Virus record (IMG/VR): IMGVR_UViG_3300009108_000751
Coordinates: 1 to 64,000 of that record
Strand: one strand, 5' to 3'
DNA length: 64,000 bases
Shown: one piece after another, positions 1 through 64,000 of the stretch
How positions within the stretch are numbered: the first letter of the stretch is position 1
Layout: each line of letters opens with the position of its first letter
Translations under genes and position numbers: made by a program
The notes under the pieces: generated by a model
The model's database searches: none
The model's input: only the letters and a program-made list of their open reading frames with translations
What the model was told of the DNA's origin: nothing

Positions 1-655
1 GGTTAACGCTTCCGCCGAATACCAGGTGAACGAGATGGATCCGGCACTTCGTGACCGCTTCTTCATCGTAGATCTGGAACCCACCACCGAGGATTGGCTC
101 GAGTGGGCTAAGGATCGCTTGGACGGTGCACTCTGCGAGTTCATCCGACAGAACCCACAACACTTGGAATGCCGGGAGAATGTTGAGGCAGATCGCATCA
201 CTCCTTCCCGCCGCTCTTGGGAGCGCGTCAATCACGCACTGGTCAATGCCAATGTGACGGACAAGCCCGAGGATCCGCTCTTCTACCCGCTCTGCCTCGG
301 CTTGGTCGGTGCAGAAGCTTCGATCGCCTACACGGAGTTCGTCAAGAAGTTCGACCGCCAGATCTCGGCAGAGGATATTCTGGACAAGTGGGGTAACAAG
401 GTCAAAGCTAAGGTGAAGGCTGCTCCTCAAGAGCAACTCAACGGTGTCGTCGAAAAGGTGGTTGACCACGCGGAAAACGGTGACTGGACCCAGAAGCAAG
501 TTGACAACGCGTTCAAGTTCATGAAGTCTCTTCCTGGTGAGTTGGTTATCTCAATGTGGACCAAGATCACGGATCGCAACTTCAAGAACGCCCAGAAGCT
601 TCACAAGCAATGCTCTCAGCTCCTGCTCGAAGTGATCGGTGAAACGAACAACTAA
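1..655 (+). CDS. MoxR/AAA_5-type AAA+ ATPase, C-terminal part (5' end outside window)
   Basis: Frame is open to the window edge (VNASAEYQVNEMDPALRDRF = sensor/arginine-finger region), TPSRRSWERV motif, upstream of a DUF2201/vWA gene. Confidence 0.75.
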   Translation, partial: VNASAEYQVNEMDPALRDRFFIVDLEPTTEDWLEWAKDRLDGALCEFIRQNPQHLECRENVEADRITPSRRSWERVNHALVNANVTDKPEDPLFYPLCLGLVGAEASIAYTEFVKKFDRQISAEDILDKWGNKVKAKVKAAPQEQLNGVVEKVVDHAENGDWTQKQVDNAFKFMKSLPGELVISMWTKITDRNFKNAQKLHKQCSQLLLEVIGETNN

Positions 656-656
656 G

Positions 657-887
657 ATGAGTCACGTTGGAGAACCCGAGGGCGAGATTCCTCAGAACAT
701 TTCCTCCGAACCCTCGGGTTCTCCTTTCGTGCCCGGCGACTTAGTCCTTGTAAAGGATACGGCGCAGCAGGGCACGATCACACGTATTCCCTCCCAGTAC
801 TACTCGGAGGTTCACGTGAATGGCCGGAGGATGATGATGCCTAATGAGTGGCTCACGCGGTGTAACTCGGAAAGCCCAGGGTTATAA
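657..887 (+). CDS. small hypothetical protein, KOW/SH3-like
   Basis: FVPGDLVLVKD..QGTITRI pattern; ATG directly after the upstream stop. Confidence 0.5.
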   Translation: MSHVGEPEGEIPQNISSEPSGSPFVPGDLVLVKDTAQQGTITRIPSQYYSEVHVNGRRMMMPNEWLTRCNSESPGL

Positions 888-888
888 T
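860..888 (+). promoter_or_regulatory. GTGTAA-N17-TATAAT promoter
   Basis: GTGTAA 860-865, TATAAT 883-888, AGGAGG and ATG 908 downstream. Confidence 0.8.
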
Positions 889-907
889 ATAAGCGCAAGG
901 AGGAAAC

Positions 908-1219
908 ATGCAGATTGGCGATCTTATCAAGCCCAAGATGCACCTGGAAGCGCTTAGAGAACCGCATAGAGAGGATCACGGCTTACTTGAAGTGCACACA
1001 CGTTGGGAAGATCCTAAGAAGGAGTTTAAGATTCTCAATAGTCACTCAGGCGAGTTGCATGCGGTTGCGATGATTGTCGGCACGGAACGTGTCCGCAGGC
1101 GCGATCGGCGCAATAAGTCAGGTATCGCGATGATGGTACCCAAGATCAAGTTGCTCATCGGCGGTCAAGTTGCTTTGATCACCAAGGGCAAGTTGGAACA
1201 CCTGTTTGAACCGGTGTAA
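908..1219 (+). CDS. hypothetical protein (SH3-like N-terminus MQIGDLIK)
   Basis: Strong SD AGGAGG; its stop codon is the TAA of the next GTGTAA box. Confidence 0.7.
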   Translation: MQIGDLIKPKMHLEALREPHREDHGLLEVHTRWEDPKKEFKILNSHSGELHAVAMIVGTERVRRRDRRNKSGIAMMVPKIKLLIGGQVALITKGKLEHLFEPV

Positions 1220-1242
1220 CTCTAAAACAGTATAGATATAAT
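1214..1242 (+). promoter_or_regulatory. GTGTAA-N17-TATAAT promoter
   Basis: GTGTAA 1214-1219, TATAAT 1237-1242. Confidence 0.8.
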
Positions 1243-1260
1243 AAGGGCGAAGGAGGCTTC

Positions 1261-2583
1261 ATGGCCAAGAAAGAATCAACCGGCGATCTTCCTAAAGCAG
1301 TTCAGGACTACATGGACAAGCTTAAGGTTTCGGCGGAAGAATACGCTCAAAAGGTAGAGGACGCTAAGTCTTTTGACATTGATCCTCACTTGGTTAAGCT
1401 CATGTGGGACGAACCGTTTTATAGCGCTATTAGCCGCCGGATCAGCAAGTCAAGAAGCCTTGACCTCCCGACCGCCGGCGTCTGTGTGATCGATGGTTCA
1501 CCTAGTCTGCTCTGGAACCCGGTCTTCTTCAACGAGATGACTGAGAAAGAGGTGCGCGGTGTCCTGATCCACGAGTTCATGCACTTGATCTACGACCACG
1601 TGACGCTGAGGAAGCGGGATCCCCACATGCTGTGGAACCTGGCCACCGACTGCGCGATCAATAGCATGATCCCAGAAAGCAACCTACCCGTGGACTGTGT
1701 GTTCCCCGGCAAGATGAACCCCAAGGCGGATCCCACCGACCCGATCTGGAATGCGATCGCCTCCTTCCCGAAAGGCCAGAGCTCTGACTGGTACATGAGC
1801 CGGCTGATGGAAGACGAGGACGTCCAGCAGAAGATGGAGGATATCCAGAACGGTGAGGGTGACGCAGCGGAATACGGCTTCGATGACCACGAGGGTTGGG
1901 GCGACATGAGTGACGCTGAGAAGGAGCTGGTGAAAGGCAAGATCCGCGAGATCCTGCGGGACGCGGTGAAGGAAGCTGACGCCAAGAACGGCTGGGGTTC
2001 GGTTCCCTCCGACTGCCGCGAGCAACTGCGCTCAATGGTGAGTAATGAGGTGGACTGGAAAGCGATCCTCCGGCAAACCATTGGCATGGCGCACAGCTCC
2101 GAGCGTACCACCTCCCGCAAGCGGCGCAACCGGAAGTACCGGTTCATGCATCCCGGCGTGAAACGCAAACGGATGGCGCGCGTCCTCGTCGCGATCGATC
2201 AATCGGGCTCCGTGGGTAATGAAGCCCTCGAGCTCCTGTTCGGTGAGCTGGCGTCCCTCGCAAAGCGAGTTGACTTCGACATCGTGCACTTCGACACCTC
2301 CGTGGATGAGAAGAGCCTGACCACCTGGCGGCGCGGACAACGCATCGCGCCCCACCGCACGCGGATGGGTGGTACCGACTTCAACGCTCCCACCGAGTTC
2401 GTCAACAAGCACAAGGGCCAATACGACCTGATGGTGGTGCTCACTGACGGTGAAGCTCCGGAGCCCAAGCCGTGCCTCGTGCGTCGAGCCTGGATCCTCG
2501 TCCCTGGAACCTCGATGTACTTCGACACCCCTGAGACGGTGATCAAGATGAAAGCTGAGAAAGATAAAAAGAATGCTGCGTGA
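1261..2583 (+). CDS. DUF2201-type metallopeptidase fused to a vWA domain
   Basis: HExxH (LIHEFMH), NLATDCAIN, C-terminal MIDAS DQSGS...GGT...LTDG; partner AAA+ gene upstream. Confidence 0.85.
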   Translation: MAKKESTGDLPKAVQDYMDKLKVSAEEYAQKVEDAKSFDIDPHLVKLMWDEPFYSAISRRISKSRSLDLPTAGVCVIDGSPSLLWNPVFFNEMTEKEVRGVLIHEFMHLIYDHVTLRKRDPHMLWNLATDCAINSMIPESNLPVDCVFPGKMNPKADPTDPIWNAIASFPKGQSSDWYMSRLMEDEDVQQKMEDIQNGEGDAAEYGFDDHEGWGDMSDAEKELVKGKIREILRDAVKEADAKNGWGSVPSDCREQLRSMVSNEVDWKAILRQTIGMAHSSERTTSRKRRNRKYRFMHPGVKRKRMARVLVAIDQSGSVGNEALELLFGELASLAKRVDFDIVHFDTSVDEKSLTTWRRGQRIAPHRTRMGGTDFNAPTEFVNKHKGQYDLMVVLTDGEAPEPKPCLVRRAWILVPGTSMYFDTPETVIKMKAEKDKKNAA

Positions 2584-3398
2584 TCTGAGAGATTCTGTTT
2601 GGCACGCCGGCGTGGTGGTTGCCACCGTCAGCTTGAGTGCCGCTTTTCTGGGCGGGATCGGCCTGATCCTGGTTCGAGAAGCTTACCGTGACTGGAAGGG
2701 TGAGAAGATCAAGCCCATCAAAGTGTGGGAGGAGAAGAAGTGGCCCGACAGGGTGATGAAGACTCTTGCTGACGAGGATCCTAAGTCCGGATTGGATGTG
2801 CTATGATGTGGATTGCTGAGATTGCGATGTGGGTTCTGGCGACCCTGCTCATCACGGGCGGCTTCGCCGCGATCATCGCTAACGCGTTCTTTGGCTACCC
2901 TGACGGAGATTGACGTGCCCGTATGGCTCAACCACACCCTGATGGTTCTGGTCTGTGTCGCAGCATATGTCTTCTCCTTTCTAACACTTTACAAAACTTG
3001 ATGAGATTATGACCCTTTTAGAAACACTTGCTTTCTTGTTCGCAATTGCCTATCACGTCCTGATTGCCTGGTTCGGCATCACTACCCTGATCTGGATCTT
3101 TTGGGAACGTCGTACAGTCCGACCGCTGGAAGCCCGGATCAATCGGCTCGATTATGAGATCGAGGAGATCGAGGGGCACGACTTCATGCGAGGTGAGACC
3201 CCTGAAAGCCGAGCGCTACGCAAAGCACGAGACATCGATAAGCTGGCCATGAACGACGAGGAGGAGCGGATCGACAAGTTCCTGCGCAAGTGGGGCTTCT
3301 TTCGCGTGTTCTACCGCGACCCCTACTCCCGCTCAGCAACCCGTTACACCCGAGAACGCCAACGGCTACAAAAGAGCCTTGGCATTGTAGATTCCTGA
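2573..3398 (+). CDS. run of small membrane proteins (2573-2806, 2803-2913, 2915-3001, 3009-3398)
   Basis: Consecutive, overlapping short ORFs, each with one hydrophobic helix. Confidence 0.5.
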
Positions 3399-3408
3399 GA
3401 GACACAGT

Positions 3409-3720
3409 ATGATCACCAAAGGAGATCTGATGATCGAAGATAAAGAAGAGCCCCAGATCCGAGACCTGAAGGCGTTGATGGATAAGTGCGGAGACAGCCT
3501 TCCCACACCATGGGACCGCGATTGGGGTGCAGCCTCACCGAGTTACCCATGGCACGTATACGTGGTGTCTCAAGGTCAGAAACCGCACCGCATCTGGTCC
3601 TTCAAGGATCGCCAGAGCGCGCACGATCTGGCTAAGAAGAACCTGCCGACTTACCGCAAGTCCGGAGGCTTCGTGATGGTGCACAACTACCTCACTGGTA
3701 AGTCGATCACGCTCAAATGA
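3409..3720 (+). CDS. hypothetical protein
   Basis: 103-aa ORF, ATGA overlap with the next gene. Confidence 0.55.
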   Translation: MITKGDLMIEDKEEPQIRDLKALMDKCGDSLPTPWDRDWGAASPSYPWHVYVVSQGQKPHRIWSFKDRQSAHDLAKKNLPTYRKSGGFVMVHNYLTGKSITLK

Positions 3721-4328
3721 TCAAGCTGCTTAGTAAGCTTCCTTGGTCTTTCACGCTCGCCGTCTCCGGCGGGCCTGACTCTATGGCGGCACTCGACTTC
3801 TTCCATCGAGGCAAGAAGGACTTTAGGGTTGTCCACGTTAATCACGGCACAGTGCACGCATCCGAAGCTGAAGAACTGGTAAGGTCTGAGTGCGCACGTC
3901 TCCAGGTGAACTTGCGCGTAGAGAAGGTCATTCGAAAGCGAGACCTGCAGGAGAGCTGGGAAGAGTTCTGGCGCAACGAGCGCTACCGGATCTTCGACAC
4001 AGTCACAGGTCCTGTGCTCACCTGTCACAACCTTGACGACGCGGTCGAGTGGTGGGTTTACACAGCAATGCATGGCCGGCCGCGACTTATTCCCGAGCGC
4101 AACGGCTCCGTGATCCGACCTTTCCTGCTCACTCCCAAGAAGACGCTGAGGAAGTGGTGCAAGGATCACGACGTTGCCTTCTGCGACGATCCGGGCAATG
4201 TCAATGAACAATATATGAGATCCATCGTTCGCCACCAGATAGTGCCTCTGGGCAAGCGGGTCAATCCGGGCCTGGAAAAGGTCGTGAAGAAGATGCTGAT
4301 CGCGCAACACGGCGCGGTGGGCAAGTGA
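3717..4328 (+). CDS. tilS: tRNA(Ile)-lysidine synthetase-like protein, PP-loop catalytic domain only
   Basis: AVSGGPDS, HVNHG, TCHNLDDAVE, IRPFL, DDPGN, RSIVRH match TilS N-domain motifs; only 203 aa. Confidence 0.8.
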   Translation: MIKLLSKLPWSFTLAVSGGPDSMAALDFFHRGKKDFRVVHVNHGTVHASEAEELVRSECARLQVNLRVEKVIRKRDLQESWEEFWRNERYRIFDTVTGPVLTCHNLDDAVEWWVYTAMHGRPRLIPERNGSVIRPFLLTPKKTLRKWCKDHDVAFCDDPGNVNEQYMRSIVRHQIVPLGKRVNPGLEKVVKKMLIAQHGAVGK

Positions 4329-4609
4329 GCGAACTCCAAGAAGGGCGACCTGAGGTTGAGCCGGGTGACTTGATCGTGTTCGAGGACGGCACCGATCACC
4401 CGTCAAACTTTCTGGTATGTGAGATCTGCAGGGACAAGGGCGATAGACCAGTACTGCGGGGATTATGGAATAGCGACACCGGCCAGATGGGCGCAGTGCT
4501 TCGAGGTTACGCTGAAGTCATGACTGCCGACATGCTCAAGCAGCACTTTCTAACTCGGTCTACCGACAAGTGGATCCGGGAAGACAAGATCCTGAGGATC
4601 TGGGGATGA
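4325..4609 (+). CDS. hypothetical protein (SH3-like)
   Basis: GTGA overlap with tilS; VEPGDLIVF. Confidence 0.5.
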   Translation: MSELQEGRPEVEPGDLIVFEDGTDHPSNFLVCEICRDKGDRPVLRGLWNSDTGQMGAVLRGYAEVMTADMLKQHFLTRSTDKWIREDKILRIWG

Positions 4610-4866
4610 AAATTGAACCGCAAAGCAAGCTAATGCACGCTATCCTGAACGCTGACCGCGTCTTCAAGGGCATTATCGACGGTTCCTACACTCTTACCAC
4701 TGACGGAGGAGTATTTAGATTAGGGCACGGGGAAGACCACTGGCTGTGGAAGGGGCATAATCGAGTAGCCTTCGTAGTTAAACAAGGTGACGAATGGCAC
4801 GTTACAATGCTAGCACCAGAACATATTGACCTACTGGAGGGCCACGATGCTGGAACTACTCCTTAG
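4606..4866 (+). CDS. hypothetical protein
   Basis: ATGA overlap; probable start 4606. Confidence 0.5.
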   Translation: MKIEPQSKLMHAILNADRVFKGIIDGSYTLTTDGGVFRLGHGEDHWLWKGHNRVAFVVKQGDEWHVTMLAPEHIDLLEGHDAGTTP

Positions 4867-5152
4867 CCTTGCGTTGACGGCACCGCCGCAATACTATCAT
4901 AAACCCAAACAACCCAAGGCCACTTACCGAAAGGCCGTCCAAAAGCGCCAAGTAGACGGAGTTGTCAGGTATCTCCGCCGGCAAGATCCTGCAGTTATCC
5001 AGCAGGTGATGCGTCGTATGGGCTGGATGTTTCGCACCGAACCGCGGGATGCTTGCCGAAAGAAGAAGAAGTCGGATCTGGAAAAGATCAACGACTGGGA
5101 AATGAGAATGCTGTGTGAAATGGCAGGGCTTCCCTGTTACAAGAAAAGGTAA
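4847..5152 (+). CDS. hypothetical protein with signal-peptide-like N-terminus
   Basis: SD GGAGG; MLELLLSLALTAPP. Confidence 0.5.
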   Translation: MLELLLSLALTAPPQYYHKPKQPKATYRKAVQKRQVDGVVRYLRRQDPAVIQQVMRRMGWMFRTEPRDACRKKKKSDLEKINDWEMRMLCEMAGLPCYKKR

Positions 5153-5181
5153 GTGTAAATCTCCCTCGTGATCGTTATAAT
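5153..5181 (+). promoter_or_regulatory. GTGTAA-N17-TATAAT promoter driving the tRNA
   Basis: GTGTAA 5153-5158, TATAAT 5176-5181. Confidence 0.8.
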
Positions 5182-5197
5182 ATAATGTATGAGATAT

Positions 5198-5274
5198 GGG
5201 GGATTAGCTCAATTGGTCAGAGCACTCGACTCATAATCGATAGGTTCTGGGTTCAAGTCCCAGGTCCCCTACCA
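5198..5274 (+). tRNA. tRNA with CAT anticodon (Ile2 favoured; elongator Met possible)
   Basis: Cloverleaf: acceptor GGGGGAT/GTCCCCT, D arm GCTC/GAGC, anticodon arm TCGA-CTCATAA-TCGA, T arm CTGGG-TTCAAGT-CCCAG, encoded CCA; lacks initiator hallmarks. Confidence 0.92.
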
Positions 5275-5584
5275 ACCAGACCTGAGCACGTCGTCAAACT
5301 GCTCACACGGGAGTTACACAGTCATGGATGTTAGAGCACCCTGTCCTTTCGCCACTTCGATCGCAGCGTATCTCACGTTTCCTAACCCTGGCGCAAAGCC
5401 CAAGGTGTTCGTGACACGTGAGCAGTTGTGTGAGATGAAGTTAGTGGACGCTGAGAAACGCCCAGTGGAACGCAAAGGTTTAGGCGAGAACGTTGATACT
5501 TATGCTTGATGTACGACGAATCCCTTATAGGTGTTATGATGCTGGGCTTTATTGCTTTCGGGATCATGATATCGATGGCGTTTG

Positions 5585-5899
5585 ATGGCGATCTCTGAAG
5601 TACTTCGCCTAAGATACCTCAAGGAACCTGGAGAAGAAATGATGAATGGTGTGACCTACTACACTGTTAGTTATCACATGCAACCGATAGCACACTTCAA
5701 GGATTATAGTGCAGCCGTGAGATTCGCCTCTGAAGAACGTAAGCGTCGGCTTGAGGCAGTCAAAACCCTGGATCCGCCCATGCTAAAGGGTGAAATGCGA
5801 GGAGAAGTTGTCAGCATCAAGTACGGAGTTGCAGTTCAGCAAGTTGATATCGTCTTTGCAGACATGATAGACAGTAGCGAGGAAATCAAGTTTGGCTGA
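5585..5899 (+). CDS. hypothetical protein
   Basis: ~104-aa ORF in the co-directional run. Confidence 0.5.
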   Translation: MAISEVLRLRYLKEPGEEMMNGVTYYTVSYHMQPIAHFKDYSAAVRFASEERKRRLEAVKTLDPPMLKGEMRGEVVSIKYGVAVQQVDIVFADMIDSSEEIKFG

Positions 5900-6179
5900 C
5901 AACACGCGTGCTTTACTAATGCGGGTTTTGACTGGCAAGGGCACAGATCTAGACAAGCTCGACGCAGTTTCTAACTTAATCGCAGAAAAGATGGCGATGT
6001 CCGAAGCAATGTCTGACAAGATAACAGCAGGAAGCTTTGTCCAGGGACACAACGTTCTCAAGCACTTGCTTAGCTTAGATCGTGTTCTCGAGACAATGTC
6101 TCTGATGGAGACTACGGGAGATCACGATGTCCCAGAACTCTGTGTTGTCACTGACGGTGACTGCGTCGGGAAAAACTAA
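5892..6179 (+). CDS. hypothetical protein
   Basis: 95-aa ORF overlapping the previous stop. Confidence 0.5.
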   Translation: MADNTRALLMRVLTGKGTDLDKLDAVSNLIAEKMAMSEAMSDKITAGSFVQGHNVLKHLLSLDRVLETMSLMETTGDHDVPELCVVTDGDCVGKN

Positions 6180-6201
6180 CAAATCAGGCTCAATAGCTCT
6201 T

Positions 6202-6230
6202 GTGTAACATACTTACTAACGTGGTATGAT
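6202..6230 (+). promoter_or_regulatory. GTGTAA-N17-TATGAT promoter
   Basis: GTGTAA 6202-6207, TG-G-TATGAT 6225-6230. Confidence 0.7.
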
Positions 6231-6249
6231 GTACGCGGAGGAAAAAGGT

Positions 6250-6468
6250 ATGGCTTCCTTAAAGCGACAACGAAAAGTTATTAGTCCTCGACAGCGTCCC
6301 CGTCACACCCCACCCAAAGAACTCGTGCTGGAACTACCACTTCCACGTCACGAGAGTATACCCAGGGATCACGACGTTGAAGCGCAAGAAAGCTCGAAAG
6401 AGCAAGGCGAGGTTATCATCAACCTCAACGAAGAAGACGATCCCTGTGTCATCCGTGATGCGTTCTAA
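6250..6468 (+). CDS. small disordered protein (basic N-terminus, LELPLP motif, acidic tail)
   Basis: SD GGAGG; start 6250 because ATG 6226 overlaps the -10 box. Confidence 0.55.
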   Translation: MASLKRQRKVISPRQRPRHTPPKELVLELPLPRHESIPRDHDVEAQESSKEQGEVIINLNEEDDPCVIRDAF

Positions 6469-6637
6469 GTTCACCACCGCAGAGATCGAAGAAGTCACTT
6501 TTGAATACCAAAGGATGCTAGATGCCGCGATATCCGACGGCAACAAGAAGAGCATCAATGCCCTAGTCCAAATCATCGCCGACCTTCACGTTTGTGTAAA
6601 ACACGCATCTGATGGTTATAATAAGGATGAAGACTAG
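6458..6637 (+). CDS. hypothetical protein
   Basis: Overlaps the previous stop; probable ATG 6458. Confidence 0.45.
   Translation: MRSKFTTAEIEEVTFEYQRMLDAAISDGNKKSINALVQIIADLHVCVKHASDGYNKDED
6594..6622 (+). promoter_or_regulatory. GTGTAA-N17-TATAAT promoter
   Basis: GTGTAA 6594-6599, TATAAT 6617-6622. Confidence 0.8.
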
Positions 6638-6646
6638 GAGATAAAG

Positions 6647-6787
6647 ATGGACGCGATACTCGCTCTCGCTTTACTATTCGGGGTTCCACTACTATCAGCA
6701 CTTTTTATTGTACGTGAGGCGCGCCTTGCGCGCGAGAGGCACGTTGCAAAGCTCCAAGAGGAAAGGGAGAATGAACGATGGATCTGA
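6647..6787 (+). CDS. 46-aa membrane peptide
   Basis: SD AGGAG, MDAILALALLFGVPLLSALFIV (below the ORF-track cutoff). Confidence 0.55.
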   Translation: MDAILALALLFGVPLLSALFIVREARLARERHVAKLQEERENERWI

Positions 6788-6987
6788 TCCAAGAAGGTAA
6801 TCTGCTCATCCAGCAGGTGACTGACCTGCTCAACGAAGTGAGTCCTGAGAAATGTCCAAGCGGCCCTGAGTTCACTAACTTTCTTGTTGCGAACGCTGAT
6901 CGTCTTCCTACTGACGCGGGCACAATCGTGACGCTCGCTGCAGACCTTGAAGCTCAGTTACTGGAGCACGAAGGCACCGTTCACTGA
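6778..6987 (+). CDS. hypothetical protein
   Basis: SD GGGAG; ends just before the next promoter. Confidence 0.55.
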   Translation: MDLIQEGNLLIQQVTDLLNEVSPEKCPSGPEFTNFLVANADRLPTDAGTIVTLAADLEAQLLEHEGTVH

Positions 6988-6988
6988 T

Positions 6989-7017
6989 GTGTAAGTTCGA
7001 AGCGCTGAGTATATAAT
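6989..7017 (+). promoter_or_regulatory. GTGTAA-N17-TATAAT promoter
   Basis: GTGTAA 6989-6994, TATAAT 7012-7017. Confidence 0.8.
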
Positions 7018-7038
7018 ATCAGCGATTGGAGGCAAGGC

Positions 7039-7908
7039 ATGGCTAAGAATACTGATATTCAAAGGCAATTGAATGCAATACGCGACGAGATGCGTGCTCT
7101 TCACGACAGGCGGGACGAGCTGGTCGAAATTGCCAAGGCTCGCGGCATTCAGCGCTTTGAGGATGCGAACGGCTGCGAGAGGTGCCGAGGTCGTGGTTGG
7201 GTGGTAACCTGGGACACGATGGACATCCTCGACGGCTCGGCCGCCGATTACGGTGACTGCCCTGAAAAGTCCTGCACTCCGGAAACACGCAAAGCCTCGG
7301 GCCTCTATCCCGAGAATAATCGCTACGATCACAACCGCTACACGACCTGGGCACACTTTCACGATCTGGCTGAAGCTGAGCGTGACGAGTGGTTCGGGAT
7401 CGATCCGCAGCTGACCATCCTCAACGACAGGTATAACAACACTGAGATGGCGGCGCGCCCCACAAAGGGTAAGCTGGTCGAGGTGATCGCCAAGGCGAGG
7501 TCACGCAACTCCGCTGCAGCCGGTGTGGTAGGCAAGGTGTTCTGGTATGGCTGCAATGACTGGGGCACCATCAAGGTCGGCATACTGGATATCGATGGCA
7601 ACAAGCACTGGACAACTGAGAAGTCTGTCACTGTGCTCAAACAGAAAGCCGGGAAGGAATACGATCCGACATACGACGAGCAGTATCCCCTCCTGTGCAA
7701 GGTGGTGCGAAAATCCAACAAAGCGATCTGCGTCATGACGCCCGGGGCGAGTAAGTTCACCGGCGGTGAGTGGATCCCGTGGTCGCAGATCCTCAATGCT
7801 GATCAGGTTCGAGAACAGATCGGCAATAAGCTTCTGAAGGATGGTTGCCCGGCGACTGTGATGTTACCACCCTGGTTAGCCAAGAAGAAGGGTTACATTC
7901 GTGGCTGA
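7039..7908 (+). CDS. hypothetical protein: coiled coil, Cys zinc motif, SH3-like modules
   Basis: CERCRGRG...CPEKSC; SD GGAGG. Confidence 0.7.
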   Translation: MAKNTDIQRQLNAIRDEMRALHDRRDELVEIAKARGIQRFEDANGCERCRGRGWVVTWDTMDILDGSAADYGDCPEKSCTPETRKASGLYPENNRYDHNRYTTWAHFHDLAEAERDEWFGIDPQLTILNDRYNNTEMAARPTKGKLVEVIAKARSRNSAAAGVVGKVFWYGCNDWGTIKVGILDIDGNKHWTTEKSVTVLKQKAGKEYDPTYDEQYPLLCKVVRKSNKAICVMTPGASKFTGGEWIPWSQILNADQVREQIGNKLLKDGCPATVMLPPWLAKKKGYIRG

Positions 7909-8128
7909 GAAAACTCGGCACTATGAGAAGCAGGTTGCGGTGATCATGCCTCGCTGGTGCATCAACATGATTCTCGACCATCTCGATATGCAGTATGACT
8001 CGCTGCAGCAAGAGCAGGACTTCCACAACCGAGTGGGCGATACAAAGTCCCTTGCCAGTGCTCAGGACGAGCTCAAGCTTTACAGTGACGCGATCGACCA
8101 GATCGCAGGCCAACTGGACAATAGCTAA
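7901..8128 (+). CDS. hypothetical protein
   Basis: Overlaps the previous stop. Confidence 0.5.
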   Translation: MAEKTRHYEKQVAVIMPRWCINMILDHLDMQYDSLQQEQDFHNRVGDTKSLASAQDELKLYSDAIDQIAGQLDNS

Positions 8129-8159
8129 ACATTCTCACTTTTCGATTTACAATGACCTC

Positions 8160-8345
8160 ATGGGTAATGGCGTCAAGATAGATCTGAAGGTGGGTGACTG
8201 GATCCTCACGGGCAGATTCAAGAACAAACGAGAAATGGTAAAGACCATCGGCGTTGATCAGCTGGGACAACCCACTGTTAACGGGAAGCCGATGTTGAAG
8301 TTTCGTATTGCGAAGACAATACCCGAAGGGAAGAAGAAAAAGTGA
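8160..8345 (+). CDS. small phage protein (LKVGDWILTGRFKNK...GQPTVNG pattern)
   Basis: Resembles a short module I recognise from large phages; probable ATG 8160. Confidence 0.55.
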   Translation: MGNGVKIDLKVGDWILTGRFKNKREMVKTIGVDQLGQPTVNGKPMLKFRIAKTIPEGKKKK

Positions 8346-8725
8346 TTGCTACACTGGTGACGATTCTAGCAGCTGCGCCGTTTACTACTTACGTAGATTG
8401 CTCGAACATCGTGGGCTACGATGAGAAGAAGAACGCGTATCTTATGAAGTGCACGTTAGCAGTAGGAGGAGAAGACAAGTCTAAGGCGAATCTGATTCCA
8501 GTCTACTGCATCATGGACCTCAAGGAAAGCGCTTTCATGTGTAAGTTTGATCTAAAGCCTAAGAGCAACTCAGATAACGCTCCCCGCGGTCACACAGGAT
8601 GGTTACCACAACTCCCGCCGGGCGCCGTTTTGCGATCCATCGTTCAGCAGCAAGAACGTTTGCTCCAGCCGATATGCCCACCAGCAGTCCATTCTCCTGA
8701 GCTAAACGACGAGCTCTCTCAATAG
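8342..8725 (+). CDS. hypothetical secreted-type protein; 3' end overlaps cysK antisense
   Basis: MIATLVTILAAAP N-terminus; GTGA overlap. Confidence 0.4.
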   Translation: MIATLVTILAAAPFTTYVDCSNIVGYDEKKNAYLMKCTLAVGGEDKSKANLIPVYCIMDLKESAFMCKFDLKPKSNSDNAPRGHTGWLPQLPPGAVLRSIVQQQERLLQPICPPAVHSPELNDELSQ

Positions 8726-9434
8726 CATCTGCTGTCGACACCTTCATGACATCATCCATCTTGGCGGGGTCGAGCAAGAAGTCCTGACCGTCGTTGATTC
8801 CCTGAATGCCGTGATTCTGCGCATCTTCCTCTGGGACAACTAGCACGCATTTATACGTGAGGAACTTGGACTTTTCCTTGTGCTCCCACATCCCCATCAT
8901 TGTTCCCCCGGTACCTGCTCCACCCACGAAACCTGACCATGTCATGGTGGATTCTAGCTGAAGGTGAATCTCTGGGCCCGTGGTTTCCCGATGACACGCT
9001 ACGTTGTCGAGGTTCTCAAATTGCATCGGTGACCAGACATCTCCACCGGTGAGCATCATTTGGTCTCTCAAAGCGATTGCTGCCTCGAAGTCACTGTGTC
9101 CCACCTCGACCACTTCTGCACCAAAAGCACGCATCATCTGCTTGCGCTCCTCGCTCATGTTGCACGGCATGATGATCTTCACGGGATTGCCCAACGCTGC
9201 ACCTGCCGCGGCAAGCGCGATGCCCGTGTTGCCTGAGGTGGCTTCGATGAAAGTGGTGTTCTCGCCGAACTCATCGCGCTCCTGTGCACGTTTGACCACG
9301 TACGCGATCATCCGATCCTTGATGCTGCCAGTGGGGTTGTAAGTTTCCAGCTTGGCGTACAGCTGCTTGGAGATCTTGACTAGGGGTGTATTCCCAACAT
9401 TAGTGAAGTAACCGTTTTGCTTCATTCTCATCAT
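8559..9434 (-). CDS. cysK: PLP-dependent cysteine synthase (CysK/CysM family)
   Basis: GNTPLV, YAKLETYNPTGSIKDR (PLP lysine), EATSGNTGIALA, GAGTGGT, GISAGAN, DRGERYLS. Confidence 0.9.
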   Translation of the reverse strand: MMRMKQNGYFTNVGNTPLVKISKQLYAKLETYNPTGSIKDRMIAYVVKRAQERDEFGENTTFIEATSGNTGIALAAAGAALGNPVKIIMPCNMSEERKQMMRAFGAEVVEVGHSDFEAAIALRDQMMLTGGDVWSPMQFENLDNVACHRETTGPEIHLQLESTMTWSGFVGGAGTGGTMMGMWEHKEKSKFLTYKCVLVVPEEDAQNHGIQGINDGQDFLLDPAKMDDVMKVSTADAIERARRLAQENGLLVGISAGANVLAAERWIAKRRPAGVVVTILCDRGERYLSCS

Positions 9435-9492
9435 CCTTGAGAATAACTATACTCGCGAACTCAAAGGAGTATAATAGAGTAAAGGAGGCACA

Positions 9493-10197
9493 ATGTCATA
9501 CTTGGGATATGTAAAGCTCATGACAGCGCACTGCAAAGCGTTTGCAAACCCTACGATCTTAGAGGTCGGAGTCGACAGGGGTCAAACCGCGCTTCCCTTG
9601 ATATCCAACTTGCTCCGCTTATCGAGAGACTTCCGGTACGTTGGCGTCGACATAAGGCATGAACCGTGCTTCAGTGAGCAAATATCTCAGATGGAAGGCG
9701 TCAAGACATACCTGGGAGATAACAACCCGGACTTCAACGTCGCCTACACGATAGAAAACAGCCTGGATATTTTGCCCAACCTTGCAAAAGCAGGTAACAA
9801 GTTTGACCTAATCTTGATAGACGGAGATCATAACTACGGTACCGTCAAGCAAGAGCTATCCTACTTGAACGATCTTTCACACACTCACACAATGGTGATC
9901 TGTGACGACTATCGAGGGCGACACGAGAATAACGACAACTTCTACAAAGATTACGAGTCACACAAAAGTATCGATACCTTTATCGACGTTGAGATTCACC
10001 CGTCTAAAAAAGGCGCCAACCAGGCGATCGATGAGTGGCTAGAGGAACAAGAAGGAAAGTGGTGGGCATACAAGCCGCCTCAGTATGAGCCCATCTTTCT
10101 TTGTGGAAGCGGGATTCTACGTCTCCAGTCGGACGAGCACCCCCGCGGGTTTTCACAACAGGACTACGTGATCACTTACCGCGAACCAGAATCCTAA
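9493..10197 (+). CDS. class I SAM-dependent methyltransferase (Methyltransf_24-like)
   Basis: ILEVGVDRG, FDLILIDGDHNY, ICDDY; SD AGGAGG, TATAAT at 9470. Confidence 0.75.
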   Translation: MSYLGYVKLMTAHCKAFANPTILEVGVDRGQTALPLISNLLRLSRDFRYVGVDIRHEPCFSEQISQMEGVKTYLGDNNPDFNVAYTIENSLDILPNLAKAGNKFDLILIDGDHNYGTVKQELSYLNDLSHTHTMVICDDYRGRHENNDNFYKDYESHKSIDTFIDVEIHPSKKGANQAIDEWLEEQEGKWWAYKPPQYEPIFLCGSGILRLQSDEHPRGFSQQDYVITYREPES

Positions 10198-10246
10198 CGC
10201 TTATCTTGCCGGGAGCTCATAATAAAATCTTCTATACTACTAACAC

Positions 10247-10640
10247 CTATAGCGCATAGATAGACGCACGCTATAGCGCACACACCTCAGACCGGCCATG
10301 CGATCCCTGCGTTCTGTGTCATTTTAGCCAACGCGGGCACGTAAGCCGTTTTAGCGAACGCGCACGTCTACGTCATTTTAGCGAACGCGTACGCGCGGTT
10401 TAGGCGAGCGGTTTAGGCCAGCGACGCACAGCAGTGGACATTTGTAATCCCCTCCCATATAAGCGAAGGGCAGTGGTCATCGGGCTACCGTTTTAGCGAA
10501 AGTCTGCGCTGTCATTTTAGAGAGCGATTTTAGTCCCGTGACCACTGCTGCTCTACTTAGGCCCCGCGCGCGCCCTTGATGTCACGTTTTGTCTCTCATT
10601 GTCTCATTTTGTCTCTCGAAGACGCAGTCGGACCCACTGC
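10247..10640. repeat. non-coding repeat block (TTTTAGC[G/C]AACGCG iteron-like repeats, inverted GCAGTGG/CCACTGC, TGTCTC x3)
   Basis: Repeats at 10318-10335, 10346-10362, 10372-10389 (27-bp period); related copies at 10395, 10408, 10488, 10511, 10526. Confidence 0.8.
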
Positions 10641-10879
10641 TGCCAGTCACTCACTGCAAATAAAATGTATAAGCAGTTGTACATTATGTCCACTCACTTT
10701 CTCTCAAATAGAGATGAACATTCCCTATAGCGGGGGTACAATATGAACATAGGTTACCTGAGGGAGATCGAGTGATGGCCCTCGACGATCGCGCAGGCCA
10801 GCGTGTGACTCGTGCACTCGTCTCTCCCTCGCTATAGCGCAACCCATTCAAGCGAGCCACCGCCGGTTCGAGCGAGGTA

Positions 10880-11083
10880 GTGTTGATCAATCTAACTGAT
10901 GAAGAGCTCGACGAGATATCGACTTACACAGGTTTGGATATCGCAATGCAGTACCCGCTCGATGCCACGCCCATCATATTCTTCAGTCATGACGGTCAAG
11001 GCGCCGTCAAGTTCGTCACGGTTCTCAAAGATGCTCCGATCGGCTCAGAGTCGGTGTGTAAGTGGGAGGGGGATGGTTTATAA
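10880..11083 (+). CDS. hypothetical protein
   Basis: SD GAGG; stop lies inside the next TATAAT. Confidence 0.45.
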   Translation: MLINLTDEELDEISTYTGLDIAMQYPLDATPIIFFSHDGQGAVKFVTVLKDAPIGSESVCKWEGDGL

Positions 11084-11084
11084 T
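11056..11084 (+). promoter_or_regulatory. GTGTAA-N17-TATAAT promoter
   Basis: GTGTAA 11056-11061, TATAAT 11079-11084; CCTGGGGAGG leader. Confidence 0.8.
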
Positions 11085-11112
11085 AGCCGTGAATAAAGCC
11101 TGGGGAGGCACG

Positions 11113-11682
11113 ATGAAAGTAGAAGTTTACAAGAAGTATCGGCACGGCAAGACCTACGTCTCAGGCGAGCTCAAGGGAGCGGGTGTTTACGACTCTGATC
11201 CGGATCTCGAAGTTGATGGGATCGTGTATCCTCACCGTGATCGCGCCATGCTCATGCTCACTGAAGCTGGTGACAGGGGCGAACTGGTCCTCCAGCTCAT
11301 GCTCAGTGAAGCTCAAGTCGACCACCTGAGGGACGTGCTCTATGAGGTGAGTAAGCAGATGATGGTGGATCGGAACCGGCGAGAGCTGGAGGCAGGACAC
11401 GCCCGACAAAAGCGTGTAAGCGCGGAAGAGGCCGGTTATAATAGGGGTGAAGATAACGGAGACGACTTCATGAAGCCTAAACTCTACTCTTTCAAGTTTC
11501 ACCGCAACGAGTTCGGGGATGTTGGCTTCAACCAGATCATGGCCCCAAGCCTTGAGCACGCCATCGAGTTCGCTAAGGACGAGTTCGAAGGTGGAACCGC
11601 AAATCTCAAGGTTGACGTTGACACCTTCAAGGTGGTCGAAGACGTGAACGCTTACTACAACTCATTCCCGCTGATGGATTAG
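11113..11682 (+). CDS. hypothetical protein
   Basis: SD GGGGAGG, ATG 11113. Confidence 0.65.
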   Translation: MKVEVYKKYRHGKTYVSGELKGAGVYDSDPDLEVDGIVYPHRDRAMLMLTEAGDRGELVLQLMLSEAQVDHLRDVLYEVSKQMMVDRNRRELEAGHARQKRVSAEEAGYNRGEDNGDDFMKPKLYSFKFHRNEFGDVGFNQIMAPSLEHAIEFAKDEFEGGTANLKVDVDTFKVVEDVNAYYNSFPLMD

Positions 11683-11691
11683 GAGAAAGCC

Positions 11692-11922
11692 ATGCAGCTC
11701 GCACACGCTCAAGCGATCGTTGAAGAACTTACACAGACTTTAGGTGTTGAAGCCTCTGTTCGAGAGAACTACTCGGGTCGAGGCATGTATGGCCGTACGA
11801 CCGCGGCGGTCAGCACTCACTACTCGGAAGATGTCGTCGCCGCTGCGCGCGATCTCGGCCTTCCGCTCCGTCGCTCCAACCTCAACGTTGACAGCATGGG
11901 CTTGGGCAAGGTGGTTTACTAG
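11692..11922 (+). CDS. small phage protein with YSGRGMYG motif
   Basis: SD AGGAG; motif recognised from small phage proteins. Confidence 0.65.
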   Translation: MQLAHAQAIVEELTQTLGVEASVRENYSGRGMYGRTTAAVSTHYSEDVVAAARDLGLPLRRSNLNVDSMGLGKVVY

Positions 11923-11961
11923 TGGTGTAAGTCGTTCGACTCTCACGACGACCCAAGAGCT

Positions 11962-11990
11962 GTGTAAGTTCCGGGGCAGCCTGGTATAAT
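11962..11990 (+). promoter_or_regulatory. GTGTAA-N17-TATAAT promoter
   Basis: GTGTAA 11962-11967, TATAAT 11985-11990; an orphan GTGTAA at 11925 has no -10. Confidence 0.8.
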
Positions 11991-12024
11991 ATCCACGTAA
12001 AGAACAAAGCCTAAGGGGCGCAAC

Positions 12025-12354
12025 ATGGCAACCGGCATCTTCATTCCCAAGCGCGAGATCACCGAAGCTATTCAGCGACACTGTGACCGCATTCAAGAAG
12101 AGCTTAGCAACTCCTTCGATATCGGTGACCCAGTTCAGGCCAGGCACGGTCGGGCACTGTGGGACGCTCAGGTCGAGATTGCTCGAGACAGGCTGGAAGC
12201 CAGAATGGAACAAGCCTTGGGCACTGCGGTGGACGACATCATCGTGGAGCTCGACGACGGTGAGTTCTTCGCTCAAGCAGCGCAAGCAATTGACGAGGAG
12301 GAGACCATTCCCGGTGTCCAACAGCTGTCGGAGTTGTGTAAGCCGCAGCGCTGA
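12025..12354 (+). CDS. hypothetical acidic protein
   Basis: Follows the promoter leader; stop falls in the next promoter spacer. Confidence 0.6.
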   Translation: MATGIFIPKREITEAIQRHCDRIQEELSNSFDIGDPVQARHGRALWDAQVEIARDRLEARMEQALGTAVDDIIVELDDGEFFAQAAQAIDEEETIPGVQQLSELCKPQR

Positions 12355-12364
12355 GTGTTATAAT
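12336..12364 (+). promoter_or_regulatory. GTGTAA-N17-TATAAT promoter
   Basis: GTGTAA 12336-12341, TATAAT 12359-12364; leader shares 22 nt with that at 11991. Confidence 0.8.
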
Positions 12365-12397
12365 ATCCACGTAAAGAACAAAGCCTGGGGAGGCAAT

Positions 12398-12721
12398 ATG
12401 GTTTTAGAAGTTCAAACTCACAACGATGGTAACATCAACGTTAACGGCACGTGCCTCCAAGGCTACCTCAACGACACTCAGGGCCAGCAGCTGGTCGAGA
12501 AGTTCGGTGAACCCCTGCTCGGATATCCCGAGGACAAGGTCGAGTTCGAGTGGAACCTCCTGATCGAGGGCAAGCCGATCACGATCTACTCGTGGAAGAA
12601 CTACGGCCAGAAGTCGTTCGAGCAGATCCGGGTGTGGAACGTGGGTGGCAAGAACAAGCAAGTGCTCGACCTCCTCCGTCAGGTCGGGCTCAGGCCCAGT
12701 GAGTCACCCAGCTTTTGGTAG
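12398..12721 (+). CDS. small phage protein (GTCLQGY...FGEP...DKV..EW...TIYSWK...WNVGG pattern)
   Basis: SD GGGGAGG, ATG 12398; pattern recognised from aquatic phages. Confidence 0.7.
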   Translation: MVLEVQTHNDGNINVNGTCLQGYLNDTQGQQLVEKFGEPLLGYPEDKVEFEWNLLIEGKPITIYSWKNYGQKSFEQIRVWNVGGKNKQVLDLLRQVGLRPSESPSFW

Positions 12722-12722
12722 T

Positions 12723-12751
12723 GTGTAACTCCAAGGGCAGCTGGTTATAAT
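12723..12751 (+). promoter_or_regulatory. GTGTAA-N17-TATAAT promoter
   Basis: GTGTAA 12723-12728, TATAAT 12746-12751. Confidence 0.8.
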
Positions 12752-12790
12752 ATAAACGAAGAAAACGCAAACAACCTGGGGAGGTTCTAA

Positions 12791-13534
12791 ATGCGACTCA
12801 AAACTCAACATGCCGATATCGAACGCGGCGCAAACATTCTCTCGATCGATATTCCGGACCAGCTCAAGAAGCGCTGCAAGACCGGCATCAAGTTTATCGA
12901 TGACGCTTTCGGTGGCAAGGGCATGACCCCATCGGTCTGCACCCTCTTTACCGGTACGCCAGGTGCGGGTAAGACCACGCTCATGCTCCAGCTGGCTGAC
13001 AGCTTAACGCGTCAAGGCCATGTCTGCCTCTTTAACACGGCAGAGGAAAGCCTCTATCAGGTTCGTGGTGTGGTGGATCGGCTCAAGCTACGCAACGGCT
13101 TCGTCTGCGGCCAGGACAACCATGTCCCCACGCTGCTCAAGCACTGTGATGAGATTCGTGAAGCCAACCCTGGTAAGCAACTCTTCGTCATCATCGACTC
13201 GCTTCAAACGCTGGATGATGGGCACTTCAACTCCGGCCGCATTACGACGGCGACGGCTGAACGCTCACTCCAAGCCATCACGGACTACTGCAAAGAGCAT
13301 TACGCCTGCGCAATCGTGGTTGGCCAGGTGACCAAGTCTGGTAAGATGGCGGGTTCTAACAAGCTCAAGCACATGGTGGACGCTCATTGCCACCTGCGCA
13401 TCGAGGACAGCGAGAAGAGTGAGTTCTTCCAGTACCGCGTCTTCGAGGTTCCCAAGAACCGCTTCGGTGGCGCTGGCCACGGATACGTGCTGGACATGAC
13501 GGCACGCGGACTTCGGGAGTACGGCATTCTCTAG
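12791..13534 (+). CDS. radA: RadA/Sms-like RecA-fold ATPase (ATPase domain only)
   Basis: GTPGAGKT, AEES, IIDSLQ, GQVTKSGKMAGSNKLKHMVDA, KNRFG; no N-terminal Zn finger or Lon-like domain. Confidence 0.8.
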   Translation: MRLKTQHADIERGANILSIDIPDQLKKRCKTGIKFIDDAFGGKGMTPSVCTLFTGTPGAGKTTLMLQLADSLTRQGHVCLFNTAEESLYQVRGVVDRLKLRNGFVCGQDNHVPTLLKHCDEIREANPGKQLFVIIDSLQTLDDGHFNSGRITTATAERSLQAITDYCKEHYACAIVVGQVTKSGKMAGSNKLKHMVDAHCHLRIEDSEKSEFFQYRVFEVPKNRFGGAGHGYVLDMTARGLREYGIL

Positions 13535-13588
13535 GCACAACTCTCCCCAGGGGCGGGAGGTGAGGCAACTCCCTCCCGCCGTGCCTAG
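13531..13588 (+). terminator. GC-rich stem-loop after radA (terminator or processing/stabilising site)
   Basis: GGCGGGAGG-T-GAG-GCAA-CTC-CCTCCCGCC within outer CTAGGCAC/GTGCCTAG; no clear U tract. Confidence 0.5.
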
Positions 13589-13597
13589 GGGTCTTGT

Positions 13598-13626
13598 GTG
13601 TAAGATGAGAAGTCATAGGTTATAAT
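13598..13626 (+). promoter_or_regulatory. GTGTAA-N17-TATAAT promoter
   Basis: GTGTAA 13598-13603, TATAAT 13621-13626. Confidence 0.8.
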
Positions 13627-13653
13627 AGCCCTGAAGATAACAAGGAGCTCCTA

Positions 13654-13848
13654 ATGGATCCCAACAAAGTTCACGTCGTCAATGCTTATACTCGCAAAGT
13701 CTACGGTTCGTTTGACCTGGACATTGATGCACGTCAATACATGCGCAACATGCTCCTGAAGGAGTGCGACGGTCCTAATGATGACGACCGCGAGGTGCCA
13801 AAGATCTGGTGCTTCGATGCGCGTGGAGTTGAGACTACATCCTTCTAG
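13654..13848 (+). CDS. hypothetical protein
   Basis: SD AAGGAG; stop abuts the next promoter. Confidence 0.6.
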   Translation: MDPNKVHVVNAYTRKVYGSFDLDIDARQYMRNMLLKECDGPNDDDREVPKIWCFDARGVETTSF

Positions 13849-13876
13849 GTGTAAGTTTCAGAGAACCTGTTATAAT
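13849..13876 (+). promoter_or_regulatory. GTGTAA-N16-TATAAT promoter
   Basis: GTGTAA 13849-13854, TATAAT 13871-13876 (only 16-bp copy). Confidence 0.75.
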
Positions 13877-13907
13877 ATAAGCGAATCATATGCCTGGGGA
13901 GGCAACA

Positions 13908-14177
13908 ATGGCTGAGAATAAAGAATACATTTCTGGCGACTATGTCGCGATCATTGCATCGATGGACGATGTTGAGAGTGTGGATGAACTGGTTGAGATG
14001 GTGAAGGGTGGCCAACGCCCCGAGCATTCCAGCCTCTTCCGCTTTGAGCTGGACACTGACACACCGCAGCTGGTCAACCTGGTCGGTCGCGGTTACTTCT
14101 TCGAGAACGGTTGGAGCATGGACCACACGGTGTCGTGGATCGGTCCGGAAAGCGAGGTCCGCGATGCCCAAGCCTAA
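13908..14177 (+). CDS. hypothetical acidic protein
   Basis: SD GGGGAGG, ATG 13908. Confidence 0.6.
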   Translation: MAENKEYISGDYVAIIASMDDVESVDELVEMVKGGQRPEHSSLFRFELDTDTPQLVNLVGRGYFFENGWSMDHTVSWIGPESEVRDAQA

Positions 14178-14382
14178 CAAGTATCTCTACCTCTACGTCG
14201 TCCAAGGCAACTACGGTGGCTATGGATGGGAGGACCTTGCGGAGAGCGAATCCTACCAGGAAGCTCACTACAACCTCAAGGAGTACCGCATCTCAAGTGG
14301 CCCAGCTCCACATCGTATCATTCAGCGACGTGAGCCCAACCCGGCATACTTCAGCAAGCAAATGGCAGCTCCCGGTTTCTAG
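14164..14382 (+). CDS. small phage protein (YVVQGNYG..GWEDL...LKEYR pattern)
   Basis: SD GAGG, ATG 14164. Confidence 0.65.
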   Translation: MPKPNKYLYLYVVQGNYGGYGWEDLAESESYQEAHYNLKEYRISSGPAPHRIIQRREPNPAYFSKQMAAPGF

Positions 14383-14410
14383 TGTAACTTCCCGAGCTAG
14401 TAGTTATAAT
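14382..14410 (+). promoter_or_regulatory. GTGTAA-N17-TATAAT promoter
   Basis: GTGTAA 14382-14387, TATAAT 14405-14410. Confidence 0.8.
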
Positions 14411-14441
14411 GAAACGTAAAGGCGTTAAAGGGAAGAAGAAG

Positions 14442-14585
14442 ATGAAGAAGATTCCTAAGATTAGACAAAAGCACGTCAAGGAGATGCTGCTCAATCGCAA
14501 GGATGGTGCTCATCACAATCGTTCCAAGGACGTCAAGCGTGGAAGTTCACGCAAACCCAAGCACAAGGGGAAGCAGGAATGGTAG
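14442..14585 (+). CDS. 47-aa very basic peptide, possibly ArfA/BrfA-like
   Basis: MKKIPKIRQKHVKEMLLNRKDGAHHNRSKDVKRGSSRKPKHKGKQEW; first ORF after a promoter. Confidence 0.5.
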   Translation: MKKIPKIRQKHVKEMLLNRKDGAHHNRSKDVKRGSSRKPKHKGKQEW

Positions 14586-14809
14586 GCAAGAAGGTCAAGT
14601 TGACGGGTAAGAGCCGTCACGGTAAGAACCGGGTTCGTGAGCAAGGTGACGCCTGGGAAGTGGTGGGCGAGAGGGACAGCGTCCAGTTTCGCACCTCGGC
14701 TCCTGGGCCATTCCTCTTACTTCAGTCTGAAAGCACAGGACCTCACGGGCGCCACACTAGATGGGTCAGCTTACAACGTGATCCTGACTTCACCGTGGAG
14801 GTGCTATAA
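14579..14809 (+). CDS. hypothetical protein (SH3-like)
   Basis: MVGKKVKLTGKSRHGKNRVREQG..WEV. Confidence 0.6.
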   Translation: MVGKKVKLTGKSRHGKNRVREQGDAWEVVGERDSVQFRTSAPGPFLLLQSESTGPHGRHTRWVSLQRDPDFTVEVL

Positions 14810-14958
14810 TGTTTGACTTCCTGTTCTACCAAGAAGACATTCCCTCAAAGGGCTACCGAGCTGGTGACCTCAAGCCCGGATACGCAATCGCCGCATTGGC
14901 CCTATGCTTCCTGGCTGGCGCCTACCTGGAAGGACTAGAGCAAATGCAACCTTACTAG
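14809..14958 (+). CDS. 49-aa membrane peptide
   Basis: TAATG coupling, SD GGAGG, hydrophobic C-half. Confidence 0.5.
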   Translation: MFDFLFYQEDIPSKGYRAGDLKPGYAIAALALCFLAGAYLEGLEQMQPY

Positions 14959-14967
14959 CCTATTATA

Positions 14968-14996
14968 GTGTAACCCAAAAGTGGGTAGTGTACAAT
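14968..14996 (+). promoter_or_regulatory. GTGTAA-N17-TACAAT promoter
   Basis: GTGTAA 14968-14973, TACAAT 14991-14996. Confidence 0.75.
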
Positions 14997-15020
14997 AGCG
15001 GCGAATAGGAGGTGCTGGTT

Positions 15021-15477
15021 ATGGATGAATGCAGCATGGTATGTGAGAAGACAGGCGAGGTGCTCGCACGTGAGCCGTTTAGAGAGAACCTGTTGATCAC
15101 GGCTAAAGAGCAAGGCCTGCCAGTTATTAGTAAGCATAGTTTTGCCATTCATGAGAGCACCGTTTTGGTGGATTGTGGGTGTGGTGGAAACATGTATAAG
15201 TGCGGAGTGCAAGCATGAACGATAAGCAAGTAGCATTCTTATGCGGCATTGGCACAATCCTGCTCTTTCCCGCTCTTCCTATCATCGCCCTAGCCTTGGG
15301 TGTTGTTGGCTTCTTGTCACTCAAGCCTAAGGGAAGACGATAATGCAGATCGAACTCACACTCCCTCTCCCTCCTCCCGAGTGGATCGAGCGCATGGAAC
15401 GAGAGCAGCAGCCAGAGATCCAGAATGATCCCATGGTGGACTTCGACATCGACGACGGTGTAACCTTCGACCTATAG
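15021..15477 (+). CDS. three coupled small ORFs: 15021-15218 (Cys-rich), 15215-15343 (membrane), 15343-15477 (acidic, LTLPLPPP)
   Basis: SD AGGAGG; ATGA and TAATG overlaps. Confidence 0.5.
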
Positions 15478-15486
15478 AGATATAAT
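15458..15486 (+). promoter_or_regulatory. GTGTAA-N17-TATAAT promoter
   Basis: GTGTAA 15458-15463, TATAAT 15481-15486. Confidence 0.8.
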
Positions 15487-15509
15487 AGCCCTGAAGATAA
15501 GGAGCTACG

Positions 15510-15692
15510 ATGAGCAAGTCACTAACAGCCATCATCAATCGGTTCGGTGCCAAACGCCTCAAGGGCGATGGCTTCACCCAACGTATCCAGTTTAGCTCCT
15601 CCGGACAGGCACAACGTGCCGTGTGGGAGATCAGCAGCTCCACTGGACGGCAGTGCTGGAGCTCGGGTGACATCGTCGAGGTGCTCAAGTAG
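15510..15692 (+). CDS. hypothetical protein
   Basis: SD AAGGAG; single-gene cassette. Confidence 0.6.
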   Translation: MSKSLTAIINRFGAKRLKGDGFTQRIQFSSSGQAQRAVWEISSSTGRQCWSSGDIVEVLK

Positions 15693-15694
15693 CA

Positions 15695-15723
15695 GTGTAA
15701 GTCTCCAGGGCTAGTGTTATAAT
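15695..15723 (+). promoter_or_regulatory. GTGTAA-N17-TATAAT promoter
   Basis: GTGTAA 15695-15700, TATAAT 15718-15723. Confidence 0.8.
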
Positions 15724-15749
15724 AGTCCCGAAGATAAGGAGATACCGGC

Positions 15750-15920
15750 ATGGCACAGTGGGGAAACTTTACTGGCGGAGCGGCACCACTGGACGAAGCG
15801 CCAATGGACAGCGGCCCGATGTCTCCGGAGATGCAACGGCGCGTTTTCGATATTCTGGTTAGTACCGGTTCGGATCCCGCGGCACTCAAGGCTTCAGGTG
15901 AATACCCGAATGTTGTGTAA
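15750..15920 (+). CDS. 56-aa hypothetical protein
   Basis: SD AAGGAG; its stop is the TAA of the next GTGTAA. Confidence 0.55.
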   Translation: MAQWGNFTGGAAPLDEAPMDSGPMSPEMQRRVFDILVSTGSDPAALKASGEYPNVV

Positions 15921-15943
15921 CTCCCGTTGGTGGATGTTATAAT
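15915..15943 (+). promoter_or_regulatory. GTGTAA-N17-TATAAT promoter
   Basis: GTGTAA 15915-15920, TATAAT 15938-15943. Confidence 0.8.
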
Positions 15944-15964
15944 AAGGGCGAATAGGAGATGATC

Positions 15965-16260
15965 ATGGCAAGCTCACTCAAAACTTTCAAGGTTGGCTAC
16001 TCCAAGAACGTCGGCTATAAGAAGCACGGCAGTCGCACCGTAAAGGCTCGCAACGCCGAGGAAGCCAAGGTCCGAGTTCGGCACATTGTCGATGGCGCCT
16101 TTGGCCTCTACATTCAGGCTCCTCAAGTATGAGTTACGTCATCGAATATCAGGACAAGATGGGTCGACGTTTCCGAGCCGTGGTGGCCATGCTCCCGCAT
16201 TGCATCAAGGCTAAGAAAGCTGAGCTTCGTGCTCAAGGCTATAGCATTGTTGGTTACTAG
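15965..16260 (+). CDS. two coupled small basic ORFs (15965-16132, 16129-16260)
   Basis: SD AGGAG; ATGA overlap; second stop abuts the next promoter. Confidence 0.55.
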
Positions 16261-16289
16261 GTGTAACTCCCGCAAGGGCATGGTACAAT
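16261..16289 (+). promoter_or_regulatory. GTGTAA-N17-TACAAT promoter
   Basis: GTGTAA 16261-16266, TACAAT 16284-16289. Confidence 0.78.
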
Positions 16290-16313
16290 AGCCGTGAAGA
16301 TAAGGAGTTAGAG

Positions 16314-16589
16314 ATGGCCATCAAAACTGATAAGAGCGTAGGATATCATCCTGGACAGCTGGTCAAGTTCTTCAACCCCTTCAAGGAGCCGTATGAGGAG
16401 CAGATCGCCGAAGGCATCGTAACCTCAGTGGATCATTGGATGCAGACGTTGACCGTAGGTATCGGCAAGGCTCAAGCCCAGGAAGCTGAGTGGTTCGTCG
16501 GCGGACACCAGGTGGTGAAGATGAACAACCCTCACATCGAGGTCGTCCCCGACAAGGTGACTCAGATCTCCAACGTGAAAGATGTGTAA
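16314..16589 (+). CDS. hypothetical protein (SH3-like, HPGQLVKF)
   Basis: SD AAGGAG; its stop is the TAA of the next GTGTAA. Confidence 0.65.
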   Translation: MAIKTDKSVGYHPGQLVKFFNPFKEPYEEQIAEGIVTSVDHWMQTLTVGIGKAQAQEAEWFVGGHQVVKMNNPHIEVVPDKVTQISNVKDV

Positions 16590-16612
16590 CTTCGAGAGCT
16601 GTAAGTTATAAT
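16584..16612 (+). promoter_or_regulatory. GTGTAA-N17-TATAAT promoter
   Basis: GTGTAA 16584-16589, TATAAT 16607-16612. Confidence 0.8.
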
Positions 16613-16636
16613 AGTTCCGAAGATAAGGAGTTAGAG

Positions 16637-16942
16637 ATGACGTTGAATAACATTGACACCCAGTTCGCGGTAGCTCGATCAGAGATCCGTGCCCTGATGA
16701 AGCACGTCAACCCCAACACCACCGTAGGTGGCCAGGCCTGTGACGCCTTGCAAGGTATGATCGATGCGCTGGACTCCATCCAGAACGATAGCTATAAGAG
16801 CTCTGACAGCTTTCATCGCTACCCGCTAGATGTTAGAGATCGGCCTCTGCATGCGGATGACGAACCCACCAATCCTAACTTCCGGGCTTTCAAGGACCTG
16901 GAAGACGACGAGGAAATGCGGCAGACCGAAAGGTTGTGCTAG
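16637..16942 (+). CDS. hypothetical protein
   Basis: Leader ending AAGATAAGGAGTTAGAGATG, same as at 16314; ATG 16637. Confidence 0.65.
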   Translation: MTLNNIDTQFAVARSEIRALMKHVNPNTTVGGQACDALQGMIDALDSIQNDSYKSSDSFHRYPLDVRDRPLHADDEPTNPNFRAFKDLEDDEEMRQTERLC

Positions 16943-16947
16943 CACCG

Positions 16948-16976
16948 GTGTAACTCGGCGAGCTACCGGTTATAAT
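16948..16976 (+). promoter_or_regulatory. GTGTAA-N17-TATAAT promoter
   Basis: GTGTAA 16948-16953, TATAAT 16971-16976. Confidence 0.8.
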
Positions 16977-17020
16977 AAAGACGTAATAAGCCAAACAACA
17001 TACCTGGGGAGGTAACAAAC

Positions 17021-17437
17021 ATGGCAAACGCAGAACGCAAAACTTGGATCCACGGATTCTTCCAAAACACATTCAACGCTGAGACTGGCAACTGGCAGCT
17101 CCGTGATAGCCGTAACGAGGCTCTGATCGCAGAAGGTCCCAAGGCCGCTAAGATCGGCAAGCTCGGTGCAGCTATGACCAAGACTGAGAAGGCGTGGGAC
17201 AAGCTCCGCAACCTGGAACGTCAGATGGAACTGGCGCAGCGCGCTTACAGCAAAGCTCACCGCGTGATGTTGGACCTCCAGCTAGACATCGACATGGAAG
17301 AGGCATCTCGGGCTAGCGTGGAAGGACTTCGCGAAGAGACTCGCAAGAGCCTCCTCCGCATCGCTAAGCGACGCAACATCGTTGGCCGTCACAATCTTAC
17401 CAAGGAAGAACTGGTCAATGCGCTAAGTATCGACTAA
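17021..17437 (+). CDS. coiled-coil protein with C-terminal Rho-N/HeH-like motif
   Basis: LLRIAKRRNIVGRHNLTKEELVNAL resembles the Rho termination factor N-terminal HeH. Confidence 0.6.
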   Translation: MANAERKTWIHGFFQNTFNAETGNWQLRDSRNEALIAEGPKAAKIGKLGAAMTKTEKAWDKLRNLERQMELAQRAYSKAHRVMLDLQLDIDMEEASRASVEGLREETRKSLLRIAKRRNIVGRHNLTKEELVNALSID

Positions 17438-17443
17438 GACATC

Positions 17444-17709
17444 ATGGACAGACTAGAGGCAATACTCTTCGTCGTGCTAGGCATCACCGCTTCGGTGGTG
17501 CTTGGCATATTGGGCGAGGCGGTAGAAGAAAGAGTAAGAACCTGGTTGAGAGATCGGAAGTACGGAGATAAGAAGTGATGAGAAAGATCGCGGCGAAGAT
17601 CCTATTCCTACTAGCGAGAGTGTTCCTCAGTAGGGGGATGCTAGTGGGACAGTGGTGCCAGAACAAGGCCATACTCCTGCTCAGCGGTGTAAGTGCGCAT
17701 CGCGAGTGA
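17444..17709 (+). CDS. two small ORFs (17444-17578 membrane peptide; 17578-17709)
   Basis: TGATG coupling; hydrophobic segments. Confidence 0.4.
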
Positions 17710-17715
17710 TATAAT
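17687..17715 (+). promoter_or_regulatory. GTGTAA-N17-TATAAT promoter (last copy seen)
   Basis: GTGTAA 17687-17692, TATAAT 17710-17715. Confidence 0.8.
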
Positions 17716-17730
17716 GTCAGCGAATAGGAG

Positions 17731-17922
17731 ATGATCATGGAAGGCTTGTGGCTCTTAGCTGGATTCTTCGTGGTGTGGTTCGTGGTGGCGTTCTTACGGT
17801 CGTTCATCGTGTACGCGTGGAAGAACACGGTCAAGGTGTTCGGCGTGGTCGTGGGCATGTTCGGTGTCCTGGCCCTAGGTGTCGGTGTTGCCGCACTGGT
17901 CGCCGTACTGGTCTTAGCCTAG
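17731..17922 (+). CDS. two-helix membrane protein
   Basis: SD AGGAG; almost entirely hydrophobic. Confidence 0.6.
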   Translation: MIMEGLWLLAGFFVVWFVVAFLRSFIVYAWKNTVKVFGVVVGMFGVLALGVGVAALVAVLVLA

Positions 17923-17940
17923 TTCCTGCAGAGGGTACTA

Positions 17941-18150
17941 CGCAGGGGGCCTGGACGCAGGGCGCTAGGGGCGCCGGGCCCTTAGGGGGCTAGGCGCAGG
18001 GGGCCCCCGCAAACTGTGTAGGGGGTACCCGGGGTGGGCTTGGCCTAAGTCTAGACTCACTCTGCTCCAGAATTTTCCGGGAACTTTTTTCAATACTAAA
18101 AAGCCCATTTTCACAAAAATCTCTTCGAGAAAATTTTCGAAAACTTTTTC
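17941..18150. repeat. non-coding G-tract block followed by phased A/T tracts
   Basis: Nine G>=3 runs at 17945-18038 (CGCAGGGGGCC twice), then A/T tracts at 18071-18149. Confidence 0.75.
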
Positions 18151-18213
18151 ATGCCCGACATTCGCACGGTACAATTATTATAATTAAGCACATGTACTAG
18201 CAGGAGACATGTA

Positions 18214-18969
18214 ATGTACGATCTAAGAAAACCAGACGGTACCGGTCGGTTCACCTCAGTCGATGAAGCGATGCGTCACGCCCGGTGGGCGTTCCACTGC
18301 GCTAAGAAAGAACAAAGCAGCATCCCTCTCGATCCCACAAATGAAGCGATCCAGCTCTTGAGCCTTCACGGTATGTCAGGATACATGTACCGTCACTTGC
18401 TCAATAACTTGTGTTCTAGGCAGGGAATCACTTACGGGGAGGTAGGTACGTGGAACGGAAGCACCTGGCTCTCAGCGATCTACAATAATCCGCATATCAC
18501 AGCGTGGACATGCGATAACTGGAGTGAGTTCGGTGGGCCTCAGGCGCAGTTTATTGAGAACTACAAGGTAGTTGGCCGATGGAAAGGCCAGGCAGATATT
18601 TTCAAGAACTCAAATCACAACTCACATGAAGAAGATTTCAGAAAGCTAGATTTCGGCATACATGGCCCAATCGACATCTACTTCTTTGATGGGCCGCACA
18701 GCCGAGAAGACCAGAAGGATGGTATCGTCTTAGCGTGGGACGCTCTGGCGCCCATTTCTATCGTCTTAGTCGATGACTGGAACTTGCAGAAGGCGCGCGA
18801 CGGCACATATATGGCATTTGATCAGGTAGGCGCTAACATTCACATGCAAGTCGAGGTTCACACGCCCCCAGACGGGTGGGTCGCATGCGATTGGTCTAAA
18901 CAGACCAAGACAAGATTCGAAACGTCTGAATGGCACAACGGCGCAGCGCTGTTCGTAATCTCTAAGTAG
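18214..18969 (+). CDS. class I SAM-dependent methyltransferase (Methyltransf_24-like)
   Basis: YGEVGTWNGS, DIYFFDGPH, VLVDDWN; SD AGGAG. Confidence 0.7.
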   Translation: MYDLRKPDGTGRFTSVDEAMRHARWAFHCAKKEQSSIPLDPTNEAIQLLSLHGMSGYMYRHLLNNLCSRQGITYGEVGTWNGSTWLSAIYNNPHITAWTCDNWSEFGGPQAQFIENYKVVGRWKGQADIFKNSNHNSHEEDFRKLDFGIHGPIDIYFFDGPHSREDQKDGIVLAWDALAPISIVLVDDWNLQKARDGTYMAFDQVGANIHMQVEVHTPPDGWVACDWSKQTKTRFETSEWHNGAALFVISK

Positions 18970-19558
18970 CACACACCGCTAGACACGCGAGACACAGCCC
19001 GAACACCAGTGTATTCACTACCCTCTCCTCAGTGCGCCTTAAGGCTCGCTTAGTACGGCGCTTCCATCGCCTTCTGCTCTTCTTCGTCGTGATTCTAAAC
19101 ATCCATGAGAACAGCTGCCAGAGTCCCGAGGTTGCTGCGCATATGCAGCGCCAGACCCAATCCACTAAAACCATCATCCCTTGACCGAATGATTCTACGT
19201 GAGAAGGGTCTAACGCGCGCAAGTGTCGAGTGATCTCCGCGGGAGTCGTACGAAACCACTCTTTGCCGGGAACATCCGTTATATGCCTACTCTTCAGTCT
19301 GCTATGCAAGGAGCGCTCTAATAGGGAGGCGTGTTCGCATGAGATCTCCAATAGGAGGATGGGGGTTTCCGCGTTAGACGCCCCGAGCTGCTGCGCTATC
19401 CTACGCTCCGCACTGCCTGCGCGCGTCATGCCCACCTTGATCGGATAGGGACCGGCTGCGCGTTGATACGAGGAGAATGTGTAAGCGTACACCCGTTCGC
19501 TCCCGCGACCCATGCGCCTCGCGCCCTCTGTGATGACTCTGCGTTTCTTTTTTGCCAT
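18962..19558 (-). CDS. GIY-YIG family (T5orf172/MUG113-like) protein with hydrophobic C-terminus
   Basis: VYAY...IKVGMT...RRIAQ...LERSLHSRL...GKEWF. Confidence 0.7.
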   Translation of the reverse strand: MAKKKRRVITEGARRMGRGSERVYAYTFSSYQRAAGPYPIKVGMTRAGSAERRIAQQLGASNAETPILLLEISCEHASLLERSLHSRLKSRHITDVPGKEWFRTTPAEITRHLRALDPSHVESFGQGMMVLVDWVWRCICAATSGLWQLFSWMFRITTKKSRRRWKRRTKRALRRTEERVVNTLVFGLCLACLAVCAT

Positions 19559-19849
19559 GACTATATCTTACTGTGAGGGTGGACCGTTGTTTTAGCCTGA
19601 GAGGGGGTCTGAGAGGGTTGAGATTGGTTCGGGTTTGATTTAATGGGATGATTTGGGTGTATACGAAGCCCCTATAAAAAAATGTCTTTAAAAGTTACCG
19701 GGCGAGATCGGCATAAGATTTGACAAAATCTTTGAGATCTGACTGGTTTCCTCTCTCATCTAAAGATTGTATAATAATAGCAGCCTTTTTGCATATTTAA
19801 AATATGAAAACCTGCACTTTTCAAGTGCGCGTCGCCCAAGGGATTTAAA

Positions 19850-20833
19850 ATGAAGATAAATGAAGTAGGCCTCCGAGCTATTATTGAAGAAGAACTCAAA
19901 GCTTTCAAAGATCGAAAAAACGTCGCCAACTCGAAACATCCTTCGGATGTGGAACCTGTTGAAGATCCAAATGTTAATGGAATACTCTCAGATGATTTTG
20001 AGCATGTCCCGGAAGATGTCCCCGCAGATGTTGAAAAACCGCAGGCGCGCGTCCAAGACTTGACACCGATCGTTAAAGAGCGCCGATACAGCCTTCGTGC
20101 CTTATTGGAACAGGATCAAGGTGTTACCGCAGAAGATGATCTAGATGGGTGGGCCAAGCAGCCAAAAAATGCTAAAATAGTCCAGGCATGGGCGGATGTC
20201 TTTAAAACAGCAGGAACTACGAAATCAGGAACTGACGATCAGCGCCATGAAACACATAAAATCTTAGCTGCCGTAATGGGACATCCAAAAATAGGTAAAG
20301 ACGAGGATCTAACTACTGTTATGCACAAAATCCAACGGTGGTACCCAGGGCAAGAACGCGGTGAGGTTGAGATAGGTTATGACTTTGATGAGCTTATTGC
20401 CGGCATTCAGAATGCAGCTACATATGCTGGGTATGCTACGGGCGGTAGAGATTCTGCAGGTGAAGTTGATATCAATGAAGCACGTTTTGCAGGCGGGCTT
20501 GGCTTTTCTAACGGTGGCATTTCAGAAGCACATTGTGGATGTGGTGCACCAGATATGAGTATGTCTCACGTCCCATCAGACCACGTTGTAATGGATCTTG
20601 CGGCCGCGGCCAAAGAAGATGAAGAAGTTCGCGATCTAGATCATAGCGATGACGAAGGATCAATGGCTCGATCTCAGTTACGACGTTCTGCTAAATACTC
20701 CCAGAAACTCGAACACATGATTCGTGAATCCGATGACCTTCCTGAGTGGGTTGAGTCCAAGATTACTAAAGCCTCGGACTATCTCGGTTCTGTATATCAC
20801 TACTTGGATTATGAGATCAACGGGAAAAAATAA
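19850..20833 (+). CDS. acidic probable virion/head protein
   Basis: N-terminal MKINEVGLRAIIEEE; C-terminal EGSMARSQL...LPEWVESKITKASDY module recognised from large T4-like phages. Confidence 0.6.
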   Translation: MKINEVGLRAIIEEELKAFKDRKNVANSKHPSDVEPVEDPNVNGILSDDFEHVPEDVPADVEKPQARVQDLTPIVKERRYSLRALLEQDQGVTAEDDLDGWAKQPKNAKIVQAWADVFKTAGTTKSGTDDQRHETHKILAAVMGHPKIGKDEDLTTVMHKIQRWYPGQERGEVEIGYDFDELIAGIQNAATYAGYATGGRDSAGEVDINEARFAGGLGFSNGGISEAHCGCGAPDMSMSHVPSDHVVMDLAAAAKEDEEVRDLDHSDDEGSMARSQLRRSAKYSQKLEHMIRESDDLPEWVESKITKASDYLGSVYHYLDYEINGKK

Positions 20834-20835
20834 GC

Positions 20836-22575
20836 ATGAAGGTTTCTCTCTCCTCTCTTAATACCCTCCTCGAGCAGGTTGAGGAAAAAAACGATATCAT
20901 ACTTTCTGCAGACCGCGGAGATTTCCAGGATGTTATGAAGGGTGATCCCTTTGACTACGAGTATAGCCCGGAGAAAGATAATTTTACAGTTATCGGCCTT
21001 AATAGCAAGCGTGAAAGACTAAGTGATAAAAAAGTTGATCGCCTGGAGAAGGCTGTCGGGAAAAGCTTTGATTCTTCATCTAAAGCTTACCAGACTTTAT
21101 TTAAAAGGATGTCAAAAAAGAAGCCGTCAGGAGCAGTAAAATCATCTGCCGATAAAGATGAAAGAGCCAGAGCCCTTAGCAGACATACGTCTAAATCTGT
21201 AAATGACAGACTTAGATCTCTTAACAGCGAGACAGATCCTGACTTTTTAAAAGCAGAAGCTAAGCGCCTTATATCAGGTACAGGAGTAGAGACTGCGGTC
21301 AAAAAACTTTACTTAAATGCTCTCACATCAAAGGCATGGTTTAATGACTTTAAAAGTGAGTCTCAAAAGGGATTTGATTCGTATAAAGGTGAGCTCAGCT
21401 GGAAGTCGACCGTGATGAAAGTAAAGATAGGAATCGTCTTAACTTTGTGGTTTATAGTCATGGCCGGCGCCTTTGTCCTTAGTGGTGGTACGACTGCTAA
21501 GGCGATGCCGGCTGCAGCTGTTTGGCTGTTCGAGATTTTACTGACCGCTTCCGATATGATTGCCGTTGAGGAGGCTGAGTCTTTATTGCAATCTTGGGAT
21601 TCTGATGAATTTCAAGATTTCGGATTAGCACTATATCCTCTTTTTCTTCTTCCGGAAGTAAAAACTCGCAAAGATCTAAGAAGGCAAGTTGCGAACCTGA
21701 TTGGAGATGACATTCTCCAGCCTTTCGCTTATATTGAATCACCTAGTTTATTCGCAGCGTCGGGTACCGGTTCTTACGAGAAAGAATCAGATGCTACTAT
21801 TCTCTACGATGAGATGGATGGCTTTACCTCAAAGGGAGCTTGGGGAGTTGAAGGTTCTTCCGGAGAAGCTATTGTAGCAGATATCATAAAAAGACGTTCT
21901 GGAAAGCTAGGTGGAAAAAACGACTTGCACAAGCTCTATGACGAGTTCAGCAAGGCCGTAGAGAAGAGAGAAGGACCTCGGGTTCCTGAGCGCCGCGGGG
22001 ATACTATATACTATCACGATCTTATCGACTGGATAGAGGATGAGACTAAGGGTCTTTGGGGCGGTACTCAGTTTGGTGGTGAAGGAAAACTACAAAACGT
22101 TGCCGGGATGGTTCGAAAAGCCCTTAGAGATAATAAAAAAGAAAGATACTCGCCGGGAACGATTCCGGGAGAAACATCCGATGATGCTGCCACGCTTTAC
22201 ACAGCAATGGCAGGAGAAGATATACAGCTTATACCTGGATGGCTTGAAGCTTGGGGCACAGATGAAGATGCCATCGATGGAGTGCTAGATCGTCGAAAAA
22301 GTGATATTCCTGAGCTCTATGCAGAGTTTAATACTTACCTTGCCAGAAAGGGTGAAGCCGATGATGGCGACTTGATTGACTGGCTAAAAGGTGAAGGTGA
22401 GACAAGGTCTGCACAGATAGTTATTAAAGCTCTCAAAGACGAGGGCATGGAAAGATATAAACCTGGTGAACGCCGAAAGTCATCAAAGAGAGATTCTGAA
22501 CGCCGAAATGCATTGCGAACATTGACCCCTGCTGAATTAGATGACTTCAGGGACACCGGGGACGGAGATACATAA
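20836..22575 (+). CDS. probable internal virion protein with hydrophobic hairpin and two annexin-like repeats
   Basis: LYTAMAG...WGTDEDAIDGVL..R...DLIDWLKGE resembles the annexin repeat consensus. Confidence 0.55.
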   Translation: MKVSLSSLNTLLEQVEEKNDIILSADRGDFQDVMKGDPFDYEYSPEKDNFTVIGLNSKRERLSDKKVDRLEKAVGKSFDSSSKAYQTLFKRMSKKKPSGAVKSSADKDERARALSRHTSKSVNDRLRSLNSETDPDFLKAEAKRLISGTGVETAVKKLYLNALTSKAWFNDFKSESQKGFDSYKGELSWKSTVMKVKIGIVLTLWFIVMAGAFVLSGGTTAKAMPAAAVWLFEILLTASDMIAVEEAESLLQSWDSDEFQDFGLALYPLFLLPEVKTRKDLRRQVANLIGDDILQPFAYIESPSLFAASGTGSYEKESDATILYDEMDGFTSKGAWGVEGSSGEAIVADIIKRRSGKLGGKNDLHKLYDEFSKAVEKREGPRVPERRGDTIYYHDLIDWIEDETKGLWGGTQFGGEGKLQNVAGMVRKALRDNKKERYSPGTIPGETSDDAATLYTAMAGEDIQLIPGWLEAWGTDEDAIDGVLDRRKSDIPELYAEFNTYLARKGEADDGDLIDWLKGEGETRSAQIVIKALKDEGMERYKPGERRKSSKRDSERRNALRTLTPAELDDFRDTGDGDT

Positions 22576-24837
22576 ATGAAAATAAAACTAAATCTTAGCT
22601 CGCTGAATGAAGAACTAGAAACAAGCAAAGACCCACTTAACGAGGTACTAAGGCAATTAGGCAGCTTTTGGAAGCACCTCTCTACGGCTGGTAAATTAGT
22701 AAGACTTGACGACTTTGCAGACGTGGTTAGTAGATCAAGAAGAGTACTCGATAATCTTGAACTACCTAGAAAATTGGCCGCGGCAGGACTTGACAGTAAA
22801 GTCATTTTTAGAAATATTTTTGATTCTAACCCACAGCTTGAAAAACAAATGAATGAAGTTATTGCATCTGTTGTGGATCAACTAAGAAGAGGAGAAGCTG
22901 TCCCTCTCGGGGATGGAAGAACTTCTACAGGAGCTGCACGGATCTCTTTTGACGGAAGCGTAGATTTCCCGGAAGGCCTAATTGATGCTTCTGGAAAGCC
23001 TATTCCTAGCGGCCCTACCCCCATTAAAATTTACATGGCAATCGACAAAGACGGAGTTATTGAGGGATCTGCAGGTATCGGTGCAACAGGACGACGTCGT
23101 TCAATGAAGTCGTGGAAAGAAAGCGGAGGAAAAGCAAGTTCGGGTACCCGGGCGGCAACCCGAAGAGGTGCTGATGCTGCCGACCAGACCTCTTCCCTAC
23201 ACCCCGAGGATCTAAAGTGGTTGGAGGAGAATAACATCGATAATGCGTCTGCGAGAGAGTTCTATGAAAAGAAGGTGCTTAGTATCAGAACGACAATTGC
23301 ATCGGACCCGGCGGCCGCCGAGGTTTTGATTCCTTATTTGGAAGCAATTCAAACAATTGTTAAAAGAATACAAGATGGCAATGTGGTGGTTCTAAACGCA
23401 GATCAGACCAAGAAGATCTTCAACAAGATGGAAAACAAGATAGTTCAAGCAGCCGAAGATGCTGGCAAGATTAAGCCTGGTGAAGAATTATATCTTCCTC
23501 TAGTAGATGAGGCCGGAAGGGTAGTCATTAATCAAGATGGGCAAACGGCGATCATTGTCTTGGGAGAGGGTGAAACCGTTTATGCAACTGGTAGAGTAGC
23601 AGATATTAGATACACTAAGTCGGGACAGTCCAGGCTCTCAGGAGGAGGAGAGCTGAACGTGCTCAAGCTAGCTGACGAGCTCGGGGAGATGGTACAGGCT
23701 ATGGAAAACCTTAATAATGCTAACAGAACTTTTTATCAAGCGTGGAAAAGATTTCAAGAACGATGGGAAGCGGCCGGAGACGACAGGTGGCGTAAATTTG
23801 ATATTCTTCTTAAATGGAGGGAGGAGGCCTGGGAAGGGTATAAGAATATTTTTAATCAAGAGTTTAAATTATGGATGGTACCCTGGGCAGATGATGCAAT
23901 CAAGTTCAGTGATCTACCTGCCTGGAAGAAAGCTATGGCCGGTGTTGATTTCTTTGGCGGGTTTGGTGGGACAAAGATGTTCGCGGCTGGGTTGACCTCG
24001 ATCCTACGATCATCAGGAAAAGTGTCCAGATCTTATGGGTTAGGTGCATCAAGAAGTGCTGCAAAGCTATTTCTAGTGATACAGGGTAGCTACTACGCGA
24101 TGATGACTTTCTGGATTATAACGTACATCTTGTCAGACAGCCTCGAGGAAGAGAGAAAAAACTATGAATTTGTCATGAATCCTCCGGAGGGTGCTGATGC
24201 TCGAAAACTTCTAATTGAGTACCTCCATAGCCTAACGGATTTTTATAAAAAACATAATGAGGTCATGCCAAAATGGAATGTGGATATGTCTCTACAGCAA
24301 CTTCGATATGCTGTCAAAGAAACTCATAAAAATTATTTAAAGATTGTTGAGGATAAGTCCGGGGCTTCTCCAGCGGAAATATATTCCTTTCACCAAAATG
24401 TTGGTATTCCATTAATTCCTGATAGTGTCTGGGATTTGGTAGAGAATTATTATGGTGATGTTGAAAATATTGCTGATCTTTCTCCTGAAGATCGAAAGAT
24501 AGCTAATGATGAACATCGGGAAGCAGGAAGCGCTCTTGATAAAATCCAGCAAACTTCTGATGATGCTCTCGAAAAGGTTCGAGGGCTAGGGGTGGATTTC
24601 GGTGTAGGAAAAGAAAAGGCAAAGAGGGGTCAGAAACCTAGGCCTAAGATTGATCCTAAAGCTAAAACACCAACACAGGGAACACCAAGCGATCCGGGCA
24701 CACAGGATAGCTCTTTAGGAGATCTATCTGGGATTGATGATTCCCTTTTTGAAATCTTTAACACTGGAAAACCTATAAGTATTAAAGTTAAAAGCTCCTC
24801 GCCGCGGGTGAGAGTTAATATTACGGAGAAGAAGTAA
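22576..24837 (+). CDS. large hypothetical protein, probable virion/ejected protein
   Basis: 753 aa, MKIKLNLSSLNEE N-terminus, internal hydrophobic helices. Confidence 0.6.
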   Translation: MKIKLNLSSLNEELETSKDPLNEVLRQLGSFWKHLSTAGKLVRLDDFADVVSRSRRVLDNLELPRKLAAAGLDSKVIFRNIFDSNPQLEKQMNEVIASVVDQLRRGEAVPLGDGRTSTGAARISFDGSVDFPEGLIDASGKPIPSGPTPIKIYMAIDKDGVIEGSAGIGATGRRRSMKSWKESGGKASSGTRAATRRGADAADQTSSLHPEDLKWLEENNIDNASAREFYEKKVLSIRTTIASDPAAAEVLIPYLEAIQTIVKRIQDGNVVVLNADQTKKIFNKMENKIVQAAEDAGKIKPGEELYLPLVDEAGRVVINQDGQTAIIVLGEGETVYATGRVADIRYTKSGQSRLSGGGELNVLKLADELGEMVQAMENLNNANRTFYQAWKRFQERWEAAGDDRWRKFDILLKWREEAWEGYKNIFNQEFKLWMVPWADDAIKFSDLPAWKKAMAGVDFFGGFGGTKMFAAGLTSILRSSGKVSRSYGLGASRSAAKLFLVIQGSYYAMMTFWIITYILSDSLEEERKNYEFVMNPPEGADARKLLIEYLHSLTDFYKKHNEVMPKWNVDMSLQQLRYAVKETHKNYLKIVEDKSGASPAEIYSFHQNVGIPLIPDSVWDLVENYYGDVENIADLSPEDRKIANDEHREAGSALDKIQQTSDDALEKVRGLGVDFGVGKEKAKRGQKPRPKIDPKAKTPTQGTPSDPGTQDSSLGDLSGIDDSLFEIFNTGKPISIKVKSSSPRVRVNITEKK

Positions 24838-25196
24838 TGAAGATCAATGCGACACAACTGAGGAAGATTATCCTCCAAGAGATGTGCGATATGCACCGCC
24901 AACATGACACACATGATCAAGGTCATGAAGATTTAATGTCTGCAGTAATGGTCGCTGCTGGTGATTGCCCAATCAAGGCCAGAGCTCTTCTTCAAAGAAT
25001 GCTGCAGCATGTTGAACCCAGGGCTCATGAGAAAGAAGCGGGTATGCGTCAAGATATCCCTAATCCTGCAACTTCTGGTGAAATTCCTCGAGGTGAAAGA
25101 CTGATGGGTGACGATGCTTACATGGAGCAAAAGAAACCTACTGCAGTTGATGGACCAGGATTCTCTAAGGGCATATTTGGCCCTGGATTTAGATAA
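24837..25196 (+). CDS. probable internal head protein
   Basis: MKINATQLRKIILQE N-terminus; TAATG coupling. Confidence 0.55.
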   Translation: MKINATQLRKIILQEMCDMHRQHDTHDQGHEDLMSAVMVAAGDCPIKARALLQRMLQHVEPRAHEKEAGMRQDIPNPATSGEIPRGERLMGDDAYMEQKKPTAVDGPGFSKGIFGPGFR

Positions 25197-25251
25197 AAAA
25201 ATTATACGTTCTCTCTTTTCTCTGTAATTATAAAATAAGAGAGAATGAGCC

Positions 25252-25548
25252 TTGAGCAAGATACCATCTCACAAAAAACAATCTAAAGCTCTTAAGAAAA
25301 AGAGAAAAGATAAACAGAGATATCAGAGAATTAATAAGAAGAAAGAATCTGAGAAGATCTTTCAAAAAGAGATGTCTAGACAATTAGAAAAAGTAGAGAA
25401 TTTTATCTCTAACATGCCTAAATCTTGCACATCTTGTAGTAAGCAATTTGATCCTTCAAGCGATGACCATCTAGATGATTGGAATCTCACGATATCAGAG
25501 GGTGCAATGTCTTTAGTTTGCAAGGAATGCGGAGAAGGTAATGACTGA
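25252..25548 (+). CDS. basic protein with CxxC...CxxC zinc motif
   Basis: CTSC...CKEC. Confidence 0.55.
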   Translation: MSKIPSHKKQSKALKKKRKDKQRYQRINKKKESEKIFQKEMSRQLEKVENFISNMPKSCTSCSKQFDPSSDDHLDDWNLTISEGAMSLVCKECGEGND

Positions 25549-25783
25549 ACGTAGAAGATTCAATCCCCAAACTATGGCAAAAGAACTTGCCTACATTAAA
25601 CTTAAGATCAATGAGGTCTTAACTAACGATGATATGCCCGTCATGGGAAAAGATATCGATAAGATAAATAGAGAGATTGAATTTCTGCGTGAGAATCAAA
25701 AGTCCCTAAAGAAAAATACTTCTCTTCTAGTCTGGTGCGTACCTGTTCTACTTTTTATCGATATTTTACTAAGATTTTTTTAG
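25541..25783 (+). CDS. small protein with C-terminal TM helix
   Basis: SD GAAGG; LLVWCVPVLLFIDILL. Confidence 0.55.
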   Translation: MTERRRFNPQTMAKELAYIKLKINEVLTNDDMPVMGKDIDKINREIEFLRENQKSLKKNTSLLVWCVPVLLFIDILLRFF

Positions 25784-25896
25784 CTAAAAATTATAACTTC
25801 TCTTTTCCTGTAAGAAGTTTTTAAACCTAGTCTGTCACCTGGTTTAAGCATCACAAAGCACCAGCGGCTTATATTTACATTTGTGAGGAGAATAAA

Positions 25897-26352
25897 ATGC
25901 CAGAGCTACCCACAGCTATACTGAATAAGTTGTCTCAGATCGAGTCCCTGCTTAGTTCTTCACACGTTCTTAATGGTGGCTTTGAAAAACTGGTTCAAGA
26001 CGTTCAGCATACTAATGATCAGCTCGGCGAAGTCAAAGAATCCTTAGAAGCTATGAATAACACCATTAATGATCCGGAGAGTGGGGTTCGATCCCGTGTA
26101 AGAGACTTAGAGGCAGAATCTCAGAGGCGTTGGCTATTTGTCCAAGAAGCCCAGCATAAGATGGATGAATTTGACGATCTCCTCTCATGGAAAAGAGATG
26201 TTGAAGACAAGGTAAAAACTATTGATCTTCATAACTTAGAGCTAGATAGGCTCAAAATATGGCAGTCCAATCTTAGTAAATTGCAATGGCTTTTCGGTTC
26301 GACACTCGCCATCCTTATAATTCAAGCGCTTTTTGGGGTATTATTACCTTAA
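25897..26352 (+). CDS. coiled-coil protein with C-terminal TM helix
   Basis: SD GAGGAG; heptad repeats. Confidence 0.65.
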   Translation: MPELPTAILNKLSQIESLLSSSHVLNGGFEKLVQDVQHTNDQLGEVKESLEAMNNTINDPESGVRSRVRDLEAESQRRWLFVQEAQHKMDEFDDLLSWKRDVEDKVKTIDLHNLELDRLKIWQSNLSKLQWLFGSTLAILIIQALFGVLLP

Positions 26353-26358
26353 GCGACC

Positions 26359-27528
26359 ATGAGTACTTTTAGAAAACACAAATCTATAGCAGATCGATCA
26401 GCCACCGATCGATCGCGCCATAAGCAAAAAATTGAAAAAGCTTTAAAAGAAGGTATTCGAAATATCGTTGCCGAAGAGTCCATTATTGGCCAAGATGGTA
26501 AGAAAAAAGTTCGGATTCCTGTAAAGGGCATAAAAGAATACCAATTTATCTACGGTGACAACTCTAAAAAGGTTGGTTCCGCACCGGGCAAAGATATTCA
26601 CAGAGGTCAAAAGATTGCTGAGGATAAGGAAGGCAAGAAATCAGGTAACAAGCCTGGGGATAAACCAGGTGAGGAGTTCTACGACGTAGAGATTACATTA
26701 GAGGAGCTTGCAGAATACCTCTTTAGTGATCTTGAGCTTCCTGATCTAGATAAGAAGAAATTTAAGTTTCTGTCGTCCGACACTTTTAGAAGAAAAGGTG
26801 TTCGGCCTAAAGGTATTAGGCCGCGCCTCTCTAAGAAAGAGACTCTTAAACAGAAGATTCGTCGAAAGAAAATGTCTCAAAAAGCTGGGACCTTTAACGA
26901 AGAAGAAGATGAAAGATTTCCTTTTCATGAAGATGATCTTCGATACAAGCATTTCAAAGTAAAAGAAACAGAGATCTCATCTGCAGCAATATTTTTCATT
27001 ATGGATATCTCAGGTTCAATGAGTACTGAAAAGAAGTACATTGCCCGGAGCTTCTTCTTTCTTCTCTACCAGTTTTTGCGACACAAATATGATAATGTTG
27101 AAGTTGTATTTATTGCTCATACAACCACGGCAAAAGAAGTCAGTGAGAATGATTTCTTCAGTCTAGCACCATCCGGTGGAACATTTATCTCACCTGCACT
27201 TGATCTTACACTCGAGGTCGTTGAGAAAAGATATCACCCCAGCAATTGGAATATATACTCTTTTCATTGTTCAGATGGGGATAACTGGTCAGAAGATGAG
27301 GAAAAAGCTTTCAATGCTTCTAAGAAACTTAAGTCAATATCACAGCTTTACGCTTTTTGTGAAATAGATCCTAACGGTGAGTCATCACAGTGGCGCCAGA
27401 ATAATAATTCTAGAATGTGGGAAATTTATCAACCACTTGTAGACAAAGCTTTTAAGACTTTAAAGATGGTTAATGCTAAAGATATCTGGCCTTCATTTAA
27501 GAAGCTTTTTGGTGGGAGATCAGAATAA
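26359..27528 (+). CDS. yeaH: YeaH/YhbH (DUF444) vWA protein
   Basis: DRSRHKQKI, VRIPVKG, DDLRY, MDISGSM (MIDAS), SGGT, SDGDNW. Confidence 0.9.
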   Translation: MSTFRKHKSIADRSATDRSRHKQKIEKALKEGIRNIVAEESIIGQDGKKKVRIPVKGIKEYQFIYGDNSKKVGSAPGKDIHRGQKIAEDKEGKKSGNKPGDKPGEEFYDVEITLEELAEYLFSDLELPDLDKKKFKFLSSDTFRRKGVRPKGIRPRLSKKETLKQKIRRKKMSQKAGTFNEEEDERFPFHEDDLRYKHFKVKETEISSAAIFFIMDISGSMSTEKKYIARSFFFLLYQFLRHKYDNVEVVFIAHTTTAKEVSENDFFSLAPSGGTFISPALDLTLEVVEKRYHPSNWNIYSFHCSDGDNWSEDEEKAFNASKKLKSISQLYAFCEIDPNGESSQWRQNNNSRMWEIYQPLVDKAFKTLKMVNAKDIWPSFKKLFGGRSE

Positions 27529-28835
27529 TGGGATGGACATTTGAAGAACTCCATGCATGGGACGAAAAAATTGTTAAGCTAGCCAAGAAATATAACCTTG
27601 ACTGGTATCCAATTGACTACGAAGTTTGCGACTATCATGATATGATCGGTTACATGTCATACATTGGAATGCCCACTCACTACCAGCATTGGTCGTACGG
27701 CAAGTCCTTTGAACGAACACACACCATGTATAACCTCGGCATGGAGGGATTACCCTACGAGATGATCATCAATAGCGATCCCTCGATATCGTATTTGATG
27801 ACTGAGAACCCTCTTCCTTTGCAAGTTCTTATCATGGCACACTGCGTTGGTCACTCCGACTTCTTCAAAAATAATCGGATGTTTAAGCATACCGATGCAG
27901 CTAATGTGATATCAAGGTTTCGTAATTCTGCAAAGAGGATCAAGAAATATTCTGACAATCCTCACATCGGTGTTGAAGCTGTTGAAAAAGTAATAGATGC
28001 ATGTCATGCTTTAAAGTATCATAACTATCGCGAGTTTGGAATTAGTCGAAAATCTCATCAAGAAATAAAGCAAGCCTATGTTGATATTGCTAACTTTAAA
28101 CCTGAGAAACTCCCAGAAGATTTTGATATCAATAAGATCCCATTAGAGCCTGACTATGATATTCTTGGATTTATAGGAAAACATTCTAGAAATTTAGAGG
28201 ACTGGGAAAGAGATATTATTGATATTGTTCGTCAAGAATCAATGTACTTTATGCCGCAGGCAATGACAAAAATAATGAATGAAGGATGGGCATCATTTTG
28301 GCACTATAAAATAATGTCAGAGCTTGATCTCCCGCAAGAGTTTCACTTGTCTTTTCTTAAATTTCATAATCAGGTTCTCCGGCCAATGGTAGGAAGAATT
28401 AATCCCTATCATCTAGGATTCACAATTTTTAAATGGATTGAGAAAAATAAAGGGCTAGAGGAATGTTTTATAGCAAGGTCTTCTCATAATGACGAATCTT
28501 TTATCAGGTCATATCTCAACAAAGAAATATGTGAAGAACTTAATCTTTTCTCTTACTCTAAAAAGAAAAAAGAATGGACGATAGACGATATATCGGATCA
28601 AGATGGCTGGAAACAGATTAGATCCGATCTCATAAAAAATGTAGGCCTTAACTCTTTGCCAAATATTTATGTCAAGGAGCTTCAAAAGGATCAAACGCTG
28701 GTTTTAGAACACGAGCATGATGGTAGGGATCTAGATCTAGATTACGCACACAATGTATGTGATCATCTTTTAGACCTGTGGGGCGATGACTTTAAATTCT
28801 TTACTGTTATCGAAGATGAGCCTTTCGAGATTTAA
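27528..28835 (+). CDS. spoVR: SpoVR/YcgB family protein
   Basis: HWSYGK, YEMIINSDP, MAHCVGHSDFFKNN, TKIMNEGWASFWH, NPYHLG. Confidence 0.92.
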   Translation: MGWTFEELHAWDEKIVKLAKKYNLDWYPIDYEVCDYHDMIGYMSYIGMPTHYQHWSYGKSFERTHTMYNLGMEGLPYEMIINSDPSISYLMTENPLPLQVLIMAHCVGHSDFFKNNRMFKHTDAANVISRFRNSAKRIKKYSDNPHIGVEAVEKVIDACHALKYHNYREFGISRKSHQEIKQAYVDIANFKPEKLPEDFDINKIPLEPDYDILGFIGKHSRNLEDWERDIIDIVRQESMYFMPQAMTKIMNEGWASFWHYKIMSELDLPQEFHLSFLKFHNQVLRPMVGRINPYHLGFTIFKWIEKNKGLEECFIARSSHNDESFIRSYLNKEICEELNLFSYSKKKKEWTIDDISDQDGWKQIRSDLIKNVGLNSLPNIYVKELQKDQTLVLEHEHDGRDLDLDYAHNVCDHLLDLWGDDFKFFTVIEDEPFEI

Positions 28836-28881
28836 ACTCCTACATATTAGTGTGTATTATTGAAAGTGTGGAGCATCAAGA

Positions 28882-30813
28882 ATGACTAAATCTAAATTTG
28901 CTGATTTAATTAGCCAGCAGAGATCTGAAAAGAAGGATGTATCCTTTAAGGGTACTTTTCTAGAATATCTGGAAGTTGTTGAGAAAAATCCAAAGATTGC
29001 AGCCTTGGCTCATAGAAGACTTTTTGATGTTCTTGCAGAAGACGGTATTGAAGTACTAGATGAAACAGATGAGAGATGCCGCCGCCTATTTGATAGTGAA
29101 AAGACAAAGACTTACAACTATTTCCAACCGCATTTCTTCGGCATGGAAAGATCTCTAGCAAAAGTGATGAGATTCCTCAGTTCTGCTGCTATGAAGGGTG
29201 AGGAAAGTCGACAAGTACTTCTACTCCTAGGCCCGGTCGGCGCCGGAAAATCTGCCCTGATCGAACACATTAAAAGAGGCCTAGAAAGAGCAGAGCATAT
29301 CTATCATTTAGATGGCTGCCCAATCAGAGAAGAACCTCTACATCTCGTACCTCGCTCTCTCCGCAGCAAGTTTGAGGAAATGCTCGGCATTAAAATAGAA
29401 GGCGATCTTTGCCCTGTATGTCGACACCGACTTTTAGAAGAGTTTGGTGGGAAATATGAGAATTTTCCTGTAAAACAATCCTCTTTCTCAATTAGAGGTA
29501 GAAGAGGTGTAGGTGTTGTACCCCCTGTCGATGCCAACACTCAAGATACTTCAATTCTTATAGGCTCAGAGGACATCTCGAAGTTGGATCTGTATCCCGA
29601 GGATGATCCCAGAGTGCTTTCCTTGAACGGGGCCTTTAATGTTGGTAACAGAGGTATCGTTGAGTTCGTAGAGGTCTTTAAGAATGAGATTGAATTTCTA
29701 CACACAATGATCACGGCAACACAGGAGAAGGCAGTTCCCTCTCCTGGTAAAGGTGCCATGATTTACTTTGACGGTGTCATCCTTGCACACTGCAACGAAG
29801 CGGAATGGAACCGATTTAAATCCACACACACAAATGAAGCTATACTTGATCGAATCGTCAAGGTTAATGTCCCGTACTGCCTAGAACTTGACGAGGAGGT
29901 AAAGATTTACCAGAAGATGTTGAAGATGTCTGATTTCGATGCCCACATTGCACCACACACACTTGAGGTTGCATCGATGTTTGCAGTTATGTCTCGATTA
30001 AAACCTTCTGGTAAAGTTGATCCTTTGGTTAAGATGAAGATTTATAACGGGGAGGACATCATCGAAAAGGGAAGAGTCAAGAAGGTCGACATCAAAGATC
30101 TTCGTGAGGAATCCCGCGATGAAGGTATGACCGGTATCTCAACACGCTTCATCACCAAAGCGATCGATTCAGCGCTTTCTGATTCTGATAGAAATATGGT
30201 TACCCCAATTTCAGTTAGAGATTCCCTTATCAAGCAAGTCAAAGAACAGATTATCGATGAGGAAGCTAGAGAGCGCTATCTCCAATACCTTCAAAAAGAT
30301 CTTCATGAAGAATACTTAAGGATCTTGGAGAAGGAGATTACCAAGGCTTTTGTAAGTGCTTACGAAGAACAAGCAGAGGCCCTTTTTGATAACTACCTTG
30401 ATCATGCCGAGGCTTATGTTAATAAGTCAAGAGTAAAAGATAAGGTGACACGTGAAGAGATGGAGCCAGATGAAAACTTCATGAAATCCATCGAGGAAAA
30501 TATTGGCATTACAGGCTCTGCTAGAGACGGATTTAGATCTGATGTTACTACTTACATGTTTACTCTTCTTCGCGCTAAAAAGAAGATTGACTGGAAAGCT
30601 TATGGCCCTCTCAAGGAAGCCATTGAGAATAAACTGATGTCATCTGTAAAAGATATGTCCAGAATTGTTACAAAGTCAAAATCCCGCGATAATAAACAGC
30701 AAAAGAAATACGGTGATATGGTGTCTACGCTTATCGAAGACTACGGCTACAATGAAGATTCTGCAGAAGAAGTAATTAAATTTGCGGCCAATAATCTCTG
30801 GAGAGATGGTTAA
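28882..30813 (+). CDS. prkA: PrkA/YeaG AAA+ ATPase / serine kinase
   Basis: FFGMER, Walker A GPVGAGKS, CPIREEPL, NRGIVEFVEVFK, EAILDRI, EGMTGISTRF. Confidence 0.92.
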   Translation: MTKSKFADLISQQRSEKKDVSFKGTFLEYLEVVEKNPKIAALAHRRLFDVLAEDGIEVLDETDERCRRLFDSEKTKTYNYFQPHFFGMERSLAKVMRFLSSAAMKGEESRQVLLLLGPVGAGKSALIEHIKRGLERAEHIYHLDGCPIREEPLHLVPRSLRSKFEEMLGIKIEGDLCPVCRHRLLEEFGGKYENFPVKQSSFSIRGRRGVGVVPPVDANTQDTSILIGSEDISKLDLYPEDDPRVLSLNGAFNVGNRGIVEFVEVFKNEIEFLHTMITATQEKAVPSPGKGAMIYFDGVILAHCNEAEWNRFKSTHTNEAILDRIVKVNVPYCLELDEEVKIYQKMLKMSDFDAHIAPHTLEVASMFAVMSRLKPSGKVDPLVKMKIYNGEDIIEKGRVKKVDIKDLREESRDEGMTGISTRFITKAIDSALSDSDRNMVTPISVRDSLIKQVKEQIIDEEARERYLQYLQKDLHEEYLRILEKEITKAFVSAYEEQAEALFDNYLDHAEAYVNKSRVKDKVTREEMEPDENFMKSIEENIGITGSARDGFRSDVTTYMFTLLRAKKKIDWKAYGPLKEAIENKLMSSVKDMSRIVTKSKSRDNKQQKKYGDMVSTLIEDYGYNEDSAEEVIKFAANNLWRDG

Positions 30814-30827
30814 ACCCGCGTGGAAAA

Positions 30828-32153
30828 ATGAGATCCCGAGTAGAGAGAAAAAATCTAAAGAAGGAATCAAGACAGTTCTTAAAAAACCTTGAAGCTCTTA
30901 CTCGTATTCAAGAGCGCAACTCAAAGGTTGCATTTTTAATGTCTAATTCCCCAAGAACTTCTGGAAGCATTCTTCTTTCTTTGCTTTCTTATTCACCTGC
31001 AAACAGAACTGAAAATATTTTCAAGCAGATCGTGATTAATCACGTCTTAAAATGTGAAAAAACATCTGCAATGTCATCTTCTACTATGATTAAAATGCTT
31101 ATAGACCTAACCAGGAAATCTGATAATCTAAGCAGCATGGGTATCAAAGATAAAGAAAAATCTATAAGAAAAGATGTAGATGACATATTTGATGCCATTC
31201 AGGAAAAAATGTCTAGGCCAACTTTGAGAACCTTAGAGGATTACCTAAAAATAAATTTTGACAAAACAACATCTTCTCTTGTTTTGGAGTCTCTAAAATT
31301 ATCAGGAATGTCAGGAAAGTTATCTTTTGAGCATAGCAATATTCCTAATCCCATTATAGAATCTAATGCCAGCTATATCTTTGAAATAGAACCAGACCCT
31401 AACCTTCTTTTACAGTCAGACTTCATGTGGGCAAAAAAAGATGTTTCTGTCTTGTGCATAGAAGGCTTTATAGAAAAAGTTTCCGAAATAGATGTAATAC
31501 TTTCTTCATTAGCAGAAAGAAAAGGTAATGCAGTCATTATCTGTCTCGGATACTCTCCTGAAGTTGTCTCAACTATTATAGCGAACAACGCCCGCGGAAC
31601 ATTTAATGTAATGCTTTGTAAGCCCAGCCAAGAAGAAGAAGCCATAAATGATATTTTCGACATGTCAGCCGCATCAGGATCATGCTTCTACGGATTCCAG
31701 ACAGGTACAATATCTACTTCATTTTCTCCCGAGCACCTAGATAGCACAAATGAAGAGGTCGTAATAACTGAGAATAAGATAAGCATCAAAAGCTCTATAT
31801 CCAAGAATTCTGCTAACACAAGGGCAGAAAAGATAAGAGAGCAGCTCGGTGAGAGTGATTTAAAAGATGACTACCTTAAAAGAAGAATAACCTCGCTTAC
31901 ATCCAACCAGGTTAAAATAAATCTGCCTGAAAAAACGTCACAGGAAAAATTTAGTCAAATTGAGAAAATTGATACTGCACTTAGATGTGCCAATGCGATT
32001 ACTAGATTTGGGATAATCGATATTCCGGAATCAAGCATTATACCAGGTAGCGGACGACAGATAGCATCTTCAATTTACATTGGATGCAAATATGGATATG
32101 AATTATTTAAGCAGTTATCTTCTATCGACACTGCGATCGTTTTAGATGACTAA
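30828..32153 (+). CDS. groEL: divergent GroEL/chaperonin-60 homologue lacking ATPase motifs
   Basis: Apical and intermediate domains align by eye (VLCIEGFIEKVSEI..IL, VIICLGYSPEV..TIIAN..RG, KRRITSL, IDTALRCA..GII); no GDGTTT or GPKG. Confidence 0.7.
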   Translation: MRSRVERKNLKKESRQFLKNLEALTRIQERNSKVAFLMSNSPRTSGSILLSLLSYSPANRTENIFKQIVINHVLKCEKTSAMSSSTMIKMLIDLTRKSDNLSSMGIKDKEKSIRKDVDDIFDAIQEKMSRPTLRTLEDYLKINFDKTTSSLVLESLKLSGMSGKLSFEHSNIPNPIIESNASYIFEIEPDPNLLLQSDFMWAKKDVSVLCIEGFIEKVSEIDVILSSLAERKGNAVIICLGYSPEVVSTIIANNARGTFNVMLCKPSQEEEAINDIFDMSAASGSCFYGFQTGTISTSFSPEHLDSTNEEVVITENKISIKSSISKNSANTRAEKIREQLGESDLKDDYLKRRITSLTSNQVKINLPEKTSQEKFSQIEKIDTALRCANAITRFGIIDIPESSIIPGSGRQIASSIYIGCKYGYELFKQLSSIDTAIVLDD

Positions 32154-32164
32154 GGAGAGAAAAA

Positions 32165-32386
32165 ATGAGTTTGCAAAATGATGTAACTTACAGCGTAAAA
32201 GCAATTATCGAAGAGGTAAAAGCACAGATTGAAAGAAATTTCAATACAGCAATCAACAATAATATGCTGACTATCGACAAGGAAAAGCTTCCTGGAATTT
32301 GTAAGCTTGCTAATGATTCAGTAGATCAGGCTTTCATTGAGAAATCTGACTTGCTAATTAACGCTCTTAGACGCCATAGCAAGTAG
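32165..32386 (+). CDS. hypothetical protein
   Basis: SD AAGGAG. Confidence 0.6.
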   Translation: MSLQNDVTYSVKAIIEEVKAQIERNFNTAINNNMLTIDKEKLPGICKLANDSVDQAFIEKSDLLINALRRHSK

Positions 32387-32390
32387 TTTA

Positions 32391-32867
32391 ATGAAAAGTG
32401 CTGAGAAGCATTTAATTCAATGCCACTGTATTCTGCCCCAGTACAGAGGCAAGCCAGACCCTGTTTTTCATAAGTTTACAGTTTTTTCTATTCTTGAAAA
32501 CGATAAGGTAGTTGAAAAGCTGGCACAGTGTCCAAACTGCGGCGTCATTCACAAAGTTGTAGATGTTTGCAAAAGTGAGATTGCGTCAGGAAAAGATGAA
32601 ACAAAGTCTATCATTGAAATTAAAGACATTAAGTTCGGATTACCACCTCGCCTAGTTGAAATTCTAGAATCCTATAGCTGTGATCTTCCTGCATGGGAGC
32701 ATGCACAGTTTATATTAGATGAAAAAAGGTGGGGAGAAAAAGTAAGAGTTTCCTACGAGGAAAATGAGGATGATACTTTTGCAAAGTTTCTGGTATTTGT
32801 AGATGAAGACCAGTATAGGATATCTTCGTCATCAAGTCAAAGCTTTTTAGGAGATAGTGATGAGTGA
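32391..32867 (+). CDS. hypothetical Cys/His zinc-binding protein
   Basis: QCHC...QCPNCGVIHKV.D.C. Confidence 0.6.
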   Translation: MKSAEKHLIQCHCILPQYRGKPDPVFHKFTVFSILENDKVVEKLAQCPNCGVIHKVVDVCKSEIASGKDETKSIIEIKDIKFGLPPRLVEILESYSCDLPAWEHAQFILDEKRWGEKVRVSYEENEDDTFAKFLVFVDEDQYRISSSSSQSFLGDSDE

Positions 32868-33114
32868 AATAAAGAAATACGGTGAAAATGATACTGATAA
32901 ATGGGTAAAAGAAATGTCTATGTCTCGAGAGATAGTCCTAGAAATTCTTAGGCATGGCGTAAGTCAATCCCAGATAAATCAGATAATTGGCCTCCTGGCT
33001 CTTGAGCTTGAGAATAGAGAGCTTCTAACAGGATATAGAGGCATCTATAAGATGTCCCAAGGTGAAACAGTCGAGGGTGTTAAATCTACCTCAAAGATTA
33101 TTCTAGATAGCTAA
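32857..33114 (+). CDS. hypothetical protein
   Basis: SD AGGAG; overlaps the previous stop. Confidence 0.55.
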   Translation: MMSEIKKYGENDTDKWVKEMSMSREIVLEILRHGVSQSQINQIIGLLALELENRELLTGYRGIYKMSQGETVEGVKSTSKIILDS

Positions 33115-33157
33115 AATACATACATTTCAATATTTACTCTTCGATGAGGGCTCTCAA

Positions 33158-33868
33158 ATGACAAGAGTGAATAGATTGCTTAACAGGAATATCTGGGACA
33201 CGGTCTGCGATGATCCTTCGTGCGGTGAATTCAAAGTAGAACTCAAACCTGAGATAAGAAAAGCGCTTCTTAGAATCGCGTATGACTTTCTTGAGTCGAT
33301 TGATCCTAAGATGACATTTACTGATATCACGCTCACAGGATCTATGGCAAACTACAATTATACAGACCAAAGCGATCTGGATCTCCACATACTTTTTGAT
33401 TTCTCTTCAATGGGGGAAACCGGAGAACTCATTCAAGATCTTTTCAATGCTAAGCGTCGATTATGGAATGATGCACATGATATAAAGATTAAGGATCACG
33501 ACGTTGAACTCTACGCACAAGATTCTAAGGAGCCCCACCATTCTACAGGGGTTTTCTCTGTTTTAAGAAACAAGTGGCTTGTCGTCCCCCAGAGAACCAA
33601 TCCTGAGATCGACGAGGAGTATGTCCTTAAAAAATCACAAGATATTATGGATAGAATAGACCATGTAGTAGAATTAGAAGAAAAAAGAAAAGCCCTGGAT
33701 ATTGCCAAAGACAAGATTATGAAAATGAGAAAAGCAGGTCTTGAGAGAAAAGGCGAATTTGCTGAGGAAAATTTAATTTTTAAAACTCTGCGAAACACCG
33801 GGTACATTGGAAAGTTAAACGATGCCATACGTAATGAATATGATCGTTCTGTTTCATTAGATCAATAG
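33158..33868 (+). CDS. nucleotidyltransferase (pol-beta superfamily), T4-like phage type
   Basis: DITLTGSMANYNY...SDLDLHI, HDVELYAQD, ENLIFK.LR. Confidence 0.75.
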   Translation: MTRVNRLLNRNIWDTVCDDPSCGEFKVELKPEIRKALLRIAYDFLESIDPKMTFTDITLTGSMANYNYTDQSDLDLHILFDFSSMGETGELIQDLFNAKRRLWNDAHDIKIKDHDVELYAQDSKEPHHSTGVFSVLRNKWLVVPQRTNPEIDEEYVLKKSQDIMDRIDHVVELEEKRKALDIAKDKIMKMRKAGLERKGEFAEENLIFKTLRNTGYIGKLNDAIRNEYDRSVSLDQ

Positions 33869-33889
33869 CTACGCGAAAGGAAGTAGGAA

Positions 33890-34072
33890 ATGAGCAAAGT
33901 CATAGATAAGTGGGAAGAATTGAAAGTTCTGATAGAGAGCTTGGAGCTGGATATTCACAAGAATGCCCGAGGAAACAAAAGTGCAGGAACTCGTGCACGA
34001 AAAGGATTGCGTCTCTTGAAGAACGCAGCAGCAGACTTAGTCAAGACTTCGCTAGAAGAAGGCAAAGACTAA
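33890..34072 (+). CDS. histone H1-like Hc1 family protein
   Basis: KNARGNKSAGTRARK matches the Hc1 family GNKAAxxRxR motif. Confidence 0.7.
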   Translation: MSKVIDKWEELKVLIESLELDIHKNARGNKSAGTRARKGLRLLKNAAADLVKTSLEEGKD

Positions 34073-34086
34073 ATTTAAACTTTGAT

Positions 34087-34408
34087 GGGGCCGACACGGT
34101 ATCGACGTGGTCGGATGTTGAAGGTGATGCAAGTCCTGGAGGTGCCCGGCCAGGTAAAAAGGCACAAAATAATAATCGCAAACGACGATTTTGATATATA
34201 CGCAATCGCTGCTTAAAAACCAGTAGATGTGTGAGGCGGCAACAGCCAATAAACAGAAAGTTGCTTGAGATAAGGTTCGACTTACTCCTTTTAAAAGTAA
34301 GCATTTTTTTGAGATGAGCTTGCTGGAGCCAAAAACCAGCTAAACTTGTAAATGAATCCCTACAATTGATGGTTGCGGACGCGGGTTCGATTCCCGCCGG
34401 CTCCACCA
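34087..34408 (+). ncRNA. ssrA: tmRNA; tag ORF 34178-34216 encodes ANDDFDIYAIAA
   Basis: 5' GGGGCCG pairs with 3' CGGCTCC-A-CCA including the G3:U70 Ala determinant; T arm GCGGG-TTCGATT-CCCGC; resume codon after AATAATC; tag ends in AA-stop. Confidence 0.95.
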
Positions 34409-34440
34409 TTGTTTATCAAAATAAATAGAAAGAAAGATAC

Positions 34441-34683
34441 TTAATCAGGAAGGGAAGACTTAAGCTTGCCCAGAATACTTTTCTCTATTTGGCAGATTCT
34501 CATTCGTGTCAAGTCAAACACTTCCCCAATTTCCTGCAATGTCTTAGGACCTTCTTTGGCACTTATCAAAACACAATTAAAGTCTTTTTTGCAGTCGATC
34601 CAATTTTTACACTCTTTTTTGCGACATGGCATGTTTTTATCAGAGTGCGCATCAAAACATGTTTGCTTTAAAAAAATACTCAT
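34441..34683 (-). CDS. stand-alone sigma-70 region 4 HTH protein with Cys-rich N-terminus
   Basis: PKTLQEIGEVFDLTRMRICQIEK vs sigma70 TLEEVGKQFDVTRERIRQIEA. Confidence 0.75.
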   Translation of the reverse strand: MSIFLKQTCFDAHSDKNMPCRKKECKNWIDCKKDFNCVLISAKEGPKTLQEIGEVFDLTRMRICQIEKSILGKLKSSLPD

Positions 34684-34710
34684 AAATTTAACTCGAGAGA
34701 CGGAGACATT

Positions 34711-36024
34711 GTGAAAAAGACATTTATTCTTGATACTAACGTTCTTCTCTATGATGCAGAATGTCTGCTGTCCTTTGATGATAATAATATAATCATTCCT
34801 CTAATTGTTTTAGAAGAATTAGATGATCATAAGCGCAGACCTGACGAAGTAGGAAAAAATGCGCGAAAATCAGTTAGGCTTCTCGATAAGTTTAGAGAGA
34901 AAGGATCCTTAAGCGAAGGGATCGAGCTGGATAGCGGCGGAACGCTTACTATCCTGGGAAGCGAACAGATTACATGTCCTTTCCCAGCAGACTTAGATAA
35001 AAGCTCTGTAGATAACGTAATTCTTGCGATGACAAAATGCCTCCAAGATACTCGAGAAGAAAAAGTAATACTTGTAACAAAGGACATAAACGTAAGAGTG
35101 AAATGTGATGCCCTGGGAATCACATGTGAAGATTTCAATAAGCACAAGATAATCGACAAATCAGAAGGGCTTTACACAGGGGTAAGGAGGCTAAGTGCGC
35201 CGCAATCCTTGATTGACAAAGTCTATACAGATCGAGAGATACCTGTCCCTGAAGAAATCATTGGTGAAGAACTTTACGCAAACGAATTCATAGTAATGAA
35301 AGATGAAAGTACCGGTCAGGGCTCAGCAATCGTTCGACATATTAAGAAATCTAATACGCTCAGACTTATTCCAGAAATAAAAAGCTCCTGGGGCTTAATT
35401 CCTAGAAACAAGGAGCAGAAATTTTCATTTGATATACTTTTCGATGACAATATTAAGCTCATTACGTTGGTAGGAAAAGCCGGAACTGGGAAAACGTTGC
35501 TTGCAGCATCTGCAGCACTAGAGCAAGCATTCTCTAAAGACGGTAAGTATAAAAAGGTGGTTATCTCCCGCCCCGTCCAGGCTGTAGGCAAAGATATCGG
35601 ATATCTCCCGGGAGATATCTACGATAAGATGGCACCCTGGATTGCACCAATAAGGGACAATCTCCGGTATCTTTTCGGAGACGATAAAGACACGCTGGAC
35701 ATGTACATTGAAAGCGGAAAGATAGAGATTGAAGCCATAACTTACATCAGAGGAAGATCGATCTCCGACGCGATTATAATAATTGATGAAGCACAAAATC
35801 TAACAACTCATGAGCTTAAGACAATCATCACCCGGGTAGGTGAAAACACAAAGATAATATTGACAGGTGATGTTGATCAAATCGATAATACATACCTGGA
35901 TGCCACATCAAACGGCTTAAGTTACACGGTGGAAAAATTTAAAGAATATGATATTTCTGCACATGTAACGCTCTTAAAGGGTGAAAGATCAGAGCTGGCA
36001 AGCTTAGGCGCTGAAATCCTATAA
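34711..36024 (+). CDS. phoH: PIN-PhoH (PhoH2/YlaK-type) ATPase
   Basis: FILDTNVLL, VLEELD, TKDIN; GKAGTGKT, RGRS, IIDEAQN, GDVDQID. Confidence 0.92.
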   Translation: MKKTFILDTNVLLYDAECLLSFDDNNIIIPLIVLEELDDHKRRPDEVGKNARKSVRLLDKFREKGSLSEGIELDSGGTLTILGSEQITCPFPADLDKSSVDNVILAMTKCLQDTREEKVILVTKDINVRVKCDALGITCEDFNKHKIIDKSEGLYTGVRRLSAPQSLIDKVYTDREIPVPEEIIGEELYANEFIVMKDESTGQGSAIVRHIKKSNTLRLIPEIKSSWGLIPRNKEQKFSFDILFDDNIKLITLVGKAGTGKTLLAASAALEQAFSKDGKYKKVVISRPVQAVGKDIGYLPGDIYDKMAPWIAPIRDNLRYLFGDDKDTLDMYIESGKIEIEAITYIRGRSISDAIIIIDEAQNLTTHELKTIITRVGENTKIILTGDVDQIDNTYLDATSNGLSYTVEKFKEYDISAHVTLLKGERSELASLGAEIL

Positions 36025-36045
36025 TTTAATCTCCTGCACGTTATA

Positions 36046-37998
36046 ATGAATAAAACGACCAGGAGTGTACAGTCTGCTATGTTCAATACCAGCCTTTTTG
36101 ATACAAAACCCCAGATAAAAATCCCCGCTGAAGCTAAAGTAGTTTTTGTTTCAGATATGTTTGTTGAAGATTACGTTGGAGGTGCGGAACTTACTTCCGA
36201 AGCTTTAATCCAATCATCTCCCTTTACTGTCTATAAGCTTCACTCCAAAGACGTGAATTTGGATACTCTTTCCCAGGGTCACGACAAGTTCTGGATATTT
36301 GGTAACTTCTCGGCGATGGACTACAAGCTGATCCCGTCTATTGTTGCTAATATGAGATATGCGATCTTAGAATATGATTATAAGTTCTGCAGGTATCGAT
36401 CACCCGAAAAGCACCTGGAAATAGAAGGAAATAAATGCGACTGTCATGAGCACATTCATGGAAAAATAGTCTCTGCATTGTTTGAGGGTGCAAAATCTAT
36501 ATGGTGGATGTCTGAAAAGCAGATGGAAATCCAGCATTCTCGATTTCCCTTTCTGTCTAAGAAGCCAAACACAGTATTATCGTCAGTTTTTGATGAGGAT
36601 TTTTTCTTAACTGCAAAAGCCTTGCGCACTAAGCACAAAGATAAAAAAAGCAATAACTGGATTGTTATGGGATCTGCTTCTTGGATAAAAGGAGTAGATG
36701 ATGCAAAAAAATATTGTGAAGATAACAATTTAGAATATGAGGTTGTCTGGAACCTTCCTTATGAAGAGTGTTTAGATAAGTTAGCTAGCAGTAAAGGCCT
36801 GGTATTTCTCCCCAAGGGGGCTGATACATGTCCCCGACTTGTAATCGAGGCAAAGATTTTGGGTTGCGAACTAGTCTTGAATGACAATGTTCAACATAAA
36901 GATGAGGAATGGTTTTCAACTGATGATATGATCGATACTGAGTCATATCTTTACGCTGCAAGAGATAGATTCTGGAATGGGATTAAGAGCGATATGGAGT
37001 TTAAAACAACAATAAGCGGTTACACTACAACTAAGGATTGCATCGAGCAAAATTATCCCTGGAAAGAATGCATTACATCTATGTTGGGTTTTTGTAATGA
37101 AGTAGTAGTAGTTGATGGAGGATCCAAGGATGGGACTTGGGAAGAGCTGAAATCCTGGTCTGAAAAGGAAGAAAAGCTTGTAATTCATCAAGAAGTTAGA
37201 GATTGGAATCATGAGCGGTTCGCCGTATTTGACGGACTCCAGAAGGCTCTTGCAAGATCTCTTTGCACAGGCGAATACTGCTGGCAAATGGACTGTGATG
37301 AAGTTGTTCATGAAAATGATTATGAAAAGATAATCGGGTTATGTAGAAACTTTCCTCACAATATTGATCTTATAGCAATGCCTGTTATAGAGTTTTGGGG
37401 AGGTCCTGAGAAGGTCCGTGCCGATATTTTTCCCTGGAAGTGGAGAGTAAGTAGGAATAAACCTCACATTACTCACGGAATTCCAGCAAATTTAAGAAAG
37501 TTCGATGAGAACGGACATGTATATTCAGCACCAGGCTCGGACGGATGTGACTACATTAGGTCTGATAGTTTCCAGATTGTCCCGTGTGGAAATTTCTATA
37601 CACAGGATGTGGATAATGTTAGACAGCAAGTTAACGTAAACTACCAAGCAAAAGAAGCATACCAGAATTGGTTCAACCAGGTTCTCGATGCTTTCCCATG
37701 CGTTTACCACTTTTCATGGTGGGATCTTGAGCGAAAAATTAGAACATACCGAGATTACTGGGGGAAACACTGGAAGTCACTTTATAACGAGGGGAAAGAA
37801 GATACTTCTGAGAATAATATGATGTTTGACACCCCGTGGAGTGAAGTAACAGAAGAAATGATCGTGGAAAGAGCTGCCTTAATGAAAGAAAAGTTAGGTG
37901 GCTGGGTATGGCACACCAAGTGGAATGGTGAGGATGAAACTACGCACATTGAATGCAGCAAGGACCTTCCGGAAGTGATCAAAAAATGGATCAACTAA
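36046..37998 (+). CDS. fused GT-B (GT4-like) plus GT-A (GT2-like) glycosyltransferase
   Basis: KGADTCPRLVIEAK (GT-B); VVVDGGSKDG, WQMDCDE (GT-A). Confidence 0.75.
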   Translation: MNKTTRSVQSAMFNTSLFDTKPQIKIPAEAKVVFVSDMFVEDYVGGAELTSEALIQSSPFTVYKLHSKDVNLDTLSQGHDKFWIFGNFSAMDYKLIPSIVANMRYAILEYDYKFCRYRSPEKHLEIEGNKCDCHEHIHGKIVSALFEGAKSIWWMSEKQMEIQHSRFPFLSKKPNTVLSSVFDEDFFLTAKALRTKHKDKKSNNWIVMGSASWIKGVDDAKKYCEDNNLEYEVVWNLPYEECLDKLASSKGLVFLPKGADTCPRLVIEAKILGCELVLNDNVQHKDEEWFSTDDMIDTESYLYAARDRFWNGIKSDMEFKTTISGYTTTKDCIEQNYPWKECITSMLGFCNEVVVVDGGSKDGTWEELKSWSEKEEKLVIHQEVRDWNHERFAVFDGLQKALARSLCTGEYCWQMDCDEVVHENDYEKIIGLCRNFPHNIDLIAMPVIEFWGGPEKVRADIFPWKWRVSRNKPHITHGIPANLRKFDENGHVYSAPGSDGCDYIRSDSFQIVPCGNFYTQDVDNVRQQVNVNYQAKEAYQNWFNQVLDAFPCVYHFSWWDLERKIRTYRDYWGKHWKSLYNEGKEDTSENNMMFDTPWSEVTEEMIVERAALMKEKLGGWVWHTKWNGEDETTHIECSKDLPEVIKKWIN

Positions 37999-38705
37999 AA
38001 GTAGTATTTATTGTTCCTTCTTACAATATTTCTACTAATATTTCCAAGCTATTAGGATCTCTAACTGAGCAGGAAAATAAAAACTGGGAGTGCATCATAA
38101 TAGATGATATCTCAACAGATGATACTTGGGAAAGTCTAAAAAAACATACAAATAATGACGATAGAGTCTCAGTCATAAAAAACGAAGAGAAAAAATACGC
38201 TCTTCGAAATATTGTAGACCACGCCCGAAAACTACAATTTGATGAAAATATTATTATTGCTGTAGTTGATGGCGATGACTCTCTTTGTAACCCTAAAACA
38301 GTTGATATCCTTCTAAATGAGTACGAAAAAGGTAGTCAAGTAGTTTGGACAGCACATCGTTGGGACACAAACGGAATGAACATCTCAGGACCAATCCCGC
38401 ATCACATTAATCCCTACTTTTGGCCCTGGAGATCATCTCATTTAAGAACATTCAAGGCGTCGCTACTGAGCAAGATAAGTGATAGAAACTTTAAAAACAT
38501 AAGAGGTGAGTGGTTTAAGAGAGGATATGATCAAGCACTTATGCTACCCTTGATGTACGTAGCAGATTTGTTTACTTACGTTCCTGAAGTCTGCTACCTC
38601 TACAATATAGACTCTTCGTCAATTCCCTCGGAAGAACGTAATTGGTGTGAAAGAGACCAGATATCAACAATCAATTTTGTTCGGGCAAGAGGGTTTGTTA
38701 AATGA
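37986..38705 (+). CDS. GT2 family glycosyltransferase
   Basis: IVPSYN, IIDDISTD, VVDGDD, YDQAL. Confidence 0.8.
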   Translation: MDQLKVVFIVPSYNISTNISKLLGSLTEQENKNWECIIIDDISTDDTWESLKKHTNNDDRVSVIKNEEKKYALRNIVDHARKLQFDENIIIAVVDGDDSLCNPKTVDILLNEYEKGSQVVWTAHRWDTNGMNISGPIPHHINPYFWPWRSSHLRTFKASLLSKISDRNFKNIRGEWFKRGYDQALMLPLMYVADLFTYVPEVCYLYNIDSSSIPSEERNWCERDQISTINFVRARGFVK

Positions 38706-39595
38706 GATTTCTATTCGATAACATAGATTTCAATTCTAATTCTGGCCCAAATAGCTTTGGAAGAAAGCTAGCACTCTCGCTAATAAAAAGAGGGCACACC
38801 ATCAATAGTACAGATGAGGTAGACGTCCAGCTATCATTTATTCAGGCAACACAAAAAGTTGCACCACTAATCCAGAGATTGGACGGAATATACTTCAACT
38901 CCGACCAAGACTGGAAAAAACTAAATGATCCTATCAAGAAAACATACGATGCTGCTGATGGTGTAGTCTATCAATCTAATTTTAATAAGATGCTGACTGA
39001 GAAATATTTCGGACTAAAAGAAGTGAGCACAGTTATTCACAATGGTACAGATCTTAATGCTATAGAGGCGATAGAGCCGCTAAAAAATGCTACTATTGAT
39101 AATTTTGAGAATGTGTGGTGCTGCGCTTCTTCTTGGCGCCCTCATAAAAGATTAACTGAAAATATTAGATATTTTCGAGAGCATTCGTCTGAGAATGACT
39201 GTCTAGTAATAGCCGGAGATAATGCAGATCTTGAAATTAATCATGACAGGATTTTCTTTTGTGGAAATCTGCAATGGGACCAGCTTATCTCTCTCTATAA
39301 AAGATCAAGATACTTCCTTCACTTAGCACTAATGGATCACTGTCCAAATGTAGTTATTGATGCTCGAGCATCTGGGTGCCACATTATTTGTGCAAGTTCT
39401 GGGGGAACTAGTGAGATAGCAGGATTAGATTCCACGATAGTTCAAGACATGACGTGGGATTACTCACCATTTAAGCTTTACTCACCCCCTGCTTTGGATT
39501 TTACTAAAACCGTGACCGGAAACATAGAATCAAATTTAGATGTAAATTATTGTGCAGATCAATATATTCAATTTGCGGAGACTCTAGTTTTATGA
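38702..39595 (+). CDS. GT4 family glycosyltransferase
   Basis: SGPNSF, VIHNG, DHCPNVVIDARASG. Confidence 0.8.
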   Translation: MRFLFDNIDFNSNSGPNSFGRKLALSLIKRGHTINSTDEVDVQLSFIQATQKVAPLIQRLDGIYFNSDQDWKKLNDPIKKTYDAADGVVYQSNFNKMLTEKYFGLKEVSTVIHNGTDLNAIEAIEPLKNATIDNFENVWCCASSWRPHKRLTENIRYFREHSSENDCLVIAGDNADLEINHDRIFFCGNLQWDQLISLYKRSRYFLHLALMDHCPNVVIDARASGCHIICASSGGTSEIAGLDSTIVQDMTWDYSPFKLYSPPALDFTKTVTGNIESNLDVNYCADQYIQFAETLVL

Positions 39596-40509
39596 AGATT
39601 TTTGTATTGGCACCAAGAGAAAATTGGATTTGTGATCGAATAGCTGATGAGTGGAAGAGGAATACTAGAGATATTTCTACCGACAACATAGAAGAAGCAG
39701 ATGTTATCTGGTTGCTTGCAGGCTGGTGCTGGAACCACATACCTCAGCAATTGCTGGCTACCAAGAAGGTAGTTTTGACTGTGCACCACATCGTCCCTGA
39801 AAAATTTAGCGAGCAAAAACAGCAAGAATTCGCTTTTAGAGACCAGTTTATTGATGCTTATCATGTTCCTAATCGAAAGACAGCAGATCTGGTAAGTCAA
39901 ATGACGAGCAAACCTATTTTTATTGCTTGTTATTGGTATGATCCAGAATCCTGGAAAGAGATGCCTCGAGAAGAATGCAAGAAGTCTCTTGGTCTACCTG
40001 AGGAAAAGTTCATCGTAGGGTCTTTTCAACGGGATACTGAGGGTGGAACTCGGAGCCCTAAGCTGGAAAAAGGTCCTGATCTTTTCTGTGATTATTTATC
40101 CATTTTAAAAAATGAGAAAGATATTCATGTTCTCCTCGGAGGATGGAGAAGGGAATACGTTATTGATCGGTTAGAGGCAGAAAAAATACCCTATACTTTT
40201 ATTGAGAAAGCATCTTTAGAAATGCTAGGGACCATGTATAATGCATGTGATCTTTATGTTGTAGGGTCTCGCTATGAAGGAGGCCCCCAAGCTATTCTTG
40301 AAGCAGCGTCAACTAAAACCCCTATAATTTCACGAGATGTTGGAATTGCAATTGATGTTCTTGATCCCTACTGTATTGTGGATATTCCCTGCCAGTCTTG
40401 GATCCCCCACCAAGAAAGTGTTGAGAGAAATTATAAAAATGTTCAAAAATTCAATATTATGAATCACAAGAACAACTATCTGCAAATGTTTGAGAGAATT
40501 AATAAATGA
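39592..40509 (+). CDS. GT4 family glycosyltransferase
   Basis: KLEKGPD, SRYEGGPQAILEA, ISRDVG. Confidence 0.8.
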   Translation: MKIFVLAPRENWICDRIADEWKRNTRDISTDNIEEADVIWLLAGWCWNHIPQQLLATKKVVLTVHHIVPEKFSEQKQQEFAFRDQFIDAYHVPNRKTADLVSQMTSKPIFIACYWYDPESWKEMPREECKKSLGLPEEKFIVGSFQRDTEGGTRSPKLEKGPDLFCDYLSILKNEKDIHVLLGGWRREYVIDRLEAEKIPYTFIEKASLEMLGTMYNACDLYVVGSRYEGGPQAILEAASTKTPIISRDVGIAIDVLDPYCIVDIPCQSWIPHQESVERNYKNVQKFNIMNHKNNYLQMFERINK

Positions 40510-41477
40510 ACAAGCGCGCACTAATTACCGGAATTAACGGGATGGATGGAAGTCATTTAGCGGATCTTTTGCTCGATAAGGGTTATGAAGTTTTCGGCAT
40601 GGAGAGAAGGTCTTCATCTAAAAACAGGTCAAATACCCAGCATCTTGAAGGAAATATTTCCTTTGTAAACGGTGACCTGACTGATCAAAATTCCCTTATG
40701 AGGGTTTTAAAAGATTGCAAACCTAACGAAATCTATAACCTAGGAGCCCAGTCTTTTGTGGGTGAAAGCTGGAATACACCTGAGCATACATCAAATGTAA
40801 CAGGACTGGGTGTCCTACGAATGCTCGAGGCAATTAGGGAAACTGACAAGAATATTAAATTCTACCAGGCCAGCAGTTCAGAGATGTTCGGCAGAATGGT
40901 AGAGAATCCAGCGAGGGAAACTACGCCTTTTTATCCTCGAAGTCCTTACGGGGTTTCCAAGCTTTATGGACACTGGATCACTAAGAATTATCGAGAATCA
41001 TATGAGATGTTTGCATGCTCTGGCATTCTGTTCAACCACGAGTCAGAGCGCCGCGGCCATGAATTCGTAACTAGAAAGATATCAGATGGCGTTGCAAAGA
41101 TTCACCTAGGCCTAGCTGATCATATTTCTCTCGGTACTCTTGATTCTAAGCGTGACTGGGGATACGCTCCTGACTATGTAGCAGCAATGTGGTTAATGAT
41201 GCAGCAAGACAACCCAGAGGACTTTGTTATCTCCACTGGAGAGACCCACTCTATAAGAGAATTTTTAGATGTAGCATTTTCTTGTATCGGTATTACCGAC
41301 TGGAAAGATTATATTAAGCAGGATCCAAGGTTTATGCGACCTGCAGAAGTCGACGTGCTTAGAGGGGATTCTTCTCAGGCATTGAGTAAATTAGGGTGGA
41401 AGCCTAAAACAACATTTAAGGAGCTTGTGGAAAAAATGGTACGTCATGACATTAAGCTCTTAGGGGGTTCCTCATGA
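40506..41477 (+). CDS. gmd: GDP-mannose 4,6-dehydratase
   Basis: ALITGINGMDGSHLA, YNLGAQSFV, YQASSSEMFG, PRSPYGVSK, LFNHESERRG, RDWG. Confidence 0.95.
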   Translation: MNKRALITGINGMDGSHLADLLLDKGYEVFGMERRSSSKNRSNTQHLEGNISFVNGDLTDQNSLMRVLKDCKPNEIYNLGAQSFVGESWNTPEHTSNVTGLGVLRMLEAIRETDKNIKFYQASSSEMFGRMVENPARETTPFYPRSPYGVSKLYGHWITKNYRESYEMFACSGILFNHESERRGHEFVTRKISDGVAKIHLGLADHISLGTLDSKRDWGYAPDYVAAMWLMMQQDNPEDFVISTGETHSIREFLDVAFSCIGITDWKDYIKQDPRFMRPAEVDVLRGDSSQALSKLGWKPKTTFKELVEKMVRHDIKLLGGSS

Positions 41478-42256
41478 GCCAGAGCCATATCATAGACTTT
41501 TCTAAACTCACAACAGGGGCGCAAGAATTGACTATTCCAGAAAGAACTGGAAACATAAAAAAAGTGATGATTCATGAAAAACTTAAGTCTCTTGGATTGT
41601 CTGTAGAAGATTTAAGACTCGGAGATTTTGATCAGATAGGTGAATTGACTGCTAAGAAAAAGAGGGATCCAGGTTCTGAACTTTACAAATCAGTTGGAGC
41701 ATTTTTTAGACCTAACTATGAACGCGGGATTTTAATTTATTCTCTCATTAAGCACTACAATATCAAGTCTTTTCTGGAGATAGGTTTTGGAAGAGGATAT
41801 GGGACTATGTGTGCCGCCTTAGCCATGTCCGAAAACGGAGGAGGAAAGATAACATCTATCGACCCAAATTTTGACCAAGACTTTCTGAATCAATTATCGA
41901 ATGTCTTTCCCCAAGAGTGGTTCCAAATGATGCAGTTCATTCAGGGTAAATCACAAGATTATCTTCCTACTACTGAAGAAAAATTTGATTTCATCTATAT
42001 TGATGGAGACCACACTTATGCTGCAACAAAAAGAGACTGGGAGCTTTGCAAAGATCGATATAATAAGCTTCTCCTCTTTGATGACTACCATCTTCCTGGG
42101 AAAGTTCAAAAAGACATTGAGTGCTCAAATCTTATTGATCAAATTGAGGATGATTCTAAAGAGTTGATCATCCAGGATAGAAGAATATTCCTCGATGACA
42201 GGGGATATACAGATGATCAAATTGATTATGGGCAGGTTCTTTTAACTAAGACATAA
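41474..42256 (+). CDS. class I SAM methyltransferase (Methyltransf_24-like)
   Basis: FLEIGFGRG, FDFIYIDGDHTY, LFDDY. Confidence 0.8.
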   Translation: MSQSHIIDFSKLTTGAQELTIPERTGNIKKVMIHEKLKSLGLSVEDLRLGDFDQIGELTAKKKRDPGSELYKSVGAFFRPNYERGILIYSLIKHYNIKSFLEIGFGRGYGTMCAALAMSENGGGKITSIDPNFDQDFLNQLSNVFPQEWFQMMQFIQGKSQDYLPTTEEKFDFIYIDGDHTYAATKRDWELCKDRYNKLLLFDDYHLPGKVQKDIECSNLIDQIEDDSKELIIQDRRIFLDDRGYTDDQIDYGQVLLTKT

Positions 42257-42257
42257 G

Positions 42258-43154
42258 ATGAAGATACTGATCAATCGCAAACCAGTAATTGGACCGTGGG
42301 GAGGGGGCAACTTATTCGTATCCTCTTTTTGCGATTATATGAAAAGAAAAGGTCATTCAATCGTACACCAGCTTGATGAAGACATTGACATTATTTTCAT
42401 GCAAGATCCTCGTTATAGCGATCTAGGAATTTCAGTTAATGAAATATCTGCATTTAAGAATGACCACCCAGGTGTACGAGTAGTTCATCGAGTAAATGAG
42501 TGTGATGCCCGAAAGGGAACTAATGACATGGATCAAATTTTAAGGGCTTGTAGCACTATCACAGATCATACTATTTTTGTATCTAATTGGATGAAAGATT
42601 ACCATCAAGCAAAAGGCTGGAAATGCCCTAAAAACTCTGTGGTCTACAATGGTGTCAATACAGCACACTTTAGGCCTGTCGAAAAACTTAAGAACAACAA
42701 GATAAATTTAGTTACACACCACTGGTCTGATAACCCGCTTAAAGGTGCTGATATTTATGATGCAATCGATACATGGGTGGGCGAAAATGATGAATACACG
42801 TTCACGTACATTGGGAGATATTCTAGGCCTCTCAAGAATACCAAGCTAATTCCACCCTTGTCAGGAAAGGATCTGGGGGATGAGCTAGGAAGATATGATA
42901 TCTACATTAGTGGATCTAGGTTTGATCCTGGGCCAAACCATATCATTGAAAGTATTGCCGCAGGACTTCCTACAATTGTTCATGCCAGTGGTGGAGGAGC
43001 TGTGGAGTTCGCAGGTGAAGATTATTCCTTTTCTAGTTTTAGTGATATGATTAAGCTAATTCAGGCAGTTCCTAACAAAGATCACCCTTTAGTTCCTCAG
43101 GATTGGGATACATGCATGGAAAATGTCTTGAAAATTATAGAGGAGAAAACATGA
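42258..43154 (+). CDS. GT4 family glycosyltransferase
   Basis: GPWGGGNLF, VYNGV, SRFDPGPNHIIESIAAGLP. Confidence 0.8.
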   Translation: MKILINRKPVIGPWGGGNLFVSSFCDYMKRKGHSIVHQLDEDIDIIFMQDPRYSDLGISVNEISAFKNDHPGVRVVHRVNECDARKGTNDMDQILRACSTITDHTIFVSNWMKDYHQAKGWKCPKNSVVYNGVNTAHFRPVEKLKNNKINLVTHHWSDNPLKGADIYDAIDTWVGENDEYTFTYIGRYSRPLKNTKLIPPLSGKDLGDELGRYDIYISGSRFDPGPNHIIESIAAGLPTIVHASGGGAVEFAGEDYSFSSFSDMIKLIQAVPNKDHPLVPQDWDTCMENVLKIIEEKT

Positions 43155-43609
43155 TCCTTATTTCGCATCGAGGAAATCTTTTGGGGCCCGACGCTAATAC
43201 TGAAAATAATCCATCTCAAGTAAGTAAAGTATTAGACATGGGATTCGAAGCAGAGATTGATGTCTGGAATATCAATGGAAATTGGTTTCTGGGGCATGAT
43301 AATCCGCAGTATCCTATTGACCCTATTTTTCTTAGAAATACTGCTCTTTGGTGTCATGCCAAAAATCTTGAAGCCCTGGATTTAATGACCAGAATGGGTG
43401 TCCACTGTTTTTGGCATCAAACTGACGACTATACACTTACATCAAGCGGATTCCTTTGGACGTACCCAGGAAAGCCTTACACATCACGATCTATTGCAGT
43501 TAATCCTGAGAAAATCACAGATAATGTAAGGTTGTGCTATGGCGTTTGCAGTGATTGGGTATTGAAATTTAGAGAGGAGTTGCAGAATGATCAAATGCGT
43601 ATTGTTTGA
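43151..43609 (+). CDS. GDPD/PLC-like phosphodiesterase-fold protein
   Basis: ISHRGN, ENN, EIDVW, LGHD, WCHAKN, FWHQ.D. Confidence 0.7.
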   Translation: MILISHRGNLLGPDANTENNPSQVSKVLDMGFEAEIDVWNINGNWFLGHDNPQYPIDPIFLRNTALWCHAKNLEALDLMTRMGVHCFWHQTDDYTLTSSGFLWTYPGKPYTSRSIAVNPEKITDNVRLCYGVCSDWVLKFREELQNDQMRIV

Positions 43610-44219
43610 TTTAGATGGCGTTCTAGTAGACGCTTGCGAGTGGCACTACGAAGCCTTGAATTTAGCTCTTCAAGAAGTTGCAGGCATAGAGATAGGAAGA
43701 GATGAGCACGAGTCTACCTTTAATGGTCTTCCTACTAGGACCAAGCTTAACATGCTAACAGAGCAAGGAAGGTTAAGCTCTAGTGATCACGATGCAGTGT
43801 GGAATAAAAAGCAAGATGTCACAGAAGATGTCATTAAGGGAAAATCTCTTGAAAGGGGTGGCCCAGACGAATCTAAAGTGGAGCTTATTTCGATGCTCAA
43901 GGCAGAAAATATAAAAATGGGATGTGTTACAAATAGCATCAAGAGGTCAGCTATTCTTATGCTGGACTCAACAGGGCAACTTGGCACCGGTCTTGAAATA
44001 ATAGTGACTAATGAGGATGTAGAAAATCCCAAACCTGACCCCGAGGGATATCTCAAGGCAATGACTCATTTTGGCTTTGAGGCTGAAGAATTTCTAATCG
44101 TAGAAGATTCAGATAAAGGTTATCAGGCTGCCTCGGCATCGGGCGCCCATATCATGAGAGTTGCAAATGCAACAGAAGTAACTTTTGAAGCAGTCAAAGC
44201 CCACATAGAAAGCTTATAA
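43587..44219 (+). CDS. HAD-superfamily phosphatase
   Basis: FDLDGVL, VTNS, KPDPEGY, IVEDS. Confidence 0.88.
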   Translation: MIKCVLFDLDGVLVDACEWHYEALNLALQEVAGIEIGRDEHESTFNGLPTRTKLNMLTEQGRLSSSDHDAVWNKKQDVTEDVIKGKSLERGGPDESKVELISMLKAENIKMGCVTNSIKRSAILMLDSTGQLGTGLEIIVTNEDVENPKPDPEGYLKAMTHFGFEAEEFLIVEDSDKGYQAASASGAHIMRVANATEVTFEAVKAHIESL

Positions 44220-44220
44220 A

Positions 44221-44937
44221 ATGAAGATATTGATTCCAATGGCGGGAGAGGGATCTCGCTTTAAAAAAGAGGGATATACGTTTCCCAAACCCTTGATTGA
44301 TGTCAATGGCAAGCCGATGATTCAGTGCGTCGTAGAAAACCTAGACTTTGATGCAGAATACATTTTCCTGGTTAGAAAAGAGCACCTTGAAAAGTATGAG
44401 ATAGCTTCTTTGCTGGATGTCATTACAAATGGAAGAAGCACTGTTGTCATAGTAGATGAGCTTACAGAAGGTGCCGCCTGCACTGCGCTGTTAGCTGAGA
44501 AGTACATTGATAGTGATGAGGAGCTCTTAATAGCCAACTCTGATCAAGTGATTGAGTATAGCAAAGAAAACTTCAACACACTTAGAAGATTCGCATCTAT
44601 ACACGCGATGGTTTATACTTTCAATGCAGTCCATCCAAAGTGGAGTTTTGTCAAGGTCAATTCAAGAGGAGTTGCTACAGAAGTTGCTGAGAAGAATCCT
44701 ATTTCCGACATCGCAACATGTGGCATCTACTACTACAAGAAAGGTTCTGACTTTGTTCGCTATGCCAAACAAATGATTGAGAAGGATATTCGTGTCAACA
44801 ATGAATTCTACATATGCCCAGTATACAACGAACTCATTCAGGATAACAAGACTTTAATCCCTTACTTTGTCCATAAGATGCACGGGCTAGGGACGCCCGA
44901 AGACCTTAATAAGTACTTGTCCGGAAATGGAACCTAA
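44221..44937 (+). CDS. sugar-phosphate nucleotidyltransferase (NTP_transferase)
   Basis: IPMAGEGSRF...PKPLI, GAACT, IANSDQ, EFYICPVYN, GTPEDL. Confidence 0.85.
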   Translation: MKILIPMAGEGSRFKKEGYTFPKPLIDVNGKPMIQCVVENLDFDAEYIFLVRKEHLEKYEIASLLDVITNGRSTVVIVDELTEGAACTALLAEKYIDSDEELLIANSDQVIEYSKENFNTLRRFASIHAMVYTFNAVHPKWSFVKVNSRGVATEVAEKNPISDIATCGIYYYKKGSDFVRYAKQMIEKDIRVNNEFYICPVYNELIQDNKTLIPYFVHKMHGLGTPEDLNKYLSGNGT

Positions 44938-45772
44938 GATTATGAAAAAGTCTTGTACGATCTTACTCCAGAGAAACTTACCTGAAGTCACAAACAAGTT
45001 CGCTGAAAATCTCATGAAATACAATTCAGATCTAACAGACTTCTACGTTGTAGAAAGCGGCTCTGACGATGATAAACTAACTAGTCATAAGACATTTCAT
45101 GCCAATTGGGAAGATGCAAGGATCAATGGCTTGAGGACAGGACGAGGTTTTAACTATGCCTTGAAAGAGCTTTTAGATCGAGGCCTAAATTATGACTATG
45201 TGATGATGGCAACAGGCGATGCTGAAATAGCCGAAGAGCCCGTGATCGATATCTTGATAAAAGAATTCGAAGAAAATCCAAGATTAGGCATCCTGTCTCC
45301 GATAACATGGAACTGGGGTGAAAGAGTTACTAAATTTAAAAACCAAAAAGCGACCAAAGCAATGAGCATTCCCATACCTCACATATGCTGGATGTTTCGG
45401 AGAGAGTGCATCGAAGACCTAATAGATGGAAGAGAGCCCTCTGTATACGAGGAGTTTCTGTACGATGGCACCAACTTCAGGTGTTATGCTGCAGATACAG
45501 AGCTCAAGATGCGTGCCTACGCTAAAGACTGGGCTTTTGGAATTACATCAAAAACTTCTCACAAAGAAGACTATGATCTTACAGACCAAAACTATGTTGC
45601 CATGAAAACTGACTCCCACAATAAGCACAGAGAGCTAATGTGGAAGGAAGGCTTGGAGTGGATGAAGAGAAAGTATGGATTTGATGATAAGTACGGGCTC
45701 ATGAATTTGCTTCGCAAAGAATACGATGGTTTTTTTAATAGAAATCCTGACATGTTAAAATTGAAATATTGA
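44927..45772 (+). CDS. GT-A fold glycosyltransferase-like protein
   Basis: VVESGSD, GFNYAL, MATGDAE, GILSP. Confidence 0.55.
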   Translation: MEPKIMKKSCTILLQRNLPEVTNKFAENLMKYNSDLTDFYVVESGSDDDKLTSHKTFHANWEDARINGLRTGRGFNYALKELLDRGLNYDYVMMATGDAEIAEEPVIDILIKEFEENPRLGILSPITWNWGERVTKFKNQKATKAMSIPIPHICWMFRRECIEDLIDGREPSVYEEFLYDGTNFRCYAADTELKMRAYAKDWAFGITSKTSHKEDYDLTDQNYVAMKTDSHNKHRELMWKEGLEWMKRKYGFDDKYGLMNLLRKEYDGFFNRNPDMLKLKY

Positions 45773-45788
45773 ATAAAGAGGAAGAAAT

Positions 45789-47498
45789 ATGTTGATACTA
45801 GGATTGCCTTCATTCCATCATAGTGGATGGGGTCTTGTGAAAGACGGGGTACCCCTTCGAGCCGTCCAGGAGGAGCGCCTGAACAGAATTAAGCATTATC
45901 CTTACTATACAGATTTAATAAAGCACCCTATGTCTTTAGGGGTAGAATACCTGTTTAGAGGATTTGATTTCTCTGTTGCTGACTGTGACGCCGCGACGAT
46001 ACCAATGCTTCCTAGGGATAATAGTCTAAAGCATCTTGAAATGTATGTTGTTGACAGTGTGGACGAAGTTATAAATAGAAATCTTAAGGCGGACTATAAC
46101 CAGGTTCTTAAGTTTATCAAGTCTCAAGGCTTTAATGGAAAGATAGTTTTTGTAAATCACCAGCTTTCACATGCTGCATATGCATATAATCTTTCTGGTT
46201 ATGAGTCATGTGATATTCTTTCATATGATGGTGCAGGATGCGGCGATCCTCCAGAAGTGGTAGTAGCCTATCATGTTGATAATCACGAATATAAAAGAGT
46301 TTTTTCCTATCGGGTTCCTCACAGCTTAGGACATGTTTACAGTAATACCACTAATCGTATTTTTGGAGAGAGATCTGATGGATGTGAAGGTAAGGTGATG
46401 GGATTAGCACCGTATGGATCACCACGTCCAGAGCTAAAAATGCTCACGCACAATCCTGATGAAAACATGTACGTGTCAACGTATCAGAATACAACAAAAA
46501 TGCAGTATTCAGGTGTAGAGCCCCACGCGTCCATCTTTGGCCTGAGGCAGTCAAACATACCTCAGCGAGAAAGTAGGAAAAAATGGGATTTTGAAGATGC
46601 TGAAGATAATTTTTATGCAGACCTTGCAGCATCCGCACAGAACTCTGTCGAAGAAGCAGGGATTCATTATGTTAAAAGACTTAATTCCGAAACAGGGGAA
46701 GAAAATCTATGCCTCACAGGAGGGGTAGCTCTTAATAGCTGTCTAAACGGGCTTATAAGAAGAAACAATATATACTCTTCAACATTTGCTCCTCCAGCTT
46801 GTCATGACGGAGGTCATGGTCTTGGTGCCCCACTTTTCTACAGTAATTTTGTTTCACCCATAAAGTCTGAGCGCGTAAAAAGCGATTTCTTTGGTTATCC
46901 CTACACGACAGATGACTGTGTGGAAGCAGCAAATGAACTTGGCGCTTCTTTTGAGAGGTTTGATAATCTCGACAAGCTCGGTGAAGATATTGCACGAACA
47001 GTTGCAGATCAAAAAATTATTGCCATCTTTAATGAAGGATCGGAGTTCGGTCCAAGAGCGCTAGGACATCGAAGTATTGTTGTGGATCCTCGTACAGCAG
47101 AAATGAAAGATGTGCTCAATGCAAGAGTTAAGTTTAGAGAAGCTTATCGACCTTTTGCACCAATAGTTTTAAAAGATCATGCATTGGAATTTTTTGAATT
47201 CGATGAGTCTGACTTTATGCTTTTTGTAGCGAAGGGCACTGATCGAGCCAAGAAAGAAGTTCCTGCTGTTATTCACGTAGACGGAACAGCAAGAATGCAA
47301 ACTGTAACAGAGGAGAATCAGCCATTTCACAGTATGCTTTCTCACTTTAATAAGCTTACAGGAACTCCAGTTCTTCTAAATACTAGTTTCAATATTGCGG
47401 GCGAACCTATTGTTGAAACACCCCAGGATGCAATTAGGTGCTTCATGGGAACCTCTATTGATGTGCTTTACTTAAACTTGTTGAAAATAACCAAATAG
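45789..47498 (+). CDS. carbamoyltransferase (NodU/CmcH family)
   Basis: QEERLNRIKH, HQLSHAA, GKVMGLAPYG, GGVALN, DGG..LGA, EFGPRALGHRS, VHVDGTAR.Q, LNTSFN. Confidence 0.92.
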   Translation: MLILGLPSFHHSGWGLVKDGVPLRAVQEERLNRIKHYPYYTDLIKHPMSLGVEYLFRGFDFSVADCDAATIPMLPRDNSLKHLEMYVVDSVDEVINRNLKADYNQVLKFIKSQGFNGKIVFVNHQLSHAAYAYNLSGYESCDILSYDGAGCGDPPEVVVAYHVDNHEYKRVFSYRVPHSLGHVYSNTTNRIFGERSDGCEGKVMGLAPYGSPRPELKMLTHNPDENMYVSTYQNTTKMQYSGVEPHASIFGLRQSNIPQRESRKKWDFEDAEDNFYADLAASAQNSVEEAGIHYVKRLNSETGEENLCLTGGVALNSCLNGLIRRNNIYSSTFAPPACHDGGHGLGAPLFYSNFVSPIKSERVKSDFFGYPYTTDDCVEAANELGASFERFDNLDKLGEDIARTVADQKIIAIFNEGSEFGPRALGHRSIVVDPRTAEMKDVLNARVKFREAYRPFAPIVLKDHALEFFEFDESDFMLFVAKGTDRAKKEVPAVIHVDGTARMQTVTEENQPFHSMLSHFNKLTGTPVLLNTSFNIAGEPIVETPQDAIRCFMGTSIDVLYLNLLKITK

Positions 47499-47524
47499 GC
47501 ATTTGTAAAAGTGCTTCCCGTGCA

Positions 47525-48358
47525 ATGTTCAACATAGAAGGAAATTCAGGATGTGAGATCAGGGTTTTTAACAAAGCAGATCAGGCTTTTGTAAGAAAAA
47601 AATCGGCCGGCCCAGGCTACGACCAGCGCCTGCTGGCCCAAGCTGAAAAGCAGAAGAAGTTTAAAAAGTATTTGACTTCTTTAGAAAATATATGTGTACC
47701 TGATGTTGTCGAAGTCGGAGATGACAGCTTTGTCATGAGCTTCTTTCACGGGGATGACGCAGTAACCTTCCTGGATAATTGCAGTGTCCAGCAACTTGAT
47801 TCCCTTGTAGGCACGCTAACTAAATTTATCGAACACGAAATCAGCGCCTCTTCGGAATCTCTTTTCGATAAAGATATCTTTCTCGATAAGTTCCTGACGG
47901 TTGAAAAGAAAATCAACCATTCAGAATTAGATTTCGATAAGATCAGGTCTTACTTTGAGTCTCTTCCAGTTAAACCTATTCCAGCAGGAACTTGCCACGG
48001 AGACTTAACATTTTCAAATATCTTGTTTAGCAAGAGCGACAAAATATGTCTGATCGACTTTCTTGATACGTTTTATGAGACACCTTTGCAAGACATGGTA
48101 AAAATTCGACAAGATACGGTGTATAATTGGACTAAGCTAATGTGTAGCCAAAATCATGATGATACAAGGTATGGTATGGTAATGAGTTATTTAGACAGTA
48201 AACTTCATGCTTTTTTCAAGCAGTATGACTTTTATGATGTGTATTACAAGCCTTTCCAGATCATGAACCACTTGAGGATTCTTCCTTATGCCAAAAACCA
48301 GATAGTTAAAAATCATGTGACGACAAAATTGAAAGAAATGGTGGCAGCATGGACCTAA
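47525..48358 (+). CDS. APH/choline-kinase-like phosphotransferase
   Basis: CHGDLTFSNILF, CLIDFLD. Confidence 0.75.
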   Translation: MFNIEGNSGCEIRVFNKADQAFVRKKSAGPGYDQRLLAQAEKQKKFKKYLTSLENICVPDVVEVGDDSFVMSFFHGDDAVTFLDNCSVQQLDSLVGTLTKFIEHEISASSESLFDKDIFLDKFLTVEKKINHSELDFDKIRSYFESLPVKPIPAGTCHGDLTFSNILFSKSDKICLIDFLDTFYETPLQDMVKIRQDTVYNWTKLMCSQNHDDTRYGMVMSYLDSKLHAFFKQYDFYDVYYKPFQIMNHLRILPYAKNQIVKNHVTTKLKEMVAAWT

Positions 48359-49410
48359 TCATACCAGCAGCAGGAAAGTCTAGCAGATTTCCCAATATGA
48401 GGCCAAAGTGGCTGCTCACCCAGCCAGATGGTAAGCTAATGGTAATATCAGCAATTAGCGGCCTGGAATTAGATAAGTTTGCTAACATCTACTTGATTGT
48501 CTTGAAAGAGCATCTTGAGAAATATAATTGCGAAGCCGGAATTAAAAAGGCATTTGAAGAAGAGGGGCTGATTGAAAAGCTTAATCTAGTAGTTCTAGAA
48601 GAACCAACTTCCAGCCAGCCAGAAACAGTTTATCAAGCTCTAAAATCTGAAAACATAGAAGGCTCATTTTTCATTAAAGATTCTGACAATTATTTTCATA
48701 CTCCCATTGTTGATCAAAATTCTGTCTGCACTTTTAATTTACATGACATGGATAGCGTAAACCCAGGAAACAAAAGCTACATTTCAAAAAATGAAAAAGG
48801 CTTTGTAACAAATATTGTAGAAAAACAGATCATATCTTCGGAGTTTTGCTGCGGAGGTTATACCTTTAAAGATCCCAAAGATTTCATCGCAGCTTATGAA
48901 ATCTTAAAAGACAGTAAAAATCTCTATCTCTCCCATTTAATCTTTTACCTAATTCTAGAAGGCAGAGTATTTGTTAGCACATCGGCTAGAAATTATGTAG
49001 ACTGGGGTACCCTTAGGGAATGGAACGCATATAAAACAAGATTTGCAACGATTTTTCTTGACATAGATGGAGTGCTTGTAAAAAACTCAGGCAAATATTT
49101 TGAACCTCGATGGGGAGAGACAGAACCAATCACCCCTAATAAGAGTATTATTAATGAGCTTTACGATTCTGGGAATGTTGAAATAATTTTAACTACTTCA
49201 AGAGGTTATGAATTTGAAGATGCAACCAGGCACCAACTTGACCAAAATGGAATAAAATATCATCGATTAATAATGGGGCTTATGCACTGTAGAAGAATAA
49301 TAGTAAATGACTTTGCAGATTCAAATCCTTATCCGTCTTGTAGTGCAGTCAATATTAAAAGAAATGACAAAGATCATCTTCGAAAAATGATCGAGTCTAT
49401 TATGAATTAA
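48349..49410 (+). CDS. nucleotidyltransferase-HAD fusion
   Basis: IIPAAGKSSRF, KDSDN, DWGT; then IFLDIDGVL, LTTSR, MGL. Confidence 0.8.
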   Translation: MDLIIPAAGKSSRFPNMRPKWLLTQPDGKLMVISAISGLELDKFANIYLIVLKEHLEKYNCEAGIKKAFEEEGLIEKLNLVVLEEPTSSQPETVYQALKSENIEGSFFIKDSDNYFHTPIVDQNSVCTFNLHDMDSVNPGNKSYISKNEKGFVTNIVEKQIISSEFCCGGYTFKDPKDFIAAYEILKDSKNLYLSHLIFYLILEGRVFVSTSARNYVDWGTLREWNAYKTRFATIFLDIDGVLVKNSGKYFEPRWGETEPITPNKSIINELYDSGNVEIILTTSRGYEFEDATRHQLDQNGIKYHRLIMGLMHCRRIIVNDFADSNPYPSCSAVNIKRNDKDHLRKMIESIMN

Positions 49411-49421
49411 GAGAGGTGTGC

Positions 49422-50213
49422 ATGAGTGTGAAACTCGGAGTCGCAATATCAGTTTATAATAAGGGCGCATTTGTTGCCACTAATCTCAATGTATTTGAGA
49501 ATGTCTGGAAAGATGTGAATCCTTATGTGGCAGTATCTTGCAATGATCCTGAAACTTTTCAAAAACTTTCTAGCTTAAAAATTGACAAACTCGTAGAAGG
49601 TCTAGATATACCTGTAAGAGGCAAGAATGATCTAAGGCTAAGGCAGTATGATACGATCAAAAAATCAGTTTCGGCTGCCGCCGAAAATTCTGACTATTTG
49701 ATTCATTGGCACGGAGATGCATTCGCGCTCGATCCTGCCCCCATACTAGAGATAGTCAGACACATGCAGGAAAACAACTTGCTTTTTTCTGGCAGGGGAT
49801 TTTGGAAGGATTGCACTAATCCGAAAATTCCTGACGGGGATATCGATGATCATTTCTTTATTTTGAATTCAGAGCACGTGAGAGAGTCCGGGCTATATAA
49901 TGACGATGACCAGATAGAATATGTTTCTAGGCTAACAATGCAAGGACTGTGCTCAGAGGGAATACTTTCGCACTTAATTCAAAAAGCTGTTCCCAAAGAC
50001 AAAGTATTCATATATTCGGATATGAGCGAGTGTGAAGTTTTACCATCTAAAAGAAGAGATTCGAGATACAAAGATAATATTGCTCACCGAACCTTACCCC
50101 CTGTCAATCTGGACCCCAATCGTAAATTTTTACACTGTGATGATATGAATCATCTAGAGAGAATATTTTCTGAGCTAGGAATAGACACAGATCTTATCGT
50201 GAAACAATTTTAG
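49422..50213 (+). CDS. GT-A-like hypothetical protein
   Basis: VAISVYNK, IHWHGDA. Confidence 0.5.
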   Translation: MSVKLGVAISVYNKGAFVATNLNVFENVWKDVNPYVAVSCNDPETFQKLSSLKIDKLVEGLDIPVRGKNDLRLRQYDTIKKSVSAAAENSDYLIHWHGDAFALDPAPILEIVRHMQENNLLFSGRGFWKDCTNPKIPDGDIDDHFFILNSEHVRESGLYNDDDQIEYVSRLTMQGLCSEGILSHLIQKAVPKDKVFIYSDMSECEVLPSKRRDSRYKDNIAHRTLPPVNLDPNRKFLHCDDMNHLERIFSELGIDTDLIVKQF

Positions 50214-50242
50214 AAAAAACAAATCGAAAGAGAGAAATTTAA

Positions 50243-50923
50243 ATGTTCAACCAGCAACTAGCATATCAAATGTACGGGGTTACGAATGAAACTGATCTTC
50301 GGATGAAGCTCTACGGAACCAGAACAGACTTGTCACAGGGTGAAGTTGATGCCATCACAGAGTGCTTAGGAGAGTTTGATTCTCCTCGCTACTGTGAGAT
50401 AGGAGTTTATTTCGGAGGAAACTTCAAGATAATCAATGAGTGGCTGAGAGAAAATAAAGATGAATTCCACATGTACGGTGTCGACTTATTCGAAGATCTC
50501 CAAAGTGAAATCCAGCAAGGGCAGACACATGATCTTTATAATAAGTGGAATATTCTCAATGTAGCATTTTGCAAAGAGCTTGAAAATGCTCTCCAGAATC
50601 TAGGGTGCAAAGATTTCACGCTTCACAAAGGAAGATCTGAGAATGAAACCAAAGTTCTTCCTGAAAAATGTGATGTTTTTTTCATCGATGGAAATCACAC
50701 TTATGCACAAACGCTAGCCGACGCAGAAGCATGCCTTGAGAATTGCAAAGAAGGATCTTACCTGATTTTTCATAATGCATCTGACAATATTCAACCAGAC
50801 CCACAGTATGTTGCAATCGATGGGGGTCCATGGGCAGTATGCGAGCTTTTAAAATCTAGAGAAAATTTAACATACAAGAAAATTATTGATCGTTGTGCAA
50901 TTATAAGGGTAGAAAATGTCTAG
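50243..50923 (+). CDS. class I SAM methyltransferase (Methyltransf_24-like)
   Basis: YCEIGVYFGG, DVFFIDGNHTY. Confidence 0.78.
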   Translation: MFNQQLAYQMYGVTNETDLRMKLYGTRTDLSQGEVDAITECLGEFDSPRYCEIGVYFGGNFKIINEWLRENKDEFHMYGVDLFEDLQSEIQQGQTHDLYNKWNILNVAFCKELENALQNLGCKDFTLHKGRSENETKVLPEKCDVFFIDGNHTYAQTLADAEACLENCKEGSYLIFHNASDNIQPDPQYVAIDGGPWAVCELLKSRENLTYKKIIDRCAIIRVENV

Positions 50924-51692
50924 CATAGAGGTTACTTTACATGTAACATCTTACAATAGGCCTCACCGACTAAAGTCCTGCATTGATTCATTTTTTAAAT
51001 CATCCACTTATGACATGTCTAAACTGGAAATGATCATAGTGGACAATGGGTCTACAGACAAAAATGTCATAGAATACATTAAGAATCTAGACCCGCCGTG
51101 CCAAAAATACTCTTATGTACTGAACCCTAAAAATGACTACCCAAGCTGCCTAAGGTATGCCAAGATCCAGGCTAGAGAGATAGCTCTTGGAAATATTTTT
51201 ATAGATTGCCCTGATGATCACCTGTTTGTTGTTCGATCTAACTGGCTTGAGACCTGCATTGATCACCTGGAAAAAGATAAGACAGCTGGATGCACTGTTC
51301 ATTTTGCGCAACCTGGCTATCGATTTTTAAAACAAAACAATAAGATGACAAAAAACGAAAAGAGCGAAAAATTCTTCAGGTCGCACTTAAAAGGGTATGC
51401 AGACTACCACGTTATGAAAAAAGATGTTTATGAGAAGCTAGGGCCCTACGCCCATACTCTTGGTAGAAAAGCTGAAGATGAATACATGGTAAGAGCCCTG
51501 GAAAACGGGTATTTTAGAAATCTCATAAAATTCCCAGTAGCAATAGTAAATGATGACCTTTATGAAAGCGTTGATGTCGTAGATCAAAAAGATTATGAGG
51601 AAATTTTCAAGGACCTAGAGATACCTGTTTCAAATGAGCAGCTAACAGAGCTGGGTCTTCGCCTAGGCGCAATTCAAGGGATGAAAAAATGA
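50916..51692 (+). CDS. GT2 family glycosyltransferase
   Basis: VTSYNRP, IIVDNGSTD, DCPDD. Confidence 0.75.
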   Translation: MSSIEVTLHVTSYNRPHRLKSCIDSFFKSSTYDMSKLEMIIVDNGSTDKNVIEYIKNLDPPCQKYSYVLNPKNDYPSCLRYAKIQAREIALGNIFIDCPDDHLFVVRSNWLETCIDHLEKDKTAGCTVHFAQPGYRFLKQNNKMTKNEKSEKFFRSHLKGYADYHVMKKDVYEKLGPYAHTLGRKAEDEYMVRALENGYFRNLIKFPVAIVNDDLYESVDVVDQKDYEEIFKDLEIPVSNEQLTELGLRLGAIQGMKK

Positions 51693-52801
51693 AACTAGCT
51701 TTCATTATCGATAAGACGCAAACATTCCAAGCAGTTGCAGGCGCCTTATATGAAGCCCTCGCCCGTGGCCACGAATGCTCTTTGTTTTGTAATTTCTCTG
51801 TAAGCGATTTAGGTGTGATTTTAAATGCCACCCCTAAGATAACTGATTTTCCAAACCTTAAGTGGATCCAGCACCCTGATAAAGACTGGCTTATCCAAAA
51901 TCTTGCATCTGGAAGAAAAGAATATGACGCTGTCATTGGAATAAATCTTTTCAACAAAGGCTGGAAAAGATTATATGAAAATGACCAGATGAAAAACTAT
52001 AGCCTTGAGTATTGCTGGAATGAAATCTACAACCAGGTAAATCCCTTCAATAGCAAAACAGTCTTGCTATGCAATACTGATACCTCTAAACAGATAATTG
52101 AAGATCTGTCATCTTATTCTTTCTTGGAATCTAATGGAAGCCCGTGGCTAGAGTTTCTGTCCAGGTTTTCCCAGGATGGCTCGGAGAATAGAAGAATAAC
52201 TTTCCTAGCCCCCCACAACAGTCTATACATTAGACATGACAGACTAGGGAAAAGCGTAGAGTCAATCTTATCTAGGCTGAGATCATGGTGTGATGAAAAT
52301 AGATTTGAGCTAATATTGAAATCAAGGGCAAAATATAGTCACAACTTCAAGAATTCGGTTAGATTTGACCGTGTTGTAAGTGACAGTGATGCATCAAGTC
52401 ACATCGCCTTGTACTCTAGCTCGAGCGCCGCGATACATTTTTGCTCGTCAGCGATTAATGAGCTTTCTTTTCTAGAGACGCCTTATTTGGCGCTTGCGCC
52501 CGATTTCCAAAAGCAGCTTCATCCCGACAGGATCCATCACCCCGGCATACAGAGAATTCATCAGGCTTACTATAGCGGGGACATATTCGATGGAATTCAC
52601 TGCGATGGTTTAAGTTCTAATGAGATGGATTCTGAGTTAATCACTAAAAAGCTTGAGAAATTACTCCACTCTAAAAAAGACTGGAAAAGCTTTCAGCAGT
52701 CTCACTTCCCAGGAAAACACCAGGGTGCATCAAGCCGAATAATGGATCGAATAGAGGAAGACCATGTCAAACTTAAGCAGTCTTCAAGTAACAACAAATA
52801 A
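51689..52801 (+). CDS. GT-B-like hypothetical protein
   Basis: Two Rossmann-like halves; LILKSR, HFCSSAINE..F..TP, GASSRI. Confidence 0.45.
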   Translation: MKLAFIIDKTQTFQAVAGALYEALARGHECSLFCNFSVSDLGVILNATPKITDFPNLKWIQHPDKDWLIQNLASGRKEYDAVIGINLFNKGWKRLYENDQMKNYSLEYCWNEIYNQVNPFNSKTVLLCNTDTSKQIIEDLSSYSFLESNGSPWLEFLSRFSQDGSENRRITFLAPHNSLYIRHDRLGKSVESILSRLRSWCDENRFELILKSRAKYSHNFKNSVRFDRVVSDSDASSHIALYSSSSAAIHFCSSAINELSFLETPYLALAPDFQKQLHPDRIHHPGIQRIHQAYYSGDIFDGIHCDGLSSNEMDSELITKKLEKLLHSKKDWKSFQQSHFPGKHQGASSRIMDRIEEDHVKLKQSSSNNK

Positions 52802-53753
52802 TCTTTTAAACTGGGTTTTTCAAGACAAAGATGGCGTCATTAAGGATAAGCCTGGCTTTGTATTTGATATGTTCGCTGATCACTTGGAGTCGACGTATGA
52901 AGCGTGGGATATCGCGGGTCCAACTCGAGTAATCGAATTATGCGAACTTGATCAAAAAGATTATTCAGATCCTGACATAGATTTCATTTTGCAAATACAG
53001 GCTGAGATAGCTAAGAGCGAAATCTTTGCAGCCTTTCTGGTCCACGGAAGCTGTGCCGACCTCAGGATGATCCCTGGGTGGAGTGATTTTGACTCTATTG
53101 GAATCCTGAAGCATGAGTCTCTTTCAAGGCCTAGCAGAGTAAAGACATTCAATACTTGTCAAAAGATTGATCACATGATGAGGTCTCTGGATCCGTACCA
53201 GCACCACGGAATTCATTTCATACATGAAAAAGAGCTAAGGTCATTTCCTGATCTTTATCTTCCGGTTGAATTACTTAAAGATTCAAAATGCCTACTAGGA
53301 AACAAATCTATTAGCATAGAAAAAGCGGTCTCAAGATCCCAGGAGATAGCTAGATTTCTAGGAATAGTAAAGACGCTGTCTTCTGCTGCAACATCTGGGA
53401 TCTTAAAACATCACGCCAAAAATGGAAGATATCTCTTAGAGAACTATAAAGATCCGGAGACAATGTACCAGCTCAAGTACCTCATGTGTGTTGTCATGCT
53501 TTTACCCACACTGTGGCTAAACCTTCGAGGAAACTATTGCCGAAAGTCAGAATCTTATGAGTTAATAAGGCGGCACTTCACAGAAGAAGATCTTGAGTTT
53601 TTGGAGGCTTGTTCTTCCGTAAGATTCGGGTGGAAGAAAAGCTATCACATCGGCAATGTTATACCCGAACAGATAAAGAAAGCTCTAGGAATTAACTACC
53701 TCACAAGAGCTGCCAAATTTGCTAAGCTTCTGGAGAGCAGCCTTGACACTTGA
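52764..53753 (+). CDS. nucleotidyltransferase-fold protein
   Basis: VHGSCAD...PGWSDFDSI, HHG. Confidence 0.55.
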   Translation: MSNLSSLQVTTNNLLNWVFQDKDGVIKDKPGFVFDMFADHLESTYEAWDIAGPTRVIELCELDQKDYSDPDIDFILQIQAEIAKSEIFAAFLVHGSCADLRMIPGWSDFDSIGILKHESLSRPSRVKTFNTCQKIDHMMRSLDPYQHHGIHFIHEKELRSFPDLYLPVELLKDSKCLLGNKSISIEKAVSRSQEIARFLGIVKTLSSAATSGILKHHAKNGRYLLENYKDPETMYQLKYLMCVVMLLPTLWLNLRGNYCRKSESYELIRRHFTEEDLEFLEACSSVRFGWKKSYHIGNVIPEQIKKALGINYLTRAAKFAKLLESSLDT

Positions 53754-54609
53754 GGGAAAAACATATGAAGATTACCAGGATGTAATTCGAAAATTCTGTA
53801 GTGATAATCCTGAGCTTACTATCTACTTGGCGGGTGAGATAAGTCATCCCGGAATATCTGATCTTGACTTCGTGGTAGTGGATGATTTTCCTGTTGTTTC
53901 TTCTGATGTAGAAGAGTTTCTAATGGGCGGTAATGTGATTGTCATGCCTAAAGATTGCATGTCTAGAATTACTATGATTGAGAACTTCAATTTAAACCTT
54001 GTTCAAGGGGAAAAAACTGATCTTGTTAGAAGTAATAGCGATCACTTTAAGATTGTAGAAATTCTGGAATGGCTTCCTGAAAGAATATTGCTTTTGGAAA
54101 GCCTCGATATTGAATCACTTTCTCCTCACCAAATACTTCTTTATTTAAAGTCTGCAGACAGATCCATTAAAAACGTAGAATCAATAACGGGAAAAGAATT
54201 TGTTCGTGTTTCGACAGATAATCTACGAAGCAATTTCAAAGTTATTAATCTGCAGCAAGTACTAAAATCTTACTTAGCAGCCTGTGAAGCTGCATGGGAA
54301 GAATTTTCTTCTTTTTGCAAGGTGCTTGAATCCTCAATCATTGGAAATGCAAAGATCTCAAGCTATTATAAGTTTGATCACAATCGTTTTCCAATACTCT
54401 TAAGCTATCTAAATCAACTAGCCGCGGAAGAATCAAAGCTAGCAGTAAAACTCAGAGAAAGAATGTCGATCGATAAGTTTGAATGTAAATTTGATCAAGA
54501 TTTTTTACAATTCATAAGAAAGAGATTTTCTTTGATTGGCGAAGTGTATGACTTCCATGTTTCTAAAGGAAGTAAAAGCGGGATGATAAAGTATGGCTGG
54601 CTCCTCTGA
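53743..54609 (+). CDS. nucleotidyltransferase-fold protein
   Basis: YLAGEISHPGISDLDFVVV; probable TTG start 53743. Confidence 0.55.
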   Translation: MTLEGKTYEDYQDVIRKFCSDNPELTIYLAGEISHPGISDLDFVVVDDFPVVSSDVEEFLMGGNVIVMPKDCMSRITMIENFNLNLVQGEKTDLVRSNSDHFKIVEILEWLPERILLLESLDIESLSPHQILLYLKSADRSIKNVESITGKEFVRVSTDNLRSNFKVINLQQVLKSYLAACEAAWEEFSSFCKVLESSIIGNAKISSYYKFDHNRFPILLSYLNQLAAEESKLAVKLRERMSIDKFECKFDQDFLQFIRKRFSLIGEVYDFHVSKGSKSGMIKYGWLL

Positions 54610-55753
54610 ATCAGGAAAAGTATTAGTCGTTCACTGTATTGATACTGAGGGTCCAATCGGTGGTGATGTTAGGCGTCGACCTGACGGATCTAAAGAGTTT
54701 ATGGATAACTGGGGCGACATTAAGTCGTCTCTCCGAGAGATAACATGCCCAGAGTTTAGAGAAAAGCACATTGACTCAGAGGGAAATCCATACGTTTATA
54801 ACTGGTTCATCATGGACTTTATGGGCTTTAAGACTAATCCAAAGAACAGGGTTCAAGAATTTCATGACACATATGATAACATAAAGTTGCTAAATACTTC
54901 ACATGATTTTTTCCATTGGCACTACCATCAACCTCCAAAAACAGGGATCGGTGACCAGTGGAGTCCTGACTGGGATGAGTCTGATATCCACTATGAGATT
55001 CTCGGGCGCAGAGCTTTAGAGAGGAATGACTTTCCTGAGGTTTATCGCGCCGGAGGAACGATCGAAGACAACAAGTGCTCTCATTGGCTTGAAGATCACT
55101 TTATGCTTGACTATTCCAATCGTGTGTCACATAGGTCTACTCCTACTACGAACATCTTTGACTTTAACTGGTTCGGCGCCCCGTCGCACTGGGGATACTA
55201 TCACCCAAGTGAAGATGATCTAACTCAGCCTGGAAAGATGAAGAGAATGATTGCTCGATCTGTGGATCTTGAGTCTAGGTTGCACCGACTAGAGCAGTGG
55301 CAGGTGGATGAAGCATTTTCTTATGCAAAGCAGTTCGACCAGCCAGTACTTCTCTCGTATTTCAGTCACGACCATCGAGACATGAGACCTGAGACTTATC
55401 GGGCGATTCAAATGATCGAGAAAGCTGCTGCTAAGTTTAATGTGCCTTTCTCATATTGTGATGCCAAAGCTGCCTTGCAGCATATCGCAAAGATCCAGCC
55501 TGAGAAAGTAGAGGTCAATATCAGACAATACCCAGAAGAAATAGCTTTTTCTTTCTCTTCCCGACCCTACCAGAAAAAGGCTTTTATTTTCGCTCTCACA
55601 TCGTCGAATAAGTTCGAGCATATTGAGGGGGCGGTACACAAAGAAGGAAACTCTTGGTCTTGTTCGGTTCCCCTGAAGCCAGATTACAAATCCATCGCCA
55701 CCGCCGGTCACTCGCGGTCTGGTGATAAGTTTGTGAAAGTGGTAGAGCTTTGA
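54593..55753 (+). CDS. possible polysaccharide deacetylase-like (NodB fold) protein
   Basis: HCIDTEG, WHYH, YRAGG, SHDH; assignment tentative. Confidence 0.45.
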   Translation: MAGSSESGKVLVVHCIDTEGPIGGDVRRRPDGSKEFMDNWGDIKSSLREITCPEFREKHIDSEGNPYVYNWFIMDFMGFKTNPKNRVQEFHDTYDNIKLLNTSHDFFHWHYHQPPKTGIGDQWSPDWDESDIHYEILGRRALERNDFPEVYRAGGTIEDNKCSHWLEDHFMLDYSNRVSHRSTPTTNIFDFNWFGAPSHWGYYHPSEDDLTQPGKMKRMIARSVDLESRLHRLEQWQVDEAFSYAKQFDQPVLLSYFSHDHRDMRPETYRAIQMIEKAAAKFNVPFSYCDAKAALQHIAKIQPEKVEVNIRQYPEEIAFSFSSRPYQKKAFIFALTSSNKFEHIEGAVHKEGNSWSCSVPLKPDYKSIATAGHSRSGDKFVKVVEL

Positions 55754-56325
55754 GAATATTGACTGTCATTCCAGCTCGAGGAGGAAGCAAGCGCCTTCAT
55801 AGAAAGAACATCTATCCTATTCTCGGACGGCCCCTCATGAGCTATGCGATCGAAGCTTGCAAAGGAAGTCAGTACCTGGATGATCAAAACATATACGTCT
55901 CGACTGAGGATGAAGAAATTGCAGGAGTTGCTATTCAATATGGTGCAAAAGTAATCGATCGACCTGACGAGCTATCCGAAGATCACGTCTGGACACAAGA
56001 TGTACTCTCACACGCCCTAGAATGGTCCGAGAGACAAACGGGAGATGAGTTTGATGTGTTGGTAAGAGTGCAAGCAAACTCTCCCCAGATAACATCTGAG
56101 AAGATCGATGAGTGCATAAAAAAGCTACAAGATCATGATCTTTGGGAAGTTTTCACTGTTGATGAGGAAGGAATCGAGGACGCCGCAGTACATGTCATGC
56201 TAAGAAGATGCGTAAATCAAAAAGCACTGTCAGTGTATAAAGGTGTAGTTATAACTGATTACATAGATGTTCACACAATAGATGACGTAAGGGTCATTGA
56301 GGATAAGATGATGAGAAAGCTATAA
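55750..56325 (+). CDS. neuA: acylneuraminate cytidylyltransferase (CMP-NulO synthetase)
   Basis: VIPARGGSKRL..KNI, VSTED, IDRP.EL, IDVHT.DD. Confidence 0.88.
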   Translation: MRILTVIPARGGSKRLHRKNIYPILGRPLMSYAIEACKGSQYLDDQNIYVSTEDEEIAGVAIQYGAKVIDRPDELSEDHVWTQDVLSHALEWSERQTGDEFDVLVRVQANSPQITSEKIDECIKKLQDHDLWEVFTVDEEGIEDAAVHVMLRRCVNQKALSVYKGVVITDYIDVHTIDDVRVIEDKMMRKL

Positions 56326-56326
56326 G

Positions 56327-57016
56327 ATGGAAAAAAAGCCGGGCATCCTCGTCAGTGTAATCATTACTTGCTATAACCTCGAAAAATACATTAGCCGGGC
56401 AATCAATAGCTGTATCAACCAGACGCTACCAGAAAAACAATATGAGGTTATTGTTGTGGATGATTGCTCCACGGATAGTTCATGGGAAGTAATCTCACAA
56501 TTCCAGGGCCTCGTAACGGCTATCAAGTCTGAAAAGAATGGCGGTGTATCTGCGGCATCTAACAAGGGGATATCTGCTAGCAGTGGAAAGTATGTGGTCC
56601 GGGTTGATGGCGATGATTTTATTAATAAGAATTTTCTTCACACAATGTCAGAAGTTTTAGAGTGGAACGATGATATCGGTTTTGTCTATTGTGATCAGAT
56701 TGTTGTTGAGAAAGACTTGAGTCGCAAGCAAGAAATTAATACGCTTGATAAACTTCTTGATCACGGCGCTGGAGTGATGTTTAGGCGAAGGTACCTAGAC
56801 GCCGTTGGTTTTTACGATGAGACGCTCCGAAACAGAGAAGACTATGATCTCATTCTACGCTATATTAAAAACTTTGACGGTCACCGATTAAGATTACCTT
56901 ATTACAGGTATTGTAAGCGACAAGGTTCCCTTTCATCCCATGCAGAGCAACGCCAATTGCTAAAGAATGAAATCGATAAAAAGCTTAAGTCCCAGGAAGA
57001 GTTAAAAGATGAGTGA
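56327..57016 (+). CDS. GT2 family glycosyltransferase
   Basis: SVIITCYN, VVDDCSTD, RVDGDD, EDYD. Confidence 0.9.
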   Translation: MEKKPGILVSVIITCYNLEKYISRAINSCINQTLPEKQYEVIVVDDCSTDSSWEVISQFQGLVTAIKSEKNGGVSAASNKGISASSGKYVVRVDGDDFINKNFLHTMSEVLEWNDDIGFVYCDQIVVEKDLSRKQEINTLDKLLDHGAGVMFRRRYLDAVGFYDETLRNREDYDLILRYIKNFDGHRLRLPYYRYCKRQGSLSSHAEQRQLLKNEIDKKLKSQEELKDE

Positions 57017-57878
57017 ATTAGAAGATCTCCCGGATCACGGGCTATCAAGAAAAGAAATTCTGAACATCCAGGCTCAAATGAATGCTTTTATAGACAAGCA
57101 TGAGCACCGCTCTGTAAATTACCGGCTCGGTATGCATCAAATTAGAGACCTGGAGATTGAAAGTCATTTTCTTTTTAACCGCTGGTCAATGACCAAAGAT
57201 TTAGAAAAAAGATGGCAGTCAGTGTGGGAGAGTTCAAAAAGATTGAGAGAGATGCTTATCGAAAGCAAAGCCGGAAAAAAAGATATTAGAGTTCTTGATA
57301 TCGGGTGTGGTCACTGTGCGTACTGGCCTATTCTAAGCAAATATAATGTCACAAAATTCACAGGAATAGATTTGTTTGACCTAACTACTATAGCCAGAGT
57401 CCAGGAATCATTAGGAGGCCTGTTCGAGCCTAAGGTGGCGCAACCAGTGTTAGGGACCGTATTGAGTAGCGAGAATATCGGCCTATTTGAGGTAGGCAAA
57501 GTCTTCGATAAAAATCTTCTAATTCCTGAAAGCGCCGAAGTATCAAACTATTTTGCTGCAATGCTGATGGTATGCGCAACATCCGTCGGCGCCTTAAGCG
57601 CATTAAACAACTTAGATCTTACTCACAAGCTGATCAAAAATATGTTACCTGATGCTAGCACTCGTCTTTTAATGTCGAAGGCTGAGAATTTTGAGGCTAT
57701 GCTAGGAGAAGATGAAAAATTTGATATCATCATGTGCGCCGGCGCCCATCCAGGGAAACCAATTCCCGGTGAAGGTGGAGGTGGCAAAAACATAGGAGTG
57801 CCGCCAGATCTTCTTGATAAAATAGCAGCAAAGCACTTAGCCTCCGGAGGTGCAGTAGCACATGTGCATAATGTTTAG
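57009..57878 (+). CDS. class I SAM methyltransferase
   Basis: VLDIGCG, GIDL, FDIIMC. Confidence 0.65.
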   Translation: MSELEDLPDHGLSRKEILNIQAQMNAFIDKHEHRSVNYRLGMHQIRDLEIESHFLFNRWSMTKDLEKRWQSVWESSKRLREMLIESKAGKKDIRVLDIGCGHCAYWPILSKYNVTKFTGIDLFDLTTIARVQESLGGLFEPKVAQPVLGTVLSSENIGLFEVGKVFDKNLLIPESAEVSNYFAAMLMVCATSVGALSALNNLDLTHKLIKNMLPDASTRLLMSKAENFEAMLGEDEKFDIIMCAGAHPGKPIPGEGGGGKNIGVPPDLLDKIAAKHLASGGAVAHVHNV

Positions 57879-57887
57879 GATACATCA

Positions 57888-58961
57888 ATGAATGAATTAG
57901 ATTTTCTGTGGGAAAAAATAAGATCAGGGAAACCTTTTTTCATCGCAGAGGCAGGGGTAAATCACTTAGGGTCTCTTGATCTCGGTGAGCGCCTTATTAA
58001 GGAAGCCGCAATGGCAGGAGCTCACGCAATAAAGTTCCAGTCATATAAGGCAGCAAATCTCTGTACGAAAGATGCGCCTAGATTCTGGGACTGGGAAGGC
58101 GAGCTCGAAGAGGATGGATCACAATTTGATTCTTACTCTCATTTAGATTCTTTCGGGGAAGCTGAGCATGCTGAACTAAAGAGAATGTGCGATGAGTATG
58201 ACATTGAGTTTATGTCTACTCCGTTTGATGATGAAGCTACAGACTACTTAGATAGAGTCGGCATCAATGCTTATAAGATTGCATCATGTGATGTTACCAA
58301 TCACCCCCTTTTAAAGCATGTGGGATCGAAGAAAAAGATTGTAATGCTATCCACGGGAGCGGCTAGCTTACAGGACATAGAAGAAGCAGTTGAAGTTCTA
58401 GAAGAAGCAGGAACAGACAAGATTGTTATTATGCACTGCAATCTAAAGTATCCTACTGATCCTGATCAAATAAACCTGTCAATGATCAAGTCAATTCAGG
58501 AAAAGTTCGGGGAAAAATATGCATACGGACTTTCAGATCATACTATGACTGTTGAGACGCCTGCATTCAGCCTTATGCTCGGTGCAAACGTAGTCGAAAA
58601 ACACTACACTGTAGACAAGACGCTCGATAAAAGCGCCGACCATTGGCTTTCTGTGGATCCAGCCCAAGTTAAAGAAATTGTTCGTCTTATGGACCTGTCA
58701 CATGTAATGATGGGTACATCTGAAGTTAAAGAATGTACTGAAAGTGAAGAGCGCGCCAAAATGTATGCTCGAAGAAGCGTCGTATCTCTAAAGCCCATTA
58801 AGGCCGGAGAAGTTTTCACATCTGATAATATTGGGTGCAAGCGACCGGGCACTGGGATATCACCAAAGATGTTTGATAAGATTTTAGGTACTACTGCAGC
58901 GCAAGACATTAAAGATGACACTCTTTTGACAACTGACGATTTGACAGAGCTAGGAAAATAA
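57888..58961 (+). CDS. neuB: N-acetylneuraminate (nonulosonic acid) synthase with C-terminal SAF domain
   Basis: IAEAGVNHLG, AIKFQ, STPFD, KIAS, LSTG, HC..KYP, GLSDH, EKHYT, KRPGTG. Confidence 0.92.
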   Translation: MNELDFLWEKIRSGKPFFIAEAGVNHLGSLDLGERLIKEAAMAGAHAIKFQSYKAANLCTKDAPRFWDWEGELEEDGSQFDSYSHLDSFGEAEHAELKRMCDEYDIEFMSTPFDDEATDYLDRVGINAYKIASCDVTNHPLLKHVGSKKKIVMLSTGAASLQDIEEAVEVLEEAGTDKIVIMHCNLKYPTDPDQINLSMIKSIQEKFGEKYAYGLSDHTMTVETPAFSLMLGANVVEKHYTVDKTLDKSADHWLSVDPAQVKEIVRLMDLSHVMMGTSEVKECTESEERAKMYARRSVVSLKPIKAGEVFTSDNIGCKRPGTGISPKMFDKILGTTAAQDIKDDTLLTTDDLTELGK

Positions 58962-58962
58962 T

Positions 58963-59820
58963 ATGAAGATTGGTATTTGCGGCCAAGGTTTTGTAGGAAC
59001 TGCTGTTCGAGAGGGCATGAGAGATTTTTTTGATCTTGCCACTTATGACAAGTTTAAAGCGGAGGACTTTGCAGTCGAGAGCCTTGCAGTGCTTGCTCGA
59101 GACTGTGAGGTTATTTTTGTTTGCTTGCCAACACCGATGAGAAAGTCAGGTGAGTGCGACACAAGAATAGTCGAAGGTGTTGTAAAAGAGATCGATGAGA
59201 TTTGTGGAGCAAATAATCTTGAAAATCGCGTAGCTGTGATCAAGTCAACTATTCCGCCAGGCACTACAGCAGGTCTCAACAAAGTAGTAAAAAACATCCA
59301 GGTTGTTTTTAATCCAGAGTTTTTGACAGAAGCCAATGCAATCAACGATTACAAGAATCAGACCAGAATTATTTTAGGTGGCCCAAGACCTGGAACTTCG
59401 AAAATGAAGACAATATTTGCGAAGGCTTTTCCTAACGCATCGATCATTAAGACGGGATCCAATACTGCCGAGATGGTTAAATACTTTACTAACTGCTTTC
59501 TTGCCACCAAAGTTAGCTTTTCTAATGAGCTACGTCAGATTTGCGAGAAGTCTAAAGTTGATTATGACAAGGTCGTAGAATACGGTCTTTACGACCCGAG
59601 AATAGGGAAGTCTCACTTTTCATCTCCTGGCCCAGATGGCTCATACGGTTTCGGAGGTCACTGCTTTCCAAAAGATATCAATGCCTTAATGTTTCTTGCA
59701 AGAGAAAAAGGCATCGATCCCAGTGTATTGCAAGCTGTCTGGGCTAAAAATCTTGAGGTAAGATCCCCTGAGCATCGTGATTGGGAAGCAATGTCTGGTA
59801 GAGCGGTGTCGGAGGATTAA
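58963..59820 (+). CDS. ugd: UDP-glucose/GDP-mannose 6-dehydrogenase (short form)
   Basis: GQGFVG, CLPTP, IKSTIPPG, NPEFL, AEMVKY..N.FLA, FGGHCFPKD. Confidence 0.88.
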   Translation: MKIGICGQGFVGTAVREGMRDFFDLATYDKFKAEDFAVESLAVLARDCEVIFVCLPTPMRKSGECDTRIVEGVVKEIDEICGANNLENRVAVIKSTIPPGTTAGLNKVVKNIQVVFNPEFLTEANAINDYKNQTRIILGGPRPGTSKMKTIFAKAFPNASIIKTGSNTAEMVKYFTNCFLATKVSFSNELRQICEKSKVDYDKVVEYGLYDPRIGKSHFSSPGPDGSYGFGGHCFPKDINALMFLAREKGIDPSVLQAVWAKNLEVRSPEHRDWEAMSGRAVSED

Positions 59821-60701
59821 TGAAAGCTCTGGTTACCGGCGGGTGCGGATTTATCGGTTCTCACATAGTCGAAGAACTCCTGTCCATGGGCAATAGGGTT
59901 ATCGTGATTGATGATGAGTCTGCTAACGAGAATCATAATTTCTATAAGTTCGATGGCGCAGAATATCATAAGCTTGATATCTGTGATGATACCACGTCAA
60001 GTCTTTACGAAGGAGTGGATGTCGTGTTTCATCTTGCAGCAAGATCAAGGATTCAGCCGACCATCGACGATCCTTCAGGAGCATTTGATGTTAATGTTCT
60101 CGGAACATCTCGGGTTCTTAATCATGCTAAAAATGCAGGCGTTAAAAAGGTAATCTACTCTAGTAGCTCTTCTTGCTATGGTCACAAGAATAAGCCTCCG
60201 CACCACGAGGAGATGACACCTGACTGTCTTACACCTTACTCTCTTTCAAAGAAGCAGGGTGAAGAGCTCTGCAAGATGTTCTCAGACCTATACGGTTTAA
60301 GCACAATAACATTACGCTATTTTAATGTGTATGGTCCAAGGGAGCCGTTGAAAGGCCAATACGCCCCTGTTGTAGGCCTTTTCAAGCGCATGAAAGAAAC
60401 AGGTGAGAAGCTAACCATTGTAGGAGATGGTGAACAGCGAAGAGATTTTACGTACATTAAAGATGTCGTTCGAGCTAACATCATGTCTGCAGACTCCAAA
60501 GTTCATCATGGTCTCTTCAATATTGGTACAGGTAGAAACTACTCCATTAATCAGGTAGCAGATCTTGTCGGAGGAGAGAAGTCTTACATTCCTTCTCGAT
60601 CTGGTGAAGCCCGCGAGACTATGGCTGATATCTCCAAGGCCACGCAAATCCTAGGGTGGTCACCTAGCCACCGATTAGAAGATACTGTACTTTCTTATTA
60701 G
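59820..60701 (+). CDS. NAD-dependent nucleotide-sugar epimerase/dehydratase
   Basis: TGGCGFIGSH, FHLAA, PYSLSK, RYFNVYGP, RDFTY. Confidence 0.9.
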   Translation: MKALVTGGCGFIGSHIVEELLSMGNRVIVIDDESANENHNFYKFDGAEYHKLDICDDTTSSLYEGVDVVFHLAARSRIQPTIDDPSGAFDVNVLGTSRVLNHAKNAGVKKVIYSSSSSCYGHKNKPPHHEEMTPDCLTPYSLSKKQGEELCKMFSDLYGLSTITLRYFNVYGPREPLKGQYAPVVGLFKRMKETGEKLTIVGDGEQRRDFTYIKDVVRANIMSADSKVHHGLFNIGTGRNYSINQVADLVGGEKSYIPSRSGEARETMADISKATQILGWSPSHRLEDTVLSY

Positions 60702-60719
60702 TTGGTATACTATTAGAAT

Positions 60720-61544
60720 ATGATATTCCCTACCGGTAAACCCCATATCTCATTTTCTGAGCTCTTTGCTTGGAAAGAATGCCCGTATCGGCATAAACTT
60801 TTACATATTGACAAGCTCGGTTCTTTTGAGCCCTCACCCTATCTTGGTTTTGGAACCGGTGTTCATGCTTCTTGCGAAGAGTATATCGAATCTAGAGAGA
60901 TGAATAAGGAGTTAGCTTTCAAGGAGATCGACGATTACTGGGATGAGAATCAAGAGGGGATCACAGCCTATATTAAGGCCAACGGTTTTTGTAAGTATTC
61001 ACCTGAGCGTGAGCAGTGGAAGCAGATAGCCTCTGACATTCTCGACGATGTCCCTGGTTTCTTAGACGAGACTTTTCCTGGGTGGAAAGGTGTTCAAGCT
61101 GAGGAAGACCTCTACGAATCAATCCAGAATGATGAGATGCAGTTCAAGGGTTTCATCGATGCAGTTATCATCAATAAGAATAAGAAGGGACAGCCAAAGA
61201 TATGGCTCCTTGACTGGAAAACTGCCGGCTGGGGATGGAGACCTCAAAAGAAGCAGGATTTTAATTACCAAATGCAGCTTCTTCTTTACAAGCACTTTTG
61301 GTCTGAGAAACACAATGTCAATCCCAAAGATGTAAAGATAGGCTTTGTCCTCCTCAAGAGAGACGGGAAGAACGGAAAGCGCTGCGAGCTGGTTGAAGTT
61401 TCTGGTTCTGAGGCTAAGCTAGAGAAGGCAACCAAGGTTGTAAGATCCATGCTCGCTGCAGTGCGCAAGGGCTTCTTTCCAAAAAATTACAGTGCATGCC
61501 GATGGTGTGAGTTTAAAGGTACGGAGCACTGTAGCGGTTCTTGA
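60720..61544 (+). CDS. PD-(D/E)XK nuclease (RecB/AddB/Cas4-like)
   Basis: ECP...GTGVH, GFIDAV, DWKT, QLLLY, CRWC.F...C. Confidence 0.82.
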   Translation: MIFPTGKPHISFSELFAWKECPYRHKLLHIDKLGSFEPSPYLGFGTGVHASCEEYIESREMNKELAFKEIDDYWDENQEGITAYIKANGFCKYSPEREQWKQIASDILDDVPGFLDETFPGWKGVQAEEDLYESIQNDEMQFKGFIDAVIINKNKKGQPKIWLLDWKTAGWGWRPQKKQDFNYQMQLLLYKHFWSEKHNVNPKDVKIGFVLLKRDGKNGKRCELVEVSGSEAKLEKATKVVRSMLAAVRKGFFPKNYSACRWCEFKGTEHCSGS

Positions 61545-61598
61545 TTTTTTATAAAAATTAATAGTGTGTGTATGATAATACGCAACCCTGAGGACTAG

Positions 61599-62864
61599 AT
61601 GAAAAAGAAGAAAATTCTATTGTTGAGCGATCACTTATTAAGCACGTCAGGTGTTGGGTGTCAATCTAGGTTTTTATCGCTTGGGCTAGCCCAAAAGGGT
61701 GATTGGACAATCAGGCAACTCGGTGCTGCCATTAAGCACGAAAGTTATGACATGGCACAACCCCACCCGGATATCTTAATTAAGCCCGTCGACGGTTTCG
61801 GCAACAGAGACATGATTCGACAGCTTTTGGCAGTTGAAAAGCCAGATGTGCTTCTGCTTTTCACAGATCCGCGATTTTTTGTCTGGATTTGGCAGATGGA
61901 AGATGAGATACATCAGGTTTGTCCCATCGCATATTGGCATGTGTGGGATAACGATCCATATCCGGAGTTTAATAATGTGTTCTACCAGTCAACAGATCTT
62001 ATTAACTGCCACTCCTACAAGACTTATGAGCTTGTTAGTCAGAGACACCCGACAAAAACTAATTTTATACCTCATGCTCTTCCGGAAGACATTTACTTTC
62101 CTATGAAACCCGAGGAGGTTAAGTCAAATAAAAAGCTTCTTTTAGGTGAAGATAGACTAGATCACTTTACTGGAATCTGGATTAATCGAAACGCTAAGCG
62201 CAAAAGACCGAATGATGTCTTGATGTCTTGGAAGATGTTTTTAGATGACCTGGAAAAAAAGCACGGTCATAGAAATGCAACTTTGATCATGCACACTGAC
62301 CCTTTTGATCAAGAGGGCCCAAATCTACAGAGCACAATGGAGCTACTTGGTATTGTAGATAACGTCTCTATATCAGCGCAGAGGATAGACTTTAATCAAA
62401 TGAATGTCCTTCATAACATATCTGATTTCTGTGTCAATATTGCTCTGAATGAAGGATTTGGGTTAACCACCCTAGAATCAATGCAGTGTGGAAAACCGAT
62501 AATCGCACTTAAGACAGGAGGCCTAACAAGGCAGGTAGTAGATCATAGAGATGGATCTGAGAACGGAATAGCGCTAGATCCTGATGTTAGATCTCTTGTG
62601 GGGAGTCAAATGGTCCCCTATATTTACGAAGACTACTGCAAAAATGAAAGTACTTCTGAGGCTTTTATGAAGATGTATGAGCTCGGACCAGAAGGTAGAA
62701 AGAAACTAGGGCAAAAAGCTAGAGAATATGTGCTGTCAGAATTCAAGCTTGAAAAGACTGTTGATTTGTGGGATGAGAGCTTAACAAAGCTCATCGAAGA
62801 CTGGAAAAATGACAGGGAAAAAATCTATAAACCCTGGAGAATGAAAGAGATGTCAGGAAAATGA
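61599..62864 (+). CDS. GT4 family glycosyltransferase
   Basis: TSGVG, NRNAKRK, NEGFGLTTLESMQCGKP. Confidence 0.85.
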   Translation: MKKKKILLLSDHLLSTSGVGCQSRFLSLGLAQKGDWTIRQLGAAIKHESYDMAQPHPDILIKPVDGFGNRDMIRQLLAVEKPDVLLLFTDPRFFVWIWQMEDEIHQVCPIAYWHVWDNDPYPEFNNVFYQSTDLINCHSYKTYELVSQRHPTKTNFIPHALPEDIYFPMKPEEVKSNKKLLLGEDRLDHFTGIWINRNAKRKRPNDVLMSWKMFLDDLEKKHGHRNATLIMHTDPFDQEGPNLQSTMELLGIVDNVSISAQRIDFNQMNVLHNISDFCVNIALNEGFGLTTLESMQCGKPIIALKTGGLTRQVVDHRDGSENGIALDPDVRSLVGSQMVPYIYEDYCKNESTSEAFMKMYELGPEGRKKLGQKAREYVLSEFKLEKTVDLWDESLTKLIEDWKNDREKIYKPWRMKEMSGK

Positions 62865-64000
62865 GAAAAGTTGTTTTAAGAGCACCTGTTCTTACACAAA
62901 GTGGATACGGAGTTCACAGCAGGCAAGTGGCACGCTGGCTCATCGGCTTAGCAGAAACTAACCAGATCAACTTGACAATTCAATGCGTGCCCTGGGGTGA
63001 TACTACGTGGTTTACTAATGGCGATGCACTTGAGGGATTAATTAATAAGATTTTCAAATATTCGGGAGGAGAGGTTCAAGATGCCGACGTTTCCTTCCAA
63101 GTGATTCTTCCAAATGAGTGGCAAAATATTGCCAAGTATAATGTGGGAATAACTGCAGGAATAGAGACAGATAGGTGCCATCCCAGCTGGATAAACGCAG
63201 TAAACTCTATGCACGCTGTAGTAGTACCGTCAGAGCATGCCAAGAAATGCTTTACAAATACGGGAAGAATAAACAAGGATATTATTGTTATTCCTGAGTC
63301 TTTCCCGGATGTTCTCACCCAAGAACCAGATCTTGAAAAATTTGACTTTAACACCGACTTCAATTTTCTTGTTTTCGGGCAGCTTACAGCCATGAATTTT
63401 CAAGATGATAGAAAAAATATTTTCAACACGCTTAAGGTTCTGGTCAATACTTTCAAAGATAAGGAAGATGTCGGGATTATTCTAAAGTCTAATGTAGGTC
63501 GATCTACAATCATGGATTTTAAGCAAATTCAGGGAGTTTTGACTGCACTCTTAAAATCTATAGGGCACAAAGGAAGTCCAAAAGTTTATCTCTTGCATGG
63601 AAATATGTCTGATGACGATCTACGTGATCTTTATAAGCACCCGAAAGTTAAAGCCCTTGTAACGATGACAAGAGGAGAAGGCTTTGGCCTACCGATCTTA
63701 GAATCAGCTGCATGCGGAGTTCCTGTCGCCGCCACACGCTGGTCAGCCCATACTGATTACATGAAAAGAGATTCTTATTTGAATATCAAATACGATCTTG
63801 TAGAGGTTAGCGATTCCAGAGTTGACGGTAATCTGTTTATCAAGGGAATGAAGTGGGCAGAAGCAAGTGAAAAATCTGCATCTGAGGAGTTAGAAAAGCT
63901 TTATAAGTATTATTCTGTTTATGATAAAAGAGCTCGTGCACACCAGGAGGTAATCCTTGAAAGTCACAGCTTTGATTCGATTCAGGGCAAATACCAAGAG
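62861..64000 (+). CDS. GT4 family glycosyltransferase (runs off the window; absent from the ORF track)
   Basis: MRKVVLRAPVLTQSGYGVHSR, DRKN, TRGEGFGLPILESAACG. Confidence 0.85.
   Translation, partial: MRKVVLRAPVLTQSGYGVHSRQVARWLIGLAETNQINLTIQCVPWGDTTWFTNGDALEGLINKIFKYSGGEVQDADVSFQVILPNEWQNIAKYNVGITAGIETDRCHPSWINAVNSMHAVVVPSEHAKKCFTNTGRINKDIIVIPESFPDVLTQEPDLEKFDFNTDFNFLVFGQLTAMNFQDDRKNIFNTLKVLVNTFKDKEDVGIILKSNVGRSTIMDFKQIQGVLTALLKSIGHKGSPKVYLLHGNMSDDDLRDLYKHPKVKALVTMTRGEGFGLPILESAACGVPVAATRWSAHTDYMKRDSYLNIKYDLVEVSDSRVDGNLFIKGMKWAEASEKSASEELEKLYKYYSVYDKRARAHQEVILESHSFDSIQGKYQE

What the first reader, a model, noticed from the sequence alone, without database searches (positions are those of the whole stretch)
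860..17715. 21 copies of a non-canonical promoter GTGTAA-N17-TATAAT
Seen: GTGTAA at 860, 1214, 5153, 6202, 6594, 6989, 11056, 11962, 12336, 12723, 13598, 13849, 14382, 14968, 15458, 15695, 15915, 16261, 16584, 16948 and 17687. Each is followed 17 bp later (16 in one case) by TATAAT (twice TACAAT, once TATGAT), then a short leader, SD and start. I found no complete copy after 17.7 kb. Known: sigma70 -35 is TTGACA; T4 uses GTTTAC at early promoters and a MotA box at middle promoters. Inference: an invariant GTGTAA at the -35 position is read either by a host sigma with an unusual region 4 or by a phage activator or appropriated sigma. I do not recognise this promoter class.
Basis: partly seen in the sequence, partly recalled or inferred. 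Interest (0 to 1): 0.82.

Follow-up and report, generated by a model that had tools for sequence, protein, structure and literature searches.

The report
Jumbo-phage early promoters with odd -35
A bank of 22 near-identical promoters, GTGTAA-17 bp-TATAAT, drives the small early genes of an uncultivated 236-kb phage, and its non-standard upstream box is conserved across a whole clade of related phages, but what reads that box is still unknown.

Summary
Nineteen copies are exact against 0.02 expected by chance. The -35 box never varies, while the spacer is unconserved. Each copy is followed by a conserved C/G at the expected start site, a 9-38 nt leader and a Shine-Dalgarno plus ATG; one copy drives a tRNA instead.

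The window is the first 64 kb of IMG/VR contig 3300009108_000751, a 235,681-bp myophage. The promoters sit exactly in a GC-rich island (GC3 0.66 against 0.38 elsewhere) of mostly orphan genes. The island avoids AUA and AGA codons and encodes a TilS domain plus a tRNA(CAU).

The same promoter class, (G/A)TG(T/C)A(A/G)-N17-TATAAT, recurs in relatives with 29-55% GC. GTGTAA itself is found in several deep branches.

Just past the window the phage encodes a sigma related to gp55, the late sigma of T4-type phages. That gene uses late-type codons, and the motif is absent around sigma and structural genes in 80 relatives.

Best reading: these are early promoters used by host RNA polymerase at time zero, with a clade-specific -35. 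This is a new variant of a known kind.

The parts
860..888 (+). promoter 1, GTGTAA-N17-TATAAT; drives ORF 908-1219 (103 aa)
1214..1242 (+). promoter 2; drives the VWA/metallopeptidase gene 1261-2583 and the operon running to about 5152. The GTGTAA overlaps the stop codon of the upstream ORF.
5153..5181 (+). promoter 3; drives tRNA(CAU) 5198-5274, about 10 nt after the expected start site
6202..6230 (+). promoter 4 (-10 is TATGAT); ORF 6250-6468
6594..6622 (+). promoter 5; ORF 6647-6787
6989..7017 (+). promoter 6; ORF 7039-7908 (289 aa)
11056..11084 (+). promoter 7; ORF 11113-11682
It lies inside ORF 11113-11682, ahead of an in-frame SD and ATG at 11470.
11962..11990 (+). promoter 9; ORF 12025-12354
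12336..12364 (+). promoter 10; ORF 12398-12721
12723..12751 (+). promoter 11; RadA/KaiC-like ATPase 12791-13534
13598..13626 (+). promoter 12; ORF 13654-13848. This is the only copy with a strong upstream hairpin (-27.5 kcal/mol).
13849..13876 (+). promoter 13 (16-bp spacer); ORF 13908-14177
14382..14410 (+). promoter 14; ORF 14442-14585
14968..14996 (+). promoter 15 (-10 is TACAAT); ORF 15021-15218
15458..15486 (+). promoter 16; ORF 15510-15692
15695..15723 (+). promoter 17; ORF 15750-15920
15915..15943 (+). promoter 18; ORF 15959-16132
16261..16289 (+). promoter 19 (-10 is TACAAT); ORF 16314-16589
16584..16612 (+). promoter 20; ORF 16637-16942
16948..16976 (+). promoter 21; ORF 17021-17437
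17687..17715 (+). promoter 22, the last copy; ORF 17737-17922
1..19600 (+). GC-rich island that holds all the promoters. GC is about 0.53 and GC3 0.66, against 0.39 and 0.38 downstream. AUA and AGA codons are avoided. Most genes are orphans.
3717..4328 (+). TilS N-terminal (lysidine synthetase) domain protein, in the operon of promoter 2
   Evidence: TIGR02432, 101.5 bits against a cut-off of 93.6
5198..5274 (+). tRNA with anticodon CAU, called Met by the tool; possibly tRNA-Ile2, the substrate of TilS

Best explanation
These are 22 strong early promoters, each a promoter-leader-Shine-Dalgarno cassette, of an uncultivated 236-kb myophage. Host multisubunit RNA polymerase with its primary sigma uses them as soon as the DNA enters the cell.

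**How each part is read.**
- Sigma regions 2 and 3 read a perfect TATAAT, a G at -14 and a 17-bp spacer.
- Transcription starts at the conserved C(-1)/G(+1), 7 nt past the -10 box.
- GTGTAA lies exactly where sigma region 4 binds. It keeps T-34, G-33 and A-30 of TTGACA.
- Its three non-consensus bases are held by selection for a clade-specific contact that I cannot identify.

**What the promoters serve.** They express a host-codon-adapted island of takeover and retooling genes: a MoxR-like ATPase, a VWA protein, a RadA-like ATPase, a TilS domain with tRNA(CAU), methyltransferases and many orphan genes. This happens before the AT-rich, AUA/AGA-rich remainder of the genome is expressed, including the phage's own gp55-related sigma.

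**Shown versus inferred.** Shown: the anatomy, the statistics, the conservation in relatives and the codon partition. Inferred: promoter activity, early timing and the identity of the polymerase and sigma.
For: **Promoter anatomy.**
- All 22 copies are on the + strand against 0.02 expected.
- The information sits in two boxes 17 bp apart, plus G at -14 and CGAA at the expected start; the spacer is unconserved.
- Every copy is followed within 9-38 nt by an SD and ATG, or by a tRNA.

**Early timing.**
- The promoter region coincides with a GC3 0.66 island. There AUA is 7% of Ile codons and AGA 5% of Arg codons, against 28% and 45% downstream.
- The island encodes a TilS N domain and a tRNA(CAU) under one of these promoters. 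This fits genes that must be translated by the naive host.
- The phage sigma gene (contig 64303-65070) has late-type codons: GC3 0.36, AUA 5 of 14 Ile, AGA 9 of 14 Arg.
- That sigma resembles the late sigma gp55 and sits beside baseplate genes.
- The motif is at chance level in 882 kb around the sigma and structural genes of 80 relatives, and it is absent from window and contig positions 18-73 kb.

**Precedent.** Clade-specific -35 variants in early promoter cassettes of large myophages are known: T4/PST TTTACW, KVP40/nt-1 TTGYVH, RB49 TTGACA (PMC4122927) and T4 GTTTAC at -36 to -31 (PMC1524935).
Against: - GTGTAA matches TTGACA at only 3 of 6 positions. The non-consensus bases are invariant in 22 of 22 copies. 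Selection for strength at an ordinary sigma-70 should pull towards TTGACA, so a specific unknown contact is needed.
- The same box is kept in phages of 29-51% GC. That is easier to explain by a phage-borne reader than by many hosts sharing an odd preference.
- There are no expression data, and the host is unknown. The only lead is a proteobacterial-type tmRNA.
- Only 73 of the 236 kb of the contig were seen.
Confidence: 0.5

Rival explanations
1. The promoters are read by the phage's own sigma (P0001, 255 aa, contig 64303-65070). This protein is related to gp55 but carries an extra C-terminal helix-turn-helix. Its region 2 would read TATAAT(A) and its HTH would read GTGTAA. The island would then be a middle-class regulon.
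For: **P0001 belongs to the sigma-70 family.**
- PHROG 234 'late sigma', E 3e-4.
- hhalign to Syn9 gp55, E 7e-4, over region 2.
- Foldseek top hits are all sigma factors, probability up to 0.97.
- Atlas neighbours carry Sigma70_r2.

**Other points.**
- By my reading of the alignment, it has a conserved C-terminal HTH whose recognition helix is unlike that of sigma-70, so a non-TTGACA -35 is expected.
- Position -6 is A in 18 of 21 copies, giving TATAATA, which is close to the gp55 motif TATAAATA.
- It is a core gene: more than 2000 homologues and more than 500 IMG/VR contigs.
Against: - The sigma gene uses late-type codons and lies among structural genes.
- The motif is absent around sigma and structural genes in 80 relatives.
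- The putative recognition helix is invariant in 28 diverse homologues. The -35 box, by contrast, differs between related phages: GTGTAA, ATGTAA, ATGCAA, GTGCAA.
- The G at -14 and the perfect TATAAT are hallmarks of primary sigmas.
Confidence: 0.2
2. This is a sigma-appropriation-like mechanism. Host sigma-70 supplies the -10 and extended -10 contacts. A phage protein, either delivered with the virion or made first, replaces or remodels region 4 and binds GTGTAA.
For: - The invariance of the non-consensus bases, and the conservation of the box across phages of very different GC, points to a phage-borne specificity.
- There is a precedent in T4 MotA/AsiA middle promoters and in Alt-tuned T4 early promoters (PMC1524935).
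Against: - No MotA/AsiA/Alt-like or DNA-binding family is found among 51 window proteins.
- Only three genes of the island are conserved in relatives, and all three are ATPases or the VWA protein.
- The box sits at the canonical -35 with a 17-bp spacer, not at -30 with 11-13 bp as a MotA box does.
Confidence: 0.2
3. The repeats are not promoters. They would instead be recombination or mobility cassettes, or operator sites, that merely resemble promoters.
For: Promoter cassettes of T4-type phages (PeSLs) also act as recombination points (PMC4122927). The leaders here fall into a few repeat families.
Against: - All copies are on one strand, at a fixed distance from an SD and start codon.
- Only the two hexamers, the G at -14 and the start-site bases are conserved.
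- One copy precedes a tRNA gene.
Confidence: 0.03

Closest known systems
T4-type early promoters and PeSL cassettes (Arbiol 2010; Comeau 2014, PMC4122927; Nolan 2006, PMC1524935)
   Same: - Dozens of near-identical strong promoters, each followed by an SD and start codon, precede small orphan genes and tRNA genes in a plastic region of a large myophage.
- The -10 is TATAAT-like with a 17-bp spacer.
- The -35 departs from TTGACA in a phage-group-specific way.
- The phage also encodes a gp55-type sigma.
   Different: - The -35 is GTGTAA at -35 to -30, not GTTTAC at -36 to -31, TTTACW or TTGYVH.
- There is no A-rich UP element.
- There is no upstream stem-loop, except in 1 of 22 copies.
- The cassette region is a GC3-rich codon island.
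- The phage is not a recognisable T4 relative by DNA or protein search.
Consensus sigma-70 / extended -10 promoters
   Same: TATAAT, a 17-bp spacer, G at -14, and pyrimidine/purine at -1/+1.
   Different: The -35 matches TTGACA at 3 of 6 positions, and its mismatching bases are invariant. T at -15 is not conserved (7 of 21 copies).
T4 MotA/AsiA middle promoters (sigma appropriation)
   Same: A sigma-70-type -10 is combined with a conserved non-sigma-70 upstream box, repeated many times in a phage genome.
   Different: The MotA box (TGCTT) is centred near -30, 11-13 bp from the -10; here the box is 17 bp away. No MotA or AsiA homologue was seen in the window.
SPO1 host-takeover module
   Same: By my recollection of the literature, which I did not check here: a cluster of small genes, each with its own strong early promoter and SD, that serves host takeover.
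   Different: Those promoters are close to the host sigma-A consensus, and no codon island has been described there.
T4 gp55 late sigma (for the neighbouring gene P0001)
   Same: Region 2 is homologous, and the gene is placed next to structural genes.
   Different: P0001 is 255 aa and carries an extra, well-predicted C-terminal helical domain that reads as an HTH. gp55 has no region 4.

Membership tests
sigma-70-type housekeeping promoter | -10 hexamer TATAAT | tested here: met
   19 of 22 copies exact and 3 with one mismatch
sigma-70-type housekeeping promoter | spacer of 17 +/- 1 bp between the two hexamers | tested here: met
   21 copies with 17 bp and 1 copy with 16 bp
sigma-70-type housekeeping promoter | -35 hexamer close to TTGACA | tested here: not met
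   GTGTAA matches at 3 of 6 positions and is invariant. The consensus scan, which requires at least 4 of 6, lists none of the 22 sites.
sigma-70-type housekeeping promoter | transcription start about 7 nt after the -10 | not testable with these tools
   Only indirect evidence: a conserved C then G at the expected -1/+1
T4-type early promoter / PeSL cassette | GTTTAC (-36 to -31) or TTTACW / TTGYVH as the -35 | tested here: not met
   against PMC1524935 and PMC4122927
T4-type early promoter / PeSL cassette | A-rich UP element at -40 to -44 | tested here: not met
   The 12 columns upstream of GTGTAA that were profiled, which reach only to about -47, carry little information and show no A-richness
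T4-type early promoter / PeSL cassette | stem-loop or terminator just upstream of the promoter | tested here: not met
   Only 13598 has a strong hairpin. The other copies are within the control range, and there is no terminator excess. Some copies in relative L002 do follow T-runs.
T4-type early promoter / PeSL cassette | promoter + SD + start cassette in front of orphan genes in a plastic region | tested here: met
MotA-dependent middle promoter | TGCTT box 11-13 bp upstream of the -10 | tested here: not met
   The box here is GTGTAA, 17 bp upstream
MotA-dependent middle promoter | motA and asiA homologues in the genome | tested here: inconclusive
   None among 51 window proteins; 163 kb of the contig were not seen
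ECF-sigma promoter (sigma-X type, TGTAAC ... CGTC; consensus from my own recollection) | AAC in the -35 and a CGTC-type -10 | tested here: not met
   C follows GTGTAA in only 11 of 21 copies, and the -10 is TATAAT
single-subunit (T7-like) phage polymerase promoter | one contiguous conserved block of about 17-23 bp | tested here: not met
   The site is bipartite with an unconserved 17-bp spacer
sigma-70 protein family (for P0001, just outside the window) | region 2 fold and sequence signature | tested here: met
   PHROG 234, E 3e-4; hhalign to gp55, E 7e-4; Foldseek top hits are sigma factors; Pfam Sigma70_r2 is only E 0.13

The most novel reading that the evidence does not exclude
GTGTAA is not a host -35 at all. 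It is the cognate box of a phage-borne reader. Either way it would define a self-contained phage promoter/sigma system shared by hundreds of uncultivated jumbo phages. The system would be coupled to a codon-partitioned genome, in which a host-adapted early island installs TilS and tRNA-Ile2 for an AUA-rich late genome.
Probability: 0.3. Interest if true: 0.8.

Novelty: new variant of a known kind. Interest (0 to 1): 0.58.

Why it matters
Banks of early promoters are how large lytic phages seize a cell within minutes. Here the box at -35 is invariant, is not the bacterial consensus, and is inherited across a broad and wholly uncultivated clade of large, mostly marine, phages.

If host polymerase reads it unaided, it shows how far a -35 can drift under selection while staying functional. 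If a phage factor reads it, it is a new way of redirecting host polymerase.

The motif is also a practical marker. It delimits early regions, finds relatives in metagenomes and supplies candidate strong orthogonal promoters.

The promoter class coincides with a sharp codon-usage island, and that island carries TilS and a tRNA(CAU). This makes a testable model for temporal control of translation by codon choice in jumbo phages.

Tried and rejected
**Identity of the phage.**
- Megablast and tblastn against 50,697 GenBank phages found no close relative.

**Assembly chimera as the cause of the GC jump.**
- Rejected. Relatives L002, L003 and L014 show the same GC rise together with the same promoters. 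The same phage also assembles in three samples.

**Recent duplication as the cause of invariance.**
- Rejected, because the spacers are unconserved.

**PeSL-type upstream stem-loops.**
- Not present.

**Host identity.**
- A marine Synechococcus host was considered because of the GC3 of the island, but cyanophage Syn9 uses TTGACA-like boxes.
- The Flavobacterium phage that carries a distant homologue of the sigma shows no such motif in its first 50 kb.
- Homologues of the CysK gene gave no taxonomy.
- The 5' end of the tmRNA had no exact genome match.
- Its 3' end points only broadly to Beta- and Gammaproteobacteria.

**A distinct late promoter for the phage sigma.**
- K-mer counts around 80 sigma loci recovered only conserved coding sequence.

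**Literature.**
- Full-text searches for GTGTAA as a promoter element, and for the sample identifiers, found nothing relevant.

**IMG/VR pattern scan.**

Full report
**1. The observation**

An exact scan for GTGTAA-N16-18-TATAAT gives 19 matches. All are on the + strand between 860 and 17715, against 0.02 expected. Allowing one mismatch per hexamer adds 6202, 14968 and 16261 and nothing else in the first 18 kb. In all 22 sites the GTGTAA box itself has no mismatch, and no comparable site lies after 17.7 kb or on the - strand.

Within 1-18 kb, 19 of the 22 TATAAT and 22 of the 24 GTGTAA on the + strand belong to these sites.

A position table of the 21 copies with a 17-bp spacer shows full information in the two hexamers. 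It also shows:
- a G two bases before TATAAT, at -14, in 18 of 21 copies;
- an A just after TATAAT in 18 of 21;
- four variable bases, then C-G-A-A. This puts a pyrimidine/purine pair exactly where a bacterial polymerase would start, 7 nt after the -10.

The 17 spacer columns are almost uninformative, and whole copies are only 60-70% alike. The invariance therefore reflects selection on the boxes, not recent duplication.

Every copy is followed after a 9-38 nt leader by a Shine-Dalgarno sequence and ATG. The exception is 5153, which sits about 10 nt ahead of a tRNA. There is no excess of canonical sigma-70 sites or of intrinsic terminators in the region. Only one copy, at 13598, has a strong upstream hairpin.

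**2. What the window is**

The window is the first 64 kb of IMG/VR contig 3300009108_000751, which is 235,681 bp long. The same phage assembles in two further samples. No GenBank phage is close.

Genes in the first 18 kb:
- a MoxR-like ATPase, cut by the contig start;
- a VWA/metallopeptidase protein;
- a TilS N-domain protein;
- two methyltransferases;
- a RadA/KaiC-like ATPase;
- a CysK on the opposite strand;
- about 35 small orphan ORFs.

Downstream lie DUF444-SpoVR-PrkA, a tmRNA, a PhoH-PIN protein and a 28-kb glycan-synthesis cluster. Beyond the window come a sigma-like gene and baseplate genes.

**3. A composition island coincides with the promoters**

GC is about 0.53 up to roughly 19.6 kb and 0.39 afterwards. 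The difference is synonymous: GC3 is 0.66 against 0.38.

| Codon | Early genes | Late genes |
|---|---|---|
| AUA, share of Ile | 7% | 28% |
| AGA, share of Arg | 5% | 45% |

The island carries a TilS catalytic domain (TIGR02432, above its cut-off). About 870 nt downstream it carries a tRNA with anticodon CAU under its own GTGTAA promoter. I infer that the island is built to be translated by the naive host, and that it installs the capacity to decode AUA for the rest of the genome. This is the main argument that the promoters are truly early.

**4. Relatives**

A scan with the VWA protein, a scan with a profile of that protein and a pattern scan of IMG/VR together retrieved more than 50 related loci. 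Many carry the same promoter class on the coding strand:
- GTGTAA in L002, L131, L055, L149, L152 and others;
- a GTGTAG/GTGTAA/ATGTAA mix in L003;
- GTGCAA/GTGTAA in L014;
- ATGTAA in L127;
- ATGCAA in L133 and L156.

All have a 17-bp spacer to TATAAT, often with TGG or TGT in front of it.

On a tree of the VWA proteins the class fills the main clade and is absent from an outgroup. GTGTAA occurs in several deep branches, in loci of 29-51% GC. The GC-rich island recurs in L002, L003 and L014 but not in the AT-rich relatives.

Only the two ATPases and the VWA protein are conserved in these regions. Everything else turns over. This is the pattern of the hyperplastic early regions of T4-type phages.

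**5. A phage sigma just outside the window**

Contig 64303-65070 encodes a 255-aa protein, P0001. Evidence that it is a sigma:
- PHROG 'late sigma', E 3e-4;
- profile alignment to Syn9 gp55 over region 2, E 7e-4;
- a confident fold (pLDDT 78) whose best PDB matches are almost all sigma factors;
- Atlas neighbours that carry Sigma70_r2.

Its alignment shows a region-2-like signature and a nearly invariant C-terminal helix-turn-helix. It is a core gene, with more than 2000 homologues and more than 500 viral contigs.

- The gene uses late-type codons and lies among structural genes.
- The promoter motif is at chance level in 882 kb around this gene in 80 relatives.
- Its putative recognition helix does not vary, while the -35 box varies between phages.

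I could not confirm that the phages with variant boxes carry the same sigma. This argument is therefore suggestive, not decisive.

**6. Who reads GTGTAA**

The -10, the G at -14, the spacer and the start-site bases are those of a primary-sigma holoenzyme. GTGTAA occupies the region-4 position and keeps T-34, G-33 and A-30 of TTGACA. But its three deviating bases never vary, so some specific contact must select them.

The hypotheses, with my estimates:

| Reader | Points for or against | Estimate |
|---|---|---|
| Host holoenzyme at time zero, either an ordinary sigma with an unrecognised constraint or a host lineage with an odd region 4 | The odd-host version is weakened by the GC range of the phages that share the box and by a proteobacterial-type tmRNA. 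| 0.5 |
| A phage adaptor in the style of MotA/AsiA or Alt | No candidate seen in the window | 0.2 |
| The phage sigma P0001 | See section 5 | 0.2 |
| Not promoters | Contradicted by the anatomy | 0.03 |

The remaining 0.07 covers readings not listed here.

**7. Comparison with what is known**

The closest known system is the early-promoter cassette of T4-type myophages (PeSLs). There too the -35 is specific to the phage group: TTTACW, TTGYVH or GTTTAC.

This case differs in four ways: the hexamer itself, the lack of an UP element, the lack of a stem-loop, and the codon island. I file it as a new variant of a known kind.

Full-text searches found no description of GTGTAA as a -35 element.

Noticed in passing
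window 1-19600 against 19850-64000: There is a sharp synonymous-site partition. GC3 is 0.66 against 0.38. AUA is 7% against 28% of Ile codons, AGA 5% against 45% of Arg, and AAG 80% against 45% of Lys. The boundary coincides with the end of the promoter bank. The same GC rise is seen in relatives L002, L003 and L014.
   Followed up: partly
window 3717-4328 and 5198-5274: A TilS N-terminal (lysidine synthetase) domain protein lies about 870 nt upstream of a tRNA with anticodon CAU that has its own GTGTAA promoter. The tRNA may be tRNA-Ile2, for the AUA codons that are common in the late genes.
   Followed up: partly
L126:12705-13472 (contig 64303-65070, just past the window end): A 255-aa sigma-70-family protein related to T4 gp55 but with an added conserved C-terminal HTH. 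It is a core gene of a very large set of uncultivated big phages. Its only distant homologues in isolates are in Flavobacterium phage immuto and Microcystis phage Mel-JY01.
   Followed up: yes
window 34087-34408: A phage-borne tmRNA with tag ANDDFDIYAIAA. Its 3' 32-mer is identical to that of many Burkholderiales and of Alcanivorax, which is a weak lead to a proteobacterial host.
   Followed up: partly
window 11113-11682: Promoter 11414 lies inside this ORF, ahead of an in-frame SD and ATG at 11470. A 70-aa C-terminal product could therefore be made separately from the 189-aa protein.
   Followed up: no
window 17923-18213: The end of the island is a G-rich stretch with a GGGGGCCCCC palindrome, followed by repeated A-tract/T-tract units and a sigma-70-like site (CCGACA-N18-TATAAT, 18155-18184) ahead of the methyltransferase gene at 18214.
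   Followed up: no
window 25197-25214 and 25786-25803: There are two copies of an AT-rich motif, AAAAATTATA-NN-TTCTCT (0.01 expected), each followed by T/C-rich sequence and CTGTAA. This may be a different promoter or regulatory class in the AT-rich part.
   Followed up: no
window 26359-30813: A DUF444-SpoVR-PrkA gene trio (the YeaH/YcgB/YeaG stress-kinase set) sits in a phage. The nearest phage PrkA homologues are about 33% identical and occur in Thermus and Ralstonia jumbo phages and in huge metagenomic phages.
   Followed up: no
window 36046-64000 and on to contig position 64 kb: A 28-kb run of glycan-synthesis genes: many glycosyltransferases, GDP-mannose dehydratase, NeuB, a carbamoyltransferase, a UDP-glucose dehydrogenase and epimerases. 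It ends at the sigma and baseplate genes.
   Followed up: no
window 8559-9434 (-) and 18962-19558 (-): These are the only clear minus-strand genes: a cysteine synthase (CysK/CysM type; homologues of 80-92% identity only on short metagenomic contigs, then about 60%) and a T5orf172-domain protein.
   Followed up: partly
window 17021-17437: An early 138-aa orphan with a weak hit to the C-terminal half of an ECF sigma model (NF009166, E 0.0016) and a Rho-N/SAP-like tail. It is not conserved in relatives.
   Followed up: no
window 11088-11127, 12373-12412, 12764-12784, 13892-13918: The leaders fall into a few repeat families, for example AAAGCCTGGGGAGGCA in front of the ATG. The promoter-leader-SD units therefore look like shuffled cassettes.
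   Followed up: partly

What the first reader, a model, noticed from the sequence alone, without database searches (positions are those of the whole stretch)
3717..5274. Minimal TilS plus CAU tRNA in the GC-rich region, matched to AUA-rich genes in the AT-rich region
Seen: a 203-aa TilS catalytic domain without the C-terminal tRNA-binding domains, ~0.9 kb from a promoter-driven CAU tRNA whose anticodon arm (CGA-CUCAUAA-UCG) matches E. coli tRNA-Ile2. By hand count, the gene at 1261-2583 uses ATA for 0 of 20 Ile, while 52764-53753 uses ATA for 10 of 24. Known: lysidine at C34 converts CAU tRNA to an AUA reader; E. coli TilS needs C4:G69 and C5:G68, but this tRNA has G4:C69 and G5:C68. Inference: the phage may supply a semi-orthogonal TilS/tRNA pair early to translate its AUA-rich later genes. 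The atypical acceptor stem leaves elongator Met as a real alternative.
Basis: partly seen in the sequence, partly recalled or inferred. Interest (0 to 1): 0.68.

Follow-up and report, generated by a model that had tools for sequence, protein, structure and literature searches.

The report
Phage minimal TilS with tRNA-Ile2 cassette
A jumbo phage carries a stripped-down copy of the enzyme that turns a CAU-anticodon tRNA into a reader of the rare isoleucine codon AUA, together with its own such tRNA; comparison with hundreds of other phages shows this pair is a recurring, phage-specific module that fits their AUA-rich genes.

Summary
ORF 3717-4328 is a 203-aa TilS catalytic domain with no C-terminal tRNA-binding domains. 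A CAU tRNA lies 869 nt downstream (5198-5274) behind its own promoter.

- The short TilS belongs to a large, phage-exclusive clade: at least 535 IMG/VR contigs and one close relative among 185,579 species' genomes.
- A CAU tRNA is the nearest tRNA to TilS in 39 of the 61 related loci that have any tRNA, often 8-100 nt away.
- All 43 distinct linked tRNAs have A73 and a non-C:G 3:70 pair, a published negative discriminator for Met and fMet tRNAs. The window's tRNA has G3:C70.
- TilS genes avoid ATA (11.9% of Ile against 30.9% in their own loci; p about 6e-43), while AGA, TTA and GC3 are unchanged.
- TilS and the tRNA sit in a GC-rich, ATA-poor block holding 19 copies of a sigma-70-like promoter, consistent with early expression.

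Not shown: lysidine chemistry, orthogonality to the host, timing, and the host itself. Phage TilS and phage tRNA-Ile2 were each reported before; I found no report of the NTD-only architecture as a conserved cassette. I rate it a new variant of a known kind.

The parts
3717..4328 (+). NTD-only (203 aa) TilS-like PP-loop ATPase; PP-loop S17-G18-G19-P20-D21-S22
   Evidence: Pfam PF01171 at 2e-30. TIGR02432 scores 101.5 bits, above the 93.6 cut-off. Motifs align with 3a2k, 1ni5 and 1wy5. The AF2 model has pLDDT 92.4, and the top Foldseek hits are TilS with TMq 0.82-0.83.
5198..5274 (+). tRNA with CAU anticodon, proposed tRNA-Ile2 (substrate for lysidine at C34); CCA encoded
   Evidence: ARAGORN and Rfam at 64.7 bits. 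It has G3:C70, A73 and a paired 1:72. The best E. coli match in all 5426 genomes is annotated tRNA-Ile. L070 has a tRNA with the same stems 14 nt after its TilS.
5153..5181 (+). Dedicated promoter of the tRNA: GTGTAA, 17 nt, TATAAT; the -10 box ends 16 nt before the tRNA 5' end
   Evidence: One of 19 copies of the composite motif in 860-17,687. A homologous promoter precedes the CAU-tRNA cluster of the relative L091.
1214..1242 (+). Nearest upstream copy of the same promoter motif; probable start of the transcript that includes the DUF2201/VWA gene, small ORFs and TilS
   Evidence: No other copy lies between 1214 and 5153. That TilS is read from it is an inference.
3409..3720 (+). 103-aa ORF overlapping the TilS start by 4 nt; conserved in this position only in the close lineage
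   Evidence: 58-71% identity in L091-L095 and absent from the 80 more distant loci. No Pfam family.
860..17715 (+). GC-rich (50-55%), ATA-poor, promoter-dense block that contains TilS and the tRNA; proposed early region
   Evidence: 19 promoter copies, all on the + strand. ATA is 13.4% of Ile at 6.4 per 1000 codons; AGA is 8% of Arg.
25000..64000 (+). AT-rich (38-42% GC), ATA-rich part of the window; the block continues to about 110 kb in the genome
   Evidence: ATA is 29.8% of Ile at 19.4 per 1000 codons over 25-110 kb. There are no copies of the promoter motif.

Best explanation
The window opens a jumbo-phage genome: a 235,681-bp contig estimated to be about 70% complete. Its first 18 kb form a GC-rich, promoter-dense block, probably transcribed early by the host RNA polymerase. 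This block encodes a lysidine synthetase reduced to its catalytic N-terminal domain and, behind a dedicated promoter, a tRNA with anticodon CAU. I propose that the enzyme adenylates C34 of this tRNA and replaces the adenylate with lysine, giving lysidine. That change switches the tRNA from a Met/AUG reader to an Ile/AUA reader charged by the host IleRS. The phage thereby raises AUA-decoding capacity for a genome that uses ATA at 13.5 per 1000 codons overall and 19.4 per 1000 in its AT-rich 25-110 kb block. Lacking CTD1 and CTD2, the enzyme most likely recognises only the anticodon arm, so the pair works as a portable module independent of the host TilS's acceptor-stem rules. Shown here: family membership of the catalytic domain, absence of the C-terminal domains, conserved linkage to CAU tRNAs, non-Met acceptor features, ATA avoidance in TilS genes, and the promoter array. 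Inferred: the chemistry, the recognition mode, the early timing and the benefit to the phage.
For: Enzyme. TIGR02432 scores above its curated cut-off. The motifs SGGxDS, RxxRY, HxxDDxxE, RP(F/L)L and D..N....R..R are conserved against three solved TilS enzymes and are invariant across the phage family. The best fold matches are TilS. Module. At least 535 viral contigs carry a relative. Of 80 fetched loci, 47 have a CAU tRNA within 10 kb. CAU is the nearest tRNA to TilS in 39 of the 61 loci that have any tRNA, often 8-100 nt away on the same strand. The syntenic relative L091 has TilS followed about 1 kb later by CAU, Arg(UCU) and Leu(UAG) tRNAs, which would read the rare-codon trio AUA, AGA and CUA. 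A Pelagibacteraceae single-cell contig has the same pair. tRNA identity. Among 43 distinct linked tRNAs, 3:70 is G:C in 31, A:U in 11, U:A in 1 and C:G in none, and A73 is present in all 43. G3/A3 with C70/T70 was never seen in 288 Met and 457 fMet bacterial tRNAs (PMC1635315). The best E. coli match is tRNA-Ile, and 36 of 44 linked tRNAs are closer to ileX/Y than to metT. Function. TilS genes use ATA for 11.9% of Ile codons against 30.9% in the rest of the same loci (odds ratio 0.30, p 6e-43; lower in 62 of 70 loci). GC3, AGA and TTA are unchanged. TilS sits at a median 8th percentile within its locus, and neighbouring genes are not depleted. This is expected if translating TilS must not depend on its own product. 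Carrier contigs are ATA-rich, with a median of 17.8 per 1000 codons; published classes call anything above 10 high (PMC12514573). Timing. There are 19 sigma-70-like promoters in 860-17,687 and none in 18-109 kb. Precedent. Lysidine was detected on a phage-encoded tRNA(CAU) (PMC13191261).
Against: No biochemical data exist for any NTD-only TilS. Deleting only CTD2 from a type I enzyme strongly reduced activity (PMC11947777), so a domain-less enzyme may be weak or may need a partner that I did not find. PA5oct carries two CAU tRNAs with identical bodies that differ only in the acceptor stem, which is hard to reconcile with recognition of the anticodon arm alone. In 33 of 80 loci no CAU tRNA lies within 10 kb, and in five loci the adjacent tRNA is Leu(UAA). 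The 642-kb phage has a tRNA-Ile(UAU) as well as a TilS. In this genome the regional contrast is a general codon-usage shift, not specific to ATA. The host, and therefore the real shortage of AUA decoding, is unknown. ORF sets came from a crude longest-ORF caller. There was no TilS-negative phage control for ATA richness.
Confidence: 0.78

Rival explanations
1. The tRNA is an ordinary elongator tRNA-Met. The short TilS, if active, works on the host's own tRNA-Ile2, and the two genes are neighbours only because phage translation genes cluster.
For: ARAGORN labels it Met by its anticodon. It lacks the C4:G69 and C5:G68 pairs used by E. coli TilS. In 33 of 80 loci TilS has no CAU tRNA within 10 kb. 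Overall similarity to E. coli ileX/Y is only slightly above that to metT (68.8% against 62.3%).
Against: G3:C70 is a published negative discriminator for Met and fMet tRNAs. None of the 43 linked tRNAs has C3:G70. Met has a single codon, so a phage gains little from an extra elongator Met tRNA, whereas the co-clustered tRNAs read rare A-ending codons. CAU is the nearest tRNA far more often than its 25% share of the tRNAs in these loci would predict.
Confidence: 0.07
2. The protein is a PP-loop enzyme derived from TilS that makes a different modification. It might use another amine nucleophile or act on another cytidine or RNA, so AUA decoding is not its purpose.
For: It has lost both tRNA-recognition domains that all characterised TilS enzymes carry. 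It is only 24-27% identical to solved TilS enzymes. The clade is separated from cellular TilS by a long branch. Some loci pair it with Leu(UAA) instead of CAU.
Against: It scores above the curated equivalog-domain cut-off for the TilS N-domain. TilS structures rank above the thiolases TtuA and NcsA in the fold search. No invariant cysteines exist for an Fe-S cluster. ATA-specific codon avoidance in the gene points directly at AUA decoding.
Confidence: 0.08
3. The enzyme is promiscuous because it lacks discriminating domains, and its main role is to act on host CAU tRNAs. It could convert tRNA-Met to an AUA reader, or alter tRNAs as host takeover or as protection from anticodon nucleases, with the phage tRNA as a side substrate.
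For: No CTD1 or CTD2 is present to reject tRNA-Met. The PA5oct twin tRNAs share one anticodon arm. The gene lies in a putative early, host-takeover-type region full of small ORFs.
Against: A delta-CTD2 TilS still rejected tRNA-Met in vitro, so discrimination does not need the acceptor-stem reader. G30:C40 is conserved in 38 of 43 linked tRNAs, which suggests a specific cognate arm. Tight physical coupling to a cognate tRNA gene is not needed for an enzyme aimed at the host.
Confidence: 0.05

Closest known systems
Bacterial tRNA(Ile)-lysidine synthetase TilS, type I (E. coli, Geobacillus kaustophilus; PDB 1ni5, 3a2k) and type II (Aquifex aeolicus; 1wy5, 2e89)
   Same: Same PP-loop catalytic fold (TMq 0.82-0.83), same conserved motifs, and the same presumed substrate class, a CAU tRNA that becomes an AUA reader.
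   Different: It is 203 aa against a median of about 444 aa in cellular genomes. It has neither CTD1 nor CTD2, whereas the current literature states that TilS has at least one appended domain. Identity is only 24-27%. It forms a separate, phage-only clade.
TilS of Pseudomonas jumbo phages PA5oct and MIJ3 (reported in 2019 as a putative lysidine synthase of unknown role, PMC6892783)
   Same: Same short architecture (612-nt gene), 42% identity, jumbo-phage context, and near a tRNA cluster that includes a G3:C70 CAU tRNA.
   Different: In PA5oct the gene lies about 6-10 kb from the tRNA cluster, not next to a dedicated tRNA. That paper did not connect the enzyme with a CAU tRNA or with ATA usage.
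Phage-encoded tRNA-Ile(CAU) of T4-like phages (PMC1524935) and the lysidine-bearing tRNA(CAU) of a T4-like vibriophage (cited in PMC13191261)
   Same: A phage CAU tRNA with Ile-type signatures that reads AUA after lysidinylation.
   Different: Those phages are thought to rely on the host TilS. Here the phage brings its own enzyme, linked to the tRNA.
Rare-codon tRNA sets used in expression strains (argU, ileY, leuW), from my own knowledge
   Same: The relative L091 clusters CAU, Arg(UCU) and Leu(UAG) tRNAs directly after TilS. These would decode the same three codons: AUA, AGA and CUA.
   Different: This is a natural phage module, and it adds the modifying enzyme that the Ile2 tRNA needs.

Membership tests
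TilS (tRNA(Ile)-lysidine synthetase) | PP-loop ATP-binding motif SGGxDS in an N-type ATP pyrophosphatase fold | tested here: met
   S17-G18-G19-P20-D21-S22 is invariant across the family. PF01171 matches at 2e-30. The fold matches TilS with TMq 0.82-0.83.
TilS (tRNA(Ile)-lysidine synthetase) | Score above NCBIfam's curated cut-off for the TilS N-terminal equivalog domain (TIGR02432) | tested here: met
   101.5 bits against a cut-off of 93.6.
TilS (tRNA(Ile)-lysidine synthetase) | Full-length equivalog model (NF007942 / PRK10660) | tested here: not met
   49.6 bits against a cut-off of 606; only profile positions 22-208 of 439 are matched.
TilS (tRNA(Ile)-lysidine synthetase) | CTD1 substrate-binding domain (PF09179), present in types I and II | tested here: not met
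   The ORF ends at the end of the N-terminal domain. There is no six-frame match in the 235-kb record at E<=1. Caveats: the record is about 70% complete, and the model exceeds its cut-off in only 3 of 14 control genomes.
TilS (tRNA(Ile)-lysidine synthetase) | CTD2 acceptor-stem-reading domain (PF11734), type I only | tested here: not met
   No match in any frame. Neighbouring ORFs have no Pfam domains.
TilS (tRNA(Ile)-lysidine synthetase) | Forms lysidine at C34 of tRNA-Ile2 from ATP and lysine | not testable with these tools
   Indirect support only: linkage to CAU tRNAs and ATA avoidance in the gene.
tRNA-Ile2 (CAU, lysidine-dependent) | CAU anticodon in a CUCAUAA loop on a canonical elongator cloverleaf, not an initiator | tested here: met
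   Rfam tRNA at 64.7 bits. The 1:72 pair is G:U, so it is paired. The anticodon stem lacks the GGG/CCC signature, and the D stem is GCUC, so there is no A11:U24.
tRNA-Ile2 (CAU, lysidine-dependent) | 3:70 pair other than C:G (G3/A3 with C70/U70 excludes Met and fMet in 234 bacterial genomes) | tested here: met
   The window has G3:C70. Among 43 linked tRNAs, none has C:G at 3:70. The rule comes from PMC1635315.
tRNA-Ile2 (CAU, lysidine-dependent) | C4:G69 and C5:G68, the determinants for E. coli type I TilS | tested here: not met
   The window has G4:C69 and G5:C68. These pairs are read by CTD2 and are not conserved where CTD2 is absent (PMC1635315), so this failure is expected for an NTD-only enzyme.
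tRNA-Ile2 (CAU, lysidine-dependent) | IleRS identity elements A73, C29:G41 and U12:A23 (E. coli; recalled from my own knowledge of Nureki et al. 1994) | tested here: met
   A73, C29:G41 and U12:A23 can be read directly from the sequence. That the unknown host's IleRS uses the same elements is an assumption.
tRNA-Ile2 (CAU, lysidine-dependent) | Carries k2C34 and is charged with Ile | not testable with these tools
No modification data are available.
TtcA / TtuA / NcsA tRNA thiolases (other PF01171-type PP-loop enzymes) | Conserved cysteines that hold an Fe-S cluster | tested here: not met
   No invariant Cys in the 28-sequence family alignment; only C59 is nearly invariant. TtuA and NcsA rank below TilS in the fold search at 14-18% identity.

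The most novel reading that the evidence does not exclude
The NTD-only enzyme is a self-sufficient lysidine synthetase that reads nothing but the anticodon arm. With its tRNA it would form a naturally portable, host-independent AUA-decoding cassette, in effect a third TilS architecture ('type III') confined to phages. In the stronger version, having no discriminating domains, it also lysidinylates host or phage CAU tRNAs of Met type. The PA5oct twin tRNAs, which differ only in the acceptor stem, hint at this. The phage would then actively re-partition the AUG/AUA decoding pool during infection.
Probability: 0.15. Interest if true: 0.85.

Novelty: new variant of a known kind. Interest (0 to 1): 0.62.

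Why it matters
TilS is described as exclusive to bacteria, essential, and dependent on appended domains to tell tRNA-Ile2 from tRNA-Met. How type II enzymes manage without CTD2 is an acknowledged open question (PMC11947777). A large natural family that has dispensed with both appended domains, each member next to its presumptive substrate, gives a direct experimental handle on the minimal determinants of lysidine formation and of Ile/Met discrimination. It also adds a tRNA-modifying enzyme to the ways phages adapt to host codon usage beyond carrying tRNA genes. It explains an annotation left without a function since 2019 (MIJ3/PA5oct). It could also supply compact orthogonal TilS/tRNA pairs for reassigning the AUA codon. 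ATA self-avoidance in the enzyme gene is a simple, general signature that could be used to find other enzymes needed for decoding a particular codon.

Tried and rejected
- **Detached tRNA-binding domain:** seven small neighbouring ORFs have no Pfam domain. PF09179 and PF11734 have no six-frame match in the genome. The downstream ORFs are not conserved anywhere. The upstream 103-aa ORF is conserved only in the close lineage. So no universal partner was found.
- **Generic sigma-70 scan:** it did not call a promoter before the tRNA. I set this negative aside after finding the phage's own recurring motif.
- **Silva et al. reference tRNA sets:** no supplements are held, so I could not build a formal three-way classifier and could not run tRNAscan-SE. 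I used the paper's published 3:70 rule and a comparison with E. coli tRNAs instead.
- **Nakanishi 2005 PNAS paper on type II recognition:** not held.
- **Maximum-likelihood tree with the default method:** it did not finish in 300 s. I used FastTree instead. All 153 distinct rows were kept and only exact duplicates were dropped.
- **Assembly chimera as the cause of the GC jump:** rejected. The same promoter motif recurs at 146-216 kb, and the GC-rich block is syntenic with independent contigs L091-L094.
- **An ATA-specific regional contrast in this genome:** rejected. AGA, TTA and CTA shift in parallel with ATA.
- **Host identification:** not achieved. The closest isolates are only 42% identical in TilS.
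Full report
**What is there**

The window is the first 64 kb of a single 235,681-bp virus contig. IMG/VR classes it as linear and CheckV estimates it as about 70% complete, so all counts of "absent" genes are lower bounds.

ORF 3717-4328(+) encodes 203 aa.
- It matches Pfam PF01171 at 2e-30.
- It exceeds NCBIfam's curated cut-off for the TilS N-terminal equivalog domain (TIGR02432, 101.5 against 93.6 bits), but covers only the first half of the full-length model.
- Against the three solved TilS enzymes the alignment ends where their N-terminal domains end. All hallmark motifs are conserved: SGGxDS, RxxRY, HxxDDxxE, RP(F/L)L and D..N....R..R.
- An AlphaFold model built on 28 homologues is confident (pLDDT 92.4). 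Its best structural matches are TilS from E. coli and Aquifex (TMq 0.82-0.83), ahead of the thiolases TtuA and NcsA.

The CAU tRNA lies at 5198-5274(+), 869 nt downstream, with CCA encoded. The genome as recovered has only one other tRNA, Ser-GGA at 212 kb, plus a tmRNA.

All were reproduced.
- The acceptor stem is G1:U72, G2:C71, G3:C70, G4:C69, G5:C68, A6:U67, U7:G66.
- The CGA/UCG core of the anticodon stem matches E. coli tRNA-Ile(CAU).
- ATA is 0 of 20 Ile codons in 1261-2583 and 10 of 24 in 52764-53753.

With a crude longest-ORF gene set, ATA is 13% of Ile codons (6.4 per 1000 codons) in the first 18 kb. It is 30% (19.4 per 1000) at 25-110 kb. On a published scale, more than 10 per 1000 is "high" and E. 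coli has 4.9 (PMC12514573).

**The enzyme belongs to a large, phage-only, domain-less TilS clade**

- A word-based search found 447 protein clusters at E<=1e-5, nearly all 197-220 aa long.
- Cultured examples are the PA5oct/MIJ3-like Pseudomonas jumbo phages (42% identity). There the gene was reported in 2019 as a putative TilS of unknown role (PMC6892783).
- Among one genome each of 185,579 prokaryotic species, only one locus is a close relative. It is a 7-kb contig in a Pelagibacteraceae single-cell assembly, most simply explained as a phage captured with the cell. Everything else is at most 35% identical.
- ORF lengths are 196-265 aa (median 206) in the viral loci and 223-552 aa (median 444) in cellular genomes.
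- In a FastTree phylogeny of the N-domains, 75 phage rows and 78 cellular rows fall on opposite sides of a single branch (SH-like support 99, length 0.73). Both sets were chosen as best matches to the query, so this shows separation, not rooted monophyly.
- No CTD1 or CTD2 is detectable in any frame of this genome or in the neighbouring ORFs.

**The enzyme travels with a CAU tRNA**

ARAGORN on the 80 fetched loci found 194 tRNAs, of which CAU is the commonest (48).
- 47 loci have a CAU tRNA within 10 kb.
- In 39 of the 61 loci with any tRNA, CAU is the nearest one to TilS. It is frequently 8-100 nt away on the same strand.
- L070 has, 14 nt after its TilS, a tRNA with the same acceptor and anticodon stems as the window's.
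- The syntenic relative L091-L094 shares the gene order AAA_5, DUF2201..., TilS, with 56% TilS identity. About 1 kb downstream it has CAU, Arg(UCU) and Leu(UAG) tRNAs. If the CAU tRNA is Ile2, these read AUA, AGA and CUA.
- The other tRNAs in these loci are mainly Asn(GUU), Arg(UCU), Leu(UAA) and Thr(UGU), the usual complement of AT-rich phages.

**Is the tRNA Ile2 or Met?**

Silva et al. classified CAU tRNAs of 234 bacterial genomes. They found that G3/A3 with C70/T70 never occurs in Met or fMet tRNAs, which have C3:G70. They also found that C4:G69 and C5:G68 are not conserved where TilS lacks CTD2 (PMC1635315).
- The window's tRNA has G3:C70.
- Among 43 distinct TilS-linked tRNAs, 3:70 is G:C in 31, A:U in 11, U:A in 1 and C:G in none.
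- A73 and the CUCAUAA loop are invariant, and G30:C40 is present in 38 of 43. The 4:69 pair varies freely: C:G 17, G:C 16, A:U 9.
- The tRNA is not an initiator. Its 1:72 is paired, and it lacks the GGG/CCC stem and A11:U24.
- In all 5426 E. coli genomes its best match is annotated tRNA-Ile. By overall similarity, 36 of 44 linked tRNAs are closer to ileX/Y than to metT, which is weak but consistent.

The overlooked 3:70 pair argues against Met identity. A formal isotype classifier could not be run.

**A functional signature**

If TilS is needed to read AUA, its own mRNA should avoid AUA.
- Across 70 distinct loci, TilS genes use ATA for 11.9% of Ile codons against 30.9% in the rest of the same loci (odds ratio 0.30, p 6e-43; lower in 62 of 70).
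- GC3 (0.37 against 0.35), AGA/Arg (0.35 against 0.37) and TTA/Leu (0.23 against 0.26) are essentially unchanged.
- Within its own locus, TilS sits at a median 8th percentile for ATA fraction. It is in the lowest decile in 33 of 64 loci (Wilcoxon p 3e-9).
- Genes within 3 kb are not depleted: 29.9% against 31.5%.

The avoidance is specific to the codon and to the gene. I regard it as the strongest indirect evidence that the family's role is AUA decoding.

Carrier contigs are AT-rich (median GC 39%) and use ATA at a median of 17.8 per 1000 codons. I had no TilS-negative control set.

**Expression context**

A 12-mer around the tRNA's -10 box recurs. Extending it gave a composite motif: GTGTAA, 15-18 nt, TATAAT.
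- It occurs 19 times, always on the + strand, between 860 and 17,687.
- It is absent from 18 to 109 kb, with about eight copies at 146-216 kb.
- Shuffled genomes give about 5 copies in total.

The tRNA has its own copy at 5153-5181. The nearest copy upstream of TilS is at 1214.

The relative L091 has the same promoter class, with 17 copies in 20 kb, one of them in front of its CAU-tRNA cluster.

A dense array of sigma-70-like promoters in front of many small ORFs is typical of phage early regions. Early expression of the pair is therefore plausible but inferred.

The ATA-rich part of the window encodes auxiliary-type genes and no recognisable structural genes: DUF444, a GroEL-like chaperonin, PIN-PhoH, a carbamoyltransferase, NeuB and glycosyltransferases. 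"Later genes" is therefore not established. The GC-rich block is poor in all A-ending rare codons, not only ATA.

**What remains open**

- No NTD-only TilS has been assayed.
- Removing CTD2 from a type I enzyme greatly lowered activity and relaxed 3:70 discrimination, although tRNA-Met was still rejected (PMC11947777).
- PA5oct carries an initiator-like CAU tRNA plus two CAU tRNAs with identical bodies, one with C3:G70 and one with G3:C70. Whether the short enzyme distinguishes them is unknown. It bears directly on the recognition mode and on the "orthogonal pair" idea.
- Some loci lack a nearby CAU tRNA or place Leu(UAA) next to TilS.
- The host is unknown.

**Verdict**

Phage TilS and phage tRNA-Ile2 have each been noted before. 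In the literature I could search, I found no description of three things: the domain-less architecture as a phage-exclusive clade, its conserved pairing with an Ile2-type tRNA, or the ATA self-avoidance. I class it as a new variant of a known kind, of moderate to high interest.

Noticed in passing
window 860-17715 (+), also G000 146-216 kb: A phage-specific sigma-70-like promoter class: GTGTAA, 15-18 nt, TATAAT, often GTTATAATATAA. There are 19 copies in the GC-rich first 18 kb, none at 18-109 kb and about eight later. The class is conserved as GTG[T/C]AA...TATAAT in the relative L091.
   Followed up: partly
window 1-20000 vs 25000-64000: There is a sharp compositional step inside one phage genome: 50-55% GC against 38-40%. 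All A-ending rare codons shift with it (AGA is 8% of Arg against 44%). It is not an assembly chimera, because the motif and the synteny are shared with independent contigs.
   Followed up: partly
window 34087-34408 (+): A phage-encoded tmRNA (Rfam RF00023, 137.8 bits) with tag peptide ANDDFDIYAIAA lies in the AT-rich block, next to a PIN-PhoH gene at 34711-36024.
   Followed up: no
L083 559-635 and 1040-1116 (PA5oct, MK797984.1): Two CAU tRNAs have identical D, anticodon and T arms and differ only in the acceptor stem, one with C3:G70 and one with G3:C70. They form a natural Met/Ile2-type pair that would test how an NTD-only TilS discriminates.
   Followed up: partly
window 3409-3720 (+): A 103-aa ORF overlaps the TilS start by 4 nt. 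It is conserved at 58-71% identity in the same position only in the close lineage (L091-L095). It has no Pfam family.
   Followed up: partly
window 26-655 and 1261-2583 (+): An AAA_5 (MoxR-like, by synteny with L091) gene and a DUF2201 metallopeptidase/VWA gene lie upstream of TilS. The order AAA_5, DUF2201, ..., TilS is conserved in L091-L094.
   Followed up: no
window 8559-9434 (-): A PLP-dependent, cysteine-synthase-like gene (PF00291 at 3e-57) is the only large minus-strand gene in the promoter-dense block. It looks like a host-derived auxiliary gene.
   Followed up: no
window 26359-32153 (+): A DUF444 (YeaH-like) gene is followed by two large PHROGs of unknown function (phrog_35217 and phrog_22605) and a GroEL-like chaperonin.
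   Followed up: no
window 45789-62864 (+): This is a glycan-type gene cluster in the ATA-rich block: a Nol-like carbamoyltransferase, NeuB (nonulosonic acid synthase) with a SAF domain, and glycosyltransferases.
   Followed up: no
L033, L047, L048, L064, L074: In these viral contigs the tRNA directly after the short TilS (35-137 nt) is Leu(UAA), and no CAU tRNA lies within 10 kb.
   Followed up: no
L096 (CACHXE010000024.1, Pelagibacteraceae single-cell assembly): The only close cellular-database relative of the short TilS sits on a 7-kb contig, with a G3:C70 CAU tRNA 317 nt downstream. It is probably phage DNA co-sorted with a SAR11 cell, which hints at one host group for this module.
   Followed up: partly
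G000 212131-212218 (outside the window): The only other tRNA in the recovered genome is Ser(GGA). Ser(GGA) also lies near TilS and the CAU tRNA in L008 and L018.
   Followed up: no
L085 (LR756502.1, 642-kb phage): This huge phage has a short TilS, a CAU tRNA with C3:G70/C4:G69/C5:G68, and also a tRNA-Ile(UAU). That would give it two possible routes to AUA decoding in one genome.
   Followed up: no

What the first reader, a model, noticed from the sequence alone, without database searches (positions are those of the whole stretch)
11056..17922. Array of self-contained promoter-leader-ORF cassettes with recurring leader families
Seen: 15 promoters in ~6.7 kb, each driving 1-3 tiny ORFs. Upstream stops are embedded in or abut the next promoter: TAA of GTGTAA at 15920 and 16589 (also 1219); TAG at 13848, 14382, 16260; TAA in TATAAT at 11083. 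Leaders fall into families: AG(C/T)(C/T)(C/G)(T/C)GAAGATAA..GGAG (13627, 15487, 15724, 16290, 16613); ..CCTGGGGAGG (11085, 12365, 12752, 13877, 16977); GCGAATAGGAG (14997, 15944, 17716); and an identical 22-nt ATCCACGTAAAGAACAAAGCCT at 11991 and 12365. An orphan GTGTAA sits at 11925. Known: T4-type PeSL elements shuffle early genes by recombination. Inference: recombination between promoter/leader repeats builds a hypervariable host-takeover gene array, perhaps aided by the embedded RadA-like ATPase. With few terminators, read-through should accumulate, and the array could act as an RNAP sink.
Basis: partly seen in the sequence, partly recalled or inferred. Interest (0 to 1): 0.75.

Follow-up and report, generated by a model that had tools for sequence, protein, structure and literature searches.

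The report
Shuffling promoter-gene cassettes in marine jumbo phage
This stretch is the early-gene region of an uncultured marine giant phage, built from about 16 small units that each have their own strong promoter, and close relatives show these units being gained, lost, swapped and moved. This kind of modular evolution is known in T4-type phages but is seen here in a different lineage and a simpler form.

Summary
Window 11056-17922 holds 16 copies of GTGTAA-N17-TA(T/C)AAT, all on the + strand. Fifteen are intergenic and one lies in frame inside a gene. Each is followed by a short leader with a strong Shine-Dalgarno site and 1-3 tiny ORFs. The leader families, the 22-nt identical leader pair, the orphan GTGTAA and the stops abutting promoters all check out.

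The window is the first 64 kb of a 235.7-kb uncultured marine myovirus record. Its genes are almost all on one strand, and no phage RNA polymerase was detected.

Both hexamers are almost invariant in relatives (1-2% mismatch, against 14-17% in spacer and leader). The tiny ORFs change mostly at codon position 3, so these are real promoters and real genes.

Forty-seven close relatives show about 77 distinct cassette deletions, insertions, replacements and moves. About half of the event ends fall in promoter-leader repeats, which cover 15% of the sequence. One cassette is missing through two different crossovers inside the repeat.

Promoterless gene junctions are equally enriched per base, so selection for intact units also contributes. 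Only 1-3 of the 16 promoter regions have a stem-loop, so these are not PeSLs in the strict sense. The proposed roles of the RadA-like ATPase and of an RNA polymerase sink remain untested.

Verdict: a new variant of a known kind.

The parts
11056..11922 (+). Cassette 1. Promoter 11056-11084, leader of the CCTGGGGAGG family, ORF 11113-11682 (189 aa) and ORF 11692-11922 (76 aa).
   Evidence: The upstream ORF ends at 11083 inside TATAAT.
11414..11442 (+). Promoter-like motif inside ORF 11113-11682, read in frame. GTGTAA falls within codons read as R-V-S and TATAAT is read as Y-N. An in-frame SD and ATG follow at 11470.
   Evidence: Relatives L100, L109, L113 and L116 keep one continuous ORF of 186-201 aa with the same linker. 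The C-terminal 56 aa also match L009 alone.
11925..11930 (+). Orphan GTGTAA directly after the stop of ORF 11692-11922, with no -10 element. Relatives carry inserts of 179 or 751 nt between here and 11961.
11962..12354 (+). Cassette 3. Promoter 11962-11990, 22-nt leader repeat 11991-12012, ORF 12025-12354 (109 aa). Absent from six relatives, with the junction in the leader repeat.
12336..12721 (+). Cassette 4. Promoter 12336-12364 (overlaps the end of the previous ORF), the same 22-nt leader at 12365-12386 followed by CCTGGGGAGG, ORF 12398-12721 (107 aa).
12723..13534 (+). Cassette 5. Promoter 12723-12751, ORF 12791-13534 (247 aa). This is a RadA/Sms-type ATPase domain alone, and it is the conserved anchor of all related arrays.
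   Evidence: Pfam KaiC PF06745 at 2e-13. Invariant Walker A and KNRFG. Matches RadA 5lkm residues 68-272 at 1e-27. Found in more than 150 related loci.
13535..13595 (+). The only strong RNA hairpin in the array, between the ATPase gene and the next promoter. It is probably an attenuator or a processing site.
   Evidence: dG -41.6 kcal/mol, z -4.1, none of 200 shuffles as stable
13598..13848 (+). Cassette 6. Promoter 13598-13626, leader of the GAAGATAA family, ORF 13654-13848 (64 aa).
13849..14382 (+). Cassette 7. Promoter 13849-13876 (16-nt spacer), CCTGGGGAGG leader, ORFs 13908-14177 (89 aa) and 14164-14382 (72 aa). Deleted cleanly in L094 and L133.
14382..14958 (+). Cassette 8. Promoter 14382-14410, ORFs 14442-14585, 14579-14809 and 14809-14958. 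Relatives carry four different inserts (263, 380, 579 and 774 nt) at this promoter.
14968..15477 (+). Cassette 9. Promoter 14968-14996 (TACAAT), GCGAATAGGAG leader, ORFs 15021-15218, 15215-15343 and 15343-15477.
15458..15692 (+). Cassette 10. Promoter 15458-15486, GAAGATAAGGAG leader, ORF 15510-15692 (60 aa). Missing in L097 and L106 through two different crossovers.
15695..15920 (+). Cassette 11. Promoter 15695-15723, GAAGATAAGGAG leader, ORF 15750-15920 (56 aa). Relatives have this cassette in three other positions.
15915..16260 (+). Cassette 12. Promoter 15915-15943, GCGAATAGGAG leader, ORFs 15965-16132 and 16129-16260.
16261..16589 (+). Cassette 13. Promoter 16261-16289 (TACAAT), GAAGATAAGGAG leader, ORF 16314-16589 (91 aa).
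16584..16942 (+). Cassette 14. Promoter 16584-16612, GAAGATAAGGAG leader, ORF 16637-16942 (101 aa).
16948..17709 (+). Cassette 15. Promoter 16948-16976, CCTGGGGAGG leader, ORFs 17021-17437 (138 aa), 17444-17578 and 17578-17709. In L017, L109, L111 and L133 the homologous gene carries the 22-nt leader type instead.
17687..17922 (+). Cassette 16. Promoter 17687-17715, GCGAATAGGAG leader, ORF 17737-17922 (61 aa, hydrophobic).
860..7017 (+). Six more promoters of the same class upstream of the reported span: 860, 1214, 5153 (drives tRNA-Met 5198-5274), 6202, 6594 and 6989. The array therefore extends over about 1-18000.
17938..18150 (+). Conserved non-coding element at the downstream end of the array. 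It has three copies of CGCAGGGGGC and two copies of an AT-rich unit of about 19 nt.
   Evidence: Folding the alignment gave no covariation support for an RNA structure.

Best explanation
What it is. This is the promoter-dense early-gene region of an uncultured marine jumbo myovirus.

How it is built. Each unit has four parts:
- a strong sigma-70-type promoter with a perfect or near-perfect TATAAT, a G at -14, and a lineage-specific -35-like GTGTAA 17 bp upstream;
- a short purine-rich leader of about 20-45 nt, falling into three sequence families;
- a strong Shine-Dalgarno site;
- one to three tiny genes.

Upstream stop codons sit in or against the next promoter, so the promoter-leader stretch (about 55-75 bp) is both the only non-coding DNA and the only sequence shared between units.

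How it probably works (inferred). Host RNA polymerase most likely reads all units in one direction straight after DNA entry, with almost no terminators. Downstream genes would then also receive read-through transcripts.

How it evolves. Over evolutionary time the units are lost, gained, replaced and moved as blocks. Recombination within the short promoter-leader repeats regenerates a working promoter at each junction, and selection removes products that break a gene.

Shown here: the motif statistics, conservation of the hexamers, coding status of the ORFs, structural variation among relatives, and crossover positions.
For: Motif.
- 19 hits against 0.03 expected, all on one strand.
- The same class occurs at a few other genes in the genome, including just upstream of the DnaE-type polymerase.

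Functional constraint in orthologous positions of 47 relatives.
- Mismatch rates are 1.6% in the -35 hexamer and 1.0% in the -10 hexamer, against 17% in the spacer and 14% in the leader.
- 59% of substitutions in the ORFs fall at codon position 3.

Lineage-wide signal.
- GTG(T/C)AA-N16-18-TAnnnT occurs 491 times on the gene strand, 122 times on the other strand, and 70 times as a reversed control, in 1.27 Mb of related loci with GC content from 27 to 61%.

No phage polymerase.
- No match to the multisubunit family PF00562.
- PF00940 also gave no match, but it rang in none of the control genomes, so that result is weak.
- The weak sigma-factor hit was not confirmed.

Shuffling.
- About 77 distinct structural events separate the window from relatives whose ATPase is 84-99% identical. 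Of 154 event ends, 72 lie in promoter-to-ATG stretches that make up 15% of the sequence.
- The 15510 cassette is missing in L106 with the crossover in the promoter spacer. It is missing in L097 with the crossover after the Shine-Dalgarno site.
- Four different inserts sit at promoter 14382.
- The 15750 cassette occurs in four contexts.
- About 103 ORF families occur across 43 arrays. Only 22 of them are in window 10.9-18 kb.
- Leaders are more alike within a genome than between genomes: 0.43 against 0.33 identity.
- Metagenome assemblies often break in this region.
Against: There are no expression data. Promoter activity, timing and the identity of the polymerase are all inferred.

The -35-like GTGTAA matches the TTGACA consensus at only 3 of 6 positions. 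It is nevertheless conserved across relatives of very different base composition. That pattern could point to a phage-supplied specificity factor rather than the host sigma factor alone.

Promoterless gene junctions hold 20 of 154 event ends in 3.8% of the sequence. This is about the same per-base enrichment as the promoter stretches, so the breakpoint distribution alone does not prove repeat-mediated recombination.

Perfectly identical tracts between repeats are short, 31 nt at most.

The ORFs have no recognised function, so 'host takeover' is an analogy.
Confidence: 0.75

Rival explanations
1. Selection only. Breaks and joins arise anywhere by illegitimate recombination. Only products that keep whole genes and one working promoter survive. 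The repeats mark where survivors can exist, not where recombination is favoured.
For: Promoterless gene junctions are enriched about as strongly per base as promoter-leader stretches. Many event ends lie at plain gene ends such as 13525-13534. There is no free intergenic DNA, so any viable junction has to fall in a promoter or leader.
Against: Junctions are seamless hybrids in register within the repeat, and the same cassette is missing through two different crossovers. The same leader appears in front of different genes in different relatives. Leaders are more uniform within a genome than between genomes.
Confidence: 0.2
2. The motif is read by a phage-supplied factor, either a co-injected polymerase or a specificity subunit, and not by the host sigma-70 holoenzyme alone.
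For: The first hexamer GTG(T/C)AA is non-canonical, yet it is conserved across related phages with GC content from 27 to 61% and nearly invariant in orthologous positions.
Against: The -10 element is a perfect TATAAT with G at -14 and a 17-bp spacer, which is the signature of primary sigma factors. No multisubunit polymerase was found, and the single-subunit search was uninformative because its controls were silent. The sigma hit was not confirmed. About 30% of the genome is missing by CheckV's estimate, so absence is not proven.
Confidence: 0.2
3. The GC-rich array is foreign or an assembly chimera, joined to an AT-richer phage genome.
For: GC is 50-55% in 1-18000 against 38-40% from 24 kb onward. 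GC3 is 0.65 against 0.36-0.39.
Against: Independent assemblies from other samples span the junction. L016 is 99.96% identical over window 16189-27434. L017 and L098 link the array to the SpoVR/PrkA region, and L133 crosses the boundary and runs on to about 20.8 kb. The same promoter class occurs elsewhere in the genome. Many relatives show the same GC-rich island around their arrays. Every array gene, including the conserved ATPase, has high GC3.
Confidence: 0.03
4. The main role of the array is physical rather than coding. A train of co-directional polymerases on unterminated strong promoters either draws the genome into the cell or soaks up host polymerase.
For: All promoters and nearly all genes point the same way. 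There are almost no terminators. A conserved repeat-rich non-coding element closes the array.
Against: The ORFs are under purifying selection, so coding matters. Nothing shows that the array lies at a physical genome end. Relatives extend upstream of window position 1.
Confidence: 0.1

Closest known systems
PeSL (promoter-early stem-loop) cassettes in the hyperplastic regions of T4-type phages (PMC2839356, PMC4122927)
   Same: Repeated strong sigma-70-like early promoters with a Shine-Dalgarno site and ATG, placed directly after upstream stop codons and in front of orphan ORFs. Insertions, deletions and replacements between close relatives have their junctions at these elements.
   Different: Stem-loops are absent from 13 of 16 elements. 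There is no AT-rich tract upstream of the -35 element. The -35 element is GTGTAA, not the E. coli consensus. Leaders fall into discrete families. The phage is not a recognisable T4 relative: it has a DnaE-type polymerase and no DNA match in the phage collection. Mini-circles could not be tested.
Host-takeover module of Bacillus phage SPO1 (26 small early genes in the 12.4-kb terminal region; PMC6873191, citing Stewart et al. 1998)
   Same: A compact block of small early genes in many short operons, each with a strong host-type promoter and a strong ribosome-binding site.
   Different: There is no sequence relationship. Location in a terminal repeat is unknown here. Host shut-off activity is untested. 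Cassette shuffling at promoters has not, to my knowledge, been described for SPO1.
Morons of lambdoid phages (independent promoter-gene-terminator units; from my own knowledge of Hendrix and colleagues' work)
   Same: Small accessory genes that carry their own promoter and are added or lost as units.
   Different: Morons are single insertions between core genes and have their own terminators. This is a tandem, co-directional array without terminators.
Bacterial RadA/Sms branch-migration helicase
   Same: The ATPase core has a Walker A motif and the KNRFG motif. The best solved matches are RadA 5lkm and 8rxc.
   Different: It is only 247 aa long. It aligns to RadA residues 68-272 only, so it lacks the N-terminal zinc finger and the C-terminal Lon-like domain.

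Membership tests
T4-type PeSL | Strong sigma-70-like early promoter | tested here: inconclusive
   The -10 element, the spacing and G at -14 fit. The -35 element matches at only 3 of 6 positions. Both hexamers are conserved. Activity was not measured.
T4-type PeSL | Stable stem-loop (terminator or attenuator) within or next to the promoter | tested here: not met
   Of 16 promoter regions, one is strong (z -3.8), two are moderate (z -2.2 and -3.0), and 13 are no better than shuffled sequence.
T4-type PeSL | [quoted passage not shown] | tested here: not met
   Information content upstream of the -35 element is about 0-0.4 bits, and that sequence is coding.
T4-type PeSL | Concentrated in hyperplastic regions in front of orphan ORFs | tested here: met
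   18 of the 22 exact sites in the genome lie in 1-18000. The ORFs have no family matches.
T4-type PeSL | Insertion, deletion and replacement junctions between close relatives lie at the elements | tested here: met
   72 of 154 event ends fall in 15% of the sequence, and hybrid promoters are seen at junctions. Promoterless junctions are also enriched.
T4-type PeSL | Excised mini-circles | not testable with these tools
   Needs reads or PCR on phage DNA.
SPO1-type host-takeover module | Cluster of small early genes in short operons with strong promoters and ribosome-binding sites | tested here: met
   24 ORFs of 42-247 aa in 15 intergenic-promoter units, with GGAG or GGAGG sites 4-8 nt before the ATG. 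Early timing is inferred.
SPO1-type host-takeover module | Location in the terminal redundancy; products shut off host functions | not testable with these tools
   The record is a linear fragment estimated at 70% complete. No functional data exist.
RadA/Sms | Walker A motif and KNRFG motif in a RecA-like core | tested here: met
   Invariant GxPGxGKTT and K222-N223-R224-F225-G226. RadA matches at 1e-27.
RadA/Sms | N-terminal C4 zinc finger and C-terminal Lon-like domain | tested here: not met
   The 247-aa protein aligns only to residues 68-272 of the 452-aa RadA.

The most novel reading that the evidence does not exclude
The roughly 18-20 kb array might be a specialised leading segment of the genome. 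Four features would fit that reading:
- It is closed by a conserved repeat-rich non-coding element at 17938-18150.
- It is read from a -35 element that stays constant across phages of 27-61% GC, and so perhaps by a conserved phage-supplied factor.
- It is kept at a GC3 about 25 points above the neighbouring genes.
- It is unterminated and co-directional.

On this reading it works like a first-entering, transcription-driven segment (as in T7 entry or T5 first-step transfer). The high GC3 would then be a footprint of very frequent recombination through GC-biased repair.
Probability: 0.12. Interest if true: 0.75.

Novelty: new variant of a known kind. Interest (0 to 1): 0.5.

Why it matters
Modular shuffling of early genes at repeated promoter cassettes has been documented mainly in T4-type phages. 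Here it appears in an unrelated, widespread and uncultured lineage of marine jumbo phages, and without the stem-loop part. This suggests that promoter-leader repeats alone are enough to create a gene-exchange hotspot.

The arrays hold a large open pool of tiny early proteins: about 100 families in 43 close relatives. That is the kind of place where host-takeover and anti-defence functions are usually found.

The conserved, unusual -35 element gives a simple sequence handle. It can be used to find early regions of this lineage in metagenomes, and to ask experimentally what reads it.

Tried and rejected
- DNA search of the array against 50,697 phage records found no match. The ATPase and PrkA found only distant cultured relatives, so no cultured reference phage exists.
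- The leader pattern searched in IMG/VR found only another contig of the same phage.
- Self-comparison of 1-24 kb found no long duplications. Only the short promoter-leader repeats recur.
- Searches for a phage RNA polymerase or sigma factor gave nothing. The PF00940 control search rang nowhere, so that negative is weak.
- Pfam and PHROGs on the small ORFs gave no functions, only three matches to families of unknown function.
- The idea that the TAA in GTGTAA is a designed stop was rejected. Only 3 of the 7 ORFs reaching the hexamer use it, as expected by chance.
- An RNA structure for the boundary element 17935-18075 was not supported (covariation term +2.4). Rfam found only the tRNA and tmRNA.
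- The chimeric-assembly explanation for the GC shift was rejected.
- The sequence upstream of the array in relatives does not match the right end of this record, so circularity could not be judged.
- The orphan GTGTAA at 11925 could not be explained as a remnant of the insert seen in L104 and L108.
- A literature search for the motif found nothing relevant.

Full report
**Context**

The window is the first 64 kb of a 235,681-bp IMG/VR virus record, classed as linear and estimated about 70% complete.
- Of the 48 ORFs of at least 400 aa, 47 are on the + strand.
- The genome encodes two tail-sheath proteins, a DnaE-type polymerase, ClpB, FtsH, pyruvate phosphate dikinase, PrkA and SpoVR.
- It also carries a tmRNA and two tRNAs.
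- No DNA match and only remote protein matches exist among 50,697 phage records.
- Relatives come from marine metagenomes.

It is therefore an uncultured marine jumbo myovirus.

**The observation**

The exact pattern GTGTAA, a gap of 12-20 nt, then TATAAT occurs 19 times in the window. All hits are on the + strand, against 0.03 expected. Allowing one mismatch per hexamer gives 16 sites between 11056 and 17715, and six more between 860 and 7017.

The consensus built from all 22 sites is GTGTAA, a 17-nt spacer, G at -14, TATAAT, an A, and then a conserved CGAA about 6 nt further on.

Each site is followed within 20-45 nt by GGAG or GGAGG and an ATG. The region holds 24 ORFs of 42-247 aa in 15 intergenic-promoter units.

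- The stop-codon positions are correct.
- The three leader families are correct.
- The identical 22-nt leaders at 11991 and 12365 are correct.
- The orphan GTGTAA at 11925 is correct.
- A repeat finder recovers the same elements independently as families of 36-60 nt at 60-82% identity.

One correction is needed. The site at 11414 lies inside a single ORF (11113-11682) that relatives keep intact. Its promoter and leader are translated as a linker.

**Are these real promoters and genes?**

In the aligned orthologous positions of 47 relatives:
- The -35 hexamer differs at 1.6% of positions and the -10 hexamer at 1.0%.
- The spacer differs at 17% and the leader at 14%.
- Substitutions within the ORFs fall at codon position 3 in 59% of cases. 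For almost every tiny ORF the figure is well above one third.

The same promoter class sits in front of a few genes elsewhere in the genome, including the polymerase gene.

No multisubunit phage RNA polymerase was found. The single-subunit family search was also negative, but its controls were silent, so it says little. The weak sigma-factor hit was not confirmed.

The most economical reading is that the host's primary holoenzyme uses these promoters early in infection. There is a caveat. The -35-like hexamer is non-canonical, yet it is conserved across a large family of related jumbo-phage contigs whose GC content ranges from 27 to 61%. In 1.27 Mb of those loci the motif occurs 491 times on the gene strand, 122 times on the opposite strand, and 70 times as a reversed control.

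**Terminators**

The consensus scan finds no terminator-like site on the + strand inside the array. Folding each promoter region gives:
- one strong hairpin, after the ATPase gene (13535-13595, dG -41.6 kcal/mol, z -4.1);
- two moderate ones (z -2.2 and -3.0);
- 13 regions indistinguishable from shuffled sequence.

Read-through along the array is therefore likely.

A metagenome scan with the ATPase returned 72 loci. Forty-six of them, plus L017 from the viral collection, are close relatives that align to the array at the DNA level; their ATPase is 84-99% identical at the amino-acid level. Aligned to the window, they show about 77 distinct structural events.

Examples:
- The 13849 cassette is cleanly absent in L094 and L133.
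- The 11962 cassette is absent in six loci, with the junction in the 22-nt leader repeat.
- In L098, eight cassettes (14410-16947) are replaced by 262 nt.
- Four different inserts sit at promoter 14382.
- The 15750 cassette occurs in four different contexts.
- The tRNA-Met cassette lies after the ATPase gene in a dozen relatives.

Neighbouring cassettes in a single relative can differ widely in protein identity to the window, for example 97% next to 44%. This points to replacement by distant alleles.

Across 43 arrays there are about 103 ORF families, of which 22 occur in window 10.9-18 kb.

Of the 154 event ends, 72 fall in promoter-to-ATG stretches that make up 15% of the sequence.

At nucleotide level the junctions are in-register hybrids. 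In L106 the -35 element and the first half of the spacer come from promoter 15458, and the rest comes from promoter 15695. In L097 the whole of promoter 15458 and its leader are joined to the 15750 gene after the Shine-Dalgarno site. These are two different crossovers removing the same cassette.

The 22-nt leader type also appears in front of the 17021 homologue in four relatives. Leaders are more alike within a genome than between genomes.

**Limits of that test**

The nine promoterless gene junctions take 20 of the 154 ends in 3.8% of the sequence. That is about the same per-base enrichment as the promoter stretches. There is no spare intergenic DNA, so any viable junction has to lie in a promoter-leader stretch or exactly at a gene boundary.

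Repeat-mediated recombination and selection for intact units are therefore entangled. I favour recombination within the repeats because of the in-register hybrids and the exchange of leaders between genes. The breakpoint statistics alone do not prove it.

**Comparison with what is known**

The nearest described system is the PeSL of T4-type phages. A PeSL is a strong early promoter combined with a stem-loop terminator. PeSLs sit in front of orphan ORFs in hyperplastic regions, and insertion and deletion junctions lie at them (PMC2839356, PMC4122927).

The present elements share the promoter, the placement and the junction behaviour. They fail two defining features: the stem-loop and the AT-rich upstream tract. 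The phage is also not a recognisable T4 relative. They work like PeSLs but are not members of that family.

The layout also resembles the SPO1 host-takeover module (PMC6873191). Location in a terminal repeat and host shut-off activity cannot be tested here.

The embedded 247-aa protein is a RadA/Sms ATPase core with the KNRFG motif. It lacks the zinc finger and the Lon-like domain. It is the one gene common to all related arrays. Nothing here shows that it promotes the shuffling.

**Unexplained features**

- GC3 is 0.65 in the array genes and 0.36-0.39 in the next 40 kb. GC2 is equal. Every array gene shares the high GC3, and many relatives show the same island. Several independent assemblies cross the boundary, so it is not a chimera.
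- A non-coding element at 17938-18150 is more conserved than the cassettes. It has three copies of a GC-rich 11-mer and two AT-rich repeats. It closes the array in every close relative that reaches that far. An RNA structure is not supported.

**Verdict**

The core interpretation is supported. The PeSL label, the ATPase role and the polymerase-sink idea are not established. This is a new variant of a known kind of system, and of moderate interest.

Noticed in passing
window 1-20000 against 20000-64000: A sharp compositional island. GC is 50-55% and GC3 is 0.65 in the array, against GC3 of 0.36-0.39 in the next 40 kb, with GC2 equal. Every array gene shares the high GC3, and many related phages show the same island around their arrays. 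The cause is unknown. Candidates are recombination-linked GC-biased repair, codon selection on early genes, or a regional mutation bias.
   Followed up: partly
window 17938-18150: A non-coding element that is more conserved than the flanking genes. It has three copies of CGCAGGGGGC, an invariant core of about 35 nt, and two copies of an AT-rich 19-mer. It is present at the array end in all close relatives that reach that far. No RNA covariation was found. It could be a protein-binding boundary, an origin of replication, or an entry-stop signal.
   Followed up: partly
window 34087-34408: A phage-encoded tmRNA (Rfam 137.8 bits) with tag peptide ANDDFDIYAIAA. The ANDD start resembles proteobacterial tags, which is a weak hint about the host (from my own knowledge).
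   Followed up: no
window 5153-5274; L113-L125, L134, L159: A promoter of the same class drives a tRNA-Met gene rather than a protein gene. In about a dozen relatives this tRNA cassette (88-99% identical in most, 73% in L134) sits directly after the ATPase gene instead.
   Followed up: partly
window 11113-11682: A conserved 189-aa ORF whose middle is a complete promoter-leader unit read in frame, followed by an in-frame SD and ATG at 11470. It looks like two cassettes fused by loss of a stop codon, and it may still express the C-terminal 70 aa separately.
   Followed up: partly
L011, L012, L028, L053, L080 (relatives with 55-61% GC): In these relatives the ATG follows the -10 box by only 6 nt (consensus AAGACCATG). 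Their arrays therefore appear to encode leaderless mRNAs. Other relatives have CA-rich leaders (L009, L051, L069). Leader type is lineage-specific.
   Followed up: partly
L012/L090 and L011/L091 (same contigs); L051/L077; L069/L082: Some related contigs carry two copies of the ATPase gene. In one pair the copies face opposite ways, each with its own promoter array.
   Followed up: no
window 27528-32153: A PrkA-SpoVR gene pair (Pfam E-values 1e-147 and 2e-126), followed by a 441-aa ORF with no Pfam match. PrkA and SpoVR stay in the same order at about 70% DNA identity in L017, and L098 covers the SpoVR part, in contrast to the array.
   Followed up: no
L016/L018 (start at window 16189), L017 (start near 16470), many 1-6 kb contigs: Independent metagenome assemblies frequently end inside the array. 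This fits strain-level structural variation or short repeats breaking the assembly graph.
   Followed up: no
window 18148-26359: In L017 and L098 the 8.2 kb downstream of the boundary element is replaced by 5.4-5.8 kb of unrelated sequence. This is a second variable region outside the promoter array.
   Followed up: no
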